This document shows positions 1 to 64,000 of a stretch of DNA of 64,000 nt, piece after piece (positions within the stretch are counted from its first letter, which is position 1; the number at the start of each line of letters is the position of its first letter). The position numbers were made by a program, and so were the translations under genes. The notes beneath the pieces were generated by a model. That model worked only from the letters and a program-made list of their open reading frames with translations, was not told the origin of the DNA and did not search any database. Source of the stretch: Candidatus Woesearchaeota archaeon (GTDB taxonomy: Archaea; Nanobdellota; Nanobdellia; Woesearchaeales; JACPJR01); NCBI GenBank assembly GCA_016187565.1, contig JACPJR010000010.1:68596-132595 (forward strand). The letters are read 5' to 3'.

Positions 1-1020
1 AATAATACTCTTGATGGGAACGGGTATGGAATTGACATTTCTTTGGGTTTTCGTAACCAGGTTCTAGGAAACAAGGTGAGTAATAATAAGTATCCTGGCA
101 TTAATCTTTACGGTGATAACAACACTATTTTGACGAATTCTCTAGAGAATAATAGCCATGGTCTTTTTTTCGCTGAATTATCAAATAACAATACGATAAC
201 CAAGAATCAGATTATGCATAATAAGGACAGTGGTATAACCTTACATGGGTTAAACAATACCATCTCTCGCAACAGTATGAGTAATAATGATAACGGTATT
301 GTCTTTACAAATGCTAGTTTTAATACACTCTTTGAAAATAATATTCTAGGAAATAATCGTTCTGGTGTTTCTCTGGAAGATGGTTCAAGGGGTAATCTTT
401 TTTTCGAAAACTATTTTTTACATAATAGGATAAACGCCTATGAAGAGGTAGCTTCACGCTTTAATCAATGGAATTTGAGCACTGATGGTAATTACTGGTC
501 AGATTTTGCACGAAACCCTGGATACCCTATGTTTTATCAAATATCTGGTCCAGGTCAGGGTATTGACTGGTTCCCTCGTGAACCTTCCTTTACCATCATC
601 GATGATAGTGATCCTGGATTTTTAGTACTTTCAGGAAATTGGTGGCCTGTTAATCTCACGGATGCCTACAATGGGCAGAGTAGGTATAAGCTTCCTGGTA
701 ATGGGAGTGGAAGTGTTGGATGGCGTGTTGATAACCTTCTTGCTCCAAGGAGCTATGCAGTATTTGTCTGGAGGTTCGGTCACCGCTATTCACCAGACAT
801 GGCTACGAACGCTCCTTATAGAGTCTACCACCGTCAAGGAACTAGTCCCCGGATTGAGGTTGATCAATCTGCACCAGGGAGTGCATGGATTTCTCTTGGG
901 GTGTATGATTTTAATGCTGCGAGTCTGCAAGGGGTTATTCTGAATGACTTTGCCAATGGTTATGTTCTCGCAGATGCTCTTCAATTTTTTCCGGTCTGGA
1001 ATACAAGTAATGGTGAATAG
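1..1020 (+). CDS. Right-handed parallel beta-helix repeat protein (NosD / pectate-lyase-like PbH1 repeats), 5'-truncated by the window edge
   Basis: The frame is open from nt 1. There are recurring ~22-aa units of the form N-x-I-x-x-N / G-I-x-L (for example NNTILTNSLENNSHGLFF, NNTITKNQIMHNKDSGITL, NNTISRNSMSNNDNGIVF), which is the pattern of PbH1 beta-helix repeats. The C-terminal ~150 aa is non-repeat. Confidence 0.55.
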   Translation, partial: NNTLDGNGYGIDISLGFRNQVLGNKVSNNKYPGINLYGDNNTILTNSLENNSHGLFFAELSNNNTITKNQIMHNKDSGITLHGLNNTISRNSMSNNDNGIVFTNASFNTLFENNILGNNRSGVSLEDGSRGNLFFENYFLHNRINAYEEVASRFNQWNLSTDGNYWSDFARNPGYPMFYQISGPGQGIDWFPREPSFTIIDDSDPGFLVLSGNWWPVNLTDAYNGQSRYKLPGNGSGSVGWRVDNLLAPRSYAVFVWRFGHRYSPDMATNAPYRVYHRQGTSPRIEVDQSAPGSAWISLGVYDFNAASLQGVILNDFANGYVLADALQFFPVWNTSNGE

Positions 1021-1256
1021 ACCTCTTTTACTCTTTTTATTTTGAAAGAATTAGGTTCAAATGAAAATGTTTTAAGAGACAAATAGAGAAAATAGCAGTT
1101 CAACCTTTGACTGGCGTGTTGTTGCTAAGCGACGGGGCTATGAGAACACAAGGACGGAATTAAGTGAAGGAACAGCAGCTGACCCTTATTTTTTAGCAGA
1201 AACCAAAACTTCACAAGCGAGGAACAGTTAGTTCCTCTTAATTTTTAATTTATTCT

Positions 1257-2387
1257 TTGCACGTCTTCTCGGGGTTTAGCACAAATTATTTAAAGAACAG
1301 GATTCCTTTATCTTTGTGTAGCACAAAGCTCTGTACCATGGGACTACTGCAAAATCTTGGTAAATATCAAAAAAAAGAGGATAGGGGAGAAAAAGATCGA
1401 TTAGGTTCTTCGGGAATGAGCAATCTCCTCGACGAAAAAAAAGAACAAATATTGCTGGAAAATCCAGGATTATCTAAGGAAACTGAGCTCAATGAGGCTC
1501 TTTCTCTACCTTTATCAATGGAACAGAATTCAAATCTCCAAGATGCAGCAGCCCTAAGTTCAACCACGACCACGGTCTTGCCTTCATCCAATTCCTTAGA
1601 CATGGCCTCTATCAGGGCATCCATAAAGAAAAAACTCCATCATGGTAACACCGACAAGGCATTCATTCCATCTCAACTACAAACCCAGTCTCTGTTACAG
1701 CAGCGTGTGTGCACGGGCATTCCTGGGCTGGATCAGGTTATGGAAGGCGGTTTACTTTCTGGATCAGTTACCTTGATTGGTGGAGGAGCTGGTTGTGGAA
1801 AATCTATTTTGGGTATGCAATTCCTTGTTCAGGGCGTTGAACAGTACAATGAACCGGGCATTTACCTGAGTTTCGAAGAGACTCCTACAAATATATTTAG
1901 GGACTTCTATCGTTTTAGCTGGAACATTGAACAAAAGATAAAGGATAAAAAATTAACTATCCTTTCCTATACACCAGAGCAAGTAGCCAAAGTGCTTGAG
2001 TCTGGTGGTGGTACCGTAAGAGACGCTATTGAAAGTATTGGTGCAAAGCGTTTAGTGTTAGATTCATTAACCGCCTTTACCTTACTCCATGAAACTGAAC
2101 TTGCAAAGCGAAAAGCGGTCTTAAAACTTGCAGAAACACTGGCTTCATGGGGCATTACGGCTTTACTTATCGCTGAGCAGGAACCAGACCCTGAGCGTCA
2201 TTTATCAACCATTGCAGAGTTTCAAACTGACGGGGTTATTTTGCTCTACAACATCCGCAAAGGGGATATCCGTGAACGAAGTTTAGAGATATTTAAGATG
2301 CGTGGCGTCAAGCATGCAGCTAAGATCTTTCCTATGCGGATTGATGAACGGGGTATAACGATCTATCCCGAAGAAACGATTTTTTAA
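1257..2387 (+). CDS. KaiC-like RecA-superfamily ATPase (single KaiC domain)
   Basis: It has a Walker A motif (GGGAGCGKS) inside the context GIPGLDQVMEGGLLSGSVTLIGG, followed by the KaiC/RadA-like core IYLSFEETP...LVLDSLTAF. The N-terminal ~100 aa is low-complexity, so the start is uncertain. Confidence 0.6.
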   Translation: MHVFSGFSTNYLKNRIPLSLCSTKLCTMGLLQNLGKYQKKEDRGEKDRLGSSGMSNLLDEKKEQILLENPGLSKETELNEALSLPLSMEQNSNLQDAAALSSTTTTVLPSSNSLDMASIRASIKKKLHHGNTDKAFIPSQLQTQSLLQQRVCTGIPGLDQVMEGGLLSGSVTLIGGGAGCGKSILGMQFLVQGVEQYNEPGIYLSFEETPTNIFRDFYRFSWNIEQKIKDKKLTILSYTPEQVAKVLESGGGTVRDAIESIGAKRLVLDSLTAFTLLHETELAKRKAVLKLAETLASWGITALLIAEQEPDPERHLSTIAEFQTDGVILLYNIRKGDIRERSLEIFKMRGVKHAAKIFPMRIDERGITIYPEETIF

Positions 2388-2481
2388 GCCATTCTAGCCC
2401 TAATCATAATGATAATTTCGTCTTTTTCATTGATTTCTCTCATATTTTCGAAATTCTTCTACGAATCCTACCAAAACCCCT

Positions 2482-5139
2482 ATGAATAGTTTCAGATCTA
2501 ACTGCTGTATGGCTGATTTTATCAGAGTATACACCAGACACCCGAAACAATACTTTTCTCTCTTACTCTTTGGTATGATACTTTTAGTAAGCAACCTACC
2601 CTTTACCCATGCAGAGCTTATGCTTAACGAAATTATGTACAATCCCTCTACCCTGATGGGAGATGATTCTGATGTGGAATGGGTTGAGCTTTACTATGTT
2701 GATCCTCTGTACCCTTTATCCAATAATTCATTGAACCTTTCAGCGTGGGAACTGATCATTGGAGGGAAAACAACAACTTTAGAAGGTGATCTTGCTTCAG
2801 ACAGTTACGTTATTGTCGCTAGAGAACTCCATGATGGTTCAGATGTGGATAATGATAGTTTCCTGTCTTTTTATGGTGAGAATCTCTCAGCTATTGCAAT
2901 AGATGGGTATTGGGATTATCTTTCGAATGAAGAAGGAACGATTATTCTTCAGAATCCATCCCAAAATATTTCATTGACGGGTACCTATACTGATGCCTTA
3001 GGAGCTGATGGTAATGGTAATTCGCTTGAGTATGCAAACGAAACGTTCTTTGAAAGTCTAACCTTGTACGGAACTCCTGGTTATCAAAACAGTGTTCTTG
3101 AAAATCTTCCAGGTTTTAACCAGACAAATGAAACAAATGAAAGCAACGAGACCAATGAAACAACGAGCTATGATCTCGAACTGAGCATTTCGCTCGACAA
3201 TCTCCTCTCGAGCAATGTTTCCTACGACCATTTATTTACCCTTACTAATCTTGTTTACCAAGAGGGAGATCAGGAAAACATTACGGTAACGGTTAACTAC
3301 ACGGTTTTTAATAGTGCGGGAGAACAAGAACGGTTGTATGAGAGCAATTTTACCACCCATCTTCTTTCCGTTACTAATGATGGAACCGGTAATTATACCT
3401 TTCCCGGCGAGGGGAATTATACCTTGTGTGGACGTATTCTCTATGCCTTTATTAACGAAACAAATCCACTCAATGAAACAAATCTGTCGAATAATGAGGT
3501 TTGTCAACAAATCATTGTTCTTCATACGATATTGCAGCCTTGTGATATTTCATTAACAATCCTCACACCAAAAGATCTCTATTTCACCAATGAATCTCTC
3601 GAGTTTACACCAACGCTCAATAACGAGAGCTTTTTATTTACCATTGAATATTGGATTGAGGATCTTTTTGGTATGGTGGTAAAGTCTCCGTACAATACCA
3701 GCAACACCAACCAAAAATCATGGACTCCTGATGAGGAACAGATTAATGTTTACCGCATTAAGGCACGCCTTGTTATGCTTGCCTGCAATGATTCTTTTCT
3801 TGACGACAATGTGGCTGAAAAAAGGGTTATTGTTCAAGGAGAAAAGCCATTTTCTCCGGTTCTTGAAGTTGAGGACATCATGCTCGGTAGTGACGAGGAG
3901 GCTGCTTTTGGAGAAGATATTCCGGTAAAGCTATCGATCTCTCGAGGGAATAGCACCAAATCAAGTATTGATCTTTGGGTTGAGGATAGTGATCAACAAA
4001 AGGTAAGTACGGTAAGTTCTGTTCGAGTTTACGATTCATATACCACCTACAAAGTTACCGTGCCTGTACAACTTAAACCGAATTGTGATGACGCATTTCC
4101 TGACACCAATTACACCCTTAAGATAGAAGGTCTTAATGGGGAAATAAATACCTCTTTGGTTGTTCATGGAAAGACAAGTTCACTTTGCCCTTCTGCATCC
4201 TGTCCTCAACAACAATCCTGTGGAAATTCTCCTTCTTCCTCTACCTCCTCTTTTGCCCCACCTCCAAAAGATCTCTCATTTGAGGTACTTACGCTTCCCG
4301 ATCATATGATTCTTGAAACACCCTTCTCAACGAAAATTCGTATCACGAACAGTGGAACTCTCGAACGTACTGCAACGCTCTGGAGTTATGCTTATCGAGG
4401 GAATAAAGCCTACTCAGGAGAACGGGAGGCAAATAAGCAAGAAACAATCATAAAGCCTGGTGGTCAGGTGACGCTTGTTTTGACCAACACGATTGTTGCT
4501 GCAGAGCCGGGAATCTATCAGTTCAAAGTCAAGTACAAAAAAGACGACCAGAAAACAGAAAATGATTTGATAACCACCAATATAACACTCGCAGAAAATC
4601 TTCAAGAAAATGCATTACCCTCGCCCTCTGTTTCCATCACCGATTTTTATACCAGACATCGAAAATTTGCCGATGAAATTACCTTATATGTTGCGCTTTC
4701 CTCGCCCGAAATAACAAATGTTACCGTTGTTGTTGAGGGAGTTTCCTTTACAAATGCAACCTCGGTGTTGGTTAATGGCACAGAGATTATTGCATTTCCC
4801 GCCTTTCTTTATCCTGGGAAAAATGTTTTTTTTACCACGGTCTTTGATTCTCAGAATATTTCCTTGGGATTTCAACGCTTAGTTCTTTTTGCCAATGAGA
4901 CAACCATCAAAACCCTTAACGAATCAGAAGTATTGTACCTTTCAAAAGATGATGGTAACTCCCTCACTAATACATTCACTGGCTCCGGTCTTCCCCAAAT
5001 AACTGGTTCTGTTACTGGAGACTCTTTGGTTTATGAGTCCACCACAGCAAAAGCAAAAACAATGGTGTTACCGCTCCTTATTGTTGTTTTGGCCCTGATT
5101 TCAGTAACACTTGCATGGAAATTTTGGAAAGGAAAATAA
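2482..5139 (+). CDS. Cell-surface glycoprotein with an N-terminal lamin-tail domain (LTD) and a C-terminal transmembrane anchor
   Basis: The N-terminus is a hydrophobic signal or anchor. An LTD signature follows (LNEIMYNPSTLMGDDSDVEWVELYYVD ... SAWELIIGG ... SYVIVARE). There is an NETNESNETNET repeat and dozens of N-x-S/T sequons. The C-terminus is hydrophobic (MVLPLLIVVLALISVTLAWKFWKGK). Confidence 0.6.
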   Translation: MNSFRSNCCMADFIRVYTRHPKQYFSLLLFGMILLVSNLPFTHAELMLNEIMYNPSTLMGDDSDVEWVELYYVDPLYPLSNNSLNLSAWELIIGGKTTTLEGDLASDSYVIVARELHDGSDVDNDSFLSFYGENLSAIAIDGYWDYLSNEEGTIILQNPSQNISLTGTYTDALGADGNGNSLEYANETFFESLTLYGTPGYQNSVLENLPGFNQTNETNESNETNETTSYDLELSISLDNLLSSNVSYDHLFTLTNLVYQEGDQENITVTVNYTVFNSAGEQERLYESNFTTHLLSVTNDGTGNYTFPGEGNYTLCGRILYAFINETNPLNETNLSNNEVCQQIIVLHTILQPCDISLTILTPKDLYFTNESLEFTPTLNNESFLFTIEYWIEDLFGMVVKSPYNTSNTNQKSWTPDEEQINVYRIKARLVMLACNDSFLDDNVAEKRVIVQGEKPFSPVLEVEDIMLGSDEEAAFGEDIPVKLSISRGNSTKSSIDLWVEDSDQQKVSTVSSVRVYDSYTTYKVTVPVQLKPNCDDAFPDTNYTLKIEGLNGEINTSLVVHGKTSSLCPSASCPQQQSCGNSPSSSTSSFAPPPKDLSFEVLTLPDHMILETPFSTKIRITNSGTLERTATLWSYAYRGNKAYSGEREANKQETIIKPGGQVTLVLTNTIVAAEPGIYQFKVKYKKDDQKTENDLITTNITLAENLQENALPSPSVSITDFYTRHRKFADEITLYVALSSPEITNVTVVVEGVSFTNATSVLVNGTEIIAFPAFLYPGKNVFFTTVFDSQNISLGFQRLVLFANETTIKTLNESEVLYLSKDDGNSLTNTFTGSGLPQITGSVTGDSLVYESTTAKAKTMVLPLLIVVLALISVTLAWKFWKGK

Positions 5140-5275
5140 TTTTGGCGTTTCTCTTGAATTATGCAAACAAGATTCTGAAAACTTTAAGAATTTTCTGAGG
5201 GAGTACCTTTAAAGTAGTAACCTTGAGAAACATTTAAATACGTCCTGTTGATCCGTAAAACAAGGAGGTAATACT

Positions 5276-5590
5276 ATGCAAGAGACTTATCACGTTCAAG
5301 GCAAGAACGAATTTTTGGAAGCAAGGCTTGTTGAAGAAAGTGGACGACAAGTGGTGCTTACTTATAGAAATGCAAGGGGAGACACAGCTACGGTAACTAT
5401 CCAACATGGTTTAAGCACTTCAGTAAAAGGAAGATACACCGGTGGACTCATAACTGACCAGGGGATAGGAGGCTATCTTCTTGGATTAGACAGACTTGGA
5501 CCAGAGTTAAGAGCACAAATTCCATCAGATTGGTATCAAGACTTAGGAAACTGGCTTGCGTCCAAAGAACATATTAAGTGTGATGAATAA
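5276..5590 (+). CDS. Hypothetical protein
   Basis: A 104-aa ORF with a strong RBS (aaGGAGGtaatactATG). No recognisable motif. Confidence 0.45.
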   Translation: MQETYHVQGKNEFLEARLVEESGRQVVLTYRNARGDTATVTIQHGLSTSVKGRYTGGLITDQGIGGYLLGLDRLGPELRAQIPSDWYQDLGNWLASKEHIKCDE

Positions 5591-5630
5591 ATTTCACAAT
5601 CTTTATAACTAATGTTCCTATTCTTGGTGT

Positions 5631-6272
5631 ATGGCACTCCTGAGTTTTGCGCAACAAGATATCTCTCTTGAAGATTTTACCGATCCTTCACGAAGACCAC
5701 CATTTCTTCAGGATGCACTCCAGCACGATACCCATCTTGATTACTTAATTTCTCAATTGGATACGGGTGGGATCTCTCTCAGGATTGATACCGATTCTTC
5801 TGATTATGAACGGTTTCAACCTTTGTTTACTCAGCATATTCAACCATTGGTAGAGGCATCTGGATATGCTGTTGACGATGCTCGGCTTCTCCTTGGTGAG
5901 GTATATGTAAATGCAGTACTTCATGGCAACGAAGCAGGCGAAATTCTGGAGTACCGACGGAGAGGATTGCCTATTCCAGAGCATCATGATGAAAATCTCC
6001 AAAAACATATCACGGTTGAGTATCTCCTTAGTCCTGCATTTTACCTTCTTCGGGTTACTGACGAGGGAGAGGGATTTGATATAACTTCAATCCAACATGA
6101 TTTGACTCCAGAGCATCATCTAAGTAAATCCGGAGGAACAGGACAAGTAATGATCTTTCGATTATCGGATTCTTTTTATTACACGCCACCAGGAAACCGA
6201 ATCACTATGGTAGTCTATCATCCCACGGTTAAGCAAGAAAGAATTTGCAGCGCATCTGCAGCACAGTCATGA
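5631..6272 (+). CDS. Stand-alone GHKL (HATPase_c) ATPase, anti-sigma-factor/serine-kinase-like
   Basis: It has an N-box (EVYVNAVLHGNE), a G1 box (VTDEGEGFD) and a G2 box (KSGGTGQVMI). There is no His-kinase dimerisation or phosphoacceptor domain. Confidence 0.5.
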   Translation: MALLSFAQQDISLEDFTDPSRRPPFLQDALQHDTHLDYLISQLDTGGISLRIDTDSSDYERFQPLFTQHIQPLVEASGYAVDDARLLLGEVYVNAVLHGNEAGEILEYRRRGLPIPEHHDENLQKHITVEYLLSPAFYLLRVTDEGEGFDITSIQHDLTPEHHLSKSGGTGQVMIFRLSDSFYYTPPGNRITMVVYHPTVKQERICSASAAQS

Positions 6273-6317
6273 GATTTAGTCGTGAAATTTATAAAGCCCG
6301 TTCTGTTTATTCCTTTT

Positions 6318-8543
6318 ATGTGCGGTATTATGGGCATCTTTGGTACAAAGTACGCAACCTCTTCTTTAGTGCATGGACTATCCATGATGGCAAACCGTGG
6401 TCAGGATGGGTATGGTATCTCTGATGGTCACCAGTTTTTGTTTGAAAAAAAACTGACAAAACTCCGAGAGAAGACATCTCATCCTCGATGTGCATTTGCG
6501 GATAAAATAGCAATGGTTGGTCATTGCTTGCATTCGATTGTTGGTTTTGTTCCACAACCTTTACTTGGTAAAGGCACACTTGTGGTGAACAGCGAAATCT
6601 ACAACTGGCAAACATTAGCCAAAAAATATGGTTTTTCCATAACTCCTTCTTCTGTTTCTTCCTCAACACTGACTTCAGCTCGTTTTTCTGTTGCAAATGA
6701 TGCAGAGCTTCTGCTCAAGCTCTTGGATACGCATTCAGTAGAGCAGTTCCCTGCACTTCTTGAAGAACTTGATGGAGTCTATGCATTTGCTTACTGGCGT
6801 CAGAATACCCTTATCCTTGCACGTGATATCTTAGGCGTCAAGCCTCTTTGGTATGCAACACAGCCAAATTTTGCATTTGCGTCTGAACGTAAGGTTTTAG
6901 AAGTGCTCCATTACTATCCTATAACCGAAGTAAATCCGCGAAAGGTATTGCTTTACACTCCTGAAACAGGGATCCAGAGTATTTCACGCTCTTTTTTTAC
7001 TATTACTCCTGAACATACAGCCCTAAAAAGAGGAATGGAAAAAGAACTTTGGGGTTTGTTGACTAATGCAATTGCTAAACGTATCCCGGATCAACCATTT
7101 GGTATTTTATTCTCCGGTGGCATTGATTCAACAATCATTGCTTCTATTTGCCAGCAATTAGGATTGCCGTTTACCTGTTACACAGCAGCCCTTGCTCCTC
7201 AGCCTGGGCAAAAGACCGCTGAAGATCTCATCATGGCAAAAAAAGTTGCTGAACATTTCGGATTTAAACTAAAAACACGAATCATTTCGCTGCAAGAAAT
7301 GCAAGCATATCTTCCTAAAGTAGTACCACTTATTGAAGATACCAATGTGGTGAAGGTTGGTGTAGCATTACCCTTTTATCTTGCCTGTGAAATTGCAAAA
7401 AAAGAGGGGATAAAAGTAATGTTTTCAGGGTTGGGTTCAGAAGAACTTTTTGCTGGCTATGAGCGTCATAAGAATGCATTACTTCAGGAAGCTAACGTCA
7501 ATAAAGAATGTCTTTCCGGGCTCTTGAAATTGTACGAACGAGATACGTATCGTGATGACGTTGTCACCATGCATCATGGTATTGAACTGCGATTACCATT
7601 TTTGGACAAAGACCTCGTAACTTATGCATTAAAAATTCCGACGAAATATAAATTAGATGGTCCACAAAAAGAGCATCCTCAAAGCAAGAAGATTTTGCGT
7701 GATACTGCACGGCAGATGGGCATTCCTGAAGAAATAGCAATGCGCAAAAAGCGAGCCGCGCAATATGGAAGCAATGTTGATAAGGGATTAGCACAACTAG
7801 CGAAGCAACAGGGATTTTCACATAAATCAGCTTATCTTCAACAATTTCTTCCAAGAAAAAACCTTACCCTCGGTGTTCTTTTCAGCTCTGGAAAGGATAG
7901 TTGTTTTGCTATGTATGTCATGCATCGACAAAATTATGAGATAGCTTGTCTTATAACCATCAAAAGTAACAACCCCGATTCGTATATGTTTCATACACCA
8001 AACATTGATCTTGCAGACCTTCAGGCACAGGCATTGGGCATACCTCTTGTTGTACAAATAACTGAAGGCCAGAAGGAAGAAGAATTACAAGATCTTTATC
8101 AGGCATTATATACTGCACGAGAAAAATACCACCTTGATGGAATTATTACTGGCGCTCTGTATTCAACCTATCAACGAGACCGTATTGAACATATCGGTGA
8201 TACCCTTGGGCTTAAGATCTTTTCACCCTTATGGCATATGCATCAAGAAGAAGAATTAAAGATGCTTATTGATAATAACTTTGTTGTTCTTATCGGAGCT
8301 ATAGCCGCTGAAGGACTTGATGAACATTGGTTAGGAAGAAAACTTGACGCAATGATGATTGAAGACTTACGAAAATTGCACGAGAAATACGGTCTTAATA
8401 TTGCGGGAGAGGGTGGCGAATTTGAAAGTCTCGTGCTTGACTGCCCGATGTTTCACAAGCGCATCGAGATTGTCAAAGCAACAACAACAATGGAGTCCGT
8501 TAACCGCGGAAGATATATTGTCCATGATGCCAGATTAGTATAG
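6318..8543 (+). CDS. Fusion protein: glutamine-hydrolysing asparagine synthase (AsnB-like) fused to a C-terminal PP-loop ATPase of the Dph6/MJ0570 (diphthine-ammonia ligase-like) family
   Basis: The N-terminus MCGIMGIFG carries the Ntn-amidotransferase Cys2 nucleophile, so I moved the start to ATG 6318. The central region has the AsnB PP-loop FGILFSGGIDSTIIASI. The C-terminal ~230 aa has a second PP-loop (LFSSGKDSCFAM) and the Dph6-type motif GEGGEFESLVLDCPMF. Confidence 0.7.
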   Translation: MCGIMGIFGTKYATSSLVHGLSMMANRGQDGYGISDGHQFLFEKKLTKLREKTSHPRCAFADKIAMVGHCLHSIVGFVPQPLLGKGTLVVNSEIYNWQTLAKKYGFSITPSSVSSSTLTSARFSVANDAELLLKLLDTHSVEQFPALLEELDGVYAFAYWRQNTLILARDILGVKPLWYATQPNFAFASERKVLEVLHYYPITEVNPRKVLLYTPETGIQSISRSFFTITPEHTALKRGMEKELWGLLTNAIAKRIPDQPFGILFSGGIDSTIIASICQQLGLPFTCYTAALAPQPGQKTAEDLIMAKKVAEHFGFKLKTRIISLQEMQAYLPKVVPLIEDTNVVKVGVALPFYLACEIAKKEGIKVMFSGLGSEELFAGYERHKNALLQEANVNKECLSGLLKLYERDTYRDDVVTMHHGIELRLPFLDKDLVTYALKIPTKYKLDGPQKEHPQSKKILRDTARQMGIPEEIAMRKKRAAQYGSNVDKGLAQLAKQQGFSHKSAYLQQFLPRKNLTLGVLFSSGKDSCFAMYVMHRQNYEIACLITIKSNNPDSYMFHTPNIDLADLQAQALGIPLVVQITEGQKEEELQDLYQALYTAREKYHLDGIITGALYSTYQRDRIEHIGDTLGLKIFSPLWHMHQEEELKMLIDNNFVVLIGAIAAEGLDEHWLGRKLDAMMIEDLRKLHEKYGLNIAGEGGEFESLVLDCPMFHKRIEIVKATTTMESVNRGRYIVHDARLV

Positions 8544-8598
8544 CTTATTGGCAATTTTGCCATAAGTCTTATATATTCTAAAACCTTTCTCCGCTCTA

Positions 8599-9486
8599 AT
8601 GGTAACAGTTTCAGTTACAGACCTTTCTGCATATCTTTTTTGTCCTAGAACCCTCTACTTACGACGAGTGTTAAAAATTGTTCCTCCTCCTCGGGAAGTT
8701 ATGGTTAAAGGAACAATTAAGCATGCCATAATAGATCTCATGAATCGGCGAGAGCAAACCATTGTGACTTCTGTGCGAAGATTTATTTCTTATCCAGAGG
8801 TCTATCATATTTATAAAACAACCTATGGAAAACTGTTACGTATGACCATACTCAATAATCATCCTGCCTTAGCTGCTGTCGGTATTAGTGATCAAGAGAT
8901 GTTCCGCCTTGCATGGCCTATGGTTTTGCGTGAAACCGAAGAACGGGCTCAGCATCTTTTTCAGTTCGTGAAAACCAATCAAATCTTTGGTGAGGAACTG
9001 TGGGATCGTCTTGAACCGAAGATTAAGTCAGAATTAAGCATTACCTCTGACAAACTTCAATTAAATGGAGTCGTCGATCAGATTAGAATTTATCCTGATA
9101 AGATTGTTCCTTATGAACTCAAGAGTGGCAAAACTCCACCAGAAGGTGAAATCTGGAAGAGTCACAAAATACAATTGACCGGCTATGCGTTACTTTTGGA
9201 AGAATCCTTTGGAAGGCCAATTAACGAAGGGATTATTCGGTATCTGGATGCTGAACGTCGAACTTCTCACGAAGAGACTTTAGATGTAATACCATCAGTC
9301 CATGATGATCGCATCCTTGCTATCAATCCTTTTTTGCGTGATGAAGTGAAAGCATTAATTCAGAAAGTTCAAATCCTGCTTTCATCACCGATTGTTCCAC
9401 CTAAATGTCCTGAAAAGAAAGGATGTAAAGAATGCATGGCAGACCGACTATCAAGTCCAAAAGAGAGTGCTCCTCTAGAATCATGA
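8599..9486 (+). CDS. Cas4-like / RecB-family PD-(D/E)xK nuclease (DUF83), stand-alone
   Basis: The N-terminus SVTDLSAYLFCPRTLYLRRV carries the Cas4 N-terminal Cys. Nuclease motifs are present (VDQIRIY ... YELKSGK ... QLTGYALLLEE, the QhxxY motif). There is a C-terminal Cys cluster (PKCPEKKGCKEC) consistent with Fe-S ligands. No CRISPR array or other cas genes are in the window. Confidence 0.6.
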   Translation: MVTVSVTDLSAYLFCPRTLYLRRVLKIVPPPREVMVKGTIKHAIIDLMNRREQTIVTSVRRFISYPEVYHIYKTTYGKLLRMTILNNHPALAAVGISDQEMFRLAWPMVLRETEERAQHLFQFVKTNQIFGEELWDRLEPKIKSELSITSDKLQLNGVVDQIRIYPDKIVPYELKSGKTPPEGEIWKSHKIQLTGYALLLEESFGRPINEGIIRYLDAERRTSHEETLDVIPSVHDDRILAINPFLRDEVKALIQKVQILLSSPIVPPKCPEKKGCKECMADRLSSPKESAPLES

Positions 9487-9535
9487 TTCTCGTGATACTC
9501 TTATTCTATGATCTAAAAATGGTCGGTAAAATGCA

Positions 9536-10291
9536 ATGACAACAAATGAGCGATATTGGGAAATAGATAGTTTACGTGGTATTGCCATTGTGATGATGGT
9601 TTTGTATCATCTCCTCTATGATCTTTCTTTTTTTGCGGGGTATGCAATAGAAGTTCTTTCAGGATTTTGGTTGTACTTTGCTCGGGCAACAGCAACCTTA
9701 TTCTTACTTGTCGTAGGAATATCCCTTACCTTGAGCGCATACCATGCACGATCTCAGAATAAAAAATTATCTTTTGTAAAACAACTGAAGCGTGGTCTTT
9801 TTGTTTTCGCTTTTGGTCTTCTTATTACCCTAGCAACCAGGTTTATTTTTCCTGAACAGTATGTTCGTTTTGGTATTCTCCATCTTATTGGCGTCAGTAT
9901 TATCCTTGCTTATCCATTTCTCTCCTTTGGTATTTTAAATCTCATTGGGGGAATGGCGATTATTGGAATCGGTTTTTTGTTGAAGCAGACGACCTTCTCA
10001 TTTCCGTGGTTACTATGGCTGGGGTTTCGTCCTGAACATTTTGCAACAATTGATTATTTTCCTCTCTTTCCCTGGTTTGGCGTTGTCTTGATCGGAATCT
10101 TTTTAGGAAATCTACTCTACACCATGTCAGGTCGTCGTTTTTCATTCCCTGATTTTTCTTCGTTGTTTGCTGTTCGATTACTCAGTTTTCTTGGGAAACA
10201 TTCTTTACTCATTTATCTGTTTCATCAACCGTTTCTCGTTCTTCTCCTCTCAGTTGTAGGAGTAGTTCCTGTATCACTCCTAATCCAGTAG
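9536..10291 (+). CDS. DUF1624-family (HGSNAT-like) integral membrane acyltransferase-like protein
   Basis: The N-terminus has the D-x-x-R-G-x-A...M...H signature (DSLRGIAIVMMVLYH). About 8 predicted TM helices. Confidence 0.5.
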   Translation: MTTNERYWEIDSLRGIAIVMMVLYHLLYDLSFFAGYAIEVLSGFWLYFARATATLFLLVVGISLTLSAYHARSQNKKLSFVKQLKRGLFVFAFGLLITLATRFIFPEQYVRFGILHLIGVSIILAYPFLSFGILNLIGGMAIIGIGFLLKQTTFSFPWLLWLGFRPEHFATIDYFPLFPWFGVVLIGIFLGNLLYTMSGRRFSFPDFSSLFAVRLLSFLGKHSLLIYLFHQPFLVLLLSVVGVVPVSLLIQ

Positions 10292-10554
10292 CACTTGTCA
10301 TCAATACGGATATTACCCTCACTGATTGGGTAAAACTCTACTTTTCGAGCAGTACCATTAGAGCCAGGTACCATCTCATTTTCATCAAATTCGTGTCTCC
10401 AAGGTGGTGGAGCACCAAATAGTCTCGTCAGTTCTTGGGTTAGCTCGTCAATAGACACGGTAGGTCCATGCATTTCAAGAAAGCCATAAAATGCCTGATT
10501 TACTTTTGGTTCTCTGGGAGAATAGACAAGATATTCTTTCATAGCCATGATCAT
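10225..10554 (-). CDS. Hypothetical protein (convergent 67-bp overlap with the upstream gene end)
   Basis: A 109-aa ORF with non-repetitive composition and a G-rich RBS-like sequence before the ATG. No motif recognised. It overlaps the 3' end of the 9536..10291 gene, so one of the two ends may be mis-set. Confidence 0.35.
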   Translation of the reverse strand: MIMAMKEYLVYSPREPKVNQAFYGFLEMHGPTVSIDELTQELTRLFGAPPPWRHEFDENEMVPGSNGTARKVEFYPISEGNIRIDDKCYWIRSDTGTTPTTERRRTRNG

Positions 10555-10652
10555 CCCCTGGTATCTTTTTTGTAATCTTCTATCCCGTTATAATCAATAA
10601 TTTGGGGAAAAGTCCATAAAGTTATAAATACTTTTTCTATTTTCTGTCTCAG

Positions 10653-11690
10653 ATGTACCTGCTTAAAAAAATTCCTGAGGATTTTATTGTTCAAGAGAAG
10701 AAACAGCTCACGTTTATAGAAAACGGAACATATAGTTATTTTTTATTGCGGAAGTGTGATTATACAACTGAAAAGGCTGTTGCGTTAATCGCACAACAAC
10801 TTCACCTGCCCAGAAAGCGTATTAATTATGCAGGAGCAAAAGATAGGTATGCATGTACTGAACAATATATCTCTATCCGTGGTTATGTTCCTCGATTTCA
10901 GGAAAAATCCTTTGGAGCAAATGGGAGTATCACCCTTCGCTATTTCGGCAGAGGAAATGAACGTTTGAATTTGGGAAGTCATGAAGGAAATGCTTTTGTG
11001 ATTACAGTCAGAAATCTTGATTCTGCTGATATTGACCAGCTCCAACAGCAATTACTGGTACTTAAAGATATCAATTATCACTTACCGAATTATTTTGATG
11101 TACAGCGCTTTAGTTCCCAGAACATTGCCATCGGTATGGCATTACTTCATCAGAACATGGAACAAGCAGCAAAACTCATGAATCCTTCAGTTACCCATCC
11201 TTTCGAAGAACTTCGCAGAAACCCTAAACGGATTCTCCAGCTTTATGTGCACAGTGTCCAGAGTGTAATCTACAATCGTATGGTTACGTTGTTTCTTCAA
11301 CAAAAAATCAGCAAATATGTAATAGTCAATGAGCTTCTTTTTCCTACAGAGCGGCTTTCTTCAGCAATCTATGCCGCTGGTGCTCCTCTTGTCGGATTTG
11401 GAACTCCCGATGAACTCGAAACATACGATCCTGAAATGATAGCGCTTATCCAAAAAATAATGCAGGAATATCAGGTAACCTTTCGTGACTTTATTGTACG
11501 AAAATTACCTGAAGCAAGCTCCGAGGGAACTTCTCGTCAGCTCTTTTTTGATGTTGCTTCACTGAAGACTGGTATTCCTGTATCTGATGAACTACATCCA
11601 GGGAAGAAGAAGGTGCAAATCTCTTTCATACTACCTCAAGGATCGTATGCAACCATTGTCATTAAATTTTTATGTTTATCAAGAAGCTAA
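10653..11690 (+). CDS. truD: tRNA pseudouridine(13) synthase TruD/Pus7 family
   Basis: It has the TruD N-terminus (KIPEDFIVQE) and the catalytic region INYAGAKDRYACTEQYISI, which contains the GxKD motif. Confidence 0.75.
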   Translation: MYLLKKIPEDFIVQEKKQLTFIENGTYSYFLLRKCDYTTEKAVALIAQQLHLPRKRINYAGAKDRYACTEQYISIRGYVPRFQEKSFGANGSITLRYFGRGNERLNLGSHEGNAFVITVRNLDSADIDQLQQQLLVLKDINYHLPNYFDVQRFSSQNIAIGMALLHQNMEQAAKLMNPSVTHPFEELRRNPKRILQLYVHSVQSVIYNRMVTLFLQQKISKYVIVNELLFPTERLSSAIYAAGAPLVGFGTPDELETYDPEMIALIQKIMQEYQVTFRDFIVRKLPEASSEGTSRQLFFDVASLKTGIPVSDELHPGKKKVQISFILPQGSYATIVIKFLCLSRS

Positions 11691-11781
11691 TTTGCTGTAG
11701 GAGGCAAAGCCCCATAGCTAACATTCATGGGTTTTCTTTCAAGCCGTTCTTCAGGAACATACGGTACCACTCTTAGAAGAT

Positions 11782-12882
11782 TTAATGATTTGGGCATTTT
11801 ATCTCAATTGCTTTTTCAAAACATTGTTCTAAATGACTTGGATAATAAAGCACAAAATCTCCAGCAGTCATTTGTAAATATTTACAGCCTCTTGGAAAAA
11901 TTTTTAATAATGCAGAGATATTTGGTTTCCCAGGGAGTACTACCCAAACAGGGCATTTTATTTCTTTAAACAATTTATTTAAATGATCGTCTAACTCGTT
12001 AAAGCTGTATCCAATTACAAAAACTCTGCTTGCTTTTGTTAATTCGTTTTTTGCATTTTCCTGGGTAGTATCAAAGTACGCCTGAAAAGAGTTTATCAAC
12101 TTCTTTTTTGTGCCATCATCTAGGGGCGGGATTATTATTTGTTCATATTTTATATCATTTTGTTTGAAACCAATATCATTTCCATAATCGCCCATCTTTT
12201 TTTTACAATCCGTATAACTTAGAAATTTTTTATTATCATTAGTGTAAATAAACAAAAAATCTTTTTTATGACTTTCTTTTTTACTTTGATCAACATAAGC
12301 ATGACCACCATGAATCTTCAAGATTAAAGGATATTTTATCTCTTCATTATTTTTTTTAAATCCGCAATGAATATTCTTGAGTTTAGAAATAGAGGTCTTG
12401 TTTTCATAACATCCTCCAGGAAGTTCACGTTCTATTAAGTTATCATAGTTGGGAGTTATTATTGTATTCTTTTCTCTAATTATCTTTTTATAAAAATCTA
12501 ATCTTTTTTTGTCTTTGAAGTATTTCAAATAATTGAGATATAGCATCCAGTTAATTAAACACATAAAATCTTTTAAGTAGGTAGTATTCTTTTGATTTTG
12601 AAGATAAATTAAAGCCTTACAAATATCCTTTTTTATGGATGAATCTACTCTTGCTAATAAATTGAATATCTTCCTTATATCTTTTTGAAGCACAGCATCA
12701 TCGCAAATTGATTTTTTTTCATTATCCTCCAACCAATTATAATCATACAGAAATTTTATAGATAACTTATCAAATTGAGATATCTGCTCAAACCATTCAC
12801 TTACTAATGGAATGCCGTACTCCTTAGAAAACCCCGCACCTATGAAAAACACGTCTTTTTCATTTGGGTATGTTTTACTCAT
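11782..12882 (-). CDS. SIR2-like domain protein (DHS-like NAD-binding fold; defence-type SIR2_2 family candidate)
   Basis: The N-terminus VFFIGAGFSKEYGIPLVSEW matches the GAGxS...G-x-P nucleotide-binding start of SIR2-like domains. The gene is very AT-rich and Lys/Asn/Tyr-rich relative to its neighbours. The RBS is GAGGAGAG. Confidence 0.5.
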   Translation of the reverse strand: MSKTYPNEKDVFFIGAGFSKEYGIPLVSEWFEQISQFDKLSIKFLYDYNWLEDNEKKSICDDAVLQKDIRKIFNLLARVDSSIKKDICKALIYLQNQKNTTYLKDFMCLINWMLYLNYLKYFKDKKRLDFYKKIIREKNTIITPNYDNLIERELPGGCYENKTSISKLKNIHCGFKKNNEEIKYPLILKIHGGHAYVDQSKKESHKKDFLFIYTNDNKKFLSYTDCKKKMGDYGNDIGFKQNDIKYEQIIIPPLDDGTKKKLINSFQAYFDTTQENAKNELTKASRVFVIGYSFNELDDHLNKLFKEIKCPVWVVLPGKPNISALLKIFPRGCKYLQMTAGDFVLYYPSHLEQCFEKAIEIKCPNH

Positions 12883-13009
12883 TTTAAACTCTCCTCAATG
12901 ATTTTATGTTCTTCTTTTGTTATCCTATTGAGGTTTTAAACTTTTTGAAATCTCTCTTGGTCAATCTCGTCTGATTTCAAGAACTTGTGCATCTTCAGGA
13001 AAATATCCC

Positions 13010-13117
13010 TCAAAAAAAGCAGTCATCACACATTCCATCATACCAGTACTTATTATGCCCGCCGATCTCAATTCCGCATTTGTTGCAGTTGAATTTTTCT
13101 TCTTCAGCATTAGACAT
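13010..13117 (-). CDS. Small zinc-ribbon peptide (35 aa) between the SIR2-like and Schlafen-like genes
   Basis: My own translation of the minus strand gives MSNAEEEKFNCNKCGIEIGGHNKYWYDGMCDDCFF, with two CxxC pairs 16 residues apart. A GGAG lies ~10 nt upstream of the ATG. It is too short for the supplied ORF track. Confidence 0.3.
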   Translation of the reverse strand: MSNAEEEKFNCNKCGIEIGGHNKYWYDGMCDDCFF

Positions 13118-13167
13118 TTTCTATTATCTCCATAAGCGAATATTTCTTTTTGTATTTGCTGATTTTT

Positions 13168-14547
13168 TCATGTTATTACCCCCCAATGCCCACCTTTGTC
13201 GGGGCCGATTCTTTTTAATAACCCTTTTTCTTTTAGCTTTGCAAGATATTCCTTTACCGTTTCAGGGCTTAATTTGAGCTTCAGGGCCATCTCTTCACGG
13301 GTAATTGCGTTGTTTGTGGAAATAAGGTTAAGTATTTCTTCCTCTAACCTTGTGGGTTTCTGGGGGGTTTTCTGGGGGGTTTTCTGGGGGGTTTTCTGGG
13401 GGGAGTACTTTCCGACAATTTTGCCTATTTTATCTTCATCAGGCCTAAGCAAGGTTACAGCAAAGAACTTCCCGAATTCAAAAACTGGCGATTTCAATTC
13501 TGCTTTTTTCATTGCTTCTCTTATCCGGTTTATTCCGCTTCCGACCTGCTCAACTAAATCAGCTTTTTGCATTAAACTAAAGAGCAGGGGGTTTCTTGAC
13601 AGGCTTCTTTTCCCGAATTCTTCCTCTTTAATAATCAATCCGCCGGGGTTGCTGATTTCAACCCTGTCATCAAAAACATCAACCTGAACTCTTGCGCCTT
13701 TTTCCAGATAGTCTCTATGTGCCAAAGCATTGATTAAGCACTCCTTTAAGGACTCTTCTGGAATTTCAAGAATTTCTTTTCTTGGCCCAGAGCCCTCAAT
13801 CCGATAAATGATTTTAAGGTTAGTATACAAAAATTTCATGGAATTTTCATAATTGGACATAATGTCCTCATCAAAATCCTTTTTGTCAATAATATAGGTT
13901 TTATCTTTTCCCTTATAGAGGACGCAAGTAACAACCGCATGAGGGATGAATTGGCTCACATTTTTGCAAAAGAATAGAACCCCTGCGTTCTTGAATTTTC
14001 CATCATCAGTAAGTGTTCCAATATTCTTCAGAATTTCCCTTTCAGGAATTACTCTGCTTATTTTTGCAAGTGCCAGAAAATTGTTAAACTTCTTCCGATC
14101 ATAGCCGTTTTGAAAACCAAATGCAGTATTAGTTGCTTCATCAAATAATATTTTTCTCTCTTTATTAAAAAATTCCCTGATTTCTTCAGTTGATAATTTT
14201 TGGGAATTGGTTCCTTGCCTTAAAAAGAAACCTGCAGAGCACCTATAAGGCTTGTTTATTCCTTCTTTAACATTTATGACTAAAACATTGTCAATTTCTT
14301 CGATAAAAACAGTTACAGGTGGATCGCAGTTCCTTGCAATATCTTGTATCTCTGATTTTAATTTGTTGGTTACCTTAACGCCCCTTATCTCACCTAAATC
14401 AGATATCCCTATGAAAATCTTGCCTCCTTCTGAATTGGTAAAAGCGACAATCTCTTTTGCTATGTTTTTTGAGTCAAAAGACTCTTTGAACTCTGTTTTA
14501 ATTCCTTCTCCATTCTGGATAATAAACTCCAATCCTGTTTTATTCAT
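13168..14547 (-). CDS. Schlafen/AlbA_2 domain ATPase-like protein with a RecG-C-terminal-like HATPase_c_4 domain and C-terminal winged HTH (putative DNA-binding regulator or defence protein)
   Basis: An AlbA_2 signature is present (TEFKESFDSKNIAKEIVAFTNSEGGKIFIGISDLGEIRGV). The middle region matches the RecG-C-like family (LINALAHRDY ... VQVDVFDDRVEISNPGGL). A (PQKT)x4 linker follows, then a C-terminal wHTH (ITREEMALKLKLSPETVKEYLAKLKEKGLLKRIG). Confidence 0.65.
   Translation of the reverse strand: MNKTGLEFIIQNGEGIKTEFKESFDSKNIAKEIVAFTNSEGGKIFIGISDLGEIRGVKVTNKLKSEIQDIARNCDPPVTVFIEEIDNVLVINVKEGINKPYRCSAGFFLRQGTNSQKLSTEEIREFFNKERKILFDEATNTAFGFQNGYDRKKFNNFLALAKISRVIPEREILKNIGTLTDDGKFKNAGVLFFCKNVSQFIPHAVVTCVLYKGKDKTYIIDKKDFDEDIMSNYENSMKFLYTNLKIIYRIEGSGPRKEILEIPEESLKECLINALAHRDYLEKGARVQVDVFDDRVEISNPGGLIIKEEEFGKRSLSRNPLLFSLMQKADLVEQVGSGINRIREAMKKAELKSPVFEFGKFFAVTLLRPDEDKIGKIVGKYSPQKTPQKTPQKTPQKPTRLEEEILNLISTNNAITREEMALKLKLSPETVKEYLAKLKEKGLLKRIGPDKGGHWGVIT
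13353..13404. repeat. Tandem 12-bp repeat (tggggggttttc, ~4.3 copies) encoding the PQKT-repeat linker of the Schlafen-like protein
   Basis: Read directly from the sequence. The repeat is coding and in frame. Confidence 0.85.
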
Positions 14548-14562
14548 ATTCCCAGTCGTCTT

Positions 14563-14660
14563 CTATTATAGCAAAGGACACTAATAACCGTAACTTTATG
14601 TCCTTTGCTTATTAGGAAAAGACATACAAATTATTACGAAAATTAATGTATTTTCCTATA
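14563..14660. repeat. Left copy of a ~98-bp near-perfect inverted repeat (partner at 35850-35947); it contains two internal hairpins and a TATA-like end facing the adjacent gene
   Basis: The reverse complement of 14563-14660 matches 35850-35947 at ~97/98 positions. Internal stems are GCAAAGGACA/TGTCCTTTGC and AGGAAAA(T/G)ACAT/ATGTCTTTTCCT. Confidence 0.85.
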
Positions 14661-14718
14661 GATCCTCTTGTGGCATTTGTTTAGGCATCTCAAATTGAAT
14701 ATATATATATACACAGTA

Positions 14719-15669
14719 TTAAAGTTCCATCCCTACCCGTGATTCAACTAAGCTAACGAGGATGTCATAGCAGTGGTGCATGAGAGTTACTAAAATCAGT
14801 TCATTTGTTGGGATTTTCCCTTGTAGTTCTGTGATCTTTGCAAAATTGTTCCATCGTGATCTACTGATATGCATGATTCTTTCCTTATTTAACTCATAAA
14901 AGAGAAGATGATATTCCTCAAAGGCTTTCTGAATGTCCTTCATTAATAATTTTGTTTTTTTATCTAATGTTTCTTGTTTAAATGTCAATAAATGTCGGGC
15001 AGCGAGACGATAAACATCAACGATCTCATCCAGTCCAGTAATGATATGATATAAGAAGATGGTCTTACGGTAATCTTTATAGCCAGCGCGATAAAGTATT
15101 CTCAGGCAGAAATTCGTGAATTTGGTGAGGCCATCATGTTTTTCCTCCATGGTTGCAAGTAATGACGTGTCCATCTTTTCTACTGCTTCCATTACCTGTG
15201 CAATATAGTCACGAATTAACAGGAAAATCCGTCGAAGGATGTCATCAAAGTCTTTCAGCGAACTCTCTGAAATATCTTTAATAATGGCATGGTCTTTTCG
15301 TTCCTCGACAATTTCAAACCCAACCAGCATACCGACTTCACGTTTAATGGCATCGATGGTTTTTACCGTTGTACCCATCTCAAAATTTTCACACAGGGGA
15401 TTCTTGAATAGTACCGTAATCTCGTCAGCACCAACCTTGTAGGAAGACCTCAGCTCATGTCGAACCGAAGAATAATCTAAGCCGGTAATGTCAATAGTAA
15501 TCTGCTGTGCTGTTTTACGGTTCTCTGCGAAGGAACTGATAAGGAGGGTATTGCCACGTTCTTCGACATCTACCTCTGTTTTTGTTGTAATACCACACTG
15601 TTGCGTCCACTGCTTTGGGAGCGTGATCGTGAGCGTGTTGTTTCCCTGCTGGATGACTTTTCGCTTCAT
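14719..15669 (-). CDS. AbrB/SpoVT-domain protein with PhoU-like helical domain (putative phosphate-uptake / transcriptional regulator)
   Basis: The N-terminus KVIQQGNNTLTITLPKQWTQQCGI has the swapped-hairpin AbrB-like pattern. The remainder is helical with PhoU-like D-x-x-x-D periodicity. Confidence 0.45.
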   Translation of the reverse strand: MKRKVIQQGNNTLTITLPKQWTQQCGITTKTEVDVEERGNTLLISSFAENRKTAQQITIDITGLDYSSVRHELRSSYKVGADEITVLFKNPLCENFEMGTTVKTIDAIKREVGMLVGFEIVEERKDHAIIKDISESSLKDFDDILRRIFLLIRDYIAQVMEAVEKMDTSLLATMEEKHDGLTKFTNFCLRILYRAGYKDYRKTIFLYHIITGLDEIVDVYRLAARHLLTFKQETLDKKTKLLMKDIQKAFEEYHLLFYELNKERIMHISRSRWNNFAKITELQGKIPTNELILVTLMHHCYDILVSLVESRVGMEL

Positions 15670-15737
15670 GCTCGCAAGAGGTAACTACGTCTTTATAAAA
15701 CTTTTGAAAATATATTTTTCGAGATAATAAGACTATT

Positions 15738-16442
15738 ATGATATATTTCAATATATTTGATAAGGTAAAAGAATATAAGTATCTACCTGTTTTAAGAAGC
15801 TGTTTTATGGGTACAGCATCTCCAGAGTATAACGGACATTTGTCCTATGACCGCGACGACGCAGGAAGACCACATCTGTCGATTGGCGTACCTGCAGGGC
15901 TTGTTTCTTATCTTTGTGAGCGGTTACCTCAACCAGGTGTTCTTCATGTTGGACCCCGAGATGACCAACCCACCTTGGATTTTACGGTTTTAGATGATTA
16001 TTTTGGTCATGATGGCACACTAAGCAGACCTCTTACAGTCAGCCAAGGAGGGACTATGGTTAGTATTGAAGGGAGAAATGGGTTGTACACTCATCCAGGG
16101 GTTGCAGTAAACTATGATGATGGCTCTATGGTGGAGTGCGTTGATATTTCACCGAATGCCAAGTCTATCTACTGTGGATTTACAGATATTAAAGTGCCTA
16201 CAGGGGATACAGTTGAGGACCAAGTACGCCTCTTTTATGTTCCAGGCAAAGAATTTTTTGATGTAGTGCTTTCTGTCCCTCGAGGAGAGCGTACTCATCT
16301 TTTGGGTATCAGCGGTATTGTTGCTCGACTTATTAGTGAGAATCTTTCCCCATCCTATGTTCATTCCCGACAACCCTTGGATGATGCATTAGTTCAGTTA
16401 GGATATGGTAGACCTAGTCCACAACGACCAGACGTTTGGTAG
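15738..16442 (+). CDS. Hypothetical protein (GC-richer than surroundings; start possibly at ATG 15807)
   Basis: A long ORF with clear codon structure. Composition shifts GC-rich after the first 23 codons. No motif recognised. Confidence 0.4.
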   Translation: MIYFNIFDKVKEYKYLPVLRSCFMGTASPEYNGHLSYDRDDAGRPHLSIGVPAGLVSYLCERLPQPGVLHVGPRDDQPTLDFTVLDDYFGHDGTLSRPLTVSQGGTMVSIEGRNGLYTHPGVAVNYDDGSMVECVDISPNAKSIYCGFTDIKVPTGDTVEDQVRLFYVPGKEFFDVVLSVPRGERTHLLGISGIVARLISENLSPSYVHSRQPLDDALVQLGYGRPSPQRPDVW

Positions 16443-16479
16443 GCTCTCGTCCTTGTACTATCTTCTTGCGTGTGAACAC

Positions 16480-17115
16480 TTATACTTTCTTTACGAGGTT
16501 CATAATATCCGTCGTTACTTCTTGAATGGGTTTGCTTCCGTCAATCGTTCTGAGTAATCGTGCTTTCTGATAATACTCAACGAGAGGTTTTGTTTGTTGA
16601 TGATACACTTCTAATCTTCTTTTGATGGTTTCTTCCTTTTCATCATCTCGTTGGATGAGTTTGCCTTTACACTGGTCACAGATGCCCTTAACATGAGGGG
16701 GGTGGTAATCTAAATGATAGACTGCACCACAATTACTACAGGTTCTTCGACGGGAAATGCGCTTAATTGCTTCCTCATCGTGGAGCTGAATAGAGAGCAC
16801 ATGATCAATAGGCGTCAATTTTTGTAATGCTATTGCCTGTGCTGTTGTTCGTGGAAATCCGTCTAAAATAAAGCCGTTTATGCAGTCTTCTTTGGTAATC
16901 CGTTCCTTAATAATCTTAATGATAAGATCGTCAGGTACAAGCTCTCCAGCATCCATATAAGCCTTGGCTTTCTTTCCGAGGAGTGTGTTGTTCTTTACTG
17001 CTTCTCGTAATATGTCTCCTGTTGAGATCTGCGGTATCTTGAGAAGTTCCATCATTTTTTTTGCTTGTGTACCCTTTCCTGAACCAGGTGGGCCTAAAAG
17101 GACGATCCGTTGCAT
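16480..17115 (-). CDS. adk: Adenylate kinase with Zn-binding lid
   Basis: It has the P-loop LLGPPGSGKGTQA, the AMP-binding region ISTGDILR, and four lid cysteines (CSNCG...CDQCKG). Confidence 0.9.
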   Translation of the reverse strand: MQRIVLLGPPGSGKGTQAKKMMELLKIPQISTGDILREAVKNNTLLGKKAKAYMDAGELVPDDLIIKIIKERITKEDCINGFILDGFPRTTAQAIALQKLTPIDHVLSIQLHDEEAIKRISRRRTCSNCGAVYHLDYHPPHVKGICDQCKGKLIQRDDEKEETIKRRLEVYHQQTKPLVEYYQKARLLRTIDGSKPIQEVTTDIMNLVKKV

Positions 17116-17148
17116 ATGCTGCTCCTTAATTCCTTGTTATTTGTGTGT

Positions 17149-17610
17149 TTAGCCGAAATAGGCAAGTCTTTCCTGCGCCTCGCTCTCGAGTTGCCAGCCT
17201 TCCTTTACTTTTTTCATAATTGGGGCTATTTTTTTCTTAAGAGCTGGCCATTCTTTCCAAAACAGATTAATAAACAAGGCGTTCTCTTTTTCGGTGTTTG
17301 TCACACTTACTTCTGTTGCATAGCGCAGATACCACATAAGGCGTCGATATAAAACATACATCTCCTTTTTTTCTTCTTCATCAAAATTCTTTGCCTCATA
17401 GAGCTCGGTAAAAACCTGGTCCGGTTGTAAGATCTTATCAAGAATATCCAGGTATGGGTCAATTCGGTCAATGATCTTTTTACGGATCTCGCCTAGAAGG
17501 GACCTTTCTGTTTCGATATCGTTTATTTCAAATTCCTCATCAAGCTCTTTATAGAGAGGAAGTTTGTATTTTTTTTGTAATGTTTTATAATGTTGTTCTT
17601 TGTTGCTCAT
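17149..17610 (-). CDS. Hypothetical protein
   Basis: A 153-aa ORF lying upstream of adk in the same orientation. Confidence 0.4.
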   Translation of the reverse strand: MSNKEQHYKTLQKKYKLPLYKELDEEFEINDIETERSLLGEIRKKIIDRIDPYLDILDKILQPDQVFTELYEAKNFDEEEKKEMYVLYRRLMWYLRYATEVSVTNTEKENALFINLFWKEWPALKKKIAPIMKKVKEGWQLESEAQERLAYFG

Positions 17611-17706
17611 GGTAACGCAGGAGAGTAACCTCTTTATTTAAATTTTGTTGTCCTCTAAGGTAAACGAAAGAAACATATAAATAGCCAGTCCCTCTTTTTC
17701 GTCTTC

Positions 17707-18444
17707 ATGAAAGTTTGTATCATCTTGCCTACCTATAACGAACGAGCAAATATTGCTCCTCTTTTTGATCAGCTTATGACCGAATTTTCAGTGCTTGAAC
17801 GTCTTTTTTCAGTGCAGATGCACCTTGTTGTTGTTGATGATAACAGCCCTGATGGTACTGCAGATGCTGTTAAGGCCTACAAGGGCCGTTATCCTCAGGC
17901 TATAGATCTCTTGACTGGCCAAAAACAAGGGTTAGGTATGGCCTATATACGGGGGTTTCACTATGCACTCCAGCAGGGATATGATGTTGTGTTTGAAATG
18001 GACGCAGATTTAAGCCACGATCCCAGCAATTTACGTAATTTCTTACAAGCAATCCAGGAAGGAGCGGATTTTGTTATTGGTTCACGATATATCCATGGAG
18101 GGAGCATCAACGACTGGAGTATCTTCCGGAAAGCGATAAGTACTGGAGGAAACTTTTTTGCACGTATTGTTGCAGGAATGTACACGGTTCATGATTGTAC
18201 CTCTGGCTATCGGGCAATTCGTGCAGATCTGTTACAACGCATTCATGTTGATACTTTACATGCAAAAGGATATGCCTTCCAGATGGATCTGTTGGCAGCA
18301 GCATTACAGGCAAATGCGAAAATTGTAGAAATCCCTATTGTTTTTGCTGATCGTACACATGGAAAATCAAAATTAGGTGCAAAGGACTTTACTGAGTTCA
18401 TCCGTAATGCGTTTATCTTGCGATTGAAAAAGTTTAAGGTTTAG
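17707..18444 (+). CDS. Dolichol/polyprenol-phosphate glycosyltransferase (Dpm1-like GT2)
   Basis: A GT2-A signature is present (ILPTYNERANI ... VVVDDNSPDGT ... GSRY). There is no TM tail, which is typical of Dpm1-like synthases. Confidence 0.75.
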   Translation: MKVCIILPTYNERANIAPLFDQLMTEFSVLERLFSVQMHLVVVDDNSPDGTADAVKAYKGRYPQAIDLLTGQKQGLGMAYIRGFHYALQQGYDVVFEMDADLSHDPSNLRNFLQAIQEGADFVIGSRYIHGGSINDWSIFRKAISTGGNFFARIVAGMYTVHDCTSGYRAIRADLLQRIHVDTLHAKGYAFQMDLLAAALQANAKIVEIPIVFADRTHGKSKLGAKDFTEFIRNAFILRLKKFKV

Positions 18445-19468
18445 GTTTAAGCTTTGTTACTGTTCCCTTGTCTGTATCTACTTCTATCAGGTCACCATCA
18501 TTAAGAAGTTTTGTTGCATTTCCTGTTCCCAGCAATACAGGTATCTTGAGTTCTCTACTGAGTACAGCGGCATGGCAGGTCACACCTCCTTCATCGGTAA
18601 CTATTGCTCCTGCTCTTTTCACACCCTCTACTATTAAATCTGGTGTTGTCATTCTTGAAACTATAATATCACCATCATTCATTTTCTCTATATCTTCAAT
18701 AGTTCTTACTACTTTTACTTTCCCTGTATACGATGCTGGGAATGTTCCTCTTCCTGTAAGTTCATTACTTGCCTCTTCATTAATAACATAACTTTCATTT
18801 TCCTTTAGAAAAAACTTACCTTCTTGAAGGAGGAAATAACAGTTCTGTCTATTGCTGATAAGACTCTTTACATCTAGCTCATCCCCATCCAGCAAATGTA
18901 TGATTTCTATTGGTTTTAGGAATTTTACTTCATCTGTACTTACATCAAACCTTTTTCCAATTTCTTCAAATACTGGCTCAATAAGTTCATGTGTCTTGTT
19001 AAAACTTGATCTTCCTAAGAATCTTAAATCCGCCATTCTATCTATTGTTTTCTTTTTTTCTTCTAATCCATCGGTAAAAATAGTGATATTAAAATAAGGG
19101 TAAGGTGCCTTATATCGTCTGAAGTATCCCTCTAATAATTCCTTAAGCTCCCTATTTGATAATCTATCTAAATCTCTTTTTGCAATCTCTTCTGAAAAAT
19201 GAACCAAGTTTTCAAAATGGAATTTCCCTCTTTCCAATATCTTACTCATGAATTGAGGATTTTGAGCTATTTTATCTTTCAAGAATTTTGAAAATTCTTT
19301 TCCACTTTGCTTCTGAACAAAATGAGCAAACGTGTTTCCTCTTCTTATTGTTAAAAAATTGCTATGGTGTCTATTATGAACCTGTGGGAAATCCTCAACA
19401 TAGTTCTCATAGAGAAGATAATTCTTCAAAAAGTCCCCTTCTCTTTCCACTAATTTTTCCCAGGTCAT
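18434..19468 (-). CDS. Protein with C-terminal PEP-utilising-enzyme mobile (swivelling phospho-histidine) domain
   Basis: The C-terminus GDIIVSRMTTPDLI ... AIVTDEGGVTCHAAVLSRELKIPVLLG carries the conserved T(S/C)HAA phospho-His motif. Confidence 0.6.
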   Translation of the reverse strand: MTWEKLVEREGDFLKNYLLYENYVEDFPQVHNRHHSNFLTIRRGNTFAHFVQKQSGKEFSKFLKDKIAQNPQFMSKILERGKFHFENLVHFSEEIAKRDLDRLSNRELKELLEGYFRRYKAPYPYFNITIFTDGLEEKKKTIDRMADLRFLGRSSFNKTHELIEPVFEEIGKRFDVSTDEVKFLKPIEIIHLLDGDELDVKSLISNRQNCYFLLQEGKFFLKENESYVINEEASNELTGRGTFPASYTGKVKVVRTIEDIEKMNDGDIIVSRMTTPDLIVEGVKRAGAIVTDEGGVTCHAAVLSRELKIPVLLGTGNATKLLNDGDLIEVDTDKGTVTKLKPKP

Positions 19469-19469
19469 G

Positions 19470-20153
19470 TTATTTTACCATCAGATCTATACCTCGACAT
19501 CCAGTGACTAAGTCAGACAGTCTTTTTTTTGCTTGGGGTAGATTTACTTCTACTTCAGTAATATGATTTGAGAATAAATCCAATAACATATAGGAACAAA
19601 CTGCAAATTGCGAAATCATGTCATTTGGAAATTCAGATACTGATACATTTGCTTTTTCACCCTTTTTTTTATGTACTACCATCCTTTCAACTAATTCTCT
19701 CTGTCTTCGTGCGTAAGAAATATCACTGACTTCCACTGAATTGAAGTCCCGTTCATTTTCAAATATGTAATGTACAGTGTCCTTGTAACAGTAAAAGCGA
19801 ATAGGAAAAGAAATGCCTTCTGGAAGAAATCTCATCTCTCTTCTTTCCGTGACTGCTCTATCTTTCCCGAATTTCTCGACTAACCACTCTGCAGGATAAT
19901 ATAATCCTATTGTTGCTATTCTTTTTTGCTGTTTAATTGGAACGATTTCTCTTCTGCTTCTATCAGGCATTCCAAGAGTATTCCATAAAGTATCAGAATG
20001 TCCGACAAAATGGTGGTAAGTTTCACTTTGATCAAGATATATGATCATAGCCTTTATTCGCTGAAATACTTGTCCTGAACCAAAATAGGTTTTGTATTCT
20101 AATACACTAAAATCATATTGAAGGTCTTTCATGGTAGTCTTTAACCCCATCAA
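19470..20153 (-). CDS. Hypothetical protein (same operon as the PEP-utiliser-domain gene)
   Basis: A 227-aa ORF. Its start overlaps the end of the upstream gene by 41 nt. Confidence 0.4.
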   Translation of the reverse strand: MMGLKTTMKDLQYDFSVLEYKTYFGSGQVFQRIKAMIIYLDQSETYHHFVGHSDTLWNTLGMPDRSRREIVPIKQQKRIATIGLYYPAEWLVEKFGKDRAVTERREMRFLPEGISFPIRFYCYKDTVHYIFENERDFNSVEVSDISYARRQRELVERMVVHKKKGEKANVSVSEFPNDMISQFAVCSYMLLDLFSNHITEVEVNLPQAKKRLSDLVTGCRGIDLMVK

Positions 20154-20799
20154 AACATGATATTTTAACCACGCCCTTATCTACCAATCCCTCTAAGACT
20201 TCACCAGAGTATTGATTTTTCCTATCAACTAAATAGATGCTCGCTGAACCATTGGCTTGCCTGATACCATCTGAGGCAGCCCTGCAAACAGAGGGCTTAT
20301 CGTCAAAAATAGCATAAATCCCTCCTTCTGTTCTTTCCCATAACCTTACAAATGTCTCTGGAAAGTCTTTATCTCCAATTTCCTCTCCAAGAAAATACTC
20401 ATCTACAAGATCAGACAGCTTTTGATTTGCTCCAATTGGCAACCCATAAAGAATATCGGTAAAATCTTTTGAAGCTGAGGTTAATATACCAATTCTTCTT
20501 CTATTTTCCTTAACTTTTTGAAATCGTGGAACAGTATCTGGAAATATAGTTGCTTCTAAATCTATTAGAAAATCGCCAGTTCTATATGCCTGAGTCCAAA
20601 CAGTACACATAGCTGAGAAACACTCTTGTGGTATGCTATGTCCTTGAACTTCTCTATTTCTCGCTTCTTCTTTTAGCTTTTCTGCTAATTGCTGATCACT
20701 AACATATCTATCAATATTATTAACTATAAATTCATACATCCCTTTTACAGCTCTGTGCGTTGTTCTTCCCATATCATAAAGTTCTATCATTTTCATCAC
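20113..20799 (-). CDS. Hypothetical protein (first gene of a three-gene minus-strand unit)
   Basis: A 228-aa ORF with no recognisable motif. Confidence 0.4.
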   Translation of the reverse strand: MMKMIELYDMGRTTHRAVKGMYEFIVNNIDRYVSDQQLAEKLKEEARNREVQGHSIPQECFSAMCTVWTQAYRTGDFLIDLEATIFPDTVPRFQKVKENRRRIGILTSASKDFTDILYGLPIGANQKLSDLVDEYFLGEEIGDKDFPETFVRLWERTEGGIYAIFDDKPSVCRAASDGIRQANGSASIYLVDRKNQYSGEVLEGLVDKGVVKISCFDGVKDYHERPSI

Positions 20800-20895
20800 C
20801 CTAACTCAATAACAGAATCAATATATAAATTTTTGTTGTTATATAGTATTACAACAATAATAAAATTTAAATACTCGTGGGTATTACTGGATCAT

Positions 20896-21639
20896 ATGGA
20901 CGTAAAATCAATACTCGAAGAAGCAGGATTGGCAGGCAATGAGGCCAAGGTTTATCTGGCATTATTAGATTTAGGCTCTACATTAGCTGGAGATGTCACC
21001 AAAAGATCAGGAGTAAATAGAACTAATGTTTATGATGCGTTAGACAAGCTTATTGAAAAAGGTCTGGTGAGTTATGTGATTAAAGCTAATAGAAAATATT
21101 TTGAGGCTGCATCTCCTACAAGGATTATCAAGTATCTTGACGAAAGAGAAGAGGAAATCAAGAGAAAGAGAGAGCTTGTCAATTCTGTCTTAACAGATCT
21201 TGAAACAAGGAGGAAATTAAATAAAGAACCTCAAGAGGCAACCATCTATAAAGGAAAAAAAGGATTGAGATCAATAGCTGAAGATGTTCTGAAAACAAAA
21301 AAAGAATTGCTGGTTTTTGGAGCAGAAGGGAGATTTGTTGACATATTCCAGCATTATGCTGAACAGTGGCACATGAAACGAGGACTATTGAAAATTCCAA
21401 TAAAGATAATTTACACTGAAAAAACAAGGAAAAAAAAAGCTACAGCGAAGTTTCCCATTTCACAGATAAGGTTTAATCCTCATGTCTATGACACTCCGGC
21501 AACTACCTGGATCTATGGGGATAAAATCGCAATAATTGTCTGGTCAGATCAACCTATTGCTACCCTTGTAAGGAGTAAAGAGGTAACGCATTCTTACCGA
21601 CAATTTTTTACGGTGTTGTGGAACTCATCAAAAAAATAA
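20896..21639 (+). CDS. TrmB-family transcriptional regulator
   Basis: An N-terminal wHTH is present (LGLAGNEAKVYLALLDLGSTLAGDVTKRSGVNRTNVYDALDKLIEKGLV). I moved the start to ATG 20896, because the 69 codons upstream are AT-rich junk. Confidence 0.6.
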   Translation: MDVKSILEEAGLAGNEAKVYLALLDLGSTLAGDVTKRSGVNRTNVYDALDKLIEKGLVSYVIKANRKYFEAASPTRIIKYLDEREEEIKRKRELVNSVLTDLETRRKLNKEPQEATIYKGKKGLRSIAEDVLKTKKELLVFGAEGRFVDIFQHYAEQWHMKRGLLKIPIKIIYTEKTRKKKATAKFPISQIRFNPHVYDTPATTWIYGDKIAIIVWSDQPIATLVRSKEVTHSYRQFFTVLWNSSKK

Positions 21640-21646
21640 AAGAGCA

Positions 21647-22069
21647 TTACTTTTTTTCAACCGTACAGCCAAGCTTTTCAAGAGTCTTTATCGCTCTTGT
21701 TAGGTTACTTTTCTTCACCATGAGGTGATCTGTGGAGTACGCAGAAATCACCATAATCGGAATTTTTTCTTGTGCAAGTGCTGTAGAAACAGTTGCCACA
21801 AATCCAATTAACTCAAATGGCAAAACCATAGCAAAAGTCAGCATTCTCCAATTCTTTTCAATGGCAATTGCATTTTTTTGAAGGAATTGGTTTTTGTTGC
21901 ATTGTAATTGATCAATAATAACGGTTGTTTCATTCTTATCGACAATATTTACAAAAGCATCCGGACTTGTCGTCTTTGATTTGACAATGACAAAGGTTTC
22001 TTTCCAGACATAGACTTTGCCATTTTTGAAATAGGCTTCAACGTCCATGGTCAGGCTTCGCTTATTCAT
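21647..22069 (-). CDS. ACT-domain-containing protein
   Basis: The C-terminal half (LTFAMVLPFELIGFVATVSTALAQEKIPIMVISAYSTDHLMV) has ACT-like beta-alpha-beta-beta-alpha-beta spacing. Confidence 0.45.
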   Translation of the reverse strand: MNKRSLTMDVEAYFKNGKVYVWKETFVIVKSKTTSPDAFVNIVDKNETTVIIDQLQCNKNQFLQKNAIAIEKNWRMLTFAMVLPFELIGFVATVSTALAQEKIPIMVISAYSTDHLMVKKSNLTRAIKTLEKLGCTVEKK

Positions 22070-23309
22070 TCTTTTTCCATTTGTTGTACTGTTCCTTTTT
22101 GAAATACTCTGGAATACAAATAATCTGAATCATCATCATGAGAAGCCAGAAGGGGAACATAAAAAATAAGGGAATGAGATGCCAGAGATCAATTTTCTTA
22201 TCATACTTAAGAATAGCTATAAGATATAATGGATAGGATAAAAGCGTTGCAAGAATTCCTGCAATAGTTATGAAGGTCAAGGGAGTTTGGCCTTGGAAGA
22301 CGGTTATCATCCACTTAATGGTACCAACAAGAGAAAACCATTCAAAAAAGAATTTCAAAACCAACCAATTGAAATAGATTCCTTTAGAATAAAAATAGGT
22401 AGTGTATCCAGAAATGATCTGATAAACAAGCCACGAACCCATAATTAGAGATTGGACATAACCAAAAAGGAATAAAGGTAGGGTATAGAGATCAATAATG
22501 GAGTTGTTCAATTGTAAATGTTTCTTTAATAATTTAATGAGACCTCGTGCAAACCTTGTTCGTTGTCTGAAAAACCCTTTGGCATCATAGGGCATATTGG
22601 TTTCAGCCATTGCTTTTTCTGAAAAACCGATAGTATATCCCTTCCGGATAAGTCTAATAGTGACGTCAGCATCTTCTGAAAAACAATCAGTGCTAAAACC
22701 CCCTATCTCGAGAAGTTCTTTTTTGCGGTAAACACTGAGCGGCCCAGGTGTAGTAATGTTCGCATTTACCTTGCTAAATATATTTCTCATCAGGGAATAA
22801 TATATTTCTCCGATATGGAGCCATAAGCAGATGAATTTCTTTCTATTTTTGACCTTTACCGGGCAACATGCAGCCACAACATTTTTCTTCTCAACTTCTT
22901 TTGTGAGCTCAGTAAGAGAATCTTTATGAATAACGCTATCTGCATCTACGACGGCAATGAGATCACCTTTCGCTAGAGCAAGGGCTTTATTGATTGCATT
23001 TGACTTTCCAGTGTGTTCTGTTTTCAGTAAGGTAACCTTGAATCGAGCAACAATCTCGCTTGTTTTATCCTTACTGCCATCGTCAACCACAATGATCTCC
23101 TTATCACCATCAAAACGAGCATCAATGACTGAGGCGAGACAGTCTGCTATATATTTTTCTTCGTTGTGAGCAGGAATAATAATGCTGATGCTGTTGAATT
23201 TTTTTTCAGCAATAGCCGATTTTCTCTTGATGAATAAGAGGACGTAATAAGAAAGAATGACTACAAAAAAGATGACGGTTATTGTATTCGTGAGAAGTTG
23301 TATAGTCAT
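22062..23309 (-). CDS. Membrane-bound processive family-2 glycosyltransferase
   Basis: A GT2 motif is present (IIIPAHNEEKYI ... IVVDDGSKDKT). An R-x-R-F-A-R-G motif matches the Q/RxxRW class, and there are multiple C-terminal TM helices. Confidence 0.7.
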   Translation of the reverse strand: MTIQLLTNTITVIFFVVILSYYVLLFIKRKSAIAEKKFNSISIIIPAHNEEKYIADCLASVIDARFDGDKEIIVVDDGSKDKTSEIVARFKVTLLKTEHTGKSNAINKALALAKGDLIAVVDADSVIHKDSLTELTKEVEKKNVVAACCPVKVKNRKKFICLWLHIGEIYYSLMRNIFSKVNANITTPGPLSVYRKKELLEIGGFSTDCFSEDADVTIRLIRKGYTIGFSEKAMAETNMPYDAKGFFRQRTRFARGLIKLLKKHLQLNNSIIDLYTLPLFLFGYVQSLIMGSWLVYQIISGYTTYFYSKGIYFNWLVLKFFFEWFSLVGTIKWMITVFQGQTPLTFITIAGILATLLSYPLYLIAILKYDKKIDLWHLIPLFFMFPFWLLMMMIQIICIPEYFKKEQYNKWKKNE

Positions 23310-24568
23310 TTTCCATTGACAAAATGATCATTGCCAACTTTTGGCGTGCAGAACCAGTGCAGCGGATGATTGATGAGTGCTTTGCAAAAAGCGATCGTAT
23401 TGTTCATAGCTAGGACAATTCCGAGCGTAAACGTCGTTGCTATAAGGTACTTTGTCTCCCCAAGTAATCCTCGCTTGTAAAGAGTGACCATCCCCATCAG
23501 GAAAAATCCAGCGGTATACATAAATCGTGAGAGCAGATCGAAAATATCCATCATATTGAACAATTGAGGTTCTCCTAGAAACCAACCTCCAAACCCAAAA
23601 AAGGTCATGGCTATGATTATTGGGGCGATGATATTTCCGAGGGTAATGTAGATTATCATCAAGCGCTGCTTCATGGTTAACTCTTTTCCAATAAGAATGG
23701 TCCGTGCATTATCCATGAAAACACGAACATTTCCATAGCACCAGCGCATCTGTTGTTTAAGAAAACTTTCGAAGGTTTCAGGAACTTCACTTTGATTTTC
23801 ATAATCGAGGTAGATAGTCGTATACCCGTTGATGAGCAGATGAAAACTCAAATCAGCATCTTCGGTTACGCTCTTCGTGTTCCATCCTCCTACCTTTTCA
23901 AAGGCGCTTCTTCGTAATGCACCGCCTGTTCCGCAGAAGAAAACACAGTTTATTTTATTGTTGATGGGCATGATGATGGTGTGGTAGACCATCAAAAGAT
24001 AGGAAGCGAATCGAGTGATAAAGTTATAGTCTTTATTGTAAAATCCCTGTCTGGTTTGTACTAAGGCAACCTTTGGGTCTGAAAATGGTTCAATAACTCT
24101 TTTAAGAAAATCTCTCTTTGGTGTCCAATCTGCATCAAAGAGAACAAGAATTTCTCCTCTCGTCATCTGCATTGCATTCTGTAATGCTCCTGCTTTGAAG
24201 CCTTCACGATGATTACGGTGAATATACTTTACAAAGCCGGGATGTTTATCAGCGAATTGTTTGAGTTTTTCTTGCGTTTCTTGATTGGTGCTATCATCTG
24301 CGATAATTATTTCATACTTTTCCTTTGGATAGTCAAAGGCCATACAATGCTTGACACACCGCATCGCAATAGGGTCATTATAAGTTGGAATCTGAACACT
24401 GATAAAAGGCAAGGTCTTTAATTTCTTATATCGAGTAGGTTGTTGTTTAAGCGAAAGGTTTAGAAGAACAAACAAGAGAAAGAGTACAGAGATAAAAATA
24501 ATCGGAACGAGAGTGAGATTGTAAATCCACAGTGAAAGATCATAGAGCATGCTCATCTTAATCACCAA
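23306..24568 (-). CDS. Membrane-bound processive family-2 glycosyltransferase (cellulose/chitin-synthase-like)
   Basis: A GT2 motif is present (QIPTYNDPIAM ... IIIADDSTN). QQMRWCYG matches the QxxRW motif, and TM helices flank the catalytic domain. Confidence 0.7.
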   Translation of the reverse strand: MVIKMSMLYDLSLWIYNLTLVPIIFISVLFLLFVLLNLSLKQQPTRYKKLKTLPFISVQIPTYNDPIAMRCVKHCMAFDYPKEKYEIIIADDSTNQETQEKLKQFADKHPGFVKYIHRNHREGFKAGALQNAMQMTRGEILVLFDADWTPKRDFLKRVIEPFSDPKVALVQTRQGFYNKDYNFITRFASYLLMVYHTIIMPINNKINCVFFCGTGGALRRSAFEKVGGWNTKSVTEDADLSFHLLINGYTTIYLDYENQSEVPETFESFLKQQMRWCYGNVRVFMDNARTILIGKELTMKQRLMIIYITLGNIIAPIIIAMTFFGFGGWFLGEPQLFNMMDIFDLLSRFMYTAGFFLMGMVTLYKRGLLGETKYLIATTFTLGIVLAMNNTIAFCKALINHPLHWFCTPKVGNDHFVNGK

Positions 24569-25289
24569 GTCTTACTTGATAATCCCGTATTGTTTTTTTC
24601 ATTTTTTCATAAGTTGGCAAACCATTGAGAAGCGTATTGCCTCTCCCCTGAATACCAATATACATGCGTGGAAGAATCCCACTCATCCCAAAATTTTCAA
24701 CTTCTGACATATCATAGAGAATGTCAGTGAGCGGCTCTCCATTGAAGCATTCATTAAACCTTGCCGTAGATGTATTGTCTTCTGTTTTGACGATACTTTC
24801 AACATCTTCGGGCCTTTTTCCGGTACTATACACCTCGAGAAGAAGCGGATAGTATTGTTCTGGATAGATCCTTGATAAACAGCTAAAGGCCTGTGCATAT
24901 AAAAAGGTATCACTTTTTTCTTGGATATCTCTTGTCGTGAGGTAGTTTTTGTAGGTAAATTTCACCTTTCCTGTGGCAATATACTCTCTCTCGATTTGGG
25001 GAAGATACACGCTCATGAATGTTTGTGATGCAGGTGATGTTGGAGTTAGATAGACAATAAGCGTAATACTGGCGTTTTCACTTCCATGCCAGAGGTTATT
25101 TCCAGTTTCGGGAGTTGTGCTCAGATAAAAGTCATATAATCCAGCAACATTCCTCTCTTCAGCGAGTTCTTTGGCTAAAGGTTTCTTAGTAAACTCTGTT
25201 TTTGCAAACCCGGTTGCAATGAGTGCTATATAGGCAATGAGAAAAAAAATAAGACCATACAATATCCACTGCGGTTTACGAAGCTTCAT
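24558..25289 (-). CDS. Membrane-anchored DsbA-like thioredoxin-fold protein with degenerate active site (SPAS in place of CxxC)
   Basis: One N-terminal TM helix. The fold-level resemblance is to DsbA. LTPTSPASQ sits where CxxC would be. Confidence 0.35.
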   Translation of the reverse strand: MKLRKPQWILYGLIFFLIAYIALIATGFAKTEFTKKPLAKELAEERNVAGLYDFYLSTTPETGNNLWHGSENASITLIVYLTPTSPASQTFMSVYLPQIEREYIATGKVKFTYKNYLTTRDIQEKSDTFLYAQAFSCLSRIYPEQYYPLLLEVYSTGKRPEDVESIVKTEDNTSTARFNECFNGEPLTDILYDMSEVENFGMSGILPRMYIGIQGRGNTLLNGLPTYEKMKKTIRDYQVRLGD

Positions 25290-26041
25290 TTTATGTCCGA
25301 TTTTATATCCGACAAATTTTTCATTAATTCTTCTGCAGTGAAGACCTGTCCTTGGTATACTTCTTCTGAAAAGATTAAGGCAGGTGTCATAGTAATGTTG
25401 TAATACTCTTTTAAGTCTTGGACAATTAGTTCCTCGGTACTGCTGTCAACCACAAAAAGCATAAGCTCTTTTCCACCAGTCCGTACTTTCTTTCTGAGTT
25501 CATCGAGTTCTTCTCCTTGCCGGGTACACGTATTGCAGGTTGGCGTATAAAAATAAAGCCCGACGATAGACTCATGGCCACATTGTTCATAGAGGTCTTT
25601 TGCAACAATCCACGTTCGAATGGAGTGTTGGGTGTATTGTTTTTTCAGAGCAAGGTATTCTGGAGAGAGTACATTATTTTTTTCAAATTCTTCAAGTCGA
25701 AAAGGCAAGGTTGCCCAGTAATCACTCAAGAGATCGGTTAATTTTCCCATAGCGATACGTGAAAAATTACATCTTTCTTTCTCACTAAGTGTATTCAGAA
25801 ATTGTTGTTCCATCTGCCAACTTTGAAGATTTGAATCCATCAGGCGTACATATTCTCTGAGGCTTTCATATTCCTGCTGGGTTTCCTTTTTGAGTAGGTT
25901 ATTCGCAAAAAGGCCACTGACGACGCCAAGCACATAAAGCACAATTGAAAGAACAATGGCTATGGTTATCAAACGTACTCGTTGTTGCTTAACGTTATTT
26001 TTTTGCATGTTAATCACGATACGCAATAGAATCTTTTGCAA
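25286..26041 (-). CDS. Membrane-anchored thioredoxin-like disulfide oxidoreductase
   Basis: An N-terminal TM helix. FYTPTCNTCTRQ is a CxxC active site in the thioredoxin-fold context. Confidence 0.5.
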   Translation of the reverse strand: MQKILLRIVINMQKNNVKQQRVRLITIAIVLSIVLYVLGVVSGLFANNLLKKETQQEYESLREYVRLMDSNLQSWQMEQQFLNTLSEKERCNFSRIAMGKLTDLLSDYWATLPFRLEEFEKNNVLSPEYLALKKQYTQHSIRTWIVAKDLYEQCGHESIVGLYFYTPTCNTCTRQGEELDELRKKVRTGGKELMLFVVDSSTEELIVQDLKEYYNITMTPALIFSEEVYQGQVFTAEELMKNLSDIKSDIK

Positions 26042-26534
26042 CTCCGTAGAGATTTTTATAATAAGAAATACCGGTTATGAATAGGAGTATGCTCCAAATA
26101 AACAGGGCATACGGCAACACAGGGATCCACCCAAAGAGCAACAAAGGGGTTGCTGCATAAAAGAGCGTCATGAGTAAGTGTGTGTACTTCATTTCCCTTT
26201 TCAGTATGGCAAAAAGGCCCTTTATAAGGATGCTCCCCATAAATAAAATAAACGTGCCTAGGAAAAAATACAAAAATGCTAAAGAGAGAGACATTCCTGC
26301 CAGATAGTTCACGAGCCTCAGGTACTGAACATCAGCAGAAAGTGCCATCTCAAAATAGAATGCACGAGCTAAACCGAAACCGAAATTAAAGAAACCAGCA
26401 ACAATTCCTAATGTTACCAGAAGTATCAGATAATCGATGAGTACACTTTCAAAACGCCTCTGGTAGACTACAGAAAATTCTCGGTCTGGATGAACAAGAA
26501 TGTTCCATCCTCGATGAAGGGCTTTAGTGATCAT
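26010..26534 (-). CDS. Integral membrane protein (Yip1-like topology)
   Basis: About 5 TM helices. No catalytic motif. Confidence 0.4.
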   Translation of the reverse strand: MITKALHRGWNILVHPDREFSVVYQRRFESVLIDYLILLVTLGIVAGFFNFGFGLARAFYFEMALSADVQYLRLVNYLAGMSLSLAFLYFFLGTFILFMGSILIKGLFAILKREMKYTHLLMTLFYAATPLLLFGWIPVLPYALFIWSILLFITGISYYKNLYGVAKDSIAYRD

Positions 26535-26558
26535 ACTTCATGCAGGAGATTTTTGTTT

Positions 26559-28121
26559 TTATATATCTTTCGTAACATTTTTTCTCATGACTTCCCAAAT
26601 GTCTACGTCATTACTCGTATAGACCTTCCTAAAGGTTTCATTATTACGAAACAAAAATAATAATCCCTCTTCTTTTCCTTTCCAAACCAACCCGGTTTTC
26701 ATTGTTTCATCCACCCAAATATAATCAACATCTTCTTGATCCAAAAGTTCTTTTGTTCTTTTCAGATTTCTTGAGGTAAACGTCTCATTCACTTTTGCAA
26801 AACGCTTGATGCTCAATTCTTTATCGTTTGAAGCATAGATGTAAGAGTAGCTGTCGACAAGTACGGTTCGGTCTGCATAATATTGGATCAAGAATCCTTT
26901 GGTAGGATGAGAAAGCACAACTGCATCCTCTTGACTATTTTTCTGAAGCCAGAGAAGGCTCTGGACCTGTTCTTTCGATGGTTCAAACGTGGTAAATCGA
27001 TTGAGGTAGGAAATGGTTGAAAAAAGAAGCCCACAGACAATGAGCAATAATGTTAGTTGCCGTACAATTTGTAGCTCCCATTGCATACTGCTTAATTTCA
27101 GGATCATGCTTCCGGCAAAAATCGAAAAGACAAACAAGAGATAATGATTAACCTTTACCTGGGTTACTATAACAAAGAGAAGAAAACCCAACAAAATAAG
27201 ATTAATAAAAATATGCTTCAATTGCTTTGTCCATAACGCCCCAAATCCGATAATCCCCAAAAGAAAATGGAAAATACCAAAGCCACTCGCTGCACCAAGA
27301 TCTGCAATAAGTTGCTGGTAGAATTGTGTTCCGGTTACTCCAGGCTCTTCCTTAAGCAAGGGCGGGAGCGTAAGATGAAGTAGTGAAGAGGTAACGACCA
27401 TGCTAAAGAGGATGAGCAGAAGTAGATACAGACGTTCTTTTTTCAAAAGAGTAAGTACGAGAAGCATTAAAAAGCTAATCATAATATCAAGATAATCGTG
27501 CATGCCTATTAGGATAAAGGGTAACAGCACAAGCATTTGTTTTGCTCGTACGGGTGGATCATCATCCTTTTGTTTTTGTTCCGCATGAAGTAAGAGATAA
27601 ATGCCAAGAAGATTTAGAAAAATAAGAAAGCTTTCTTTGTTTACCGTGTCGAACATAAAAATATAAATGGGCGAGATGGCCACCAGTCCACTGATAATAA
27701 AGCGAAGGGTTACTGACTGTGCATTTTCACTAGGAGATTTCTGAAATTCATGCATAAGGTATTTTAGGATAGCCATAAACAGATAAAGGGATAATAAACC
27801 CAAAAATAAGGGAACAAGAATACTAGCAAGATTCATTCCTACAAGTAAAGCAACACCGGCAAGAAGAAAATGGTAGGGCGTAATGACATACGTACGTCCT
27901 CCAGTAACCTGTTCGTCATACCAAAATGGCCATGCTGAAATTCGTGAAGCATCAAAAAGCCCTGATGCAATTCTCAGATGATAGGAAGATTCTGCTCCAA
28001 TCGGTAATGGTTCTCCGGTAAAGTATCTCCCTGCTAATGGAAGAGAGAGAAGAAGCCCTGCTACGAGAAGGAGTACTATTCTCCATCGTGATTCATGTCT
28101 GGTAATCCATGCAGTTGTCAT
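26559..28121 (-). CDS. Polytopic membrane protein, GT-C-fold glycosyltransferase-like (ArnT/PMT/AglB-type architecture)
   Basis: At least 12 TM helices, then a C-terminal soluble domain. The first-loop region (GAESSYHLRIASG) parallels that of the downstream paralogue. Confidence 0.4.
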   Translation of the reverse strand: MTTAWITRHESRWRIVLLLVAGLLLSLPLAGRYFTGEPLPIGAESSYHLRIASGLFDASRISAWPFWYDEQVTGGRTYVITPYHFLLAGVALLVGMNLASILVPLFLGLLSLYLFMAILKYLMHEFQKSPSENAQSVTLRFIISGLVAISPIYIFMFDTVNKESFLIFLNLLGIYLLLHAEQKQKDDDPPVRAKQMLVLLPFILIGMHDYLDIMISFLMLLVLTLLKKERLYLLLLILFSMVVTSSLLHLTLPPLLKEEPGVTGTQFYQQLIADLGAASGFGIFHFLLGIIGFGALWTKQLKHIFINLILLGFLLFVIVTQVKVNHYLLFVFSIFAGSMILKLSSMQWELQIVRQLTLLLIVCGLLFSTISYLNRFTTFEPSKEQVQSLLWLQKNSQEDAVVLSHPTKGFLIQYYADRTVLVDSYSYIYASNDKELSIKRFAKVNETFTSRNLKRTKELLDQEDVDYIWVDETMKTGLVWKGKEEGLLFLFRNNETFRKVYTSNDVDIWEVMRKNVTKDI

Positions 28122-29614
28122 CTTTCCTCAAGAATGCAGAGACTTTCATATATCTTTGCCCCTTCTGCATATGTTAACACAAAACATTCTCGGTCTGCAT
28201 AGGGTAAGGAATTTATGTTATATCGTTCCATTGTTCGTTCTGATAACAAAATATATCGTGCATGATATTTGTTAGCAATCGCAATGGCATTGGTTTTGTA
28301 AGGGGTCGTGTAAATCTCCTCTAAATCCTGAAGCCGTTCATCGACATCATCAATGAGCAAGAATTGGGCATCTGCGATATTTTTCCTTTGGCCTAATGCA
28401 GTAACAAGATGGCCTTCTTCAAGAGGCGTAATAACACTGGAGTTAGCGTAGGTGTTGTTGACAAGCCAGGTAAATGCAGCTATTGTCTGTTTTGTAGTTC
28501 CCATCTGTTGTTGCTTTTGGAGCGACGCCACGGTTGGGTATAGAGAGGTAATAACAAACACTATGGAGAGAATGACAATGACAAGCGTTCTGGTGTGTGC
28601 AAGCTTTGTTTTTTCGAGATATTCAAAGAATCGTCTGAAGAATTCACTGAAGAGAAGAGCCAAAACACTTCCTAAAAACATAAGTCCGGCGGTCACGGCA
28701 ATAAGTTTTAACCATAACAGGAGTGAAACGGCAATGGCAAACGAAAGCAAGAAGAAAATTGCTTTTCGCTTTTGTCCAACAAGGGACTTGTAAATCACCC
28801 AAATACCACAAATAAAGGGGATAATGCCTATCTGGTAAATTGCCTGGAGAACAGAAATTTGTGTAAAATGCTTCGCTAATAGCGATGAAGGAATATTTTG
28901 CCAGATAACTCCCAAACCATGATATAAAAGAGCGTCTTTATACATAAGGAAATAGAACCATAGGTAAAATAACAGCGCAAAAATAGTTACTTCGATTTCT
29001 CCACGAGTAAGTTCTATTCGTTCAACAAGCGCAATGATAAGATAAATTCCCATAGCAAGAAGAATAATAAACGAAGAAGGATGAAAGAGGAGAAGCGCAA
29101 CTAATGCAATAACAAAGTGGTTAAAATTTCTCTCTTTTTTGATAAAGAGGTAGGCGAGAAGAAAGGTTCCAAAAATCATAAGTGTATACACCGAACCGGT
29201 GTTAAAGGTTTCGGTCACAAAGATAGGAATAAACCCAGCAATGAGGGCTGTAAACAATGCTGCATCCTTTGTTTTTGTGATGTCTTCAGCGATAAGATAG
29301 GCAATAAAAATAAATGAACTAGCGAAAATATTTGGGAGGATTTTAATGACCAGAAGAGTAGGTATCCCTAAGCTGAAAAAAGCTAACAGGTAGGCATACA
29401 CAGGGTTAAAGAGTAAAAATCGTCCACCATAGCTTAAAGGGTCATGAAATAATGGCGTACCGGTTTTGGTGATATGCTCTACATTGCGAAGCAGAAAATA
29501 TGAATCAGCATCGCTTAATCCTTCTAGTTGGAATGCAACGTACAGCCGTATTCCTAGCGTAATTAAAAAAATGAAAACTAGGATCGTTTTTATGAGGTAA
29601 TTATTGCTGCTCAA
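28118..29614 (-). CDS. Polytopic membrane protein, GT-C-fold glycosyltransferase-like (paralogue of 26559..28121)
   Basis: The first extracytoplasmic loop (LSDADSYFLLRNVEHI) carries a D/E motif as in GT-C enzymes. About 12 TM helices and a C-terminal soluble domain. Confidence 0.4.
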   Translation of the reverse strand: MSSNNYLIKTILVFIFLITLGIRLYVAFQLEGLSDADSYFLLRNVEHITKTGTPLFHDPLSYGGRFLLFNPVYAYLLAFFSLGIPTLLVIKILPNIFASSFIFIAYLIAEDITKTKDAALFTALIAGFIPIFVTETFNTGSVYTLMIFGTFLLAYLFIKKERNFNHFVIALVALLLFHPSSFIILLAMGIYLIIALVERIELTRGEIEVTIFALLFYLWFYFLMYKDALLYHGLGVIWQNIPSSLLAKHFTQISVLQAIYQIGIIPFICGIWVIYKSLVGQKRKAIFFLLSFAIAVSLLLWLKLIAVTAGLMFLGSVLALLFSEFFRRFFEYLEKTKLAHTRTLVIVILSIVFVITSLYPTVASLQKQQQMGTTKQTIAAFTWLVNNTYANSSVITPLEEGHLVTALGQRKNIADAQFLLIDDVDERLQDLEEIYTTPYKTNAIAIANKYHARYILLSERTMERYNINSLPYADRECFVLTYAEGAKIYESLCILEER

Positions 29615-29779
29615 GGAGCATCATGAGTCGTGTTGAGATCTCTTCTTTATACTCGAAATTTCTCTTTATCGAATCTCTTTATCTTAGGAGGGGTTGCCTT
29701 AATAAAGGTATCGCCCAAATTTATGACAAACAAACCTTTTTATAGAGGTTTTCCTTTCTTTCCCGAGGATAAGCAACGT

Positions 29780-30466
29780 ATGGACACAAAAATCTCTTCG
29801 GGAACTGAAGTTTTTGATACCTTTCTTCAAGGGGGCTATGATCGGGATGTCATTACCACGATCTATGGTCCGGGTGGAGTAGGAAAAACCTGTCTCTGTA
29901 CTCTTTGTAGCATTGCGGTTATTAACCGTGGTAAGAAAGTAATATATATTGACACTGAGGGGGGATTCTCTTTGGCGAGACTACAACAACTTACCCCCCA
30001 CTATGCCACTGTTCTTAACCATATCCTTTTTCTTAAGCCAAGTCATTTCGAAGAACAGAAGCGTATCATTGAGAAGCTCAGAACAATTGCCACTGAATCA
30101 ATCGGTCTCATTGTTGTCGATACAATTGGGATGTTGTACCGTTTAGAGTTTACTAAAGACGAGGCTGTTTTTGATCTTAACCGAGAGCTTGGAAAACAAC
30201 TTGTCTGCTTGGCTGATATTGCACGGAAGCGAAACATCCCTGTTCTTGTTGCAAATCAAGTTTACTCAGCTGTGGCTGAGGCAAATGGAGTTCGGATGGT
30301 TGGTGGCGATATTCTTCTGTATGGAAGTAAGTGTTTAATTGAATTACAGAAAGAACAAAAAAATCTAAGGAAAGCAATCTTAAAAAAACATCGAAGCCTT
30401 CCTGAGCAAGAGATGTGTTTTCACATTGTTCAAGAGGGAATAGAACGAGCGATAAGGCAAGGATGA
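29780..30466 (+). CDS. radB: RadB-like RecA-superfamily recombination/repair ATPase
   Basis: The N-terminus ISSGTEVFDTFLQGGYDRDVITTIYGPGGVGKT is a Walker A motif in RadB-like context. About 229 aa from ATG 29780. There is no N-terminal HhH domain, which fits RadB rather than RadA. Confidence 0.65.
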   Translation: MDTKISSGTEVFDTFLQGGYDRDVITTIYGPGGVGKTCLCTLCSIAVINRGKKVIYIDTEGGFSLARLQQLTPHYATVLNHILFLKPSHFEEQKRIIEKLRTIATESIGLIVVDTIGMLYRLEFTKDEAVFDLNRELGKQLVCLADIARKRNIPVLVANQVYSAVAEANGVRMVGGDILLYGSKCLIELQKEQKNLRKAILKKHRSLPEQEMCFHIVQEGIERAIRQG

Positions 30467-30553
30467 AAATCTTTAGAAAAAGACAAAGATAGGTTTATAA
30501 ACAATTTCAATTTTCCCTTCTTTTTCTGAACCTGTACGTAGGAGGTGGAATGT

Positions 30554-30760
30554 ATGAAGAAGGCATACGACGAAGACATGGAAGAAGATGCTGAAGAAAC
30601 TAAAGAGGAATCTGACGACGAAGACATGGAAGAAGATGCTGAAGAAGAAGAATCTGATGACGACGAGGATAGTGAAGAAGAAGAGTCTGACGATGATGAT
30701 GAGGACGCTGATAAAGACGACAAGGACGACGAACCATTTGAAGAAGAGGACAAATATTAA
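30554..30760 (+). CDS. Small hyper-acidic protein (68 aa, ~70% Asp/Glu)
   Basis: A strong RBS (GGAGGTG) lies 6 nt before ATG 30554. The sequence MKKAYDEDMEEDAEETKEESDDEDMEEDAEEEESDDDEDSEEEESDDDDEDADKDDKDDEPFEEEDKY has DEDMEEDAEE repeated twice. Confidence 0.5.
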   Translation: MKKAYDEDMEEDAEETKEESDDEDMEEDAEEEESDDDEDSEEEESDDDDEDADKDDKDDEPFEEEDKY

Positions 30761-30904
30761 GTTGGACTTTAAATCTTTTATATAGTCTATAGACTGTTTT
30801 TTCTGTTTTTTTCTTTTTTCTTACGTTCCTTACCTTTGTTTCTTCTTTGTTCGATCGTTGAAATAAGAGAAATGCTTTTAAATGCAAACCCTTCTCTTAA
30901 CTTT

Positions 30905-32386
30905 ATGAGTATAACGATTGAAGAAATGGCGTCGTTTTGCAAACGAAAAGGCTTTGTTTATTCTGGAGCTGAAATTTATGGGGGTATAGCGGGATTCTTT
31001 GATTATGGGCATTTAGGTGTCGAGCTTAAGAATAACCTCAAGGCAGTGTGGTGGAAGGTGCATGTACATTCACGTGAGGATATTGTTGGCATCGATGGTT
31101 CTATTATTACCAACCCAAAGGTATGGGAAGCCTCTGGTCATGTTGCTCATTTTGAGGATCTTATCCTTGTTTGTCGTCAATGTAAGCATAAAGTCAGAGC
31201 AGATCAGTTTATTGAAACAACGCTTCATCAATCTGCTGATGGATTGACTGCAGAGGCTATCCAGGATCTTATCGAAAAACACCATCTTCATTGTCCTGTA
31301 TGTACAAAAGGTATGTTTGAAGCTGTTGGTCATTTTAATCTTATGTTTAAGACGCATGTTGGGCCTACAAGCGACTATGTTGCCTATCTACGGCCAGAAA
31401 CCGCGCAATTGATCTTTGCAAACTTTAAATTGGTTGCTGATAATGCTCGACTGAAGTTGCCATTTGGTATTGCACAGATCGGTAAGGCATTCAGAAATGA
31501 AATTGCTCCTCGTGATTTTCTTTTTCGATGTCGGGAATTTGAGCAGATGGAAATTGAGTATTTTATTCACCCCAATCAGCTACAGATATGTCCATTTCTT
31601 AAAGACTATCTTAGTTATAGTTTGCTGATGTATGCCGTAGATCTCCAGCAGCAGGGTAAAGATCCGGTGAAGATGACTGTTCAGGAAGCTCTTGATCAGG
31701 GTATTCTTAAAACACCGTGGCATGGCTATTGGCTTGCCCATGAGCATACGTGGTTTGTTCGTCTTGGCGTTAATCCTGATCATTTACGAATCAGGCAGCA
31801 CCTTCCCAAAGAAGTGAGCCATTATGCTCTCGATACGTGGGATTTGGAGTATAAATTTCCGTTTGGTTGGAAGGAATTACTGGGTATTGCTAATAGGACC
31901 GATTTTGATCTCCAACAACATATGAAACACAGCAAGGTTGATCTTTCCTTATTTGATGAAGCAACTAAACAGAAGGTTGTTCCTCATGTTGTGGCCGAGC
32001 CTTCGTTAGGACTAGATCGTGCATTTTTGGTGTTCCTCTTTGAAGCATACGAAAATGATCAGAAACGGGGAAATATTGTTCTCCATCTTCATCCACGATT
32101 AGCTCCTATTAACGTAGGAGTTTTCCCTCTCGTAGCAAAACTTGAAGAAGATGCACGAAAGCTCTATGCTCTGTTGAAGGATGAATTTGTCTGTTTTTAC
32201 GATAAAAGCGGCAGTATTGGAAGAAGGTATGCACGAGCTGATGAGATTGGTATTCCCTACTGCCTTACGGTAGATTTTGATACCTTGAAGGACGGATGTG
32301 TGACGATTCGGGATAGAGAGACGACAGAACAGAAACGAGTTCCTATTAGCGAACTTAGCTTGACGTTACGGGTATTATTGTCATAA
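30905..32386 (+). CDS. glyS: Glycyl-tRNA synthetase, archaeal/eukaryotic alpha2 type
   Basis: FVYSGAEIYGGIAGFFDYGHLGVELKNNLK is the class-II motif 1 region. The GlyRS-specific insertion and the anticodon-binding C-terminus (GRRYARADEIGIPYCLTVDFDT) are present. The start is uncertain between ATG 30872 and ATG 30905. Confidence 0.9.
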   Translation: MSITIEEMASFCKRKGFVYSGAEIYGGIAGFFDYGHLGVELKNNLKAVWWKVHVHSREDIVGIDGSIITNPKVWEASGHVAHFEDLILVCRQCKHKVRADQFIETTLHQSADGLTAEAIQDLIEKHHLHCPVCTKGMFEAVGHFNLMFKTHVGPTSDYVAYLRPETAQLIFANFKLVADNARLKLPFGIAQIGKAFRNEIAPRDFLFRCREFEQMEIEYFIHPNQLQICPFLKDYLSYSLLMYAVDLQQQGKDPVKMTVQEALDQGILKTPWHGYWLAHEHTWFVRLGVNPDHLRIRQHLPKEVSHYALDTWDLEYKFPFGWKELLGIANRTDFDLQQHMKHSKVDLSLFDEATKQKVVPHVVAEPSLGLDRAFLVFLFEAYENDQKRGNIVLHLHPRLAPINVGVFPLVAKLEEDARKLYALLKDEFVCFYDKSGSIGRRYARADEIGIPYCLTVDFDTLKDGCVTIRDRETTEQKRVPISELSLTLRVLLS

Positions 32387-32413
32387 AAAAGAAAAAAATG
32401 CGCGTCTCTGTGC

Positions 32414-32809
32414 TTAGCGTTTTACCGTCTCCCACAACCCAATAATATTCTCTTCCGTGTCCTTGATCTGGGCATAGAATCCCATATCGCCCACAGCAAC
32501 CTTCTTGCGGAAGATCTTACCCCCCTTACTCTCTACCTTTTTTACGTATTCATCAACCGAGGGAACATCAATGACAAGAACAGGAGTTTTGCTTGAATCC
32601 TTATCCCTCTTGTACATCCCGCCGTTAATGCCGCCGACTTCGGTTGGCATAAACTTCTTATCTACTGGTGTTGTCGTTATCATCCAATAAGGCATGCCAG
32701 GTGCTGCAGTAATATCCCAGCCAAAAATCTCCTTGTAAAACTTCTGTGCCCTATTGGTGTCGTCTGCCGGTATCTCAAAATGGACAACTTTGCGCATGTT
32801 TTTTCCCAT
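32414..32809 (-). CDS. VOC-family (glyoxalase/bleomycin-resistance fold) protein
   Basis: VVHFEIPADDTNRAQKFYKEIFGW matches the VOC beta-alpha-beta-beta-beta module start. 131 aa. Confidence 0.7.
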   Translation of the reverse strand: MGKNMRKVVHFEIPADDTNRAQKFYKEIFGWDITAAPGMPYWMITTTPVDKKFMPTEVGGINGGMYKRDKDSSKTPVLVIDVPSVDEYVKKVESKGGKIFRKKVAVGDMGFYAQIKDTEENIIGLWETVKR

Positions 32810-32825
32810 AGTTTCACCTCAATCT

Positions 32826-32895
32826 TTATTAAAAGTTTGATCAAAGGGGTGCAACATAAAGTTGCACATCGCGGCCTTCGTGTTGTCGTAATAAC
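32826..32895. repeat. Copy 1 of a ~55-70-bp repeated hairpin element (copy 2 at 47432-47501)
   Basis: aagtttgatcaaaggggtgcaacataaagttgcacatcgcggccttcgtgttg matches the 47.4-kb copy with 3 mismatches. It contains the perfect stem GTGCAAC-ataaa-GTTGCAC. Confidence 0.75.
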
Positions 32896-32964
32896 CGTGC
32901 CAATAACACCATATTTCCATGCATGTAATAAATATGACTTACTGCCCGTGTTCTGGAGAAAATT

Positions 32965-33822
32965 CTATACCTTCATAGCCTCTAATCGCTTAATGCGCTC
33001 TTCCATGGGTGGATGGGTTGAAAGCAAGTTGGTGAATCCCTTTGCATTGAACGGATTGGCAATAAACAAACTGCTCGTAGCTGGGCTACCAAAATGCATG
33101 GGATCGTGTTGTATACCTTTCTCAAGCTTTGCTAATGCACTCGCAAGACTCTTTGGATTGCGAATAGTACGCGCGCCAGTCTCATCGGCAATATACTCTC
33201 GGGAACGGGAGATTGCTAACTGAATAAGCGTAGCAATAATAGGGGTAAGTATGGCCAATACTAAAAGTTCAAGGAGGTTACTGTCTCTATCTCTATCTCC
33301 AAAACCAAAGATAGCAGACCATCGAGCCATCATGGCAACGTAGGAAATAACTCCTGCAATGGTTGCTGCAATCGTTTGAATGAGGATATCCCTATTTTTG
33401 ATATGGGCAACCTCATGGGCAATAACTCCTTTTAATTCTTCTTTAGTCAGCAGTTTCAGGATTCCTTCAGTACAGGCAACAGCCGCGTGCTTTGGATTTC
33501 TTCCGGTTGCAAACGCATTTGGGGTTGACGATGGAATAATGTATATCTTTGGCATAGGAATTCCTGCCAAGGTTGTCACTTCCTTAACGATGTGGTATAA
33601 TTGTGGTTCTTTGGCTTCTGTCACCTGCTTTGCCCGGTACATCAGGAGGACGATCTTATCCGAGAAAAAATAACTTCCGACGTTGAGGACTAAGGCAAAA
33701 ACAAGCCCAATAATAAGCCCGCTTGTTCCCCATAAGCTTCCGATCCATAGCATCAGGGCTGTTAAAAAGGAAAGGAGGATAAATGTTTTAAACTGATTTT
33801 TCATCATAGCGATCACCGGCAT
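32965..33822 (-). CDS. htpX: HtpX-like M48 zinc metalloprotease
   Basis: HEVAHIKNRD is the HExxH motif. There are two N-terminal and two central TM helices. The C-terminal motif reads LASALAKLEK. Confidence 0.8.
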   Translation of the reverse strand: MPVIAMMKNQFKTFILLSFLTALMLWIGSLWGTSGLIIGLVFALVLNVGSYFFSDKIVLLMYRAKQVTEAKEPQLYHIVKEVTTLAGIPMPKIYIIPSSTPNAFATGRNPKHAAVACTEGILKLLTKEELKGVIAHEVAHIKNRDILIQTIAATIAGVISYVAMMARWSAIFGFGDRDRDSNLLELLVLAILTPIIATLIQLAISRSREYIADETGARTIRNPKSLASALAKLEKGIQHDPMHFGSPATSSLFIANPFNAKGFTNLLSTHPPMEERIKRLEAMKV

Positions 33823-33904
33823 ATGAAGACCTTTATGCTTTAAAAAACTTATGCATTAATGGTCTAAGAGGAGTTTTTGGGCGACTTTACATTTACTTCT
33901 CTAC

Positions 33905-34288
33905 TTACTCTTGATAGTACGTAGATAATCCTTCGATTTGCCTCAGGGAAGTATGCCGAAGGAGAAAATGGCGGATTTCATTGTGGATTCGTACACCGTA
34001 ATGGTTCAAACCTCGATGAAGTGAACCATATAATTTTTTTCCTTCTTCGTCCAAATCAGTCAAAATAATGGCATCACGATACTTGGTCGCAACTTCTTCC
34101 ACAATGCTAAATAACGGTTTACTATTCAAGGTAACAATCGTATTGGTTAACCCTAATGAACGGAGTGCTGCCATATCTTTCTTACCTTCAACGATAATCG
34201 GAAATTGCGTTTCCTTTACTTTGGCAAGCAAGGCAAAAAATACTTCATGGTTTTTTTTCATAAGGATAACGAGCGAGGGATACACCAT
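33905..34288 (-). CDS. Small Toprim-domain protein
   Basis: IIVEGKKDMAALRSLG ... AIILTDLDEEGKKL matches the Toprim E...DxD acidic pattern. Confidence 0.5.
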   Translation of the reverse strand: MVYPSLVILMKKNHEVFFALLAKVKETQFPIIVEGKKDMAALRSLGLTNTIVTLNSKPLFSIVEEVATKYRDAIILTDLDEEGKKLYGSLHRGLNHYGVRIHNEIRHFLLRHTSLRQIEGLSTYYQE

Positions 34289-34411
34289 CCATGTTTTTTC
34301 TATCTTTCTATCAGTAAAAGTATATGGGTGGCCAAGTTTTAATATTTTTGTATCGCAGATTCACAACAACCCCACACAACTCTTATAAAGGAAAGAAGCC
34401 TTCTTTAGAGT

Positions 34412-35842
34412 ATGGAGCTGTCGGAATCACCAACCCCTCAGGAATCAAACGATCAGCATAAAAGAGTTTATCCGGTAATCCCTGTAGGAACGCTTTTACG
34501 CTTTTACAAGCGTCCTGAAATTCAAGAAGCCATTGTTGCTGCTGCTCAGCAACGCGAGGTGGCAGTCCGCTTTGGTAATGCGGGTTTTGGTAAACGTCCT
34601 GATATCTTACGGTATCCAAATGATGTCCTTGAACTGGTAAAAGAAGGCGCTACATCATTCCATTGTTCAGAAGAACTTTGGCATAACCCACTGCTTTTAC
34701 AAACGGGTATGAACAAGCATACGATAGAAGAGCTGCGTGTTGGATGGGATTTAGTTATTGACATTGATTGTCAGATCCTTGAGTACAGTGCTGTTGCAGG
34801 TCATCTTATTATTAATGCATTACAATATCACGGCATTACTGCGATTTCGTGTAAATTCTCAGGGAACCATGGATTTCATATTGGCGTTCCTTTTGCTTCT
34901 TTTCCTGAACGATGTTTAGGTTCTGCAACCAAGGATTTGTTTCCTGAAGCCCCTCGACGGATTGCTCGTTATCTTAAGGATATGATTGCGCCGCATCTCA
35001 GCAAAGAACTGCTCAAGAAAGACTCTTTTGAGACTATCCAAAAAAAAACAGGTAAACCAAAAGAAGAGTTGCTCAATAAACGCGTTTTTGATCCATTTAC
35101 TATCCTCGATATAGACACCTTGTTATTGTCCCATCGGCATCTCTTTAGAAGCCCTTACTCCTTTAATGAAAAAAGTGGTCTCATTTCAGTGCCTATTAAC
35201 CCTAAACGCATCCTTGATTTTCAACCAGTAATGGCTCGTCCTGATGTCGTGCCTCTTTCGCGATATTCATTTTTAGACCGTACACCTGAAAAACTTGGAG
35301 AGGCAACACAGTTATTAGTCCAGGCATATGATCACAAGCCACAGATTACGGAGATGATCGAAAGAAGAAAAGAAAAGGAAAATTCCTTTACGTTTATGGA
35401 ATCTCAAGAAGCTATTCCCGAGGAGCTTTTTCCTCCGTGTATTCAAAAGTTATTACAGGGCCTTCCTGATGGTCGTAAGCGTGCTGTTTTTATTCTTGTT
35501 AATTTCCTCCAAAGCGTTGGATGGAGTTATGAAAAAATAGAACAACGGTTACTCGCATGGAACAAGTGCAATAATGAGCCATTGCGAGAGGTTGTTATCA
35601 AAGGCCAAATAAGGTATCATAAGGCAAACAAAAAAAAGATACTGCCGCCTAACTGCGATAATCCTGCATACTACACTGCTCTTGGCGTAAAATGCGAGGA
35701 TCGTATCTGCACAAGGTGCAAGAATCCGGTAAATTATGCCAAACGAAGAATGTATCTTCAGGAGCAACCAAAGAAAAGAGGAAGAAAGAAGTCAACTGTC
35801 GATGAACCTAAACCGAATAATGATGTTCAAGAGTTGGAATAA
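34412..35842 (+). CDS. Archaeo-eukaryotic primase (AEP) catalytic subunit with C-terminal helical/Zn-binding extension (PriS-like; possibly PriS fused to a PriL-CTD-like module)
   Basis: AEP motif I (WDLVIDIDCQ), motif II (FSGNHGFHIGV) and motif III (RVFDPFTILDIDTLLLSHRHLFRSPYSFNEKSG) are present. The C-terminus has helical PriCT-like segments and a Cys cluster (PNCDNPAYY...CEDRICTRCKNP). Confidence 0.65.
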   Translation: MELSESPTPQESNDQHKRVYPVIPVGTLLRFYKRPEIQEAIVAAAQQREVAVRFGNAGFGKRPDILRYPNDVLELVKEGATSFHCSEELWHNPLLLQTGMNKHTIEELRVGWDLVIDIDCQILEYSAVAGHLIINALQYHGITAISCKFSGNHGFHIGVPFASFPERCLGSATKDLFPEAPRRIARYLKDMIAPHLSKELLKKDSFETIQKKTGKPKEELLNKRVFDPFTILDIDTLLLSHRHLFRSPYSFNEKSGLISVPINPKRILDFQPVMARPDVVPLSRYSFLDRTPEKLGEATQLLVQAYDHKPQITEMIERRKEKENSFTFMESQEAIPEELFPPCIQKLLQGLPDGRKRAVFILVNFLQSVGWSYEKIEQRLLAWNKCNNEPLREVVIKGQIRYHKANKKKILPPNCDNPAYYTALGVKCEDRICTRCKNPVNYAKRRMYLQEQPKKRGRKKSTVDEPKPNNDVQELE

Positions 35843-35849
35843 CATTGAA

Positions 35850-35947
35850 CTATAGGAAAAGACATTAATTTTCGTAATAATTTGTATGTCTTTTCCTAAT
35901 AAGCAAAGGACATAAAGTTACGGTTATTAGTGTCCTTTGCTATAGTG
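35850..35947. repeat. Right copy of the ~98-bp inverted repeat (partner 14563-14660)
   Basis: See the left copy. It contains the perfect 12-bp stem AGGAAAAGACAT/ATGTCTTTTCCT and the 10-bp stem GCAAAGGACA/TGTCCTTTGC. It ends ...gctatagtgg ~40 bp upstream of the VIT-family gene. Confidence 0.85.
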
Positions 35948-35986
35948 GATTAAAATGTTGAAATATTTATATAGGGCTAGTGTTTA

Positions 35987-36844
35987 TTGACGTCTATGGA
36001 TGTTATGTTGCAGGCCCAACGAAATGAGATCACTGAGTACCAGATCTATCACGCGTTAGCCAATAAAGTAAATGATTCTCATAATCGTAAGATCTTGGAG
36101 CGTATTGCAAAGGACGAACTCCGGCACTATCGCTTGTTAAAGAAATACACACATCAAGAGGTAAAACCAGATCGCTGGAGGGTAAACCAACACCTCTTGC
36201 TAGCATCCATTTTAGGAGTAACCTTTAGTTTACGATTTATGGAAAAAGGAGAAGTTTTTGCTCAGAAACTTTACCATACCCAGAAAACAGCGCCCTTTGA
36301 TGTGCTGCTTCTGGATGAGCAGAAACATGAGAAGGCCTTGATAGGCATGCTCCACGATCAGAGAATTGCCTATGCTGGTTCTATTGTGTTGGGTTTAAAT
36401 GATGCTTTAGTAGAACTTACCGGAGCACTTGCTGGCTTGAGTTTAGCCTTGGCAAATGGAAAGCTTGTTGCAATCATAGGTTCGATAACCGGATTTGCTG
36501 CAGCGCTTTCAATGGCAGCATCTGAGTACCTTTCCTCTAAAGAGGAAAAAGAAACTGAGAAAAAAGCGCTTACCGGAGCAATCTACACGGGTGTTGCTTA
36601 TCTTGTGACCGTAGCCTTACTGATTTTGCCCTTTCTCTTGCTTACCAATGTCATGGCAGCTATGGTTATCATGCTTTCTACAACTATAGCTATTATCGCT
36701 TTCTACACCTTTTACATAGCAACGGCAAAAGGAACAAGGTTTTGGCCGAGATTTGTTGAAATGAGTGCAATTTCACTTGGTGTTGCCCTCATCAGCTTCT
36801 TTATTGGTTGGCTAGTGCGTGCGTATATTGGTGTAGATGTTTAA
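35987..36844 (+). CDS. VIT1/CCC1-family membrane protein with N-terminal ferritin-like (rubrerythrin-like) domain
   Basis: The N-terminus EITEYQIYHALANK ... IAKDELRHY is a ferritin-like E...ExxH pair. The C-terminal ~5 TM helices are typical of the VIT family. The true start is possibly ATG 35996. Confidence 0.65.
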   Translation: MTSMDVMLQAQRNEITEYQIYHALANKVNDSHNRKILERIAKDELRHYRLLKKYTHQEVKPDRWRVNQHLLLASILGVTFSLRFMEKGEVFAQKLYHTQKTAPFDVLLLDEQKHEKALIGMLHDQRIAYAGSIVLGLNDALVELTGALAGLSLALANGKLVAIIGSITGFAAALSMAASEYLSSKEEKETEKKALTGAIYTGVAYLVTVALLILPFLLLTNVMAAMVIMLSTTIAIIAFYTFYIATAKGTRFWPRFVEMSAISLGVALISFFIGWLVRAYIGVDV

Positions 36845-36861
36845 TTATGGCAAAGAACATA

Positions 36862-36948
36862 TAGCCCCGCCCGGATTCGAACCAGGGTCACAAGGTCCAG
36901 AGCCTTGTATGATTGGCCTCCTTGATTTGGCCGCTACACTACGGGGCT
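36862..36948 (-). tRNA. tRNA (candidate tRNA-Gln, anticodon CUG) with an apparent ~14-nt non-canonical intron near the D-arm/anticodon-stem junction
   Basis: The minus strand reads AGCCCCG-TA-GTGT-AGCGGCCAA-ATCA-A-[GGAGGCCAATCATA]-CAAGG-CTCTGGA-CCTTG-TGAC-CCTGG-TTCGAAT-CCGGG-CGGGGCT-A. The A1:U72 acceptor stem is perfect, the T-loop is GTTCGAATC, and the 5-bp anticodon stem is perfect with U33 and purine-37. Removing the bracketed 14 nt gives a 73-nt canonical tRNA. The intron boundaries are my inference. Confidence 0.55.
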
Positions 36949-37111
36949 GTTCCTGAATCTTAAGGGTAGTTCATCTGCTTTTTAAAACTTTTTCTTATTT
37001 GATAGAAAGGTTTAAATAGAACGGCTCACTGTACAGTGTCAAATCTTAGCATAGAACTATGTATGAATTTATGTATGAATTGCCTATACGCGGGTAAGCG
37101 GGGGTTATATT

Positions 37112-37375
37112 ATGGCTGGAGATGAAAAAAAGTTTTCACGACAATTGTTGGGAAAAACAGTAGTCAGTAAAAGTGGAAAAAGGTTTGGCGAAGTTGGTGA
37201 TATTATCTTTGAAACACGCTCAGGAGAACTTATCCATCTTATTCTTTCAAATGCAACACCTTATACGGAAAAACTGGAACTTGAGAAAGACAGGGAAGGC
37301 CACATCCTTATCCCGTTCAGTGCAGTCATTGCCGTCGGTGATTTTCTCGTAGTTGCTGAGGAAGATATTATTTAG
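37112..37375 (+). CDS. PRC-barrel domain protein
   Basis: LLGKTVVSKSGKRFGEVGDIIFETRSGELIHLIL fits the PRC-barrel consensus. 87 aa. Confidence 0.55.
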   Translation: MAGDEKKFSRQLLGKTVVSKSGKRFGEVGDIIFETRSGELIHLILSNATPYTEKLELEKDREGHILIPFSAVIAVGDFLVVAEEDII

Positions 37376-37455
37376 CCACTCTCTCTTTTTGATGTTTTCC
37401 TTGGTGTTTTTGTGTAAACAAAACCTATATAAAGCATTCGCTATTTACCCTTTGT

Positions 37456-38436
37456 ATGGAATCTACCATCTGGACCGAGAAATATCGTCCAAGATTGTTT
37501 TCTCAGGTACGTGGACAAAAGGAAATCATTGCAAAGCTCGAAGCCTTTGTCAAACAGAAAAACTTGCCTCATTTGATGTTTGCTGGTAGTCCGGGTATTG
37601 GAAAAAGTACCTTAGCATTGGTTGTTGCACGCCAATTATTCGGTGAAACATGGCGGCAAAATTTCATTGAGTTGAATGCAAGTGACGAAAGAGGCATTGA
37701 TGTCATTCGAAGTAAGGTAAAGGATTTTGCACGTACTAAAGCGATGGGTGATGTTCCGTTTAAGATCATTTTTCTTGATGAATGTGATGCCTTGACCAGA
37801 GAGGCTCAGCAGGCATTGCGAAGAACCATGGAGAATTATACGACAACAACGCGTTTTATTCTTTCAGCAAACTATTCCAGTAAGATCATTGAACCCATCC
37901 AAAGCCGTTGTACGGTTTTTCGTTTTAAGCCTCTTGAAAAGAAAGAAATTTTTCACCTTATCGATCATATAGCAAAAGAGGAGCATCTCAAGATTGATGA
38001 GGCAACAAAAGAAGCGCTCTTTCTGGTTACTGAAGGAGATTGTCGACGAATGGAGAATATTTTGCAGAGCTGTGCTGCAGTTGCCCAACATATTACCGAA
38101 GAGATGATCTACTCATTAGCATCAGTGGCAAAGCCTAAAGAGCTCAAGCAAGTTCTTGATCTTGCCTTGGCCAACAAATTTATCGAGGCAAGGACAAAGC
38201 TTCTGGATGTGATGCTCAAGTACGGTTTGTCTGGTACTGATATCATTAAACAGATCCAACGTGAGGTCTGGAACTTGGCAATTGATGGTAGAACTATGGT
38301 TACGCTGATAGATAAGTGTGGCGATATTGAGTTTAGGATGACTGAGGGTTCTGACGAGTATGTACAGCTTGAGGCATTACTCGCTCATGTTGCCTTACTC
38401 GGTTCTGAAAATGCTGAGAAAGAAAAGGCAAAGTAA
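37456..38436 (+). CDS. rfcS: Replication factor C small subunit
   Basis: WTEKYRPRLFSQVRGQ is the RFC box II/III context. Walker A is GSPGIGKST, Walker B/DEAD-like is IIFLDECDAL, and SRC is sensor 1. Confidence 0.9.
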   Translation: MESTIWTEKYRPRLFSQVRGQKEIIAKLEAFVKQKNLPHLMFAGSPGIGKSTLALVVARQLFGETWRQNFIELNASDERGIDVIRSKVKDFARTKAMGDVPFKIIFLDECDALTREAQQALRRTMENYTTTTRFILSANYSSKIIEPIQSRCTVFRFKPLEKKEIFHLIDHIAKEEHLKIDEATKEALFLVTEGDCRRMENILQSCAAVAQHITEEMIYSLASVAKPKELKQVLDLALANKFIEARTKLLDVMLKYGLSGTDIIKQIQREVWNLAIDGRTMVTLIDKCGDIEFRMTEGSDEYVQLEALLAHVALLGSENAEKEKAK

Positions 38437-38705
38437 TGAAATTACCTGAAACTCCACCTCAACCTGGGGGAACATACTCTTTTCATTGGGATGCTTATCA
38501 TGATAAGGCACGTCCTGATGCCAATAGTTCGATGTCAGGAGTTGGTGATTTGAGTGTCCTTTGTGATCAAAGAGGACATCGATTTGTTTACGATCCTGTA
38601 AATGGATATGCACGTCTAACAGATTTGAAGGGAAAATCCTCTCTGGCTGACCACGAGAAACTAGAATTAACTCTTGATATAATCTGTCGGGAAGAACCTC
38701 ACTAG
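38436..38705 (+). CDS. Hypothetical small protein (start overlaps the rfcS stop, ATGA)
   Basis: An 89-aa ORF, translationally coupled to rfcS. No motif recognised. Confidence 0.35.
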   Translation: MKLPETPPQPGGTYSFHWDAYHDKARPDANSSMSGVGDLSVLCDQRGHRFVYDPVNGYARLTDLKGKSSLADHEKLELTLDIICREEPH

Positions 38706-38734
38706 TAAACGTAAAAAAAGAAATCACTGTTCTC

Positions 38735-39703
38735 TTAACTATCGATATGCTTAACCATTAATTCCTGGACAATGTGTTGATTATAGTCGTAGGTAAGCCC
38801 AATGTTGACCTGTTTTTCATAATCACCGAGATCATCTATCTCCTGATTGCAGGTAATTGAGCGCTCTCCGCTATATAATTGGAAGTCTCCTTCATAGCCA
38901 CTGCCAACTGCTCTTCCATTCCTGAGACCACTACATTTGAGGTCTCCGTCACTTAAGCCAGTATCTATGGTTACATGGATCCAATCTCGTTTGCTGTAGC
39001 TTTCATCACAGGAGCTGCCAGTTTGATGGGGAGATCCTTCTCCTGCATGGGTAACGGTAAATATAAAACTCACTTTATTCTTGCTTGCTACATTTTCTCT
39101 AAACGCACTGACCTTTACCGGAGCACCAGAACTTTCTGCGATCTTTTCTTCGTTTGGATTACAGAATGCAGCAGCCTTTGTCGTTCCTAAAAGATCCTCA
39201 AGCACACAGATCTTTGAGTTTGCAAAAGTACCATAACTGTAGCATGCATCTGCTTTGATATTGAAGGTAACCTGGCCGCTGACATTTCCCTGATACTGGA
39301 GGTCGTCAAAGTTAAAATTAAGAATACTTCCTGGAATAATATTGCCTTCAACATCTTTATGTCTGCCACGCATATCCTCTTCGCTGCTTGTATTTAAGTC
39401 ATCCTGAGTTTTTCCAAAATCGCTTGGATCTATGCCGGTAATTTGTATGTTCACTTTTTCGATAGGAACGTCAAATTCACCCATATTCTCAACACGGAGA
39501 TTAATACCAAACGGGAAATCGTGATCAAAAACCTCTTGTGGAGGAGCTCCTTCAAGGAAATTCATATCAAGACCTTCACTGCCTCCGATAAATGAGCCCA
39601 ATACCTGGTTATTATTATCCTCTTGGGTGGTACATCCAACAAGTAAAATAAGAAGACTCAACAATGCAATAATGATAGATCTGGATACCATTCTCGATAC
39701 CAT
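38735..39703 (-). CDS. Secreted lipoprotein-like protein, paralogue family A (1 of 3)
   Basis: An N-terminal signal with an LVGC lipobox-like motif. It shares CNPNEEKIAESSGAPVKVSAF and a tail LTYDYNQHI with the two upstream paralogues. Confidence 0.55.
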   Translation of the reverse strand: MVSRMVSRSIIIALLSLLILLVGCTTQEDNNNQVLGSFIGGSEGLDMNFLEGAPPQEVFDHDFPFGINLRVENMGEFDVPIEKVNIQITGIDPSDFGKTQDDLNTSSEEDMRGRHKDVEGNIIPGSILNFNFDDLQYQGNVSGQVTFNIKADACYSYGTFANSKICVLEDLLGTTKAAAFCNPNEEKIAESSGAPVKVSAFRENVASKNKVSFIFTVTHAGEGSPHQTGSSCDESYSKRDWIHVTIDTGLSDGDLKCSGLRNGRAVGSGYEGDFQLYSGERSITCNQEIDDLGDYEKQVNIGLTYDYNQHIVQELMVKHIDS

Positions 39704-39770
39704 GGTAAAAATCCTCCTCTTTTGTTCTCAAGAGATGGGGTGTTGCCTCTATATAAATCTTTTGCTTTAC

Positions 39771-40784
39771 TTAACTCATCCGGGTTAACTCAGTGTTGAT
39801 AATGCGGATATCTTTTTTGATAGAGTCCATATACCCATATTCTAGGCGAACATTCAGCGCAGTGGTGAAGGCAGCAGTATTACCTTCACCCAAATAAAAT
39901 TTACAGTAAATGATACCTTCGCCATCGACGAGCGTGAGCGGAGAAGCCGGTTGGCAGGGACTCATAGGCGTTATTAGCGTACCAAGTCTTATATCATCAT
40001 AATAATAATGGACTTTATCCAATCCTTGGTACTTGAGCTCAAAGGGGCATGTTCCTGTAATCGGTGAAACACCACTCGATCTCCGTACACTGCCCACGTC
40101 AACAACTCGGCCGGTACCTACATTTTTAATTTTGATCTTTACTAACGTTGAACCTTGAAATGAGTCAACAGAAATACCGGTTACTGCAACCGGAGCTCCT
40201 TGGCCTCCAGTGGTTGCAACATCCTTAACCTTACATGCCTCATTCTCCATGATCTTTGTTGGATCCGGATCAACACAGAGCGAAATACTGGCATCCGTAG
40301 CATATTTGTAGCATGCAGTTGCCACAATTGTTGGTTTGTATTCGTCAATTTTTCCAAGGACCATACCCCCCGTGGTGTAAAATTTATCGCAAATACTGTA
40401 TCCGCCTTCAGGATTGAATAGGCTCTTTCCTTCGAGTTGCCCATTATTGAGACAACTAAAGATATCGCTACTTGTCGTGAACAGAGGAATGAGTATGGGA
40501 TCAAATCCCGAGAGATAAAGAATGCCATCATCAGGAGTTCGAATAGGTTCAGTCCCTTTATTTCGCACTTCAATCATGAATTGGAGATCTTGATCACTAA
40601 AGATGTTAGCAGGTGGATTGTCCTTCACGAATCGTAAGTCCAGTCCGACACTGCCGGTATGCACATCATACGTACGCTTATCATCCTCGTTTCCTTTGCG
40701 CTTAAAGGCAGTACATCCGGTAAGACTAATAATCATAATGATCAGGAGAAGATACATGAACATCACTCTTTTTTTCTTATTCAT
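39771..40784 (-). CDS. Secreted lipoprotein-like protein, paralogue family A (2 of 3)
   Basis: Signal ...SLTGC. The conserved block is ACKVKDVATTGGQGAPVAVTGISV. The C-terminus reads LEYGYMDSIKKDIRI. Confidence 0.55.
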   Translation of the reverse strand: MNKKKRVMFMYLLLIIMIISLTGCTAFKRKGNEDDKRTYDVHTGSVGLDLRFVKDNPPANIFSDQDLQFMIEVRNKGTEPIRTPDDGILYLSGFDPILIPLFTTSSDIFSCLNNGQLEGKSLFNPEGGYSICDKFYTTGGMVLGKIDEYKPTIVATACYKYATDASISLCVDPDPTKIMENEACKVKDVATTGGQGAPVAVTGISVDSFQGSTLVKIKIKNVGTGRVVDVGSVRRSSGVSPITGTCPFELKYQGLDKVHYYYDDIRLGTLITPMSPCQPASPLTLVDGEGIIYCKFYLGEGNTAAFTTALNVRLEYGYMDSIKKDIRIINTELTRMS

Positions 40785-41079
40785 GGCCGTGCCTTTTTTT
40801 GCTTTTTGGTTATTTGCTGTCTTTAAGACGGTTATGAGTATATAAGGATTTCGATTCGTGATGTGGTTTGCCAGTCCATAAAGAAACCAGAATCCATTTT
40901 ATTTTTTATTAGTAGACATTACTTTAAGTTTACTTTAACTTACTTTTTTGACTTAAATGAGCTAGTGAAGTTTAAGTATGTTCGAAAAATAGGCTCGTAT
41001 AGGGGAGCGTATTACATGATGGAGGAGAAGAAGTAAACTACGAATCTCCAGAAAATAAAACAAGCTGAGATTCTGTACG

Positions 41080-42405
41080 TTAGGATGAGGGCTCGCAGCA
41101 GATAATGTTTGCTGGGCCAGGACAGAGTCCGGTAAAGAATGGTGGGCTACAGGTACTCTCATCGATACATTGATAACTACTCCCTTTTTGCTCTTCACAC
41201 AAACTCTTTTCCTTGCTGCAACAAACTTCATCAGTAGTTGGGCAGGTCTTTCCCGTAATTTCTGTGCCATACGCCTTTGCACACACGTTAATATCTTTTT
41301 TTTGACAGTATCCGTCAGGAGGCTGGCAAGTCGTACCACTTTCAGGAGGGTTTTCATCAGGGTTTTGCTCTGGAGGTTGATCTGGGATCCATGTTGGTTT
41401 ATGTTTTGCTTTTATTGTTAGCTCTATCTCTTCAGAAACATACCCGTAGGAGAGTGTTATGGAAAGTGGCGTGACAAAACTTCCCTGATCCTTACGGATG
41501 GTCTTGGTACAGTAGGCCTTGGAGGTTGTCGGATCATCATAGGATTGAATGATGTTTGTGCAGTCGATAATCTCGCCAGAAAGCTCTATGGTTGCCTGTA
41601 CCTTGTCAAGCCCAGTTCTCGGAGCAATCGTCGTACAGGCGCTCGCGTACTGGTCAATACCGGTTACGAGGCCCTTACCTTCATTCTTAAAGTGAACGAC
41701 GAATTGTGCCTCAAACTCATTAGGATTTCCTGTGCTTACGATGGTTTCTTCAACCTTAGTTACGGCCACCGGTGCGCCCTGCCCTCCAGAGATAGCAACA
41801 TCCTTGACTTGGCATGTTGCCTTATCCTTGTTGGCATAGTCATACATAAATGGATCGATGCAAACCTCCACACTTCCTTGCGTGGTGTATGGATAACAGA
41901 CCTTTGCCTTGAAGAGAAAATCCTTCTCGACATCAGTCGGAATGCCTGTATTTCGAACGTCAAAAATTTCAAGCTGATAGCCCTCGGTCTGACTAAAGCG
42001 ATCCTTGCCTTTAACATTGATTATGGTGTTTTTCATGGTTTGTTGTTGGACAATTTCCATGTAATCAGAGAAACGCATAAGGGCAATAGAGCCATTGGTT
42101 ACCTCGGTGTAGCCTCTGTTGCTAATCTCAATACCTATCTGAAAAGGAGTAGGCTCTTCTGGCGTTCCTGCCCATATTTCTCTGGGAGTGATCTCATCCA
42201 GAAATGTGATGACTAAACCATCCCTTCCTGTCTTTTGCTCGAGTACTCTAATACTCGTATCGCCTTGGTTATCACGCTTTAGCCGCTGACAGCCAACAAC
42301 GAGGAGGACTATGAAAACTACGGTGAGGAGTAACAACATCTGAACTCTTCTTTTTTTCTTCATTCCTGACGACGTCTTCATGATGGTTATACGTTTATTA
42401 TCCAA
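41080..42405 (-). CDS. Secreted lipoprotein-like protein, paralogue family A (3 of 3) with extra C-terminal Cys-rich module
   Basis: Signal ...LLVVGC. The conserved block is CQVKDVAISGGQGAPVAVTKV. LSYGYVSEEIELTI is followed by a ~90-aa region with 16 Cys. Confidence 0.55.
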   Translation of the reverse strand: MDNKRITIMKTSSGMKKKRRVQMLLLLTVVFIVLLVVGCQRLKRDNQGDTSIRVLEQKTGRDGLVITFLDEITPREIWAGTPEEPTPFQIGIEISNRGYTEVTNGSIALMRFSDYMEIVQQQTMKNTIINVKGKDRFSQTEGYQLEIFDVRNTGIPTDVEKDFLFKAKVCYPYTTQGSVEVCIDPFMYDYANKDKATCQVKDVAISGGQGAPVAVTKVEETIVSTGNPNEFEAQFVVHFKNEGKGLVTGIDQYASACTTIAPRTGLDKVQATIELSGEIIDCTNIIQSYDDPTTSKAYCTKTIRKDQGSFVTPLSITLSYGYVSEEIELTIKAKHKPTWIPDQPPEQNPDENPPESGTTCQPPDGYCQKKDINVCAKAYGTEITGKTCPTTDEVCCSKEKSLCEEQKGSSYQCIDESTCSPPFFTGLCPGPANIICCEPSS

Positions 42406-42411
42406 ACCAGA

Positions 42412-45400
42412 TTAGCTAAAGCTTGGCATTTCTTTGGTGCTGAAGTCTTCATAATAATACATGACGCGTGCAACATGGGTACCTACTTCCTTTACTTTAT
42501 TCTTACGCATGGAATCATCCCATGCTTTTGTTTTACCACTAGAGGTAGTGAAGGTTCCGCTATAGCCAGGAAACTGAAGCAAAAATTCTGGTGTAATCTC
42601 ATGGTAGACTCGATCCCAGGTCGGATCTGCTTCACGTGTTTCAAGAATTGCCGTGGTAATAACTTTTTCACCAATATTGTAGGCAGCTACTGCAAATTTA
42701 TCCTGGTCTTTGTAGCCTACGTAACTCTTTCGCAATTTTGCAAGATAATTAACGGTTGCCTGGATGCTTCGATGGGGTACTGCTCGATTGTCTCGTCCCT
42801 TGACAAGCTCACATTGCTCATCGCAAGGCTCGCATGCTCCTCCACAACCCCTACTACTATCGTCACTCCTTGCACAGAGAAGATACGGTGCTTTTTGATA
42901 TTCACATGCAGTACTATAACAGAACTGTCCTAAGCCATAACAGCCTGTTGGCGAGCCTGCTTTGTAATTAAAGGCGGATTCCTGCGCAATTAGCCCAGCG
43001 ACTAAATCAGCACCTTTTTTTTCACTGGCATAACTTCCATCTTGAGAGACATAATCAAGGATGAGGTCGTAGTACACTCTATTGTCAGCAGTAGGATCTT
43101 GCGTTGTTATTGCTCGTTCCCACATACTCCCAGAGGCTGGAATGCCAATGGTTGCTTTTTCGGTGTCATAGAGCTCGGCATCAGGAACATCATGGGCAAC
43201 AATACTGGCAGAGGATTCTACTTCATAATCATAGCTAAGCGAAACATCAATAATTTCGCTGTTTAAATTATTCTGGTTTGCTAAAGCAGGTTGTCCTTGG
43301 ACTTCCAGCGTACAGTAATCTAATGATTTCTGTTTCCCGTATGCTATCTCTTCGAGACTTTTCTGGCTATACCGTTGCAATGATTCTTTCTTCATAGGGT
43401 AGGTGCATGTTTTTTGTTGGCAGATTTTGCTTGCTGGATCTAAGAGCTGGCAGTTTGTCGCTGGTACAAGCCATGATGGGATGGTAACACTGCCTGAGGT
43501 AAGGGCAAGAAGCTTTCCATTCGGAACCATATTCTCCACAGCAATCTTGAGCTTTACCAAGGTACTGTTTTTTACACCAACGACTACCCGTGGATCAGGA
43601 ACAACAATGAGCTTGATAAAGCCAGGATCTGATTTTGATTCTACCTTTCCTTTTTTGTAATCATTTTCAATAACTCCGGGAAATAATTGTTGGTATTTGT
43701 AAACCTCAGCAGCAACAAGATCCTCTTCTGTTTGATGCCGGGTAATACGTTTGTTGTACTCTTCTTCAGCGGTATTAAATTCAGGATCAGTTGTAAAACG
43801 TGTTTTCCACTCATCCAAGGCAGTTTGCTCAATAAAATAAAGCACGTATTTACTCTCCACCTTGAGTTGTCCGTCAGTCATGCGTGCATTGAAGGTAAGT
43901 TTATTAGCCCCATTTTCGAGACCAAGAGTTTGTTTCGGAAAGGTACAAATAACTACGGTGTTCTCCTTAGTTGCTGGTGGATTAGTGAATCCTTTTGGTA
44001 CGGAGACCTGCCATTCGGTGGGGTCGGCAAAAGGAGTATTTTCAGTATAGATATCCTCAACCTTACAACCAAAGCTGAAGAGCACATCTTGCGTAACGCT
44101 CACGACCGGATGGAAATCAACAAACACCGGATCTCCCTGGTAGACATCTATCGAGTAGCGAGGTGCAATAATGTCGACGGTAACTGCTTCTTCTTTTGTG
44201 GTGTCAATACCTCCGCTCAGTAACGGCTCTTGGCTTTTATTTTCCTTAGGCGGTTTGCCAAAGTTTTCGCATGCAGTGGCGTCTGCAGAAAAAAGTCCGC
44301 CAATACAGGAAACAGTGCTGCTCCAGAACAAACCAAGCTGGCTCTTGCTTACGGTTCCTTGGGCAATGAGCTGTTGTTGTTCATCAGGAAGATCAACATT
44401 TCCCATCCAGCCTTGGAATGCGCCTTGGAATCCCGGAGTAAAGAGCAAGAACACGACATAAGCAAACATATAGGTCGCCCAGATTTTTGTGGAGGGATTT
44501 TCCTTGTCCTTGAGCACCGTATCCCGGTAGAGGGCATCTATGATGATGTACCATGCCCAGAGCCAGGGGAATGCATAAATGGGTGCAATGAATATATTGG
44601 CTTCAATGCCCTTGACAAGGTTACTCAAGAGGCTTTGAATGTAAAACGTTGATAAGAGAAATCCCACAATGATAAAGGGTATTGATTTGAAGTCTCGTTG
44701 GTAGAAATAAAAAAACAAAAGCAAGGCAAAGATGAGATTGATCACCGGGCTGTATAGAAAAATAGTTACGTTTAGAAGATGAACCACCAGTGCTATGACC
44801 ACAAATAACCCAAAGGAACGAACAGCCCCGGTAATACCACTCTTCGCCAATCCAAAGCCACCTTTAATCCCTCCCCATGCTGTTTTTCCCCTTCCCTTCC
44901 AATTTTCTTTTTTTTCGGTTTTTTCCTTGTTCTCTTCATCACTTCTTTCTTCGTCCTTTTTTTTGATTTCGTCTTCAACATGCTGTTGTCTTGTGAGAAG
45001 CTCAATTTCCTTGAGTTTATCTTCTGGATTCGTTGAATTTCGTAATGCTTCTCGCTGTTCTTGAATCAAGGCAAGTTGCTGTTGTAATAGGCTCTTTTCT
45101 TGCTCTTCCTCTTGTTTATTTCTTTGGAACGCATCTTTAATCATACTACCCATACCAGCAAATGCCATTCTTTTATCACTGAAACTGCTTTCTGCAGATG
45201 CAGCGGTTTTAAGGAGATGGCCAAAGGCTTGTATCGAGAGATGCTTTTGTCGCGCATATTCTACCTTCTCCTGAGCATAGGCTCTCGATCTTTCTGCTAC
45301 TGCTCGGGCAGCGAATTTTCCTGTAGCATAGGCAGCCTTTCCCACATCTCGCGCACCATAATAACCCATGCCGGTTTCATGCATTCGCTGGGCTGCAGCA

Positions 45401-45906
45401 ACATCCCCTCCAAGGTGAGTCGCAAGCCTTCGCTGAATCTCAAGACCGTTTTTTATCTGTTTTGCTTTCCACTGTTTATACTCTTCAAGAATTTGGCCGA
45501 GAACACGCTGAAGTTCCTCATGACTCGTTTCTTCAGGAAGTGCGTTTTCAACTGCTCTGACGATCTCCCGTACATCAGCTTCAGGGATTTGGTGATCTGT
45601 GGTAATGACTTCGGAAAGCCCGACGATCAGCTCGCTTTTATTGACGGTAACTTTGCTTGATGGTGGAGACTCTTGCGCCCTCGCCTCTGCTGCCATTGCT
45701 CTTGCTATTCCTCGGGAATCTTCGGCAGAAAGAGTTCCTCCCTGTGCAGCTCTTCTGAGATCTGCATCAAATGCCGCATGGTCGTCTAACTTTGCTCGTG
45801 CCCTTGCGGTGAGTTCTGTAGTGTTATCATCACCTAAAACCCTTCTCTTGGTAACAACGTTGGGGTCATCCATCGTACGCTCTTTTTTCTTAGAGTTATG
45901 CTGCAC
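42412..45906 (-). CDS. Giant (1164 aa) membrane protein: N-terminal cytoplasmic coiled-coil/charged region, multi-TM segment, large extracytoplasmic region ending in a lytic-transglycosylase (SLT/lysozyme-like) domain
   Basis: The C-terminus LVAGLIAQESAFNYKAGSPTGCYGLGQF matches the SLT E-S-x-F-N...A-x-S...G-x-x-G-L-x-Q catalytic motif. The central segment has about 6 TM helices. The N-terminal 330 aa is rich in A/E/K/R and locally GC-rich. Confidence 0.6.
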   Translation of the reverse strand: MQHNSKKKERTMDDPNVVTKRRVLGDDNTTELTARARAKLDDHAAFDADLRRAAQGGTLSAEDSRGIARAMAAEARAQESPPSSKVTVNKSELIVGLSEVITTDHQIPEADVREIVRAVENALPEETSHEELQRVLGQILEEYKQWKAKQIKNGLEIQRRLATHLGGDVAAAQRMHETGMGYYGARDVGKAAYATGKFAARAVAERSRAYAQEKVEYARQKHLSIQAFGHLLKTAASAESSFSDKRMAFAGMGSMIKDAFQRNKQEEEQEKSLLQQQLALIQEQREALRNSTNPEDKLKEIELLTRQQHVEDEIKKKDEERSDEENKEKTEKKENWKGRGKTAWGGIKGGFGLAKSGITGAVRSFGLFVVIALVVHLLNVTIFLYSPVINLIFALLLFFYFYQRDFKSIPFIIVGFLLSTFYIQSLLSNLVKGIEANIFIAPIYAFPWLWAWYIIIDALYRDTVLKDKENPSTKIWATYMFAYVVFLLFTPGFQGAFQGWMGNVDLPDEQQQLIAQGTVSKSQLGLFWSSTVSCIGGLFSADATACENFGKPPKENKSQEPLLSGGIDTTKEEAVTVDIIAPRYSIDVYQGDPVFVDFHPVVSVTQDVLFSFGCKVEDIYTENTPFADPTEWQVSVPKGFTNPPATKENTVVICTFPKQTLGLENGANKLTFNARMTDGQLKVESKYVLYFIEQTALDEWKTRFTTDPEFNTAEEEYNKRITRHQTEEDLVAAEVYKYQQLFPGVIENDYKKGKVESKSDPGFIKLIVVPDPRVVVGVKNSTLVKLKIAVENMVPNGKLLALTSGSVTIPSWLVPATNCQLLDPASKICQQKTCTYPMKKESLQRYSQKSLEEIAYGKQKSLDYCTLEVQGQPALANQNNLNSEIIDVSLSYDYEVESSASIVAHDVPDAELYDTEKATIGIPASGSMWERAITTQDPTADNRVYYDLILDYVSQDGSYASEKKGADLVAGLIAQESAFNYKAGSPTGCYGLGQFCYSTACEYQKAPYLLCARSDDSSRGCGGACEPCDEQCELVKGRDNRAVPHRSIQATVNYLAKLRKSYVGYKDQDKFAVAAYNIGEKVITTAILETREADPTWDRVYHEITPEFLLQFPGYSGTFTTSSGKTKAWDDSMRKNKVKEVGTHVARVMYYYEDFSTKEMPSFS

Positions 45907-46018
45907 AAAAGTTTATAAATTTATGCATCTCATGGAGGAAGTATAATGCACGAAAGTATGGATTTTTGTGCATTATGGTATTTGGTGTGATATTTCACGT
46001 ATACAAACCGTTGAGAAT

Positions 46019-47233
46019 TCACTCATCATTATAGACATAGACAACCATACGGGGGACATCTAAGCTAATACCGTCTGGCTCGATCTTGATCCAGTTATTC
46101 TCCTGTCGATCAACGTAATTGGTGATAGAGCGTTCATAGAAAGGGTCTCTGGTGTCAATGTAGAAGAGCCTGCCATTCACACTAATGCGGGCAGCATGGT
46201 CCTGATTATCATCAGGAAATTCCAAACTCATGTTTACTTCCAAAAATCCATCTCTGACATCCTCAAATTCTTCAGTGCTCAAGGAAAAATAAAACAAGGG
46301 ATAACGGAGCTCTTTTAAGTGAGTGGTTATTTTAACTTGATCGATAAGATAGGATCCACGTTCAGTACGGAAACGGATACTGTTCTCTCCCACGTCCAGA
46401 TATGCCGGAGAAAATTCAAGAGGACGACTGGCACCACAATCGGGAATGCCGCTGAAGACTTCCTGATTATTGATGTAGGCGTGCAGCACACCAACCTGCC
46501 CGGTTGTACACTCAGCTGAAAATCGTAAGGTTGCTTTGTCCATGTTGTACTGCTCTGTTGCTGAAATAAGGAAAATATTTCGTGCTTCCTGGCGTGAAAG
46601 ATCGGTAATGTCACCAGTTACTTTGATATTTTCAAGCAGATATTCGTTTGTTTTCCAGAATTTCCAGCCAACGCTATCAACGGTAAACTCTAAGAGGTTG
46701 TTCCGTTGAAGGTATTCTTTCGGTAAGCTTATGGGGGCTGGATTGACACTTGTTAGTTCGTTACTTAAGAGCGTGTACCCATTGAGTTTAATAGTTAGAA
46801 AGCCTTGTGCACGTTTGACAGTAAAGGAGAGAAGGACATTATCAGTATTTTCAGGATCATCAATGGCAAAGCTCAGATTTGCAAATTTTTGATCTAAAAC
46901 TCCATTCTTCACATAAACACTGTTAAATTCTTTGATGCTATTGGCCTCTGTTCGCGTGGTGACAAAAACTGAGGGTACGGTATGTTCATATTCTTTAAAT
47001 TTAAGGTAGTCTAGTCTTCCGACTCGTTCATCAAGCACAAGACGTTCATAGTCTGGCGTGAATTCACCCTCTCCTTCGCCTCCACTTGGCTCGTCGCCGA
47101 AGAGTTCTGCCCGTTCCTTACCTGGTAAGAAGACAACATACAGAACAATGAGGAGGGTAATAATAAGAATGAGAACCGCTGCCTGTGAACCGCTTGGTGG
47201 TTGTGTCACTGCCCCTTTTTTTGTAGCAAGCAT
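46019..47233 (-). CDS. Secreted / membrane-anchored hypothetical protein (first gene of the minus-strand surface cluster)
   Basis: An N-terminal hydrophobic anchor (AAVLILIITLLIVLYVVFL), then a 370-aa beta-rich ectodomain. Confidence 0.5.
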   Translation of the reverse strand: MLATKKGAVTQPPSGSQAAVLILIITLLIVLYVVFLPGKERAELFGDEPSGGEGEGEFTPDYERLVLDERVGRLDYLKFKEYEHTVPSVFVTTRTEANSIKEFNSVYVKNGVLDQKFANLSFAIDDPENTDNVLLSFTVKRAQGFLTIKLNGYTLLSNELTSVNPAPISLPKEYLQRNNLLEFTVDSVGWKFWKTNEYLLENIKVTGDITDLSRQEARNIFLISATEQYNMDKATLRFSAECTTGQVGVLHAYINNQEVFSGIPDCGASRPLEFSPAYLDVGENSIRFRTERGSYLIDQVKITTHLKELRYPLFYFSLSTEEFEDVRDGFLEVNMSLEFPDDNQDHAARISVNGRLFYIDTRDPFYERSITNYVDRQENNWIKIEPDGISLDVPRMVVYVYNDE

Positions 47234-47284
47234 CGTAACAAAGTTTAAATAGTATTATTATAAAAATGTTTCGTAAATATAATA

Positions 47285-47640
47285 GTAAGCCTTTTATCGT
47301 CACAGCGCCATTGTAGGCGGTGCGACGGTCGTTTCTGCGGAAACGCCCTACGAGTCACCCCGACGGGGTCATCCCCCGACTCGCCGCACGCCCATGGGCG
47401 CTGACGCAACGGGGCTTGCCCCCCAAACTTTACCGAAGTTTGATCAAAAGGGTGCAACATAAAGTTGCACTTCGTGGCCTTCGTGTTGCCTGGATAGCCA
47501 CGGCGAAGAGCTTCATGCTCTTCCTTGCGTGTCAACTGAGCGTAACCAGTTGCGGGGTGTGCGTAGGATTGCTCCTTGAGCAATCCGTCAGCCGCCATAG
47601 TGGTGGCGTGCGTTTTGTGAATTGTGTTTTCAATGAAAAC
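47285..47640. ncRNA. GC-rich, palindrome-dense intergenic element; candidate structured ncRNA of unknown class (strand undetermined)
   Basis: About 60% GC in a ~38% GC context. At least 10 consecutive perfect or near-perfect hairpins are visible: GCG-GAAA-CGC, CGAGTC...GACTCG enclosing GGGG-TCAT-CCCC, GCGCCCATGGGCGC, GTGCAAC-ATAAA-GTTGCAC, GAAGAGC-TTCAT-GCTCTTC, CAACTG-AGCGTAAC-CAGTTG, and GGATTGC-TCCTTGA-GCAATCC. The ORFs across it are R-rich GC artefacts. Confidence 0.3.
47432..47501. repeat. Copy 2 of the ~55-70-bp repeated hairpin element (copy 1 at 32826-32895), embedded in the GC-rich element
   Basis: aagtttgatcaaaagggtgcaacataaagttgcacttcgtggccttcgtgttg. Confidence 0.75.
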
Positions 47641-47658
47641 CCTTAACTGGTGCCTCCT

Positions 47659-48723
47659 ATGCAGATTATCCATAAAGATTTGAAACATGGCAAAGTAAAG
47701 CTTAAAGTTACGGTTCTTGATGACCTGTGGTACCTCAGCCATTTAATTGATCCTGGTGACGAGATTAGTGGTAGGACAGAGCGAAAAATAAAATTAGGAA
47801 CTGGAGAGGAACGCCAGGTAAAAATTATCAAAAAATGGGTGACGCTTACTATACATGCAGCGAAGGTAGAATTTCATCCTTCTGCAACCATCTTACGGGT
47901 ATCGGGAAAAATCCTTGAAGGACCAGAGGATGTTCCCCGCGGAAGTTATCATACGATCAACGTTGAGGAACAGAGTATCGTTGTCATTCAAAAGGAAAAA
48001 TGGTTAACATACCAGATTGAACGCTTGGGTGAGGCAACAAAAGCAAAACATCCTAAAATACTCATCCTTGTTCTTGATCGCGAAGAGGCATTGTTTGCCC
48101 TTATGAAACCCTCAGGGTACCAATTATTGAGCAGCATTAAGGGAGAGGTCCAACGGAAACGTATTTCAGAACAGAAGAAAGGAAGTTTTTATGCTGATCT
48201 TCTGAAACTGATCGTGGAATATGATACCCGGTACAAGCTTGATAAGATTATTATTGGCAGTCCTGCGTTCTGGAAAGAAGACCTTCTCAAAGAATTAAAA
48301 GATTCTGAATGTAGAAAAAAGATTATTCTTGCAACCTGCAGTGATGCTGGCGAGCATGGTATCCAAGAGGTGCTCAAGAGGCCAGAAACGCAACATGCAC
48401 TTCATGAGGATCGTATCTCCAAAGAGATGACTCTTGTCGAGCAGCTTCTCCAAGAGATTTCCAAAGATAAACTTGCGGCGTACGGTATTACTGAGACAGC
48501 AGCTGCAGTTGATGCAGGAGCAGTACAAACATTATTGATTACTGATTCTTTTATTCAGCACGCACGCCAAAAAGGAACCTATGAAGCAATTGATCAATTA
48601 CTGAAAATGACCGATGCTGCCAAAGGAGAGATTATGATGGTGAGTAACGACCATGAAGGTGGCAAGAAACTGGATGGCTTGGGAGGAATTGCAGCATTGC
48701 TCCGATGGAAGTTGGCATACTGA
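47659..48723 (+). CDS. pelA: Pelota (Dom34-like) mRNA surveillance / ribosome rescue factor
   Basis: The N-terminus MQIIHKDLKHGKVKLKVTVLDDLWYLSHLIDPGDEISGRTER matches the Pelota N-domain consensus. The C-terminal eRF1-like domains are present. ATG 47659 is preferred over the GTG at 47650. Confidence 0.85.
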   Translation: MQIIHKDLKHGKVKLKVTVLDDLWYLSHLIDPGDEISGRTERKIKLGTGEERQVKIIKKWVTLTIHAAKVEFHPSATILRVSGKILEGPEDVPRGSYHTINVEEQSIVVIQKEKWLTYQIERLGEATKAKHPKILILVLDREEALFALMKPSGYQLLSSIKGEVQRKRISEQKKGSFYADLLKLIVEYDTRYKLDKIIIGSPAFWKEDLLKELKDSECRKKIILATCSDAGEHGIQEVLKRPETQHALHEDRISKEMTLVEQLLQEISKDKLAAYGITETAAAVDAGAVQTLLITDSFIQHARQKGTYEAIDQLLKMTDAAKGEIMMVSNDHEGGKKLDGLGGIAALLRWKLAY

Positions 48724-48809
48724 CCTTATGTTGGTTGCCTTAATCTTTCGTCTTAATCGTTAAGTTTATTAAGGACAATAATTGTGATATTTAATATACG
48801 CAGATTGCT

Positions 48810-51800
48810 ATGGAACTCACACACAAAAAAAGGGGTTGGACCAGAGAAACTTCTCAAAGATTTAACGGGATTGTACGGCTATCTTTCTTGGTGACGATAT
48901 TTTTAATATTTTCTTCACTTTTCTTTATCTTTTCGATGCCTTCGGTTAAGGCAGCATCATGTTTTAGCGAAGATAGTTGTTATGATGGATGTTCTGGGTA
49001 TAGTTTGAACGACTGTTACTTTGATGCTGACCACGATTGTCAGATAGGATCCTCTGATAATTGCAAGGATTGCTCTTGTAGTTGTGGAGGCTACCCTAAT
49101 ACAGGAAGCTGTGCTACTGAAGATGTAGTTTTTGGTCCGACATATTATTCGTGCGGGGATAGTTTTGATAACGATGGTGATGGAGATGAAGACTGTGCAG
49201 ACGACGACTGTACAGACAAAGAATGTGGCGGGGGAAATGTCTGTTTTGAAGGATCCTGTGTAGGTGGGCTTGGCCTCGTGTGTACATGGTACAATGGTGT
49301 TACTCCTCTTGCGGATTGCAATGGAGTGAATTGGTGTAACACAACTTACACGCTCACTGACCCCTTTCAATTCATGTTTCCATTTTTCAATACTACCCCA
49401 TCTGCGCCAGTTCCTTCATGTATTATTAGTGCATCAGGAAGAGCTGATAATTTGCAGGGTATTTACATGAATGTTACCCTTAGTGGGGATTGTACTGGAG
49501 ATAACTGTCCTACTGAAGGAGATCTGACTGAACCATGGTGGGAACCCTTTCCCCCATCCCTTACTGCACGAACTCATACGTATGATTTGAGTGATGAAGA
49601 TGGTGTACCAGAACATACAAAACCATTTGATTGTTCTCTTCCTGCCTCGGTAAATGTTACTGAACAACCTGGCTATTTTACTAATCCGAATTGTTGTGGT
49701 GATGGTACGAACGTTTCTGATGCCCTTGCTGATCAAGGTATGATTGCGAATATTTCGAATATTCCTATCTCTCTTTGTGTTCGTCAAGATGTTGATCAGA
49801 ATGCGCTTCAGGATCAAGATACGTATGTAGGGGGTACAGGATGTCCTTATCCATTAGGCAGAAATCCTGGCATTGAGACGCAAGGTCCATGGTTATGGGA
49901 GCAAGCATCGGCGCTACAAAACCTGTGGAAGATCTATACAATAAATCTTAATGAATCTTGCTGGCAGATTCCCAAACCGCAGGGGGCATTTGACCGTCCT
50001 GTTTATGATGTTATAGGATGGGGTGCTACAAATAATCCTCAATGGATTGCATGCGATCCTTTTGGAGCATTTAATCTGAGCAAGAGTCAGCGTGAAGGAC
50101 AGGCTCCGGGTTTAGATTTGGGAAATGCAAATTCAGGAATTACCGTAACACCACCTCCTGATCTGCCGGAATCTGGAGGGGGTAATGGGGGTGTTGTCCC
50201 CGATGCTGGATTTTTTGAGGATCTTGGTATCCATATACAATTCCCTAAAAAAACATACGATGAGGACAAAAGTGCATGGATTTCCTGTCTTCCTGACGCA
50301 GGATCTGGAAGGAATCTTACACGAATTGTTTGTGAAGGCAGTGGTTTTGAAGGTGATGCTATCCAAGCAAACAGTTCCTTCTTTACGCATAATGAAACCA
50401 GTCAAGGAACGGGAACTTTCCATCGAGATGAGCTGTTGAATAACAAAGAATTTAGCAATTTACCAATATATTTTAATGGTGACTTACAAAAGGGATATCA
50501 TAATCTTACCCTCCAGACAAACGGAACAAATAGTAGGGCCTATGTTTTTGCAAGTCAATATCTTGTATTAAGCGATACTACGGAAGACGAGCCTGTTGGG
50601 TCTGATACTGATAGGGTCATCTGCTACGATGAAGGTAATCGTGGATCCTGGGCAGTGTGTTGCGGTTACTCTTATGCAGATTGTCCAACAGAAAATAATG
50701 GGTTATGGGATGTGAATGCTAACCCTAATCCTAAAGTTAAGCGATCCGGTGAGGTTCTGGGGTCTGTTATTGATTATTATAACTCTGATGATCCGTCAGC
50801 AAATTACGTCTTGAAGTTATGGATTGCTACGGCAAGAATAGACCAAGAGTCTGGGTTTATCTATGGACTCATAAATGATGTTGCTCACTCGTTCAACAAC
50901 AATCCTAATGATGATTATATGGATGCGCCTCTTCGCATTACTAACTGGAAAAATTATTCTTTCCTTGAGTTTGATATTGCTTTTACAACCACTGATCTAT
51001 GGAACATTACTATTTTTGATAGTGCTGCTTATCCTATTAGTGATGACATTTTAACTCAAGAATCACAACTTAATCTCCTGCAATTTAATATCTCTTATCC
51101 ATCAAAAGCCCCTCTTTTTAATCGTAGAATCATTGACTACTCTACTGATGGGAATGAGCTCTATGAATGGCACCATATTAAAATTCCACTTCCACCATCA
51201 CTTAAGCAAGAGGACATCTCCCTTATTATGTTTGTGGGTGATAGAGAGGCAATCAAGAATGAAGTACATTATCGTTGGGGAAAGCTTGACGTATTTAATA
51301 TTGGAGGAAATACAGCAGCAGTTTTTGGTTTAGATCGGATGTATCTTTCTCGGGATAGTATGAGTTACACTAATAACACGTTCTGTAGCGGAGGTGGCCG
51401 ATGGATTGATGACCTTGATGAAAGCGCCTTAGCTTGTGATAATACCGCTAAAACTGCATGGACAGGCTCTCAGTGTTGCGGAGATGATCCGCATGAATAC
51501 TATGCAGATCCAGCGGGCTTACATGCCTGTTGGGATGGAAGGATTGTACCACACGACACACGGATTATGCAGGTTGACTACACCGTTACCGGGTCCTCAA
51601 CAGAGTCTCATGCCTGTAAAGGATACAATTCCTTTATCAGTGCGACTGCGGAAGAAGATGCAGAGGAATTTGTGAATGCCTGTTTGTATCCGATGCCGAG
51701 AACAGGTAGAGCTCTTTATACTGTAGCTAATCCTTACACGGAACTTTACAATGTATCTTTCTTTGCCGCAGAAAATGGCGCTCAATATTTTAGTCAAGCA

Positions 51801-54023
51801 ACTACCGACAGTGCATTGGTTGCCGTCCATGATGTGAAAATGCAGGTGCTTGCAAACAATGGAAACTTGTATGGCTGCAATGCCTCTGATTATGTTATTG
51901 ATCATGCTGGCTCCGGAGTTATTCGAGAGAGTATTCCTTGCGAGGTCAAAGGATCATGGTTCTGCTCTGGCACAAACCAATGGTTAAATAAGAGCGATTC
52001 CCGATATACGCTTGGTGAAACTGAAGTCATGAACCTAACAGCCATTCCGTGGGAAATTCCCTGGTATGATCCAACACCTCGTGCAGAATGCTGTGGCAAT
52101 AATGCCTGTTGGAATGGGACAACTTGTCAATCAGAATATACGTACTTTAACCAGACAACAGATGAGGGAAATGATATCTATGTCTGTAAAGCAAGCCAGT
52201 GGTATGGCCCTGTTCCGTTGAAATGGGACTGGGATCATGATCAAGCAAGCTTCTGCTGGAACAATACCCAATGCTTTTGTCCTTACGATGATGATAAGTG
52301 TGATCCTGTCGATGATCGTAACTGTGTTGATGAGAACTATTTTTATCGTGATAACTTTTGCCTGTCAACCGGATGGAACGGCACAGCTTATAATGATAGT
52401 GTCTGGACCACGCGAACTGCCTTATTGGCCACACAACTCTTGACCTTTGTCAACCGTACCAGTTCAGATAATTATACCCTTTTCTGTGATTACTATAACT
52501 TATCAACCAATTATTGGGGCGAAACAGAGATTTGGAATGGCCCTTTTTTAGGTTTAGAAGGACTCAATAATTATTGTGTTCTGAACTACGAGACTGGTGA
52601 AGGTTGGCGTGTCATTGTTGGTGCAAGTTTATGGGAGAGTGAAGGGTATACTGTTCAGAATTTCCTTGACGAGATCCTTCAGGAAACTCCGACAATTTGT
52701 GATAATGTAGGGAGCACAACATTCGAGGAATGTGCTGATGGAGAACTGATCATGGCGTACTGGAATAACCAAACGAAATCTATGCTTTTTGCAGAGGAGG
52801 AATTACATGGATTCTCTTTAGAACCAGGTGATAAGCTTGTGCTCAACGGTGGAAACCTTCTTCAGAACTTTAATCTCTTTTTACAGTTTGTCTTTGCAAA
52901 GATACGGAATACGGCTACGCATCTCTTAGGATTACAGGGAGAAGAGACACAGCATCTTGCGGTTGCTGAAGACTTTGACAGGCTTTACCTCTTCAAAGAA
53001 AATCAGAAGGAAATAAAAGGCATGGTGCGTGAGGATTTGGATGGAAAATATCTGCTCGTATCATATTTCAACGCAACAACCGATATCTGTAAAGCAGTAC
53101 AAGCGTACAACATCTTGAATCAAGGTATGGGTGGAAGTCCTTTTGCCTGTAATGTAAGCGTTTATGAAGATGATAGCTGGTCGTATAATGTTGTTACGAG
53201 ACGTAATAGCAGTCCTGAAGAGTGGTCGTATCTCATTGGTCTGAATGCATGGCCAAGCTTAGGTGCAATGTCTCGTCTTGATGTGGCTGATTTCGGATAT
53301 GTTCCCACCATGGCTTCTATTAACGCTGAAATCATCGAAGGTCAGGCGCTCCTTACCTCGTTTGAGTTTGAAGCCGTTGTTGCTGGAACTGCGCCGGATT
53401 CATATTTGTGGGACTTTGGTGATGCTTCGCAAGGTACGGGAAAGACCATAACCCATAACTATGCAATTGCAGGATCCTACAATGTAACTCTGAATGCTTC
53501 TTATGATGGGCGTATCATTCAGGACAGGATTGTGGTTACAGTTCGTGAGCCTGCATTAGACTGTACGCTCCGAAGCACTGCTTGTAATAACGAAGAGGTC
53601 GGCGTCTTATCACTTTTAGAGCAGACAAATTCGCATATATTTACCTATGATCCGAATAGTGAATACAATATTTGCTGTACACCACCAACCTGTCAGCTTA
53701 AGGTAACAACACCCCCTAGTACTTGTGGATCTCTTGCCTGTATTACTGCTCTTACTCAAATGACTGGTTCAGGGGAAGGCTCTCATGCTGCTCTTTGCGA
53801 CACAGCTGACTTAGATCATGTTTGTATGGATGTTACTAATTGTGGTGCTTATGATTTGAGCTGTAACCAGGAAGATCAGAGTGAAGAAGGTTGGGAAAAT
53901 TGGGGTGCTTGTACAACGGGAAGCTGTGTAGTAACCATTTCATCAGATGGAACTCACCTGTCAGGTTGTGACTACTATCCCTTCCCTGTTTCAGTCTGTT
54001 GTGGACTGAATGATGATAACTGA
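48810..54023 (+). CDS. Giant (1737 aa) secreted Cys-rich surface protein with PKD domain near the C-terminus
   Basis: An N-terminal signal/anchor. About 110 Cys and many N-x-S/T sequons. PKD signature: SYLWDFGDASQGTGKTITHNYAIAGSYNVTLNASY. A C-terminal Cys-rich tail. Confidence 0.7.
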   Translation: MELTHKKRGWTRETSQRFNGIVRLSFLVTIFLIFSSLFFIFSMPSVKAASCFSEDSCYDGCSGYSLNDCYFDADHDCQIGSSDNCKDCSCSCGGYPNTGSCATEDVVFGPTYYSCGDSFDNDGDGDEDCADDDCTDKECGGGNVCFEGSCVGGLGLVCTWYNGVTPLADCNGVNWCNTTYTLTDPFQFMFPFFNTTPSAPVPSCIISASGRADNLQGIYMNVTLSGDCTGDNCPTEGDLTEPWWEPFPPSLTARTHTYDLSDEDGVPEHTKPFDCSLPASVNVTEQPGYFTNPNCCGDGTNVSDALADQGMIANISNIPISLCVRQDVDQNALQDQDTYVGGTGCPYPLGRNPGIETQGPWLWEQASALQNLWKIYTINLNESCWQIPKPQGAFDRPVYDVIGWGATNNPQWIACDPFGAFNLSKSQREGQAPGLDLGNANSGITVTPPPDLPESGGGNGGVVPDAGFFEDLGIHIQFPKKTYDEDKSAWISCLPDAGSGRNLTRIVCEGSGFEGDAIQANSSFFTHNETSQGTGTFHRDELLNNKEFSNLPIYFNGDLQKGYHNLTLQTNGTNSRAYVFASQYLVLSDTTEDEPVGSDTDRVICYDEGNRGSWAVCCGYSYADCPTENNGLWDVNANPNPKVKRSGEVLGSVIDYYNSDDPSANYVLKLWIATARIDQESGFIYGLINDVAHSFNNNPNDDYMDAPLRITNWKNYSFLEFDIAFTTTDLWNITIFDSAAYPISDDILTQESQLNLLQFNISYPSKAPLFNRRIIDYSTDGNELYEWHHIKIPLPPSLKQEDISLIMFVGDREAIKNEVHYRWGKLDVFNIGGNTAAVFGLDRMYLSRDSMSYTNNTFCSGGGRWIDDLDESALACDNTAKTAWTGSQCCGDDPHEYYADPAGLHACWDGRIVPHDTRIMQVDYTVTGSSTESHACKGYNSFISATAEEDAEEFVNACLYPMPRTGRALYTVANPYTELYNVSFFAAENGAQYFSQATTDSALVAVHDVKMQVLANNGNLYGCNASDYVIDHAGSGVIRESIPCEVKGSWFCSGTNQWLNKSDSRYTLGETEVMNLTAIPWEIPWYDPTPRAECCGNNACWNGTTCQSEYTYFNQTTDEGNDIYVCKASQWYGPVPLKWDWDHDQASFCWNNTQCFCPYDDDKCDPVDDRNCVDENYFYRDNFCLSTGWNGTAYNDSVWTTRTALLATQLLTFVNRTSSDNYTLFCDYYNLSTNYWGETEIWNGPFLGLEGLNNYCVLNYETGEGWRVIVGASLWESEGYTVQNFLDEILQETPTICDNVGSTTFEECADGELIMAYWNNQTKSMLFAEEELHGFSLEPGDKLVLNGGNLLQNFNLFLQFVFAKIRNTATHLLGLQGEETQHLAVAEDFDRLYLFKENQKEIKGMVREDLDGKYLLVSYFNATTDICKAVQAYNILNQGMGGSPFACNVSVYEDDSWSYNVVTRRNSSPEEWSYLIGLNAWPSLGAMSRLDVADFGYVPTMASINAEIIEGQALLTSFEFEAVVAGTAPDSYLWDFGDASQGTGKTITHNYAIAGSYNVTLNASYDGRIIQDRIVVTVREPALDCTLRSTACNNEEVGVLSLLEQTNSHIFTYDPNSEYNICCTPPTCQLKVTTPPSTCGSLACITALTQMTGSGEGSHAALCDTADLDHVCMDVTNCGAYDLSCNQEDQSEEGWENWGACTTGSCVVTISSDGTHLSGCDYYPFPVSVCCGLNDDN

Positions 54024-54075
54024 TCTATCAACCAATAACTAAACTAACGGAAAAAAACGCTGTGAGGTGCTGATT

Positions 54076-55068
54076 ATGCAAATAACCATTAATATTGAGA
54101 AAAAGCACGTGTATCTTTTGATTGGAACACTGGTACTCTTAGCAAGTATTGTCCTTGTTGTTGCTACCGGATGGACGTCAGGCACGTCGTTTCATGATAT
54201 TCTTTATGCAAACACTATTCGGGCGAAAGATCAAGGCACAGTAACTGTCAATGATGGTTTGACTGTCGAGAGTGCAGCAAGAGTCAACGATGGTTTGACA
54301 GCGGATGGTCTTACGATAAATCAGAATGCGGCTATTGCTGGAACCCTTACTGTTGGAGGAAGAACAACTATTGGTGGGGTACTCGACGTTGCTACCCTTC
54401 AGCCCGCCTCATCGTTACTTACTGTTTCTTCGGATCTGAAGATTACCGGGGAGTATAATGATGTTCGCTATATCCGTATGGGAAATAAGAATCCTGGAAC
54501 CTATTACTATCTACGTTTTTTAAGTGATGATATAAGTCCGAATTCAGGAGAGGGACATTTTGGTGGAATTATGCACAACGTTAATGATCCAAACTTTGGA
54601 GATGGAAATGATTTTACTATTTTCAGCTATGGCAACAGAGACATCTGGTTGTATCCTTCGGGAGGGAAGGTTGTGGCAAAGGGGAATACTGAGGTGGAAG
54701 GTACTCTTACTACTGGGAAAACTGAGGTGAGAGGTGATCTTACTGTTACTGGGAAAATACAGAGTCTTCATGTTTTTGAGTCTCTGTGTAATGATGGGCA
54801 CAAGGAAAGCGGTGAATGGAATGACGAAGCATGGTGTGGAAGCGAAAACGAGTTACTTACCGAAAGTACTTGTGTGGTTTTTGTTCGTAGCTTTAATCAG
54901 AACGATGATGATACTGACCCTATTAAAGGTGGATGGTGTGAAATTGAACAAAACAGGCTTGTTGGCCATATGTTTACCAGTGGAAGTGATGGTGATAATA
55001 CTGCTGCGAACATGATCTGTGGTGCTCTATGCGGCTCAGCGTTAATCCAACATGGGGAGTTGAGCTAG
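54076..55068 (+). CDS. Secreted beta-repeat protein with N-terminal signal-anchor (hypothetical)
   Basis: A GAGGTG RBS lies 5 nt before ATG 54076. One N-terminal TM helix. There are G/T/N-rich repeats (NDGLTVESAARVNDGLTADGLTINQNAAIAGTLTVGG) and a C-terminal Cys-containing region. Confidence 0.5.
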   Translation: MQITINIEKKHVYLLIGTLVLLASIVLVVATGWTSGTSFHDILYANTIRAKDQGTVTVNDGLTVESAARVNDGLTADGLTINQNAAIAGTLTVGGRTTIGGVLDVATLQPASSLLTVSSDLKITGEYNDVRYIRMGNKNPGTYYYLRFLSDDISPNSGEGHFGGIMHNVNDPNFGDGNDFTIFSYGNRDIWLYPSGGKVVAKGNTEVEGTLTTGKTEVRGDLTVTGKIQSLHVFESLCNDGHKESGEWNDEAWCGSENELLTESTCVVFVRSFNQNDDDTDPIKGGWCEIEQNRLVGHMFTSGSDGDNTAANMICGALCGSALIQHGELS

Positions 55069-55123
55069 TTAAACAGTTTCTTTCGTGTCTGAACAACGCT
55101 TGTTTTAACGAAACTGTTCAGCC

Positions 55124-55153
55124 TGAACGTTCTAACGTTCAGAAATAGCAAAA
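55124..55153. repeat. 30-bp repeat containing the imperfect palindrome GAACGTTCTAACGTTC (second copy 57219-57249)
   Basis: gaacgttctaacgttcagaaatagcaaaaa is present at both sites. In the second copy it directly abuts the end of the 275-bp repeat. In the first copy it lies 220 bp upstream of that repeat. Confidence 0.75.
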
Positions 55154-55375
55154 AGTGAAGCAGGAATAAGGATTTTACAATATGAACAGAGACCGTAATC
55201 TTTTTTGCTGAAACTCCTTGCTGATCATAGTTGATTTGTCACCCTGTCACCAAAGTATACGCCAAGCTGGTTTACCATCTGACTCCAGTCTCTGACTGTC
55301 TGCCGTTTCTCATATGAGTCGATAACTACCAGGTACAGCAGCTTGAACAAATCATCTTCTATTTTTAGAAGCTCA

Positions 55376-55650
55376 AAATAATGGCTCCATGACAATTGGT
55401 GAGACAGTGTCTCACTTTTTTGGTATTTCAGATAAAACAGCCTCATAGATATATCAGATTGCTTTTGCTAAACCCTTTCCCATACATCAGTTTCAAGTCT
55501 TTAGAAAGGTTTTCTAAGAGTGCTGAGAATTAATCAGTGCAGAATAATAATTTTTTCTTTTCATAAACCCCACCGAATAAAGAAACACTTGCACATACTT
55601 ATAAATATTCTGTTTACTGGCGGTGTATGGGAAAGTAATTCTGTAATCCG
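55376..55650. repeat. Direct repeat A (~275 bp) flanking the MNT-HEPN cassette
   Basis: About 97% identical to 56941-57219. The only indel is a 6-bp gcaagg insertion in copy B. Confidence 0.85.
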
Positions 55651-55683
55651 GTGTCGTCAAAAAACCAAAAATTAATTAAAAAT

Positions 55684-55732
55684 ACTCCAAAAACAGAAGC
55701 AATCACTCCAAAAACAGAAGCATTTATAAATG
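55684..55732. promoter_or_regulatory. Tandem 18-bp direct repeat (actccaaaaacagaagca x2, 3-bp spacer) immediately upstream of a TATA-like box (tttataaa) and the MNT gene; putative autoregulatory operator plus promoter
   Basis: Read directly: 55684-55701 and 55705-55722 are identical. tttataaa lies at 55723-55730, ~25 bp before ATG 55755. Confidence 0.4.
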
Positions 55733-55754
55733 AGCTTGTCTAACCATTATCAAA

Positions 55755-56327
55755 ATGAAGCCGGAAGAAAAGGTTTACAAGGCGTATTTTGAAAGTAAGA
55801 AAAGCACCCTTTACTTCAATGAAATAAAGGGGTTGTCAAAACTATCAGACAGCTCTTTAACAAACACGTTAAACAAGCTTACAAAAAACAACACTCTAAC
55901 CCAAGAAAAAACAAAATCAAACACGTTCTATAAAATAAAAGATAAAAAACTGTTTGCTTTAAAATTCTCAGAAATTGCAATACAAAAATTTAATGAGCTA
56001 AATATTGGAGTAAAAACACCGTTGAGAAACTTCTTAAGAGAAATTCCTAAAGAAGTCTATACCATTGTTCTTTTTGGATCTGCCTCAAGAAGAGAAGAAC
56101 AAAAAGAAAGCGATATTGACCTGCTAATAATCTCAAACAAAAAAATAGACTTAACCGAGAATAAAAAAGAGGCAGAAATAACTTCAAAACATCCAATTTC
56201 AATATTCCAAGCAACCATCAGCCAATTTACCGAAAACAAAGACGATATCGTCATTCAGGTAAGAAAAACAGGCTTTCCAATTTACAAAGAACAGAATTTT
56301 TACGAGGTAATGTTAGGTGAATATTGA
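55755..56327 (+). CDS. Minimal nucleotidyltransferase (MNT/MntA-like) with N-terminal wHTH; antitoxin-type partner of a HEPN protein
   Basis: LFGSASRREEQKESDIDLLII matches the GS-x(9-13)-D-x-D Pol-beta nucleotidyltransferase motif. The N-terminal 90 aa is helical and K-rich. Confidence 0.7.
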   Translation: MKPEEKVYKAYFESKKSTLYFNEIKGLSKLSDSSLTNTLNKLTKNNTLTQEKTKSNTFYKIKDKKLFALKFSEIAIQKFNELNIGVKTPLRNFLREIPKEVYTIVLFGSASRREEQKESDIDLLIISNKKIDLTENKKEAEITSKHPISIFQATISQFTENKDDIVIQVRKTGFPIYKEQNFYEVMLGEY

Positions 56328-56817
56328 AAGATTGTTTGATGATAAGAAGTATTTGGAAAATGAACTAAACTTTTTCATAAGAAAAAAGCATATCAAGAGA
56401 ATTCCAGAAAACAAAGAATTAGTAAATTCCCATCTCAAAAAAGCAAGGCATAATATAGAATTTTACAAATTAAACAAAGAGCATCATAAATTCAATGACT
56501 GGCTTATTGTAACTTTATACTATGCACTTTATCATTCAGCGTTGGCATTAATAACAAACAAAAGATTTTCCTCAAAAAATCATTATGCAACAATTCTCAT
56601 CCTCGTAAAAGAATACCCTCTAACAAAAGATGAAGCAAAATTGTTAAATGAATTATCCATAAATAAAGATGATGCAGAGCTTTACACTCAATTAAAAGAT
56701 GACAGGCACGATGCAAGTTATGCAACAAATATCAAATTCAACCAAAAAACAATAGATAACTATGAAAATAAAGTCCTAGATTTCATCAACAAAACAGAAG
56801 AATTGATACAAAGATGA
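56317..56817 (+). CDS. HEPN-domain protein (HepT-like toxin partner of the MNT)
   Basis: It overlaps the MNT stop, with a GTG start at 56317. The helical domain (WLIVTLYYALYHSALALITNK ... HYATI) fits the HEPN family pattern. The MNT-HEPN gene order is conserved. Confidence 0.65.
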   Translation: MNIERLFDDKKYLENELNFFIRKKHIKRIPENKELVNSHLKKARHNIEFYKLNKEHHKFNDWLIVTLYYALYHSALALITNKRFSSKNHYATILILVKEYPLTKDEAKLLNELSINKDDAELYTQLKDDRHDASYATNIKFNQKTIDNYENKVLDFINKTEELIQR

Positions 56818-56940
56818 AAAAACTCATTGCCGATAATGAAAGTTTCCATAAACTGCTTGTTGATGGGGTGAGTATTCCAATCTCAAAAGGCGGAGAAGAA
56901 AGGCACATTATAGTCAATCTATTTGATTATAATAACCTCG

Positions 56941-57219
56941 AAAATAATGGATCCATGACAATTGGTGAGACAGTGTCTCACTTTTTTGGTATTTCAGATA
57001 AAACAGCCTCATAGATATATCAGATTGCTTTTGCTAAACCCTTTCCCATACATCAGTTTCAAGTCTTTAGAAAGGTTTTCTAAGAGTGCTGAGAATTAAT
57101 CAGTGCAGAATAATAATTTTTTCTTTTCATAAACCCCACCGAATAAAGAAACACTTGCACATACTTATAAATATTCTGTTTACTGGCGGTGTATGGGAGC
57201 AAGGTAATTCTGTAATCCG
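56941..57219. repeat. Direct repeat B (~279 bp) flanking the MNT-HEPN cassette
   Basis: Matches 55376-55650. It is followed directly by the 30-bp palindromic repeat. Confidence 0.85.
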
Positions 57220-57435
57220 AACGTTCTAACGTTCAGAAATAGCAAAAAATGAACGTTTCGATCGAAACCTTTATAACTAAGAATAGGCTTTAACGGTTTG
57301 TGAACAGGGAAAGATTTCGATAATAGTTTCCCTCTACATTGTACATGGATGCCGCAGCAGTTAACGAGTACCTTGTTGATTTTCAGAAGAAGGGACTGAG
57401 AGGAGCAAAGGAAAAAAGATTCTCTCTGTTCCCCT

Positions 57436-60400
57436 TTGGAAATGGCTACTGACAAAAAAGTAACTTATTGGAAAAGAGGGTCCATGAAAGCACAAATAAC
57501 GATGTTTATGATCCTTGGTATTGTTATTCTGGCAGCCTTTGGTTTTGTCTTTTACGTGAATGAAATCATGTCTCAGATACGCTTGCAGCATAAGGTCGAC
57601 CAAATCATGGAAGATGTATTGGAGACAACAGCGCTTGATTATTATGTGACGATTTGTCTGGAGTCTGCAACTCAAGAAGCATTGGCAATTGCAAGCTTGC
57701 AGGGTGGGCGAATCTATGAAACACAAATCCCAGGAACAAAGCAGTTTCAAGGTCCACCTTCCTTGGCGTATGGTTCTTTTGTCCTTCCCTTGAACATGTC
57801 TCAAACAGTTTTTGGTGAGAACGCAACGCTGATCAATGTGAGTTATGGTATTGCCCGCCCTAATCTCACCGTTAGTCAATGGCATCCCGACGTGCCATAC
57901 TATCCTTATTTGCAAGACAGTTATACATTCCTCGTTGAGGATCCTCAAGCTTATGATACCCGATACAAAGATACCTTGGGTAACTTTAGACGACCAGAAC
58001 ATATCCTGCCAGCACTCTGTGACCGCTATGGTATGAATGCACTCCAGTCCTTCAATTATAGCGCTAATGGAACGAATTATACAGTTTGGGTTCGTTGCCG
58101 CGAGAGCTGGTTTGATACCGTCAATACCAGCGACCATTCCTCTATTCAGGAACAACTCCAATTTGCCATTGCGAATAAAACGCGAGCATGTGTTGACTTC
58201 CCTACCTTGTCAGCCTATTTTGGCCTAAACATCACTGAGGGAAACATTACCAGCAAGATTCTTTTCTCTGATGCTTATGTAGATTCTTACCTTGATTATC
58301 CCTTAGTGTTTTCAGTTGCAGGTCGTGAGCCCATCACAAAATTCTTGACTTTTGCCACTCGTCAGAATATTCGTTTTATGTATGTTTATGACACTGCTAT
58401 GCAGATCATTGAAGCAGATACCAACAATGTGTTCTTTGATATGGTTACTGATGCCTATTCATTAACTCGAGGAGGAAAACCTTATCTCCAAGAAGGCATG
58501 ACGGTTTTTAAAGAGGTTCAGCCCTGTAAGCGCTATGATCTCTGCCCACAAACAGGAAATTATTCTGACATCTATGTCATCCAGGATAACAACTCGCTTA
58601 TTGATGGAAGGCCTTTGCGCTTTCAGTTTGCCATTGAGAACAGAAAACCCGCGCTTAATTATATCACCTTTAGCAATTACTCAGGAGTGTATGATCTCAT
58701 TCTTCGCGAAAATGAAACTATTGTTATTGATCCCTATGCCTATGATCCTGATGAGGATTTTCACTCCCCGCTGTTTTTAGACCTCTTCAATAGGACATAT
58801 ATGCTTGATTATTATGTTTATCGGGGCTGGAAGGAAGACTATGATGAATGGTTTGATTTCTCCTGCTGCATTCCTCCGATTGGATCAGGAAGTGTTAATT
58901 GTACTGATGACACTCTTGCATCTCAGTGTGTTGTTCGTAATCTCAATGCACCACAACAATGGTCTACCTCTTCACTCTTCCAACAGACCAGCCGTTCTGC
59001 AAATTACAATCTTACCTTGAATGATACCGGTCCTCATGAGGTGAGCGTCTATGTCTTTGATGAAGAGAATGGGTCTTTTGATTATCAAGACATAACCATC
59101 TTGGTGATGGACACTGCACAGGCACGACCAAATGGGTCAAATGAGTATGATGACATCCCTGATAATTATGCCTCGATCGAAGATCGCTATATTCTCGATG
59201 CTACACGCTCCCTTGCCGTCTATAGTCCAACAACATGGTTCATGTGGTTTGATGAACAAGAGGCAACGTACCTCTATCAGGGTCCTGAGCCATTGGTTAC
59301 CATTCCTCAAGGAGCTACGATTCTGAATATGTCCTCGTATCCCTTTACTCGTCCTCTTCCAGGTATTGACACCAGTCCTCTTAATCACACTATTAATCTC
59401 TCGGTAAGCTCCTTGGGAAGCCCCTTTCATTCTGCCATCATGAATGTTTCGGTGTTTTATTGTTTACCTCATCGAACTGAAACAGCATCATTTCCGTACC
59501 ATAATCTTTCCCTTGCTTCCTATGTTGGGAGAAATTACAGCTCTTTAGATGACCCATTCCAAGCAAATCATGCCTGTTGTAGTGATGATGCGGTTATGTA
59601 TGGAAGTTATACGTTGGGAAACAGTTGCTTTACCTACGAGGAATACGGAAGTCATTATTCCTTTAACAATGATCTTTTCCTTGCCTCATCGTTGCCCGTG
59701 TCACCGTCGACGTATACGGTAACTTATTATGACTTGGCCGGTGGCCAAATTGCACAGGGGCCTATCACCCTCCCGATCATGCTGCTATACCCTTACGACA
59801 ATGACCTCTATCAACGATCATTTGAACGCAGCTGTGATGGTACTCGCGGTAATGTTTGTCAGGGAGCTGCAGACGAAAAACGGGAAAGTATTGCAGAATG
59901 TCCTGACAAACTAGAACCATGGTATGATGAACGTTGTTCTGGACCAGAAGAAGCCTATCGAAACACGGCAAGTGCAACGCCCTTAGCATGTACACAGTAT
60001 ATTACAGGAAAAACCTTTGAAAGCATCTTTCAAAATGGTCAGGGAAACTGCAGTCATGATCGTGTGTGTACGACTGGCTCTGGTGCGGGAAAGTACCATT
60101 ACAACACCCCTTCAGGTCGATTTTCTTGTGTTGGTCAATGTGGGAGCTCGGGAAACTGTGATTATGGAACAGCATGTTACTGCGATCAGAGTTGTGGAGC
60201 GAACTCGTACTGCAATCAGAAACAGCCAGGATATCGTATTGGCAGGTGTGACCAGGTAGGGCAGGTTTATTTTGAAGATAAATGCACGAATGATTGCCTG
60301 TTACAGGATACCACGCCTGTGTTTAAATGTACGGGCAGTTGTTCCTGCACTGAACCACAATGCGACGGTCATGTTGCAGGGGATGCGTTAGGGGTCTGTA

Positions 60401-60927
60401 ATCGTGCAGGAACAACCTGGTTTGAGGATCAGTGTACGAGTAATGCAGGAGCTACGGACATAACCACTATTTGTAAACTCAATGCAGCAACCTGTGATGA
60501 CAACAATGTTGCTGTTCGCGGTGTACGGATTGCTGATACTTTTTGCAATGGCCAAGCTCCGGGAGCGGTGTTTGGTTCAGGATCAAGGCTTGAGCAGGGA
60601 TGTGAATTTGATTGTACTGGCGTGAGTTGTACACCTTATGCCTTTGATCCATTAACCAAAACCTGTCATGACCGGTCAACTGCTACAGGTCTTCAGCATT
60701 GTGATGATGCCTTTGGTTGGGATCCGGAGAGCAATCGTTGCCTCTCCTGTACTAATAATAGAGAATCTGGTGGGGATGCCAGAAATCTTGGTACGTGTGA
60801 GGCAGATGCTGGAGAAGGGAACTGCAATGCAGATTCGCTTTGTGATGAGCTGTCTCCTGGGAATTCGTGTGGAACAGGCATGACCTGCCAGACAGACTGC
60901 CGTTGCCGGAGTGGGGCAGGAAAATAA
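57436..60927 (+). CDS. Giant (1163 aa) secreted Cys-rich surface protein
   Basis: An N-terminal TM/signal (MKAQITMFMILGIVILAAFGFVFYV). Dozens of N-x-S/T sequons. The C-terminal third is built of Cys-rich repeats (C-x-G-x-C, CDQSCG, CTGSCSC). Confidence 0.7.
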   Translation: MEMATDKKVTYWKRGSMKAQITMFMILGIVILAAFGFVFYVNEIMSQIRLQHKVDQIMEDVLETTALDYYVTICLESATQEALAIASLQGGRIYETQIPGTKQFQGPPSLAYGSFVLPLNMSQTVFGENATLINVSYGIARPNLTVSQWHPDVPYYPYLQDSYTFLVEDPQAYDTRYKDTLGNFRRPEHILPALCDRYGMNALQSFNYSANGTNYTVWVRCRESWFDTVNTSDHSSIQEQLQFAIANKTRACVDFPTLSAYFGLNITEGNITSKILFSDAYVDSYLDYPLVFSVAGREPITKFLTFATRQNIRFMYVYDTAMQIIEADTNNVFFDMVTDAYSLTRGGKPYLQEGMTVFKEVQPCKRYDLCPQTGNYSDIYVIQDNNSLIDGRPLRFQFAIENRKPALNYITFSNYSGVYDLILRENETIVIDPYAYDPDEDFHSPLFLDLFNRTYMLDYYVYRGWKEDYDEWFDFSCCIPPIGSGSVNCTDDTLASQCVVRNLNAPQQWSTSSLFQQTSRSANYNLTLNDTGPHEVSVYVFDEENGSFDYQDITILVMDTAQARPNGSNEYDDIPDNYASIEDRYILDATRSLAVYSPTTWFMWFDEQEATYLYQGPEPLVTIPQGATILNMSSYPFTRPLPGIDTSPLNHTINLSVSSLGSPFHSAIMNVSVFYCLPHRTETASFPYHNLSLASYVGRNYSSLDDPFQANHACCSDDAVMYGSYTLGNSCFTYEEYGSHYSFNNDLFLASSLPVSPSTYTVTYYDLAGGQIAQGPITLPIMLLYPYDNDLYQRSFERSCDGTRGNVCQGAADEKRESIAECPDKLEPWYDERCSGPEEAYRNTASATPLACTQYITGKTFESIFQNGQGNCSHDRVCTTGSGAGKYHYNTPSGRFSCVGQCGSSGNCDYGTACYCDQSCGANSYCNQKQPGYRIGRCDQVGQVYFEDKCTNDCLLQDTTPVFKCTGSCSCTEPQCDGHVAGDALGVCNRAGTTWFEDQCTSNAGATDITTICKLNAATCDDNNVAVRGVRIADTFCNGQAPGAVFGSGSRLEQGCEFDCTGVSCTPYAFDPLTKTCHDRSTATGLQHCDDAFGWDPESNRCLSCTNNRESGGDARNLGTCEADAGEGNCNADSLCDELSPGNSCGTGMTCQTDCRCRSGAGK

Positions 60928-61115
60928 GTTCTTGCTTTCTGCATTCTCTCCATGATTCATGACGTTCTTTCAACGATTTCTTACTCGGCTTATCGAAGAG
61001 AAAGAAGCAAAGATATATAAATAAGTGCTCATTTAGAGACCAGTATCTTTAGGGATCATCATCCTGCATTTTTCATGGATTTGCAGGAGAAAAAAGGGGT
61101 TATGCCATGCATGGT

Positions 61116-64000
61116 TTTAGAAAGTCATCTTTCCTTTTAGCAGTTACGGTACTTATCGTTGCTTCAAGCCTTTTTTTGTTGGATAGTTTTCTTCCTTTTT
61201 CTGCTGCTGATGAAACCGGTTGTTGTTCTGGGTTAAGTGTTCCTGGCACCTGTGTTGAAGAGTCTACTGAAGGAGAATGTACGAACAATGGTGGCCAGTT
61301 TTACCCAGGTTCATGTGATGACGTTCCTGATTGTGAACGAGGATGTTGTTGCCCCCCTGGAGAAGAATATCTCTGGCAGGAATACAGACTTTCTTGTGAG
61401 GGTGAGGGTGGGGAATTCAATACGACAATTCAATCAAGACGAGAATGTGAGAACTATTGTGAAGGTACCTATCCTTCTTGTGATCCAACCTGTGGTGTAA
61501 CAACAGAGACTTGTTGGTGTGGCGAAGAGCTTCTTGACTCAGGGAAGTTCTGTTGTCATGCGTACGGGAAAGCAGAGTCATACAGTAACCAGCCCGATTG
61601 TCAGGCAGACTGTCAGCCATCCCTTCCTTCCTGTACATACACTGCATGTCAGGGCAGTCAACAGGATTGTCTTTGTGGCTCTAACCAAACTGATGGTAGT
61701 AATCCCTGGTGTTGTATGGCTGATAATGCCGTTTTCTCTAATCAGGCAGATTGTTCTGCAAGTCCACGATGTAGCGGACTGTCCTACTGTAGTTACCAGC
61801 CTTCTGGCACGTGTTGCCCACCGGGATATGCATGTCCGGGAATTGCCTATGCAGGACCTTTTGTCGATTGTAGTGGAGAATGTTGTGATCAGCCATGTGC
61901 AGCAGTAGAAGAAATTGATTGTACGAATAATCTCAATGATGATCCAACCATGGATGCGTTTGTTGATTGTGCTGATCCTGATTGCAGCCAGGAGGACTGT
62001 ACTGGTTCATCCTCTCTAGGATGTAATTGGCAGAAGAATAATGGTCCAAGCCAGGTGTACTGTTGTGGTTCAGAAGCACGTGATTGCGATGGCAATGGTT
62101 ATAATGAAACCTGTGGTTCCTGTCCGGTAACCTGTTCAGATCTTAATGGAGATGAAGTGGGATGTCTCGCAACCAAAGCCTGTAGCTGGTGTCCTGCAGG
62201 AAGTTGTCTTGACCTTGGTGTGTGCGGAGCATGTTACGGTTATCCACGTGCTGTTGAGTACACCTGTAAACAGGAGTGTAGTGCTTATGATGAAACTGCT
62301 TGTACTACTCCGGAAAATGCCTGTTTCTGGTGCCCTAACGAAACAGTTAGCTCACCATGTGGTGATGACTGTGTTGCCTGTGCAGGATATCCTAATCTGA
62401 ATCCTAGTCTTCGTGAGTGTGTTCCCTACATTCCTGAAGGGTGTAGCCCACCTCCACGACCACAGATCATGTTATTGAGTTTTGTTGAAGAAAACCAACA
62501 ACGACAGGACCAAATCTTGGTGGAGTGGCAGACTGAATGTAGTGGTGAGTACAATGTCTACCGCTGTTTGCCCGGCATGGGGGAATGTAGCGATATTACA
62601 AACCTCGAAGAGTATAAAGCCTTACCGAACGGAAAACGGAATGCACTTCCACTAACAGAAACACCGTTTACCGATTCATTTACCCTTGCTCATACCGATC
62701 ACTGTTATATCGTTGAGGTAAATGTCTCTGGTCAGACGAATTGGTCAGAACCCTTGTGTATTAATTCTGGCGATCAAAGCTGTATAGATTACCCCAATCA
62801 ATGGTGTGATCGAGAAACCAATGCGGTAAAGGATTGTTGGATTACGGACAATACCAATACCACCTTTGAGGAATGTGGCGAAGGAGAGTACTGTATGGGT
62901 CCTTATACATCCTCTTATAATGAAGCAAAGTGTATTGCCAAAAGCCCTTGTGAGTTCTGCCAAGATCCCTTGGGAGTTTTTGCAGATTATGGAAGTAGTA
63001 CTGTTGGTGATAGTGAAGCGGCTTTGTGTTTAGAGGTTGACTATTGTTACTACGATACATCATTAACCACAGCAGATTACTTTCATAACTGTAGCCAGGT
63101 GAGCAGTTGTTATGATTACCAGTCAGCCTTTAGCTGTTTACAGAATAAATGTATTCCCTCGCAGGCATGCCAATGGGAACCTGGAGAAAATCCTCCCTCG
63201 TTGTTGTATCCAGCCTATCTTGAGTTAGGCGTTGGTGTTTGTAAGCCTGCAGATACAGCGCAAACAGACTGTGAGCAATGTTATGATCCAGTCAATAATG
63301 TGTACGGTGCCTGTACCAATGTCTCGTGCATCCTCCAGGGAGACTACACGTCGCTTGATGACACTCAGTGTCTTCCTCTGGATTTCAATCATAATGGTAT
63401 TATTCAAAATTTGGATCCAAAGGAGTTGGATCTCTGTAAAGCCCGTGTGGATGTTGTTTGCCGTGATTATCAAAGCAACGAAACCTGTGAGGGTTTGTAT
63501 CCTAACAATAAATCTGTTGCTGTGGATACTGGCCTTTTAGGGGATAACCACCTACTCCAACAGAGCAATGATGTTGTTGGTATTGGATTGTGTCGTTGGT
63601 ATTCCACCTCTGAAACAGGGCGCTGTTTTAAAGACGCGGATGGTGACACCAGTGATGATAACATAAACAATAACTATGACCATGATTTTACTCCCCCGGT
63701 TACCCAAATTATCCCTGATGGCATGGTTGATGGCGCTGTCGCAAGGATCAATTTTAGTGTCAATGCCTATGATGTGATTGATGGCGTTGTTTGTCAACCT
63801 GATTATCCGAGTTCTACAGAAACCCGATGTAGTGGTATACAAGAAACAAAGTATTTCTTCAATGAAACAGAGCCGAGTGATTATAAGAATCCCCTTGTTG
63901 CAAGAGATTTTGTACTAAACAACGAGATTGATGAAGAATGTGGGGGATCAGGACTACGAAGGTTGTTTATTGCTTCTCGTGATAAGAGTAATAATCTCGA
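61116..64000 (+). CDS. Giant secreted Cys-rich surface protein, 3'-truncated by the window end (at least 961 aa)
   Basis: This is absent from the supplied ORF track because it has no stop. I translated frame 0 from ATG 61116 (MHGFRKSSFLLAVTVLIVASSLFLLDSF...) and it is open to nt 64000. It has a signal peptide and is extremely Cys-rich (CC, CxxC and CxC motifs throughout). Confidence 0.65.

Follow-up and report, generated by a model that had tools for sequence, protein, structure and literature searches.

The locus lies in a 64,000-nucleotide stretch of DNA from a Candidatus Woesearchaeota archaeon, which we analysed as a whole and call the window, and consists of three co-oriented minus-strand open reading frames (ORFs) between housekeeping genes for TruD and an AbrB-domain protein (Table 1). 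A sequence-only reading had taken the three for one candidate defence system. All three ORFs are present with the domains claimed for them, and both large genes belong to defence-type rather than housekeeping families, the SIR2 protein matching SIR2_2 without a PF02146 match and the Schlafen protein combining the nuclease motif with a published architecture. The Schlafen and zinc-ribbon ORFs are separated by 50 nt and the zinc-ribbon ORF and the SIR2 gene by 127 nt, leaving 285 nt between the two large genes on their common strand. This gap and the co-orientation are compatible with one common transcript in this genome; we infer that the Schlafen and SIR2 genes are transcribed separately. A scan for sigma-70 promoters and intrinsic terminators, made with bacterial models that are inappropriate for archaea, stayed at background level.

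Table 1. Features of the locus, in window coordinates
Feature	Position	Strand	Length	Remarks
Schlafen gene	13168-14547	-	459 aa	
Zinc-ribbon-like ORF	13010-13117	-	35 aa	CxxC-x16-CxxC, GGAG ribosome-binding site
SIR2 gene	11782-12882	-	366 aa	short stand-alone SIR2_2 protein
Restriction-modification (RM) 3'-end relic	12883-12935	-		MmeI/Eco57I-family (type IIG) remnant
12-nt tandem repeat	13357-13403	-		3.9 copies, 100% matching, within Schlafen gene
Inverted repeat, left arm	14562-14664	no strand		partner 35847-35949

Judged by its sequence, the 459-aa protein is a prokaryotic Schlafen of the Slfn-GHKL-wHTH class. Pfam matches place an SLFN_AlbA_2 domain (PF04326) at residues 14-118 (1.1e-20; 74.7 bits against a cut-off of 25.3), a HATPase_c_4 domain (PF13749, GHKL ATPase) at residues 284-366 (7.7e-23; 80.7 bits) and a winged helix-turn-helix (HTH_24) at residues 401-445 (1.3e-7; 31.5 bits). 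The Ex4ExK nuclease motif is intact at residues 14-21 (E14-GIKT-E19-F-K21), following the definition of the Ex4(E/D)xK catalytic motif of prokaryotic Schlafens in PMC13056530, and an N-box-like E269-x3-N273 stands just upstream of the Pfam GHKL match. Between the ATPase and the wHTH, the 12-nt repeat encodes a linker of PQKT repeats (residues 383-394); two independent Logan contigs of the same genome stop within this repeat. Homologues of the protein are plentiful (n=1647 at E<=1e-20). Two PADLOC argonaute-associated (Aga) models also matched it, SIR2-PNTD1-PNTD2 at residues 181-306 (1.9e-12) and SIR2-Kinase-PNTD1-PNTD2 at residues 243-305 (1.1e-7), and our literature search on PNTD1/PNTD2 yielded nothing relevant. 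The pAgo connection suggested by these matches was rejected, as they are accounted for by the SLFN-GHKL fusions in SLFN-pAgos; no pAgo match came from any of the ORFs scanned, ten of which were run against PADLOC.

The Schlafen architecture is a published and very abundant single-gene class, named 'HisKinase-HTH' or 'Schlatpase'. In a set of 5,930 prokaryotic Schlafens, Slfn-HisKinase-HTH proteins are the second commonest class (19.2%), and 69.6% of those Schlafens have a defence gene within 10 kb. Trials of HisKinase-type Schlafens in E. coli showed no protection against the phages of the panel (PMC13056530). The window gene shares with the 'HisKinase-HTH' pSlfn (Perez Taboada et al., Nat Microbiol 2026, PMC13056530; 'Schlatpase', bioRxiv 10.64898/2026.05.29.728809) the AlbA_2 domain with Ex4ExK, the PF13749 GHKL domain, the wHTH, a size of about 450 aa and the single-gene layout, the neighbourhoods of the class being variable and of defence type; it differs in its DPANN host and in its PQKT tandem-repeat linker. 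Links between the same Slfn-histidine kinase-wHTH architecture and BREX or related loci are documented for at least 1017 taxa (PMC12839542), and the BREX-embedded Schlafen-minimal histidine kinase-wHTH 'backup effectors' (NAR 2026, PMC12839542) are identical to the window gene in architecture. The closest homologue of the window gene, at locus L016, overlaps the end of an Eco57I/PglX-type methylase gene, whereas the window Schlafen has no adjacent RM or BREX gene and is preceded by a repeat element and then a housekeeping gene. 'Schlatpase' proteins are for the most part small and may or may not have a C-terminal HTH, and a GHKL-driven tetramer was shown to be a tRNase for SLFN-pAgo (bioRxiv 10.64898/2026.05.29.728809). 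By analogy, the window protein may be a tRNase as well: ATP binding to the GHKL domain would lead to oligomerisation, and the Schlafen RNase so assembled would cut tRNA and stop translation in infected cells; the wHTH may serve as a sensor or an autoregulator. A defence role of the HisKinase-type class is itself inferential.

The 366-aa protein encoded by the SIR2 gene is a divergent short SIR2_2 protein and a predicted NAD+-consuming effector. Its Pfam match to SIR2_2 (PF13289) is marginal, at 25.1 bits against a cut-off of 24.5; the PADLOC 'SIR2' models match more clearly (7.2e-12). The protein has the motifs GAGFSK (15-20), TPNYD (143-147), KIHG (189-192) and GYS (291-293), so that the GAGxS nucleotide-binding start noted from the sequence is borne out by GAGFS at residues 15-19. 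Across 55 sequences G15, A16, G17, S19, N145, D147, K189, H191 and G192 are invariant, and the C-terminal 42 residues are highly conserved; we take N145 (TxNYD) and H191 (KxHG) to be catalytic, as in ThsA and DSR2. In the AlphaFold2 model (pLDDT 79, pTM 0.80), the best Foldseek matches in the PDB are the SIR2 subunits of SIR2-HerA (E 3.8e-8, probability 1.00), followed by sirtuins and ThsA, with structural TM-scores of only 0.40-0.47. Searched by sequence, PDB chains gave chance-level matches only, NCBIfam gave none, and the Pfam sirtuin family PF02146 had no match at E<=0.1. A housekeeping deacetylase, the outcome that would have spoken against the sequence-only reading, is thus not what we found: the protein matches SIR2_2 without PF02146, and SIR2-HerA folds outrank sirtuins. 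The gene had been called markedly AT-rich, and its GC content of 0.284 lies 4.4 SD under the mean of the 34 other window genes (0.403 +/- 0.027). Together with gene-sized DNA homology to relatives, this makes the horizontal acquisition proposed earlier plausible. A TTTAAAA box occurs 55 nt ahead of the SIR2 ATG and may be an archaeal promoter.

The 35-aa ORF has the CxxC-x16-CxxC pattern and, 10 nt ahead of its ATG, the GGAG ribosome-binding site that had been ascribed to it. It is the only one of the 341 short ORFs (25-70 aa) of the window to carry a CxxC...CxxC pattern, and is probably a real small protein, a view based on the cysteines and the ribosome-binding site only. Its exact sequence is absent from the protein collection, in which a 49-aa ORF overlapping it in another frame is called as a singleton, and tblastn of the 35-aa and 49-aa ORFs against all fetched related loci gave no match. 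Its 3' end contains a run of seven T residues (13012-13018), which may be read as a terminator. The ORF has no demonstrable tie to the Schlafen or the SIR2 gene.

Just 5' of the Schlafen gene lies the left arm of an inverted repeat whose arms are 96% complementary. The sequence-only reading had it as a 98-bp repeat abutting the module; the position stands, with 14 nt between the left arm and the Schlafen ATG, but the length is 103 nt. The left arm contains a 12-bp hairpin, and the gene preceded by the right arm, rubrerythrin-VIT1, is unrelated. We considered the repeat as the bounds of a mobile defence element and rejected this, with the arms 21 kb apart, housekeeping genes between them and the right arm before rubrerythrin-VIT1. 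The inverted repeat is probably not part of the defence genes.

Conservation of the gene arrangement was assessed in a small sample of six SIR2 clusters and five Schlafen contexts. The SIR2 subfamily is limited to six clusters, found on contigs of DPANN-type archaea or on unassigned metagenome contigs, and scans of wider metagenome and genome collections added two relatives of 30% identity, which follow a helicase-nuclease gene and a membrane-protein gene, respectively. Short SIR2_2 genes that are more distantly related occur on their own in defence islands, with AbiE, type I RM and a separate SIR2-HerA pair as neighbours. Beside SIR2, the five other lineages of the subfamily have neither a Schlafen nor a similar zinc-ribbon gene; SIR2 adjoins PolD in one place and elsewhere follows a type IIG RM gene, an RM fragment, another ORF or a DUF4389 gene. 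Conversely, SIR2 is found at none of the five loci of Schlafen homologues (62-87% identical). The closest of these (L016, 87% identical) has an Eco57I-type gene before it, whose end the Schlafen gene overlaps, and a Cys-rich protein after it; the others stand before a Lit-family membrane protein, in a ParE/HicA island, or among RPA/RadA genes. The DNA similarity itself stops at the genes: that to L016 (86%) covers window positions 14551-13166 only, and that of the SIR2 region to L017 covers 12896-11784 only. With co-occurrence in 0/5 SIR2 lineages and at 0/5 Schlafen loci, the conserved three-gene system suggested by the sequence-only reading is not supported, and the Schlafen and SIR2 genes appear to be separately acquired defence-type genes of known kinds.

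Ahead of SIR2 there is moreover a relic of a type IIG RM gene, a partner other than the Schlafen gene, which also goes against the single-module reading. The relic, of about 18 codons, reads LNRITKEEHKIIEESLK and then a stop; an in-frame stop precedes it, and its own stop overlaps the SIR2 ATG (ATGA). By tblastn it matches the C-terminus encoded by the L010 ORF ahead of SIR2 with 14/18 identity, and its local alignment score of 64-65 compares with a shuffle mean of 21-23, none of 300-500 shuffles scoring as high. In L010 a 105-aa RM fragment with an MmeI_Mtase fragment remains ahead of SIR2, which overlaps its stop. In L004-L009, which are essentially one lineage, a full 1010-aa MmeI/Eco57I-type RM gene lies directly upstream, with SIR2 starting 1 nt after its stop, and in L004, L007 and L009 the gene order is zinc ribbon (48 aa), RM, SIR2. 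The 48-aa zinc ribbon of the L004 type and the 35-aa peptide of the window have no significant similarity. A weaker RM relic is present in L003 (0/300 shuffles), and none was seen upstream of SIR2 in L018 or L021; SIR2 is kept without RM in at least four lineages, the window included. The 5' junction and the 3' 127 nt of the SIR2 cassette are unusually conserved. Our literature searches found no published RM-SIR2 operon or stand-alone short SIR2 system.

Among known systems, the window SIR2 protein comes nearest to the SIR2 subunit of SIR2-HerA (Nezha), which supplies its best structures (8sub, 8uae, 8j4u and 8wld; Foldseek E 4e-8 to 1e-5) and its best PADLOC 'SIR2' models and has a like size (~350-400 aa) and the same GAGxS, NYD and HG motifs, but shares only 12-16% identity with it at a TM of about 0.4. 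No HerA (DUF87/FtsK-like) gene was detected with Pfam and PADLOC among the window neighbours scanned, which were part of the ORFs, or in the relatives' loci; L030 has a true SIR2-HerA pair and, separate from it, a short SIR2 gene on its own. With Thoeris ThsA, DSR1/DSR2, SIR2-APAZ/pAgo (SPARSA) and Avs5 it has the SIR2 catalytic core in common and presumably NAD+ depletion as output. Unlike those effectors it lacks a SLOG domain, a large C-terminal sensor, APAZ/pAgo and STAND, and consists of the core and a conserved tail of 40 residues; PADLOC matched no partner genes of Thoeris, DSR, SPARSA or Avs5 (e.g. ThsB) among the neighbours scanned. Nor does it resemble a housekeeping sirtuin with a Zn-binding module, given that PF02146 does not match and that sirtuin structures rank below the SIR2-HerA subunits. 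Type IIG MmeI/Eco57I/PglX-like RM with accessory effectors offers a further comparison, in that 1 nt separates the RM stop from SIR2 in relatives, or SIR2 overlaps an RM fragment at its stop, while the window keeps only the 3' relic and the RM gene itself is absent.

We consider it fairly probable that two gene cassettes, independent of each other, make up the locus as a small defence islet between TruD and the AbrB-domain gene, because there is no conserved linkage, homology ends at the gene borders and the SIR2 gene carries the RM relic. The SIR2 ancestor would have stood last, with translational coupling, in a type IIG (MmeI/Eco57I/PglX-like) RM operon; the RM gene would have been lost in this genome, leaving the 3'-end codons before the SIR2 start, and the orphaned SIR2_2 enzyme is predicted to destroy NAD+. 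That the Schlafen-ATPase-wHTH, the zinc ribbon and SIR2 instead form one defence system new for archaea, with the Schlafen/HTH protein for example as sensor and SIR2 as effector, strikes us as very improbable. Such a system would suit two defence-type genes that are adjacent and co-oriented; the Aga SIR2-fusion models that match the Schlafen protein imply that some argonaute-associated proteins combine SIR2 with a related domain in one chain, and the overlapping downstream genes of the closest Schlafen homologues vary and could be swappable effectors. It is opposed by the missing co-occurrence in SIR2 and Schlafen relatives alike, the gene-bordered homology, the relic of another partner, a zinc-ribbon ORF with no homologue, and gaps of 50 and 127 nt against 4-nt overlaps in relatives, as well as by the T run and the TTTAAAA box, if these are a terminator and a promoter.

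The RM relic could also mean that SIR2, and perhaps the zinc-ribbon ORF, are decaying and functionless remnants of a zinc-ribbon / type IIG RM / SIR2 operon from which RM was deleted. The order of zinc ribbon, RM relic and SIR2 in the window, which parallels that of L004, L007 and L009, fits such decay, and so does the 105-aa RM fragment of L010. We nevertheless regard it as unlikely: the SIR2 reading frame is intact and none of the residues invariant among 55 family members has been lost, the retention of SIR2 without RM in several lineages argues for a stand-alone function, and the two zinc-ribbon peptides are not significantly similar. Somewhat less likely still are roles outside defence, in which the Slfn-GHKL-wHTH protein would simply regulate transcription, as in the old COG2865 annotation, and SIR2 a protein deacylase or ADP-ribosyltransferase. 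The wHTH would accord with regulation, 30.4% of prokaryotic Schlafens lie away from known defence genes and the tested HisKinase fusions gave no phage protection (PMC13056530), and replication and repair genes surround one Schlafen homologue; yet Ex4ExK is intact, SIR2 matches SIR2_2 and defence SIR2 models rather than sirtuins, relatives occur in RM, toxin-antitoxin and Abi neighbourhoods, and the composition is atypical for the genome.

As for the SIR2 subfamily, we tentatively propose, as a possibility held with low confidence, that it is the abortive-infection arm of an undescribed operon of zinc ribbon, type IIG RM and coupled SIR2 NADase, and that once RM is lost, as in the window, the cassette persists and moves alone, together with its conserved 5' junction and 3' 127 nt. 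The islet places two eukaryote-like immune effector families, a Schlafen RNase and a SIR2 NADase, side by side in a reduced DPANN archaeal genome and enlarges the thin record of DPANN defence genes; it also serves as a caution against reading a system into defence-type genes because they are adjacent and co-oriented in a single genome. The most original lead, and a useful one, is the recurrent coupling of RM and SIR2 in DPANN archaea, where a rare SIR2 subfamily is repeatedly joined in operons to type IIG RM genes or their relics; if true, this would be a new case of a restriction enzyme with an NAD+-depleting suicide effector as its backup.

All three co-oriented minus-strand ORFs that the sequence-only reading had proposed as a new three-gene defence system were found (see table), and both large genes matched defence-type families in Pfam and PADLOC searches. 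We conclude that the Schlafen and SIR2 genes are genuine components of defence type, and that the three-gene 'system' is a juxtaposition. In our small comparative sample the trio was not conserved at the loci read of either SIR2 or Schlafen relatives, and no SIR2 or similar zinc-ribbon neighbour was present at the loci of Schlafen homologues (62-87% identical) that were read; the architecture of the Schlafen gene had moreover already been published, and the arrangement does not hold up as an unrecognised system. DNA identity is 86% between window 14551-13166 and L016, the locus of an 87%-identical Schlafen homologue, and 73% between window 12896-11784 and L017, a locus with a related SIR2 gene. 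In each case the similarity stops at the borders of the Schlafen or SIR2 gene, indicating that the two behave as separate cassettes.

Positions of the three ORFs and of other features in the window
Feature	Position	Strand	Basis
Schlafen protein, 459 aa	13168-14547	minus	ORF, Pfam
Zinc-ribbon ORF, 35 aa	13010-13117	minus	ORF
SIR2 protein, 366 aa	11782-12882	minus	ORF, Pfam, PADLOC
12-nt tandem repeat, 3.9 copies, perfect	13357-13403		encodes PQKT repeat linker of Schlafen protein
Inverted repeat, left arm	14562-14664		
Inverted repeat, right arm	35847-35949		
Rubrerythrin-VIT1 fusion gene	35987-36844		
Solo Cas4-like PD-(D/E)XK nuclease	8599-9486		PADLOC Cas4d, 2.9e-24
T7 run	13012-13018		
TTTAAAA box	12934-12940		
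64-nt direct repeat, two copies	32833-32896; 47436-47499		
258-nt direct repeats, perfect (n=2)	55375-55632; 56941-57198		
MNT-type nucleotidyltransferase gene	55755-56327		NTP_transf_2/Polbeta
166-aa gene	56317-56817		no Pfam match

The 459-aa protein carries the AlbA_2, ATPase and wHTH domains attributed to it, as Pfam gives SLFN_AlbA_2 (1.1e-20), HATPase_c_4 (7.7e-23) and HTH_24 (1.3e-7), and it contains the Schlafen nuclease motif Ex4(E/D)xK (E14-GIKT-E19-F-K21) and a GHKL N-box-like motif (E269-x3-N273). The protein collection contains no entry identical to it; the family it belongs to is very large, with at least 1647 matches at E<=1e-20 among the 8000 candidates scored. The gene is a typical representative of a class that is already in the literature: Slfn-HisKinase-HTH proteins make up 19.2% of 5,930 prokaryotic Schlafens, a defence gene lies within 10 kb of 69.6% of these genes, which are viewed as single-gene sensor-effector fusions, and the HisKinase fusions tested gave no protection against a phage panel (Perez Taboada et al., Nat Microbiol 2026, PMC13056530). 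Exactly the same architecture, 'Schlafen RNase + minimal histidine kinase + wHTH', has been described in at least 1017 taxa as an auxiliary effector linked with BREX or similar loci (NAR 2026, PMC12839542). Of further defence-type genes, the scan of the window neighbours gave only that of the Cas4-like nuclease within 10 kb; neither a CRISPR array nor another cas gene is present in the examined part of the window. The Slfn-GHKL pair has been named 'Schlatpase', and in SLFN-pAgo the binding of ATP by GHKL leads to tetramerisation and an active tRNase (2026 preprint, bioRxiv 10.64898/2026.05.29.728809); the PADLOC pAgo model matches our protein because the Slfn-GHKL unit occurs in SLFN-pAgo. By analogy, the protein would most likely be an ATP-gated tRNase needing oligomerisation, its wHTH most likely serving as sensor or autoregulator. 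In two independent Logan assemblies of this genome the contigs end inside the 12-nt tandem repeat.

Around its relatives the Schlafen gene keeps varied company. Of the two closest homologues, one (87% identical) overlaps an Eco57I-type gene at that gene's end, and its own stop codon is overlapped by 4 nt by a 211-aa Cys-rich gene having no Pfam match (L016 2137-2772); at the stop of the other (78%) the same 4-nt overlap involves a 211-aa Lit-family (PF07314) membrane protein gene (L012 3500-4135). These differing genes may represent variable downstream partners in this clade. A 65%-identical homologue lies within a ParE/HicA island and a 62%-identical one among RPA/RadA genes. An inverted repeat does abut the module as had been claimed, its left arm ending 14 nt ahead of the Schlafen ATG, and its length is 103 nt instead of 98; the arms are 96% complementary and 21 kb apart, each just 5' of an outward-reading gene (Schlafen on the left, the rubrerythrin-VIT1 fusion on the right). 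The repeat contains a 12-bp hairpin (GCAAAGGACAC...GTGTCCTTTGC; RNA fold z-score -3.2) and may represent a promoter/5'-UTR element common to both genes, a small RNA or a MITE-like element. Elsewhere, the 258-nt direct repeats enclose the nucleotidyltransferase gene and the 166-aa gene overlapping it, a pair that looks like an MNT/HEPN-style toxin-antitoxin, and the copies of the 64-nt repeat (88% identical) lie 14.6 kb apart.

The ancestral partner of the SIR2 gene, judging from its flanking sequence, was probably a type IIG restriction-modification (RM) enzyme, not Schlafen. The 54 nt 5' of the SIR2 ATG encode LNRITKEEHKIIEESLK*, whose stop overlaps the ATG (ATGA), and 14 of the 18 residues are shared with the C-terminal end of the RM fragment that lies 5' of SIR2 in the relative's locus L010; the alignment scores 64-65 versus a shuffle mean of 21-23 and was reached by 0 of 300-500 shuffles. 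Against the full RM C-terminus in L004 the match was weaker (3/300 shuffles), and a relic in L003 likewise matched L010 (0/300). Among the relatives, the 47%-identical SIR2 gene (P0005) starts 1 nt past the stop of a 1010-aa MmeI/Eco57I/PglX-like type IIG RM gene, which has a 48-aa zinc-ribbon gene ahead of it; behind SIR2 come HTH-M78/DUF4411 genes and a DUF2779 gene. The 46%-identical one (P0006), with AbiEii nearby, overlaps a 105-aa ORF at its stop, this ORF being an MmeI-type methylase fragment. With the relics in the window and in L003, an RM gene, fragment or relic thus lies 5' of SIR2 in four of the six subfamily lineages, the loci with the full RM gene (L004-L009) being essentially one lineage. 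SIR2 is preceded by PolD DP2 and a membrane protein in P0003 (55% identical) and by a DUF4389 gene in P0004, and it overlaps another ORF in P0002 (68%). DUF2779 proteins adjoin SIR2 in L004-L011. Two 30%-identical relatives come last in an array of genes for a DUF4011-AAA_11/12 helicase-MTES_1575 nuclease, a 222-aa membrane protein and SIR2 (L020 1139-6678, L021 68-2808); with an 8-nt overlap ahead of SIR2, this array is another candidate SIR2-containing operon.

The 35-aa ORF is the sole one with a CxxC-x(8-30)-CxxC pattern among the 341 short ORFs of the window, and both this pattern and the GGAG ribosome-binding site ascribed to it were confirmed. No homologue was found in any fetched locus, the protein collection has no exact copy of it, and gene callers picked an overlapping 49-aa ORF in its place; the ORF may be real. 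A reading of the window as a zinc-ribbon-deltaRM-SIR2 operon, by way of the L004-type zinc-ribbon gene, has its appeal but finds no support in sequence similarity. By inference, the T7 run and the TTTAAAA box may mark separate archaeal transcription units; the bacterial-type scan was uninformative.

The SIR2 protein, 100% identical to NCBI HYW21_03070, has the predicted GAGxS start and passes Pfam SIR2_2 narrowly (25.1 bits against a cut-off of 24.5), with PADLOC 'SIR2' models matching at 7.2e-12; its motifs GAGFSK (15-20), TxNYD (143-147), KxHG (189-192) and GYS (291-293) are invariant in 55 short SIR2_2 proteins. As had been noticed, the gene is AT-rich (GC 0.284 versus 0.403 +/- 0.027 in 34 other window genes). 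A k-mer-indexed search gave only six subfamily clusters (46-100% identity), beyond which the bit score falls from >560 to 58, and an exhaustive profile search gave 6 proteins at E<=1e-30, 14 at E<=1e-10 and 780 at E<=1e-3. The 3'-terminal 127 nt of the gene (window 11781-11907; L004, L010 and L017) are 82-85% identical in DNA between genes whose proteins are only 46-47% identical overall, with third codon positions 0.71-0.79 identical; the 5' junction, RM relic and ribosome-binding site included, is also unusually conserved. Either the ends of the cassette may have undergone mosaic recombination or there may be nucleotide-level constraint.

The protein had no sequence-level match in the PDB. 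Its AlphaFold2 model (pLDDT 79.3, pTM 0.80) is closest in fold to the SIR2 subunits of SIR2-HerA (E 3.8e-8, a modest TM of about 0.4), followed by classical sirtuins and ThsA; unlike in SIR2-HerA, however, no HerA was found among the window neighbours scanned, nor were pAgo, ThsB or other partner genes. More distant short SIR2_2 genes are likewise solitary and lie in defence islands, with AbiE, type I RM or even a separate SIR2-HerA pair as neighbours. The gene is a new, rare SIR2_2 member whose history of coupling to RM is of interest, and its product most likely acts as an effector by consuming NAD+; it would formerly have been an RM backup and is now solitary.

Follow-up and report, generated by a model that had tools for sequence, protein, structure and literature searches.

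Two arms of a long inverted repeat bracket 21 kb of housekeeping genes in a 64-kb stretch, referred to here as the window, from a MAG of Candidatus Woesearchaeota (DPANN) whose locus tags include HYW21_03080 and HYW21_03195. The question that this locus raises is whether the arms are the ends of one unit or two separate sequences. The initial annotation had offered an invertible segment, a MITE-like promoter or terminator module, or the ends of an ancient composite element. We conclude that the two arms are most probably independent intergenic insertions of a 95-bp, AT-rich, non-coding, MITE-type non-autonomous transposon that circulates in Woesearchaeota.

The inverted repeat pair and its assembly support

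A repeat search of the window returned one outstanding inverted pair, 14562-14664 and 35847-35949 (103 nt, 96%), with the runner-up pairs reaching 30–34 nt at 71–80%. The longest exact inverted word was at least 60 nt, compared with 15–18 nt in five shuffles. By direct comparison, the pair was confirmed as real and resolved into 95-bp cores at 14567-14661 and 35850-35944, identical at 94 of 95 positions, with a sharp loss of identity at both borders. The match first reported, about 97 of 98, came out at 95 of 98 over the left span 14563-14660, the partner of which is 35851-35948; the right arm had been placed one base out of register, at 35850-35947. The sole difference between the cores is an A at 14650; the right copy has the consensus base there, at 35861, which is C along the strand of the unit itself and G on the + strand. 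A search with covariance model R1 detected only these two copies in the 64 kb, a low local density, scoring the left copy (TATAGCAAAGG...TTTTCCTATAG; 14567-14661, + strand) at 115.6 bits and the right copy, in inverted orientation (35850-35944, − strand), at 120.5 bits. The 95-bp unit has a GC content of 27% and is non-coding, with stop codons in all frames and no listed ORF inside. No Rfam match to it was found.

Both copies lie immediately upstream of the Schlafen-like and VIT-family genes, as had been described. The left copy is 19 bp upstream of the start of a Schlafen/AlbA_2-HATPase_c_4-wHTH gene (13168-14547, − strand) and downstream of a co-directional PhoU/AbrB-like gene (14719-15669, − strand), which has its stop at 14719. 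The right copy begins 7 bp past the stop (35842) of a co-directional fused primase gene (34412-35842, + strand) and ends 42 bp upstream of a rubrerythrin-VIT gene as its ORF is listed (35987-36844, + strand), or 51 bp from the probable VIT ATG at 35996.

The suggestion that the second copy might be an assembly artefact was contradicted by independent k=31 Logan assemblies from several SRA runs, in which three of the four junctions were matched at 100% identity. Logan contigs end at 14620, 35877, and 35915, all within the repeat, and a leftward 35-kb Logan contig shows no break. On the primase side, the break at 35877 comes 14 nt before the point expected from two copies alone, which suggests one or more additional consensus-type copies in those samples.

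Two palindromic sub-units in each copy

Each copy forms the two strong hairpins noted initially, with stems of 11 bp and 13 bp. In the left copy, sub-unit H1 (14570-14609, + strand) pairs arms AGCAAAGGACA (14570-14580) and TGTCCTTTGCT (14599-14609) in an 11-bp stem around an 18-nt loop. Sub-unit H2 (14613-14658, + strand) pairs arms TAGGAAAAGACAT (14613-14625) and ATGTATTTTCCTA (14646-14658) in a 13-bp stem around a 20-nt loop, with one mismatch where the A at 14650 breaks a pair. The corresponding sub-units of the right copy, both on the − strand, are H1 at 35902-35941 (arms 35931-35941 and 35902-35912) and H2 at 35853-35898 (arms 35886-35898 and 35853-35865), the latter with a perfect 13-bp stem. 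Folded as DNA, the whole 95-mer reached −20.3 kcal/mol (z = −7.9).

The element is built as a tail-to-tail pair of ~46-nt palindromic sub-units. H1 and the reverse complement of H2 are 56–65% identical, loops included, in all eight elements (the two window copies and six described below), and the pattern that they share, TATAG-SAAARGACAY-TAATnnYCGTAA...TATGTCYTTTSC, runs through the loops. Because the sub-units are mutually inverted copies, the ends of the element form a 14-nt terminal inverted repeat, TATAGSAAARGACA, in which TATAGCAAAGGACA and the reverse complement of the other end, TATAGGAAAAGACA, match at 12 of 14 positions. The 12-mer TAGSAAARGACA occurs four times per element in the order + − + −. 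The TATA-like end motif of the initial annotation was found at both ends, as TATAG / CTATAG; the AG of the TATAG head is base-paired, and loops span 18–22 nt across elements.

Further copies, flanks, and element-free relatives

A central-junction scan identified six further copies, 69–99% identical and with unrelated flanks, on JGI metagenome contigs L013 to L018; matches were required to contain the exact central junction, which biases the apparent conservation of the element's centre. These Woesearchaeota-like contigs come from three JGI metagenomes, have 30–40% GC, and carry archaeal genes such as those for RtcB and FtsZ. The right copy in the window and the copy on L013 share 99% identity, across a genome of 40% GC and a contig of 33% GC. 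In all copies, homology ends exactly at TATAG / CTATA. No similar sequence was found in phage collections, plasmid collections, or IMG/VR.

On L013, the element is nested within a diverged member of the family, in that member's H1 loop. A diverged member carries five two-sided stem changes, though all of the compensatory changes come from one reconstructed sequence. Further compensated stem changes are present in a solo sub-unit of the diverged subfamily, at 12422-12510 of contig L019. H1 differs from H2, yet each keeps its own complementary arms, and together with the two-sided changes this argues for constraint on the hairpin itself. Such constraint goes beyond what a plain DDE-transposase binding-site model requires, and to that extent it counts against the mechanism proposed below for a MITE.

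Left flanks read Y-TA in 8/8 cases and right flanks TA-R in 10/10. Every copy can be written as TA-TAG...CTA-TA, with Y before and R after, where the TA is either a duplication or the element's own end; one target site is CTAG. No longer direct repeat was found flanking any copy. As judged from sequence, the Y-TA...TA-R flanks at every copy are compatible with TA target duplication.

Sites without the element were found at two orthologous loci, in relatives too diverged for base-exact junctions. Contig L019 represents a relative with an 85% amino acid-identical primase, in which the primase and VIT genes are adjacent, separated by a 91-bp spacer with no element. In relatives L020 and L021, the two genes that flank the composite on L013 overlap and the composite is absent.

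Independent insertions weighed against rival readings

The unit has the features by which MITEs are recognized. Its 95 bp, with no coding capacity, fall within the range of tens to a few hundred bp; its terminal inverted repeat (12/14) compares with a minimum of about 10 bp; its two window and six JGI copies have unrelated flanks and sharp borders; and filled and empty orthologous sites are represented at L019 and L020/L021. The MITE-like part of the initial suggestion is supported: copies turn up between unrelated flanking sequences, one lies within a diverged relative of the unit, and orthologous sites lack it. A simple MITE had been expected to occur as dispersed copies unconnected with rearrangement breakpoints, and this was borne out qualitatively, by eight copies dispersed across metagenome contigs. 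No transposase was detected in the window (Pfam). We propose that a transposase encoded elsewhere would mobilize the element in trans, binding the 12-mers or the hairpins that they form. Insertion would be into TA within a Y-TA-R context, with the TA duplicated, by a chemistry presumably like that of IS630/Tc1-mariner-type elements and their bacterial MITEs. The opposite orientation of two insertions 21 kb apart would then have fallen out by chance.

The inverted repeat is an ordinary kind of feature. The ends of Correia elements likewise start with TATAG. We know of no described archaeal MITE family with the double-palindrome build. Small AT-rich MITEs that end in TA and form long stem-loops are recorded as common (PMC2229807). 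Among them, Correia/NEMIS (Neisseria), RUP (S. pneumoniae, IS630-Spn1), and ERIC are also ~100 bp, AT-rich, non-coding, and mostly intergenic, and have terminal inverted repeats, 5'-TA-3' termini, long stem-loops, and filled and empty sites (PMC2229807). The family described here differs from these in its DPANN host, in showing no sequence similarity to them, and in having a body of two sub-units, each itself a palindrome, where those families have a single long imperfect palindrome. Archaeal MITEs such as the Sulfolobus SM elements (PMC2229807) are also non-autonomous and bounded by terminal inverted repeats, and a MITE-Tracker census placed a Woesearchaeal genome, with ~105 MITEs per Mb, among the most MITE-dense archaeal genomes (PMC11602168). 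PATEs derived from IS200/IS605 are likewise small and non-coding with hairpins at their ends, but their two subterminal hairpins share one orientation on one strand, they lack a terminal inverted repeat, and they insert beside a fixed target of 4–5 nt on their left. The present unit does not fit an IS200/IS605 PATE, as the sub-units are mutually inverted and form a terminal inverted repeat.

To our knowledge, REPIN-RAYT-type systems have so far been regarded as purely bacterial. The doublet nonetheless invites comparison with them, since in all eight elements H1 is homologous to the reverse complement of H2, the inverted-doublet build by which REPINs are defined (PMC3116915, PMC3733652). REP/REPIN-RAYT elements and BIMEs are likewise palindromes that occur singly or as an inverted doublet of ~100 bp, intergenic and with compensated stems (PMC3116915, PMC3733652). 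Under such a reading, REP-like hairpins would replicate as a doublet and move as single-stranded DNA through a Y1 HUH (IS200/RAYT-type) enzyme, which would read the folded hairpins and the TATAG head and then cut and rejoin with no target duplication. The stem complementarity maintained through two-sided changes, the difference between H1 and H2 within one element, and the solo diverged sub-unit on L019 (REPs too occur singly and as dimers) fit this reading, but we consider it unlikely. The palindromic unit is longer than in those systems, and its stems of 11–13 bp and loops of 18–22 nt lie within, though near the top of, the ranges for GTAG repeats, which have stems of 5–13 bp and loops of 2–20 nt, with most families at 6–9 bp and 2–3 nt (PMC3733652). 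An unpaired GTAG or CGTC tag is absent, the AG of TATAG being paired. Of the TnpA types, only IS200 subclass 1.1 has been seen in Archaea, and none of the RAYT subclasses (PMC6006769); neither a Y1 gene nor a RAYT was found in the window or in any of the other loci examined. The invariant Y-TA...TA-R flanks are, moreover, what a TA-duplicating DDE enzyme would leave. That the unit is an archaeal counterpart of REPINs, mobilized as single-stranded DNA in DPANN by a structure-specific enzyme, whether Y1 HUH or another kind, and spreading between Woesearchaeota lineages that differ in GC content, is in our assessment quite unlikely.

The initial annotation had also raised the possibility that the 21 kb, which include adk, glyS, radB, and the primase gene, form an invertible segment; on this reading the two copies would recombine, either homologously or through a site-specific recombinase. 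Inverted identity at 94 of 95 positions could provide a substrate for homologous recombination, and the breaks of short-read assemblies in the repeat are compatible with a minor inverted isomer. Contig L019, however, lacks the right copy, and its collinearity with the window, from ~28.1 kb to 45 kb, extends across the site of that copy. Its order from inside to outside, PMT2-RadB-GlyRS-M48-Toprim-primase followed across the site by VIT-PRC-RFC-...-SLT, is that of the window, and the window therefore shows the ancestral orientation. A second orientation was not seen, a single one being present in the window and in L019 across the right copy. Across every gene between 8.6 and 40.8 kb, Pfam annotation revealed no invertase, integrase, or other recombinase; the six other contigs each carry the unit singly and show no paired partner; and the housekeeping contents offer no promoter or alternative gene ends to switch. 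An invertible segment is therefore highly improbable.

Equally improbable is that the unit is a host cis-regulatory or RNA element (an operator bound by a palindrome-recognizing regulator, a terminator/promoter cassette, or a small structured RNA gene) that was duplicated for its usefulness. Both window copies do have the same orientation relative to co-directional genes, each directly upstream of a gene, and as RNA either strand of the unit folds well (z = −4.7 and −3.7). Since the left copy stops just 19 bp short of the Schlafen start codon, transcripts of that gene must begin within the element or pass through it. Across the eight copies, however, the gene context is mixed, being tandem (in both orientations), convergent, and divergent. 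The TATA box of the VIT gene (TTTATATA; 35966-35973, + strand) lies outside the element, 22 nt before the ATG at 35996, and is kept in the element-free L019, so this promoter is not supplied by the element. The promoter or terminator part of the initial suggestion is thus not supported. The unit contains no run of five or more T and has no Rfam match, loops and flanks that are 99% identical between unrelated loci fit recent copying rather than convergent regulation, and the nested insertion and empty sites point to mobility.

A composite transposon is not supported, as the arms are 95 bp and non-coding and the cargo is housekeeping and syntenic with a relative that lacks one arm; copies that are 99% identical are also recent, not the ends of something ancient. 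The initial view that the intervening 21 kb are unlikely to be a mobile island was upheld by their housekeeping genes and collinearity with the relative, and this stretch is not a unit of anything.

Reading the arms as separate MITE-type insertions changes the annotation of the locus from a suspected 21-kb invertible or composite element to two small mobile-element insertions, and no island flag is warranted for the housekeeping block between them. Expression of the Schlafen/AlbA_2 defence-type gene may be affected by the left insertion, given the 19 bp between that insertion and the start codon. The analysis defines a MITE family for Woesearchaeota, with a consensus, borders, covariance model R1, and a diverged subfamily; this family can serve as a marker for strain typing and is known to break assemblies. 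Near-identical copies in lineages of differing GC content point to recent traffic of mobile elements among DPANN genomes, which are small and assumed to be streamlined. The transposase, if found, would reveal the transposition chemistry that operates in these uncultured archaea.

Structure and reality of the repeat pair

A repeat search of the window yielded one outstanding inverted pair, 14562-14664 and 35847-35949 (103 nt, 96% identity), whereas the remaining inverted pairs were 30-34 nt long at 71-80%. Base-by-base comparison defined a 95-bp core, 14567-14661 (+) and 35850-35944 (-), in which 94 of 95 positions are identical. At the sole mismatch, the left copy has A at 14650 and the right copy has, on the strand of the unit, the consensus C at 35861, which the + strand shows as G. 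Borders are sharp, with identity collapsing directly outside the core, and the longest exact inverted match spans 60 nt or more, compared with 15-18 nt in shuffled sequences. The initial annotation had paired arms of 98 bp at ~97 positions; the inverted pair stands, but its right arm was one base out of register, as 14563-14660 pairs with 35851-35948, and at 95 of 98 positions.

Logan assemblies (k=31), made independently for several SRA runs, recovered three of the four repeat junctions at 100% identity, with contigs ending inside the repeat at 14620, 35877, and 35915. The repeat therefore belongs to the organism, and these assemblies contradict the idea that the second copy could be an assembly artefact. 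Logan contigs L005 and L010, which diverge at or near the element, were considered as empty-site alleles and rejected, as their tails (L005 5067-5083; L010 2435-2453) are Nextera adapter, CTGTCTCTTATACACATCT, which mimics a divergent junction beside the element. Neither nhmmer nor a covariance model of the unit (R1) found a further full copy in the window. A partial match at 47703-47732, within the pelota coding sequence, and a hairpin at ~1940-1975, within a KaiC-domain gene (E = 2.6), were both treated as chance.

On the + strand, the left copy reads TATAG-CAAAGGACA-(18 nt)-TGTCCTTTGCT-TAT-TAGGAAAAGACAT-(20 nt)-ATGTMTTTTCCTA-TAG, and the unit, with a GC content of 27%, carries TATAGSAAARGACA at its ends. 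The two internal hairpins first noticed in each copy are both present, H1 with a stem of 11 bp and H2 with one of 13 bp. The unit folds at -20.3 kcal/mol as DNA (z = -7.9) and with z = -4.7 and -3.7 as RNA, one value per strand. Each unit holds the 12-mer TAGSAAARGACA four times, in the order + - + -, and 8 of its 14 matches in the window (1.65 expected) lie inside the two units. In every copy, H1 aligns with the reverse complement of H2, loops included (TATAG-SAAARGACAY-TAATnnYCGTAA...TATGTCYTTTSC), so the unit is a tail-to-tail inverted doublet of a ~46-nt palindromic sub-unit, a build that gives it a 14-nt terminal inverted repeat. Rfam returned no match to the unit, either at gathering thresholds or at E <= 10.

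Copies outside the window and empty sites

JGI metagenome contigs were scanned for the exact central junction of the unit. Full units with unrelated flanks were found on six contigs (L013-L018) from three metagenomes; because these matches were chosen by that junction, their conserved centre is no evidence of selection. GC content of the contigs is 30-34%, with one at 40%, and they carry archaeal genes, such as those for RtcB, FtsZ, an FKBP-type protein, and a UbiA-type protein; a protein flanking the L013 unit has homologues in Woesearchaeota. Five of the six units are 85-99% identical to the window copies, and a single base separates the right window copy from the L013 copy. The L016 unit is ~70% identical, with insertions in both loops. 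In every case homology stops at TATAG at one end and at CTATA at the opposite end. Among genome contigs, the central-junction pattern gave only one chance palindromic match, in a Ruminococcaceae bacterium. The unit was absent from IMG/VR in three scans (junction, H1, and H2) and from phage and plasmid collections searched by blastn.

Several observations are signs of mobility. The L013 unit is nested in the H1 loop of a diverged family member, TATAG-CAAGTGACA...TGTCACTTGC-TTATTA-CGAAGCGACAT...ATGTCGCTGAG-TATAG. Two empty sites were also seen: in the relatives L020/L021, both L013 flanking genes (64% amino acid identity) have overlapping ends and no element, and the alignment is clean on both sides, while in the relative L019 (primase 85% identical in amino acids) the primase and rubrerythrin-VIT genes are adjacent, with a 91-bp spacer lacking the unit. 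Both empty sites are too diverged to set the target duplication base-exactly. Finally, primase-side Logan contigs end at 35877; were the left copy, which differs at 35861, the sole other copy, k=31 would predict a stop at 35891, so those samples seem to contain one or more additional consensus-type copies.

Single sub-units occur besides doublets, as L019 carries a solo sub-unit of a diverged subfamily (TTTACGAACGGACA...TGTCCGTGAGTATAG; 12422-12510, -) overlapping the 3' end of its VIT gene. Contig L017, from a Woesearchaeota-like genome, also contains unrelated long hairpin repeats (506-667 and 3137-3256; stems of 12-14 bp, CTAC...GTAG cores), which suggests several palindromic repeat families in one genome.

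Possible mechanisms of transposition

Small bacterial MITEs are described as AT-rich elements of <200 bp with terminal inverted repeats, TA termini, target duplication, and long stem-loops (PMC2229807), and the unit matches this general description. On the left, TAG is preceded by Y-TA in all eight flanks, and on the right, CTA is followed by TA-R in all ten; none of the copies has a longer direct repeat around it. A DDE transposase of the IS630/Tc1-mariner type that duplicates TA would leave Y-TA...TA-R flanks, and, judged from these flanking bases together with the likeness to bacterial MITEs, we take such a mechanism as most likely for the unit, with the flanking TA as a putative duplication.

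A REPIN-like mechanism, in which the unit is moved as a single strand, stays alive through the behavior of the stems. H1 and H2 differ at two stem positions, yet the arms of each stay complementary; in the diverged member from L013, stem changes are two-sided in five cases, and further compensated changes are found in the solo sub-unit of L019. The hairpin itself thus looks constrained, contrary to a pure binding-site model. Weighing against single-strand movement, the loops of the unit are long, an unpaired GTAG tag is lacking (PMC3733652), Archaea are not known to have RAYT-type enzymes (PMC6006769), and there was no Y1 gene in the window or in the other sequences obtained. The unit also departs from the defining features of IS200/IS605 PATEs and of canonical GTAG/CGTC REPs.

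Genomic setting and alternative roles

The left copy lies between the stop of a PhoU/AbrB-like gene (14719-15669, -) and the start of a Schlafen/AlbA_2-HATPase_c_4-wHTH gene (13168-14547, -), and the right copy lies 7 bp past the stop of a primase gene (34412-35842, +) and 42 bp ahead of the VIT ORF as listed (35987). NCBI proteins HYW21_03195 and HYW21_03080 of a Candidatus Woesearchaeota archaeon, encoded on a 197-kb contig, match the primase and the PhoU/AbrB-like protein, respectively, at 100% identity. The primase, one polypeptide of 476 aa that weakly matches both the small- and the large-subunit families, is the fused PriS-PriL form common to hundreds of Woesearchaeota/Nanoarchaeota homologues. 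Genes between the copies encode adenylate kinase, glycosyltransferases, TrmB, RadB, GlyRS, an M48 peptidase, and a Toprim protein, in agreement with the initial description of these 21 kb as mostly housekeeping. No transposase or recombinase was detectable anywhere in the window, and no exact proteins were found for extending past its right edge.

A SIR2_2-like gene adjoins the Schlafen gene in a 34% GC patch (11782-14547), and together with a Cas4/PD-(D/E)XK gene (8599-9486) they probably form a small defence island immediately next to the left copy. Two independent Logan contigs from the left, one of 35 kb, both end at 13386, within the Schlafen gene (region 13357-13386), and no record matches its protein exactly. 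On these grounds, this defence-type gene seems to be either repeated or variable among members of the population over its 5' two-thirds.

The repeat had been proposed as a promoter/terminator module. Units occur between tandem genes (in either orientation), convergent genes, and divergent genes, making a fixed promoter, terminator, or operator role unlikely. The element was rejected as the source of the VIT promoter, TATTTATATAGGGCT, which is kept in L019 and in the window sits between the insertion point and the gene. A terminal CTATAATA box lies 16 nt from the Schlafen ATG, compared with 22 nt at the conserved VIT promoter, and we do not claim it as a Schlafen promoter.

An invertible segment had also been suggested. 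L019 and the window share order and orientation between ~28.1 kb and 45.0 kb, a span that begins within the 21-kb segment, passes the right copy, and extends well beyond the segment. As L019 lacks that copy, the window arrangement is ancestral, and synteny marks no rearrangement breakpoint at the right copy; a minor inverted isomer may still occur in the population, as assembly at k=31 stops within the repeat. The search for a close relative at the left junction gave none, the best PhoU/AbrB-like homologue there being 42% identical. The unit lacks the defining features of an invertase switch, and likewise those of a composite transposon, whose ends the pair had been thought to represent. A replication-origin reading (ORB-like inverted repeats near replication genes, GC-skew minimum) was dropped because the unit recurs in unrelated contexts. 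The end and flank of the right copy, 35941-35957, read TATAGTGGATTAAAATG, resembling what we take to be the terminus of the Neisseria Correia repeat (TATAGTGGATTAAA...); we regard this as coincidence, the flank being homologous to element-free L019.

Other repeats and RNAs were observed in the window. A GC-rich stretch of ~300 nt (47330-47640), between gene 46019-47233 (-) and the pelota gene, folds with z of about -5 on both strands and has no Rfam match even at E <= 1; a 64-nt part (47436-47499) has a counterpart of 88% identity in the glyoxalase-M48 spacer (32833-32896), and the stretch is possibly a structured RNA lacking annotation, with another, partial copy in that spacer. A perfect 258-nt direct repeat (55375-55632 and 56941-57198) and a 35-nt repeat (55125-55159 and 57219-57253) bracket a low-GC patch holding a nucleotidyltransferase gene (55755-56327) and an ORF (56317-56817) with no Pfam match, possibly a HEPN-type partner; 55125-57253 looks like a recently duplicated or inserted cassette. 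An 87-nt tRNA gene (36862-36948, -; Rfam, 50 bits), missed by ARAGORN, probably contains an intron, as is common in archaeal tRNA genes.

By its size, terminal inverted repeats, dispersed sharp-bordered copies, and filled and empty sites, the unit works like a MITE. MITEs are frequent in some Woesearchaeal genomes (PMC11602168), and the present unit is mildly unusual in its double-palindrome build and in its 99% identity across lineages with dissimilar GC content.

Follow-up and report, generated by a model that had tools for sequence, protein, structure and literature searches.

A conserved five-gene surface locus of Woesearchaeales with exchangeable peptidoglycan hydrolase modules

Murein is a polymer that a Woesearchaeal archaeon is not expected to make, and the question raised by the locus described here is what a membrane-tethered lytic transglycosylase (LT) would act on in such an organism. 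Attack on bacterial walls by large SLT proteins of Woese- and Pacearchaeota has been proposed, and for Woesearchaeota this role is already published and not new here (PMC8204110, PMC9723730, in their passages on these proteins). The giant protein of the present locus (g1164) and the published large SLT proteins (fam00969) come from the same phylum and share the SLT/GH23 catalytic family, and our reading shares with the relevant passages of both papers the hypothesis that the walls of bacterial hosts or prey are bound or degraded. Those passages cover the domain and protein size, and contain no five-gene locus, polytopic scaffold or alternation of SLT, GH73, Amidase_2, M23 and NlpC/P60; the conserved locus and the swapping of hydrolases thus appear, as far as these passages go, to be undescribed.

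Position and conservation of the locus

Open reading frames were called across the window (the whole 64-kb stretch of DNA analysed). Five ORFs on the minus strand (38735-47233) lie between RFC-small/PRC-barrel and Pelota, and all members of the originally predicted five-gene surface cluster were recovered (Table 1). Genes nearby encode the RFC small subunit (matched in NCBIfam at E 8.5e-140), Pelota (at E 8.3e-78), a PRC-barrel protein and DNA primase, in keeping with the earlier view of the genome as archaeal, here that of a DPANN archaeon; a protein identical to g1164 is on record under 'Candidatus Woesearchaeota archaeon'. Pelota is divergent and RFC-small convergent to the five genes, and the GC content of the locus equals that of its surroundings. 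The g1164 start was taken at a GTG (1164 aa), whereas the NCBI record begins at Met12 (1153 aa); other gene callers place the g441 start 8 codons later (433 aa versus 441 aa).

Orthologous loci (labelled L007-L015, L093 and so on) were compared with the window, and the same gene order was found in L007-L011 and L013-L015. In a GTDB survey, which takes in only genomes with the exact peptide GGQGAPVAV (invariant in a 9-sequence alignment), the complete order pelota/g404/scaffold/three paralogues/rfc was present in 42 of 80 species-representative loci, most of the others being cut by contig ends. In 52 of 61 GTDB loci the gene immediately upstream of the scaffold is the g404 orthologue. The five genes are therefore kept together, as a proposed check on the conservation of the block had asked, and form an order-wide chromosomal core locus of Woesearchaeales, near-universal in the order and positioned among housekeeping genes. 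No energy source, channel or secretion component was found in the locus, and no genes for an ATPase, coupling protein, relaxase, integrase, capsid or terminase were found in the locus or its flanks.

Table 1. Coordinates of the five genes and of the regions of the scaffold protein in the window
Feature	Position	Strand	Description
g404 (gene 1)	46019..47233	-	404 aa; N-terminal membrane anchor and ~360-aa ectodomain
g1164 (gene 2, scaffold)	42412-45906	-	1164 aa
Scaffold aa 1-357	44836..45906	-	charged helical/coiled-coil region
Scaffold aa 358-495	44422..44835	-	polytopic membrane block, ~five TM segments (hydropathy scans)
Scaffold aa 496-935	43102..44421	-	predicted extracellular region
SLT/GH23 domain, scaffold aa 942-1159	42430..43083	-	predicted family-1 lytic transglycosylase
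Glu976 codon	42979..42981	-	predicted catalytic acid, IAQ-E-S
g441	41080..42405	-	first lipobox paralogue, 441 aa; predicted lipobox Cys39
g337	39771..40784	-	second lipobox paralogue, 337 aa; predicted lipobox Cys24
g322	38735..39703	-	third lipobox paralogue, 322 aa; predicted lipobox Cys24

Predicted architecture of the five proteins

The three downstream genes had been described as paralogous, lipoprotein-like and sharing a GAPV block, and each of these points was borne out. Paralogy was detected by BLASTP (g337/g441 E 6e-20; g322/g441 E 1e-9; g322/g337 E 8e-8), and the block GGQGAPVAVT is common to the trio, with QGAPV invariant or nearly so across 59 aligned family members and SSGAPVKVS as the variant in g322. 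Each protein begins with a signal peptide that ends in a lipobox-like L/V-x-G-C with a conserved Cys (LLVGC in g322, SLTGC in g337, VVGC in g441); in the 59-sequence alignment this Cys (Cys24) is invariant and Cys pairs are conserved. Archaeal lipoproteins carry the lipobox [L/V/I][A/S/T/V/I][G/A/S]C, are processed by the AliA/AliB pathway and have been reported as prevalent among DPANN archaea (PMC12462473), and g322, g337 and g441 are accordingly predicted from sequence to be lipid-anchored. g337 consists of an N-terminal helix and two beta-sandwich domains with the block between them, and g441 of two beta-sandwich domains and a Cys-rich C-terminal extension (aa ~340-441). Structural matches of the trio fold are to generic Ig/macroglobulin/CARDB-like tandems; no significant match was found in PDB sequences, Pfam, NCBIfam or PHROG. 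Orthology is position-specific: the best BLASTP matches of g441, g337 and g322 fall, in that order, on the first, second and third of the genes downstream in L007-L010 (for g322, L010 E 7e-79, L009 2e-63, L008 1e-59).

Upstream of the giant protein, the further anchored ectodomain protein that had been expected was found in g404, which has a single hydrophobic segment (aa 18-36, by hydropathy) and two conserved Cys. Its orthologues in L010, L009 and L008 were matched by BLASTP at E 1e-112 to 1e-79, and it had no Pfam, NCBIfam, PHROG or PDB-sequence match. The N-terminus was compared with class III prepilin-like signal peptides, in which the hydrophobic helix directly adjoins a [KR]-[GAS] cleavage site; g404 has a conserved [KR][KR][GAS]Q, 4-12 small or polar residues and then a hydrophobic stretch, and no peptidase or assembly ATPase of such a pathway is encoded in the locus.

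Hydropathy and Pfam agreed with the original prediction for g1164 of a coiled-coil N-terminus, a multi-TM core, here of about five segments, and a C-terminal SLT motif. The charged, helical or coiled-coil N-terminal region contains 61 K+R, 59 D+E and no Cys, is predicted to be cytoplasmic, varies in length among orthologues and, in an alignment, is missing from L008 and L009. The TM segments (~358-380, 381-401, 407-427, 433-455 and 473-493) form a block conserved across the core family (jackhmmer, alignment), and would give an N-in, C-out topology. Residues 1-533 contain no Cys, and all 16 Cys of the protein occur after residue 534, beyond the TM block; together with the invariant lipobox Cys and conserved Cys pairs of the trio, this supports an extracellular location. 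The ectodomain was modelled with AF2 (mean pLDDT 84.6) as a first beta-sandwich (aa ~564-693), a helical insert (~694-749), a second beta-sandwich (~764-905) that closes with LSYDYEV, and then a disordered linker (~909-940). Its beta parts gave generic structural matches only (e.g., integrin, RbmA), and hhalign aligned it with the trio family (P 8e-4, 105 columns, common LxYxY ending), which makes paralogy with the three lipoproteins probable. A word-indexed homologue search with the full 1164 aa returned the protein itself and one 77% relative only, and with a core-only alignment no match, probably through swamping by TM or low-complexity words; the scaffold family was revealed by exhaustive search of representatives.

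Pfam SLT (PF01464) matched the C-terminal domain over aa 967-1093 with an E-value of 3.3e-12 and 46.4 bits, the cut-off being 21.3. The match includes IAQESAFNYKAGSPTGCYGLGQF (aa 973-995), and three SLT motifs were recognised: Glu976-Ser, GLGQ (aa 991-994) and AYNIG (aa 1075-1079), the second being an M-to-G variant of the GLMQ of most subfamily members. A phmmer search of PDB sequences with the C-terminal 262 aa returned nothing at E<=0.01 and a family profile was needed, which matched MltC (6e-19) and Slt70 (5e-15). When aligned by HMMER profile, the family Glu falls on the Glu of MltC (which the 4cfo chain sequence shows as Gln) and on that in the Slt70 QES, and a Glu at the catalytic position is conserved in all SLT-bearing members aligned. 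The predicted structure has a lysozyme-like all-alpha fold superposable on solved LTs, with MltC, MltE and MltF as best structural matches, so that the structural comparison suggested for this domain came out in favour of the original assignment. By sequence, motifs and predicted fold the domain is a family-1 lytic transglycosylase, with predicted activity.

The LTs that it most resembles differ from it in setting. Slt70, MltC, MltE/EmtA, MltF and MltD have an endogenous substrate, whereas the host of g1164 is an archaeon without an expected one; what tethers the domain is a protein of five TM segments and two beta-sandwiches, in place of the lipoprotein anchor of bacterial family-1 LTs; and a Cys-rich insertion (aa ~996-1040) with flanking TGC...QFC cysteines marks a DPANN-specific subfamily. 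Relatives with TGCxGLMQFC and the Cys-rich insert numbered 168 at E<=1e-3 among 1.84 billion representatives and reach 3526 aa. All those with an organism name are labelled Woesearchaeota, DPANN group archaeon or 'archaeon', which points to a long-resident archaeal lineage of the domain.

C-terminal modules of orthologous scaffolds

SLT occupies the scaffold C-terminus in the window, L007, L011 and L012, and the corresponding position carries M23 in L013, GH73 in L014, NlpC/P60 in L015 and Amidase_2 in L093. More than half of the species-representative orthologues (33/61) stop at the end of the core and have no C-terminal module; Pfam assigned SLT to 6, GH73 to 3, Amidase_2 to 1 and M23 to 1 of the 28 tail-bearing GTDB orthologues, and ~11 more of the 61 scaffolds have non-hydrolase tails (e.g., Cys-rich or Ig-like domains). 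Three 'SLT-like' tails (P0105, P0123/L010 and P0175) have no Glu where the canonical E-S motif expects one and may be inactive. The L010 tail (P0123) was not accepted as SLT, being matched by neither Pfam nor the SLT HMM; tails of the P0123 group match L040/L042, themselves Pfam SLT matches, and through this indirect link it is possibly a divergent, inactive SLT-like domain.

In a neighbour-joining tree of scaffold cores, which is rough, has no support values and is used qualitatively only, the SLT-bearing core of the window falls within a group of cores that bear M23, and in two further clades SLT-bearing cores alternate with GH73-bearing ones; this interleaving indicates repeated swapping. 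The sole thing that SLT, GH73, Amidase_2, M23 and NlpC/P60 have in common is murein as substrate. Five unrelated murein hydrolases at one scaffold position make bacterial-type peptidoglycan the likely target on comparative grounds, and the earlier proposal of an SLT domain with no endogenous substrate, aimed at the wall of another cell, gains support from the four other families at the same locus. Since 33 of 61 scaffolds are tail-less and ~11 more carry non-hydrolase tails, the primary function of the locus cannot be peptidoglycan cleavage. Judged from these comparisons, wall cleavage is an accessory function and the hydrolase an interchangeable addition to a surface platform that is itself conserved. 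The original prediction of an envelope-penetration or attachment apparatus accordingly stood in part: a conserved surface block and hydrolase modules were found, but the tail-less scaffolds and the lack of an energy source, channel or secretion component place a 'penetration apparatus' beyond the evidence.

Candidate function and alternative readings

The reading to which we incline, with somewhat better than even confidence, is a conserved Woesearchaeal surface platform with an exchangeable effector slot, filled here by an LT acting on the peptidoglycan of a contacting bacterium. The platform would comprise the polytopic scaffold, three lipid-anchored paralogues with two beta-sandwiches each and the N-anchored g404; assembly of the five into one complex is proposed from gene linkage and paralogy. 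The scaffold would run from a cytoplasmic N-terminus through some five TM segments to two beta-sandwich domains outside, and its membrane-distal end, reached by a flexible linker of ~30 residues, would be the slot for exchangeable modules, holding in the window genome an intact family-1 LT with Glu976 as predicted catalytic residue. Because the enzyme would stay anchored in the membrane of an archaeon that would have no murein, its substrate could only be the peptidoglycan of a bacterium in direct contact. MurNAc-GlcNAc glycan strands would be cut locally at the contact site, and the opening may help the archaeon to attach, to reach the membrane or nutrients of its partner, or to kill it. Against this reading, a tethered enzyme would first have to cross the outer membrane of a diderm target, a route that the locus does not explain.

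Peptidoglycan hydrolases are associated with several machines, among them PrgK, TraG of pIP501, TcpG and CwlT in Gram-positive conjugation, FlgJ/SltF in flagella, EtgA in the T3SS, phage virion-associated lysins and T7 gp16. EtgA, gp16, a Tn916-like hydrolase and phi29 gp13 were among the structural or sequence matches. Such hydrolases are likewise tethered and thought to cut a local hole, not to cause bulk lysis, and at their business end, as on the scaffold, SLT, M23, NlpC/P60/CHAP, GH73 and amidase are interchangeable. They mostly act on the producer's wall or arrive by virion, whereas the scaffold would have to act in trans on another cell, from a chromosomal core locus in which genes for a channel or a secretion ATPase are lacking. 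Modular hydrolases with which archaea kill bacteria by attacking peptidoglycan have also been described (PLoS Biol 2025, PMC12352652), in a study that found archaeal murein hydrolases (including M23) prominent and diverse in Nanoarchaeota, with domain shuffling and an antagonistic role, and one haloarchaeal M23 enzyme was functionally studied. Those enzymes are secreted, combine catalytic with wall-binding domains and are patchily distributed; in contrast, g1164 has no recognised wall-binding domain, its module is fused to a conserved membrane scaffold and its locus is not patchy.

A structural envelope (e.g., an S-layer-like or anchoring lattice of beta-sandwich modules), with opportunistic hydrolases that scavenge peptidoglycan fragments or necromass as food, is rather unlikely, although it would account for a near-universal locus amid housekeeping genes, for the predominance of scaffolds without a hydrolase and for the generic fold of the trio, many archaeal surface-layer proteins being built of Ig/macroglobulin/CARDB-like modules. 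Recycling of cellular compounds by Woesearchaeota, discussed in a passage of Vigneron et al. (PMC9723730), would fit it as well. A membrane-tethered enzyme on so short a linker is ill-suited to dispersed debris, however, and the repeated exchange of five hydrolase types, interleaved on the core tree, looks more like diversifying selection at an interaction interface than like an enzyme of nutrition. Abundant coat proteins, moreover, usually vary far more in both sequence and position.

Remodelling of an endogenous murein- or pseudomurein-like polymer, with the membrane-bound LT acting on the archaeon's own wall as do bacterial MltA-F, is very improbable. The anchoring and the best structural matches do resemble bacterial membrane-bound LTs, but the literature regards murein transglycosylases as enzymes that Archaea normally lack and as alien to the archaeal envelope (PMC8204110). 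Mur-type synthesis genes were absent among the scanned part of the ORFs of a window of only 64 kb, a weak argument, and the hydrolase-free majority of orthologous scaffolds is incompatible with an essential autolysin at this locus, a role that was rejected. Amidase_2 (a MurNAc-L-Ala amidase) and lysozyme-type GH23/GH73 also target bonds absent from pseudomurein.

That the scaffold is a VirB1/PrgK/TcpG-like or phage tape-measure/ejection-like hydrolase of a conjugative system or provirus is scarcely credible: SLT, M23, NlpC/P60/CHAP and GH73 are mixed in Gram-positive conjugation hydrolases and virion-associated lysins, and matches to PHROG 'endolysin' and 'internal virion protein with endolysin domain' and to T7 gp16 in PDB sequences were obtained, but these are limited to the SLT domain, the mobile-element genes sought are missing from the locus and its flanks, the GC content is that of the surroundings, and a fixed Pelota/RFC-small position in at least 42 species representatives is unlike mobile elements and essentially refutes such an origin.

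A broader form of the surface-platform reading is held only tentatively and is, taken whole, doubtful: the locus would encode a long-sought, order-universal contact organelle of Woesearchaeales, a heteromeric assembly of four double-beta-sandwich paralogues and g404, its distal slot armed in each lineage with a murein hydrolase or adhesin-like module according to the wall of the current bacterial host, so that module identity would predict host type and the usual partners would be bacteria, not archaea.

Woesearchaeales are among the most widespread uncultured archaea. To the published notice of their large SLT proteins and the guess of bacterial hosts made with it, the present analysis adds a positionally fixed, order-wide five-gene locus, the alternation of five mechanistically unrelated hydrolases in one slot and the many lineages that are hydrolase-free, and it nominates four further locus proteins as candidate parts of a cell-cell interface. 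A single-domain curiosity thereby becomes a testable system whose comparative pattern points to bacterial peptidoglycan as substrate, and the exchange or omission of hydrolases suggests that these tiny archaea may attack bacterial walls on contact. Module type is a genomic marker whose correlation with bacteria found alongside could serve to predict hosts, and, if the platform really mediates contact, archaeon-bacterium pairs might be enriched, labelled and imaged by cryo-ET by means of it.

The five-gene locus and its conservation

Five minus-strand ORFs were confirmed as real at their coordinates, as originally predicted (table below; genes are named by length in amino acids). Intergenic gaps from g322 to g404 were 67, 295, 6 and 112 bp. 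The locus was flanked on the low-coordinate side by genes for the RFC small subunit (NCBIfam, E 8.5e-140), a PRC-barrel protein and a VIT1 protein, and on the high-coordinate side by the divergently transcribed Pelota gene (E 8.3e-78). An archaeal chromosome is confirmed by genes for DNA primase, a RadA-like protein, TruD and diphthamide synthase in other parts of the window, and GC content of the locus (0.41-0.45) was the same as that of its flanks. A public record on a 197-kb contig carries the g1164 protein, identical and annotated at 1153 aa from Met12, as 'transglycosylase SLT domain-containing protein [Candidatus Woesearchaeota archaeon]'.

Features of the locus and of the surrounding window
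Feature	Coordinates	Strand	Description
g322	38735-39703	minus	ORF, lipobox paralogue
g337	39771-40784	minus	ORF, lipobox paralogue
g441	41080-42405	minus	ORF, lipobox paralogue
g441 aa ~340-441	41080-41385		Appended Cys-rich module, CxxxxxCCxxxx-type
g1164	42412-45906	minus	ORF, scaffold
g404	46019-47233	minus	ORF
Low-GC stretch	~11800-20000		GC 0.34-0.37
Thioredoxin_4 protein	24558-25289	minus	DsbA-like
tRNA	36862-36948	minus	Rfam, 50 bits, 87 nt; not reported by ARAGORN
1737-aa protein	48810-54023	plus	Secreted, very Cys-rich; just past Pelota
1163-aa ORF	57436-60927	plus	No Pfam match; overlapped by opposite-strand 266-aa ORF

A 77%-identical relative (L007) held the same genes plus an inserted AAA_14/DUF4143 ATPase gene, located between the g404 and scaffold genes (L007 8678-9928). 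In 7 distant relatives (L008, L009, L010, L011, L013, L014, L015), a single strand likewise carried a g404-like gene, the gene for a polytopic scaffold and three paralogues of ~315 aa, adjoining Pelota and/or RFC-small/PRC. One genome per GTDB species was then searched for the peptide GGQGAPVAV, with genes assigned by locally built HMMs and ORFs called mechanically; the survey, which covers only genomes with the exact peptide, yielded 80 loci, all from Woesearchaeota/Nanoarchaeota-type MAGs. The complete order pelota(-) g404(+) scaffold(+) trio x3(+) rfc(-) was recovered in 42/80 of these species-representative loci, bearing out the earlier guess that the genes are conserved as a block; most of the others were interrupted by contig ends. 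The g404 gene lay directly upstream of the scaffold gene in 52/61 cases and three paralogues directly downstream in 54/61. Many survey records (e.g. L018, L023, L025; binchicken/SPIRE-type assemblies) are titled 'uncultured Methanosarcinales archaeon', a suspected taxonomic mislabel.

Searches of Pfam, NCBIfam, PHROG and PDB sequences returned no match for g404. At the N-terminus of g404 and 49 orthologues (L016-L093), a conserved [KR][KR][GAS]Q motif and 4-12 small residues precede a hydrophobic helix, AAxLIxIIxLLIxLYILFLP. The layout is similar to that of archaeal class III (prepilin-like) signal peptides without fitting the typical form.

Elsewhere in the window, the 1737-aa protein (one PKD domain, 35 N-glycosylation sequons) was outside the conserved locus in relatives. 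The tRNA may be of the archaeal type that contains an intron, and the low-GC stretch, encoding SIR2_2-like, Schlafen/AlbA_2-HATPase_c_4 and MazE-like proteins, may be a defence island.

Scaffold architecture and the lipobox paralogues

Residues 1-357 of g1164 were charged, helical and free of Cys, residues 358-495 contained ~5 hydrophobic segments, and 16/16 Cys followed residue 534, a distribution that fits an N-in, C-out topology. Residues 540-1164 were modelled with AF2 (pLDDT 84.6) as beta-sandwich 1, a helical insert, beta-sandwich 2 (ending LSYDYEV), a disordered ~30-residue linker and an all-alpha domain. Beta-sandwich 2 aligned with the second domain of the paralogue family (hhalign P 8e-4, 105 columns), taking in the VENxxxGKI/IxNVGxG strand and the terminal LxYxY motif. 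The scaffold ectodomain and the trio are thus likely, though not proven, to be paralogous.

The trio g322, g337 and g441 are paralogues of one another (BLASTP E 6e-20, 1e-9, 8e-8). A search of a 5.8-billion-protein collection returned 87 cluster representatives of the family; those with a named organism were all Woesearchaeota, Nanoarchaeota or unclassified 'archaeon' (GW2011_AR16). Across 59 aligned sequences, the lipobox Cys (Cys24 of g337) and several other Cys were invariant, and the QGAPV block invariant or nearly so. According to published work, lipobox proteins are prevalent among DPANN archaea, and archaea are now known to possess a pathway for lipidation, AliA/AliB (PMC12462473). Distant relatives hold a position-specific orthologue of each member, so the triplication is old. 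The Cys-rich module appended to g441 seemed, by eye, to be repeated several times in its 636-aa L010 orthologue (L010 8051-9961), and the L008 scaffold has it as its C-terminal tail; it looks like a further mobile extracellular module within the locus.

An exchangeable C-terminus

By profile and predicted structure, the C-terminal domain of g1164 is a family-1 lytic transglycosylase. It matched Pfam SLT (E 3.3e-12), and its AF2 model, on which the structural check of the original prediction was passed, returned MltF in Foldseek at probability 1.0. The family profile matched MltC (6e-19), Slt70 (5e-15), T7 gp16, MltE and MltF, the family Glu aligning with the catalytic Glu of MltC and Slt70; the g1164 motifs are IAQ-E976-S, GLGQ (991-994) and AYNIG (1075-1079). 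Only 168 relatives of the subfamily, which is marked by (I/V)IAQESxGNPxAxSxTGCxGLMQFC and a Cys-rich insert, reached E<=1e-3 in a set of 1.84 billion representatives; where an organism was named, it was from Woesearchaeota, a DPANN group archaeon or 'archaeon'. The window's Thioredoxin_4 protein could form disulfides in the genome's numerous extracellular Cys-rich proteins.

Pfam scans of scaffold orthologues identified five murein hydrolase families behind the conserved core (table below), comprising two glycosidase types, an amidase, a metallo-endopeptidase and a cysteine peptidase, which are mechanistically unrelated. The M23, GH73 and NlpC/P60 examples checked for genomic context were in the same locus.

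Hydrolase modules carried by scaffold orthologues (Pfam)
Module	Scaffolds
SLT	Window, P0002, P0095, P0110, P0115, P0145, P0154, P0161, P0168, P0192; L040-L043, L076, L084
Peptidase_M23	P0090, P0091, P0092, P0096, P0195, P0232; L060
GH73 glucosaminidase	P0236/L014, L045, L047
NlpC/P60 plus CHAP	P0203/L015
Amidase_2	L093 (E 6.9e-30)

Among 61 species representatives, the scaffold ended <=40 residues past the core in 33 and carried a tail of 139-483 aa in 28. A Pfam murein hydrolase was present in 11/28 tails and a divergent SLT-like tail in ~5 more; the remainder were Cys-rich or other tails. In a rough NJ tree of scaffold cores, built without support values, hydrolase types were interleaved: the SLT scaffold of the window fell inside a group of M23 scaffolds, and two other clades alternated between GH73 and SLT.

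The divergent tails (P0105; P0123, L010/L061; P0175, L022) were not detected by Pfam and were connected to SLT via L040/L042. They retain GLMQ/GLMG-like and KCGFSxYKGW motifs, have no Glu at the position expected from the canonical E-S motif, and may be catalytically dead, binding-only derivatives.

Substrate and function of the locus

Five unrelated enzyme families with only a substrate in common alternate at one orthologous position, strong comparative evidence that the scaffold module would act on bacterial-type peptidoglycan; the substrate argument of the original prediction is supported on this ground. Fusion of the enzyme to a membrane protein means that any action must be contact-dependent; as no murein is expected in the archaeon itself, the peptidoglycan acted on has to be that of a bacterium next to it.

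Earlier publications describe large proteins with SLT domains in Woese- and Pacearchaeota and propose that these attach to or break down the walls of bacterial hosts or prey (Castelle et al. 2021, PMC8204110, citing Rinke 2013 and Castelle 2015; Vigneron et al. 2022, PMC9723730). Diverse peptidoglycan hydrolase homologues, M23 among them, have likewise been noted in Nanoarchaeota (PMC12352652). The SLT observation is therefore known. The system context appears new: a full-text search of incomplete coverage turned up no account of the five-gene locus, of its fixed position or of five hydrolase types replacing one another on a single scaffold.

The locus had also been read as a dedicated penetration or attachment apparatus. 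The penetration reading is corrected here, since the tail-less majority of scaffolds shows that the conserved function is something other than the module's activity. Rival accounts are a coat structure with a scavenging enzyme; an endogenous autolysin; and a mobile-element module, which the fixed, GC-matched position of the locus speaks against. Most economically, the locus would encode a platform on the cell surface that displays variable distal modules where two cells meet; this platform may be a hetero-oligomer built from paralogous beta-sandwich modules.

Follow-up and report, generated by a model that had tools for sequence, protein, structure and literature searches.

Structured RNAs that are GC-rich and intergenic are known as Hgc RNAs from AT-rich hyperthermophilic archaea, and the non-coding RNAs of DPANN archaea are little explored. 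Intergenic hairpins also occur as modular palindromic repeats, i.e., the BOX elements of Streptococcus, REP/BIME clusters, Correia/NEMIS elements and MITEs. Screening for GC content and IGR length has yielded GC-rich intergenic candidates for structured RNAs in AT-rich genomes, such as the "orphan" large non-coding RNAs of the Breaker laboratory (e.g. PMC6429828, PMC11109978). REPs have been reported in archaea (PMC12306157), and MITEs have likewise been described (PMC11602168).

The element analysed here lies in a window of 64 kb, by which we mean the whole stretch of 64,000 nucleotides under study. Like the candidates from GC/IGR screens, it is an intergenic GC island in an AT-rich genome with a strongly stable predicted fold and without an Rfam family. 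Such candidates are, however, accepted only with covarying homologues, and the present element is absent from the closest relative, with no homologue retrieved. With BOX, REP, Correia and MITE sequences it shares its intergenic position, the modular hairpins, a location that varies between close relatives, a sub-module that recurs, breaks in short-read assemblies and a possible co-transcription with the downstream gene. In contrast to these repeats, we found only one full and one partial copy, all its hairpins are different, and it is far GC-richer than the genome. Terminal repeats and a target duplication are not clear, no cognate transposase or RAYT was seen, and a candidate promoter and a U-tract frame the structure like a gene.

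A GC-rich, hairpin-dense element upstream of pelota

The element, approximately 310 nt long, is hosted by a 425-nt spacer between two divergent genes. To its left, a hypothetical membrane-anchored protein of 404 aa without a Pfam domain is encoded on the - strand (46019-47233); downstream of the element follows pelota, coding for a ribosome-rescue factor (47659-48723, +). This pelota protein is identical to NCBI MBI2548342.1, its relatives stem from Woesearchaeota or Nanoarchaeota MAGs, and the window is part of a Candidatus Woesearchaeota (DPANN) MAG. A previous sequence-only reading of this DNA had described a GC-rich island between divergent genes, and our analysis bears this out. GC content is 59.9% in 47301-47612 and 56.2% in 47285-47640, compared with 40.3% in the window, where the element is the sole 150-nt stretch with at least 56% GC.

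The same reading had counted at least ten consecutive palindromes. With stems of >=6 bp and loops of 3-9 nt as the criteria for a perfect hairpin, the element contained seven, while 1000 dinucleotide shuffles had a mean of 0.56 and a maximum of 4; outside the element, no other 356-nt stretch of the window exceeded four. The total rises above ten once near-perfect or long-loop hairpins are counted, i.e., ACCCCGACGGGGT, CGCCCATGGGCG, GGGGCTTGCCCC, CGTGGC...GCCACG and, at 47351-47383, the CGAGTC...GACTCG stem already named in the first reading. The minimum free energy (MFE) was -155.5 kcal/mol for the + strand (z = -6.3) and -153.3 kcal/mol for the - strand (z = -6.6), and no shuffle matched either value. 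On the + strand the ensemble was well defined, with pair probabilities of 0.85-1.0 for most helices. These data confirm that the GC-rich, hairpin-dense element is real and highly structured, and we regard it as a solid, statistically striking and unclassified structural feature.

One point of the first reading to be corrected is that it saw no plausible ORF crossing the region. A mechanical ORF call yields two that traverse it, one of 108 aa (+) and one of 165 aa (-). Both are without a homologue (no match among 5.8 billion proteins for the former, none among 1.84 billion representatives for the latter), and a protein-coding gene was rejected on these grounds. Long ORFs are expected through GC-rich palindromic DNA.

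Predicted fold of the + strand

In the predicted + strand fold, a terminal helix P1 of about 23 bp joins both ends of the element and opens into a four-way junction of P1, H1, P2 and H10, with a multiloop on top of P2. P1 was assigned from the MFE structure and the pair probabilities: its 5' strand occupies 47301-47328 (segments 47301-03, 47306-14, 47316-21 and 47324-28; pair probabilities 0.84-1.00), its 3' strand 47585-47610. The helix contains three G·U pairs and is lost in the MFE fold of the - strand. H1 (47330-47345, P = 0.98) has a 6-bp stem and a C(UGCG)G tetraloop of the UNCG type, a loop that belongs to a special stable class on the + strand only. A GAAA-tetraloop hairpin had been proposed earlier, and GCG-GAAA-CGC is indeed present, but as a weaker alternative to the C(UGCG)G hairpin at 47330-47345.

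The long-range helix P2 pairs 47347-47362 with 47553-47567 (P = 0.85-0.95); for this region a local alternative fold exists, consisting of CGAGTC/GACTCG plus ACCCC-GAC-GGGGT. Six branches, short and mostly perfect hairpins, emerge from the multiloop. The first of them is the most GC-rich sub-domain (47363-47423), with three G4 and three C4-6 runs, competing pairings (P 0.46-0.88) and a CGCC/GGCG hairpin at 47389-47400. H5 (47424-47442), H6 (47450-47472) and H7 (47473-47502) follow and form, together with the palindrome TTTGATCAAA, a module termed M1 (47421-47506, P 0.92-0.99). The last two branches are H8 (47503-47528; GAAGAGC-UUCAU-GCUCUUC, P = 0.99) and H9 (47533-47552; CAACUG-AGCGUAAC-CAGUUG, P = 0.86). 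H10 (47566-47586, P = 0.97), the remaining arm of the four-way junction, is a 9-bp perfect stem with a CUU loop.

Comparison with known RNA families

Rfam 15 cmscan at the gathering threshold, run on both strands of the whole window, reported only a tRNA at 36862-36948. With permissive filters (E <=10), no relevant family was detected on either strand of 47150-47750 (601 nt), where two matches, SNORD10 with 15.7 bits and Guanidine-II with 13.2 bits, were meaningless. The families covered include RNaseP_arch, RNaseP-T, Archaea_SRP, group I/II introns and GOLLD/ROOL/OLE/HEARO. Also in 26 related loci, nothing relevant was found at the gathering threshold. The cmscan on both strands, which had been suggested as a check, hence assigned no known family. 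Direct reading of both strands showed neither the CR-I (GGAAAGUCC-like) nor the CR-V (ACAGAA...GGCUUA-like) motif of RNase P RNA. This agrees with the earlier motif search, which had found no convincing hallmarks of RNase P and SRP RNA and had left the class open.

A divergent housekeeping RNA, namely an RNase P RNA or SRP RNA too far from the Rfam models to be recognised, might nevertheless be considered, because a size of ~310 nt, GC enrichment and paired 5' and 3' ends are typical of these RNAs. Archaeal RNase P RNA (RF00373, RF02357) and archaeal SRP RNA (RF01857) are similar to the element in length, GC enrichment, terminal helix and multi-branch fold. A leader of ~9 nt on the tRNA of the window moreover calls for RNase P activity, and the RNP form of RNase P has been reported to be in use by DPANN archaea (PMC6380272), which also counts in favour of such an RNA. 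The element differs, however, from both families in matching no covariance model even at E = 10 in the 601 nt scanned around it, in missing universal motifs (CR-I, CR-V and those of SRP helix 8) and in being unconserved in the sister genome. An essential RNA should align in a sister of 80% identity, as the tRNA region does, but nothing is found there.

Neither architecture accommodates a hairpin between P2 and P1 together with a six-branch loop. In RNase P RNA, the 3' strand of P4 directly precedes that of P2; this RNA was rejected because its conserved motifs are absent and because the 21-nt hairpin H10 sits between P2 and the 3' strand of P1. In SRP RNA, helix 5 is rod-like, and helix 8 is marked by a GNAR loop and by asymmetric loops that are conserved. 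The element is predicted to fold into a multi-branch "flower" instead of a rod, helix-8 motifs are absent, and no model matched, so that this family was rejected as well. A housekeeping RNA in disguise thus appears hardly credible.

Guide RNAs of the C/D or H/ACA type were discarded, as direct reading showed neither a UGAUGA box nor a K-turn-like GA/GA bulge, none of the hairpins is followed by ACA, and Rfam gave no match. Archaeal replication origins have an AT-rich unwinding element flanked by repeated ORB boxes, near orc1/cdc6. An origin was rejected too, since the region is GC-rich and has no repeated box, and since orc1/cdc6 is missing among its neighbours; the ~30 window ORFs scanned likewise included no Orc1. 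On inspection, we saw no BHB splicing motif in the terminal helix, and no K-turns, ORB boxes or attC-like R''/R' sites.

Absence of the element from the closest relative

The searchable collections held one close relative, a 45-kb Logan contig (SRR22387810) with protein identities of 86% for pelota and 92% for HtpX. Window and sister genome are syntenic over 19 kb at ~80% nucleotide identity, and the 34 kb of sister DNA retrieved aligned with window positions 30000-49000 at 78-84% identity, including the tRNA region and several spacers. The promoter block of the 404-aa gene (47234-47272) is 100% identical to the sister sequence L027, and identity ends exactly at 47272. Past this point the sister is unrelated until the pelota start codon, which leaves an alignment gap at 47273-47654. 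At the site of the element, the sister spacer measures just 181 nt and includes a perfect 21-bp hairpin of its own. The spacer 5' of pelota seems to have received hairpin DNA repeatedly. L013, a more distant relative, has this divergent gene pair too, separated by ~60 nt.

The sister hairpin upstream of pelota (L027 5862-5915) is a perfect 21-bp inverted repeat, AGCGATTCTTTATTCTTCCTA ... TAGGAAGAATAAAGAATCGCT, unrelated to the element and followed by a short direct repeat, CTGTGCGAGAG.

No homologue of the element was found at the syntenic site or anywhere in the 34 kb of sister syntenic DNA, and neither a GC island nor BLAST similarity was seen upstream of pelota in 24 Woesearchaeota/Nanoarchaeota pelota loci and the sister contig. 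The sequence-only reading had stated that a lack of conservation in relatives would speak against an RNA, and this is in part what we observed, as the element is absent from the closest relative at ~80% nucleotide identity. Because identity stops at 47272 and the sister spacer is unrelated, the alignments indicate a lineage-specific gain or replacement in a hairpin-tolerant spacer and not a conserved core RNA at this position. All three alignment gaps that we examined (32360-32965, 35790-35958 and 47273-47654) contain a hairpin element.

Long structured 5' leaders, either riboswitch-like or protein-binding, are similar to the element in that it lies on the pelota strand directly upstream of the gene, with pelota having no promoter box of its own. 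In contrast to such leaders it is not conserved with the gene, the sequence upstream of the sister pelota is short and unrelated, and no known aptamer matched. A conserved cis-regulatory pelota leader was rejected, since neither the sister nor any of 22 more distant Woesearchaeota loci has the element 5' of pelota.

Our comparisons had very low power overall. The JGI metagenome collection and the GTDB representative genomes do not contain this organism, and a 20-mer scan missed even the window itself. The JGI pattern scan accordingly is a weak negative, its single chance match being a bacterial terminator hairpin. Six pattern scans of IMG/VR gave nothing relevant, one 14-base pattern there being too short and yielding chance matches only, and five exact 20-22-mers had no match. 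BLAST against phage and plasmid collections returned no match either.

These searches bear on the possibility that a GC-richer piece of foreign DNA, from a host, a co-resident organism, a plasmid or a virus, was recently captured in the spacer without an adapted function. A composition far from that of the genome and the absence in the sister are in agreement with such a capture, and so are the reproducible de Bruijn graph breaks described below, if the core is common to another genome of the community. The phage and plasmid collections and the five exact 20-22-mers in IMG/VR, however, provided no source, and neither open frame has a homologue at the protein level. Moreover, extreme hairpin density and the fit of promoter, helix and U-tract are unexpected for a random fragment. 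We consider a captured foreign fragment decidedly unlikely.

A duplicated three-hairpin module and recurrent assembly breaks

One hairpin of the element had been noted to belong to a repeat shared with 32.8 kb. The repeat is present, but it spans three hairpins (~85 nt) and not one. Its paralogous copy, M3 (32817-32903, +; 109.7 bits with model R1), lies between htpX and a glyoxalase/VOC-family gene. M1 (47421-47506) is 94% identical to it over the central 53 nt, identity decaying outward, and loops and linkers are nearly the same. In H7, the copies differ by one compensatory double change, which replaces U-A by C-G, and by one G-C pair that has become G·U, a pair possible on the + strand only. 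This is slim evidence of structure conservation and equally compatible with a recent duplication. In the 32.8-kb copy, H5 contains a mismatch, and its loop is AT-rich and also serves as TATA box for the VOC gene. Both the VOC gene and the module are absent at this site in the sister genome.

A covariance model built from the two copies detected no third true copy, neither within the window nor across related loci totalling 209 kb. The 64-kb window contains one full copy of the element and one internal copy of 85 nt. The module model also matched the - strand at 47469-47555 with 27.5 bits. Such a pseudo-dyad was rejected, because its sequence alignment was no better than that of shuffles; the match reflects three hairpins in a row and a shared palindromic H7 stem, not homology. 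Internal direct repeats were not detected in the element (no self-similarity scoring >=20), and neither the TTTGATCAAA linker nor the conserved H7 loop had targets within the window.

Logan contigs (k = 31) of the same organism from several runs were otherwise 100% identical to the window, but none of them bridged the central 148 nt of the element. All six left-hand contigs ended at or before 47414, all three right-hand contigs started at 47563, and ends at exactly these two positions occurred in at least three runs. Elsewhere, at the 32.8-kb locus, contig ends were mostly scattered among runs and a few recurred; the one recurrent end there that could be linked to a feature, a right-hand end at 35877, lies inside a 98-nt repeat of the genome. 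By analogy to this known repeat, the genome or community may contain further copies of the core 47385-47592. Other possible causes are a polymorphism of 47415-47562 or a systematic gap in coverage due to the hairpins. A simple inversion bounded by inverted repeats was rejected as cause of the breaks, since the sequences next to 47414 and 47563 do not form inverted repeats, and a deletion between two CGGGG repeats does not fit the coordinates.

The element may be palindromic DNA, a non-autonomous MITE-like or REP/BOX-like composite that landed in a permissive spacer between divergent promoters and whose transcript, if any, would be incidental. Presence in one genome and absence from its sister, with a sharp left boundary at 47272, argue for such an origin, as does the partial second copy in another spacer that varies in the sister. 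The genome contains another small hairpin repeat (98 nt, 98% identity) that is missing from the sister at 35.9 kb, and the recurrent contig ends at 47414 and 47563 suggest that the core 47385-47592 is repeated elsewhere. Perfect Watson-Crick stems and equally good folding of both strands would also be in agreement with palindromic DNA. P1 might represent imperfect terminal inverted repeats with CGT on either side (47298-47300 and 47611-47613), as a target-site duplication might leave; this 3-bp flank is weak evidence, and three bases could be chance.

Several observations oppose this origin. The 64-kb window shows the element in full only once; its second copy is an internal piece that lacks the ends. 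The strands 47301-47328 and 47585-47610 are complementary only with G·T pairs and bulges, and a repeat search reported no DNA inverted repeat; G·T pairs in "terminal repeats" are sensible for RNA, not for a transposase site. At 60% GC, the element is far from the 40% of the genome, whose clear repeat family is AT-rich. The ~30 window ORFs scanned include no transposase, integrase or reverse transcriptase. All hairpins differ, unlike in REP/BIME arrays. A REP/BIME cluster was in fact rejected on this ground, as the hairpins share no sequence while the usual array consists of copies of the same palindrome, with a RAYT in the genome. Altogether, MITE-like or REP-like DNA is a serious candidate and the main alternative to an RNA unit, yet we regard it as rather doubtful. 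If the element were selfish palindromic DNA, small hairpin repeats would be a main source of differences between sister Woesearchaeota genomes, given that 3/3 examined alignment gaps carry them, and the recurrent assembly breaks in these MAGs would be explained.

The sequence-only reading had also pointed out that the palindromes could mark a protein-binding or recombination locus. They would then be operators for dimeric regulators of both divergent genes, or recombinase or attC-like sites. In favour of such a function at the DNA level, the stems are perfect Watson-Crick palindromes, e.g. TTTGATCAAA, CGCCCATGGGCG and GTGCAAC-N5-GTTGCAC, and the - strand folds nearly as well as the + strand. 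Furthermore, the 32.8-kb module directly precedes the VOC gene's TATA box, where activators or repressors typically bind. Yet the ~10 palindromes are all different and have no motif in common, and no recombinase is encoded nearby. The element lies outside the conserved promoter block of the 404-aa gene and is missing in the sister despite conserved flanking genes and promoter. Helices that depend on G·U pairs are meaningless in double-stranded DNA, and a simple inversion was rejected, as stated above for 47414 and 47563. A role as a DNA-level locus is very unlikely in our view.

Promoters and a possible transcription unit

The 404-aa gene is preceded by a 39-nt BRE/TATA promoter block of the leaderless type with the box TTTTTATAATAA (47234-47272, -), which forms the left edge of the variable region; the distance of this box to the gene is that seen for other window genes. 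On the opposite strand, a candidate BRE/TATA box of the element (CGTAAATATAATAG, 47272-47285, +) resembles the window's own promoter boxes: AAATATAATAG (47275-47285) is similar to CATATAAATAG upstream of gene 17707, to TTATAAATAC and to TTTATATAG. The candidate box ends 22 nt 5' of P1, and in leaderless window genes the box ends 20-22 nt before the ATG. Two T4 tracts (47613-47616 and 47627-47630, +), the first starting 3 nt past P1 and the second 11 nt further, were flagged as a terminator-like site and might be weak archaeal termination signals, as read from the sequence. T4 tracts are weak terminators. A small AT-rich perfect hairpin (47626-47640, +) lies just 5' of the ribosome-binding region of pelota. 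Our promoter and terminator assignments are consensus-level guesses only.

Within its 60 upstream nucleotides, pelota has no such promoter box, and we hence infer that the gene is at least partly read through from the promoter of the element. The + strand appears to be the better RNA candidate, as it is favoured by the G·U pairs of P1, the UNCG loop of H1, the spacing of the box, the T4 tract and the G·U change in H7.

From these features we may tentatively propose an accessory, possibly repeat-derived structured RNA unit on the + strand, with a promoter of its own and doubling as leader of pelota; we hold this to be the likeliest of the readings considered and quite possible, if still somewhat short of probable. 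The unit's own TATA box, at the base of the terminal helix, would initiate transcription, and the + strand unit would yield an RNA of ~310 nt, roughly 47305-47616. The two U4 tracts after the helix would end only part of the transcripts, and the remainder would continue into pelota, itself without a recognisable promoter. The element could thereby act both as a stable structured RNA and as a 5' leader that supplies pelota expression. It would have entered this intergenic slot, by gain or replacement, after divergence from the sister species, in which the slot carries a different hairpin. Its building material would at least partly be a hairpin module present elsewhere in the genome, and its origin most probably repetitive or mobile hairpin DNA. 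Such an RNA unit overlaps with the MITE/REP explanation. Transcription, the RNA ends, read-through into pelota and any RNA function are all points that we infer from the DNA.

Some findings speak against an RNA unit. The - strand folds nearly as well, and the local stems are perfect Watson-Crick helices, as expected for DNA palindromes or very young structures. No homologue was found at the syntenic site or in anything searched, and structure conservation amounts to one compensatory pair. The breaks at 47414 and 47563 suggest a repeat or polymorphism and fit selfish DNA as well as an RNA gene. The sequence-only reading had proposed an uncharacterised structured RNA. The structure and the lack of an Rfam family are borne out, and the + strand features fit an RNA, but the closest relative shows no conservation; an uncharacterised structured RNA is plausible but unproven.

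In a bolder version of the RNA unit, which we think unlikely, the element would be the first seen member of an undescribed class of large (~310 nt) structured non-coding RNAs in DPANN archaea. A small unit with its own promoter, mobile or able to duplicate, would carry it, and it would be transcribed together with pelota. Such an RNA might bind proteins as a scaffold or regulate the gene downstream of it, and the three-hairpin module would be its reusable functional core. This small genome has little non-coding DNA, and a GC-rich RNA of 310 nt whose fold is well defined would be a promising candidate for a new class. If the element is an RNA, one might also learn from it how RNA genes or leaders recruit hairpin modules.

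Other repeats and variable sites in the window

The AT-rich 98-nt repeat occurs at 14567-14664 and 35847-35944 in opposite orientation and with 98% identity, both copies lying in spacers of same-direction genes. Each forms two long hairpins with stems of 11 and 13 bp and loops of 18-20 nt, and the repeat looks like a small MITE-like or terminator-like family. The 35.9-kb copy falls into a gap of the sister alignment (35790-35958), and Logan contigs end inside it. At the 5' end of the pelota coding region, 30 nt (47703-47732) are 80% identical to 35913-35942 of this repeat (E ~0.03), which probably is chance.

Between htpX and a class II aminoacyl-tRNA synthetase gene, 32360-32965 corresponds to L157 10859-13713 of the sister and is a variable islet. 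Here it contains the VOC/glyoxalase-family gene and the hairpin module, in the sister a 431-aa ORF, a PIN-domain protein and a methyltransferase.

The tRNA at 36862-36948 (-) scored 50 bits with Rfam, was missed by ARAGORN and has an 18-nt insertion in its D-arm region, which may be a non-canonical intron. The homologous sister region aligns at ~82%, and no tRNA was called there at the Rfam gathering threshold.

A perfect direct repeat of 258 nt (55375-55632 and 56941-57198) brackets a nucleotidyltransferase gene (MNT-like, Pfam NTP_transf_2) and an adjacent 166-aa ORF, which possibly form a toxin-antitoxin cassette. A second repeat of 35 nt is found nearby in different order (55125-55159 and 57219-57253), and the region of the 258-nt repeat may be a recent duplication or a mobile cassette.
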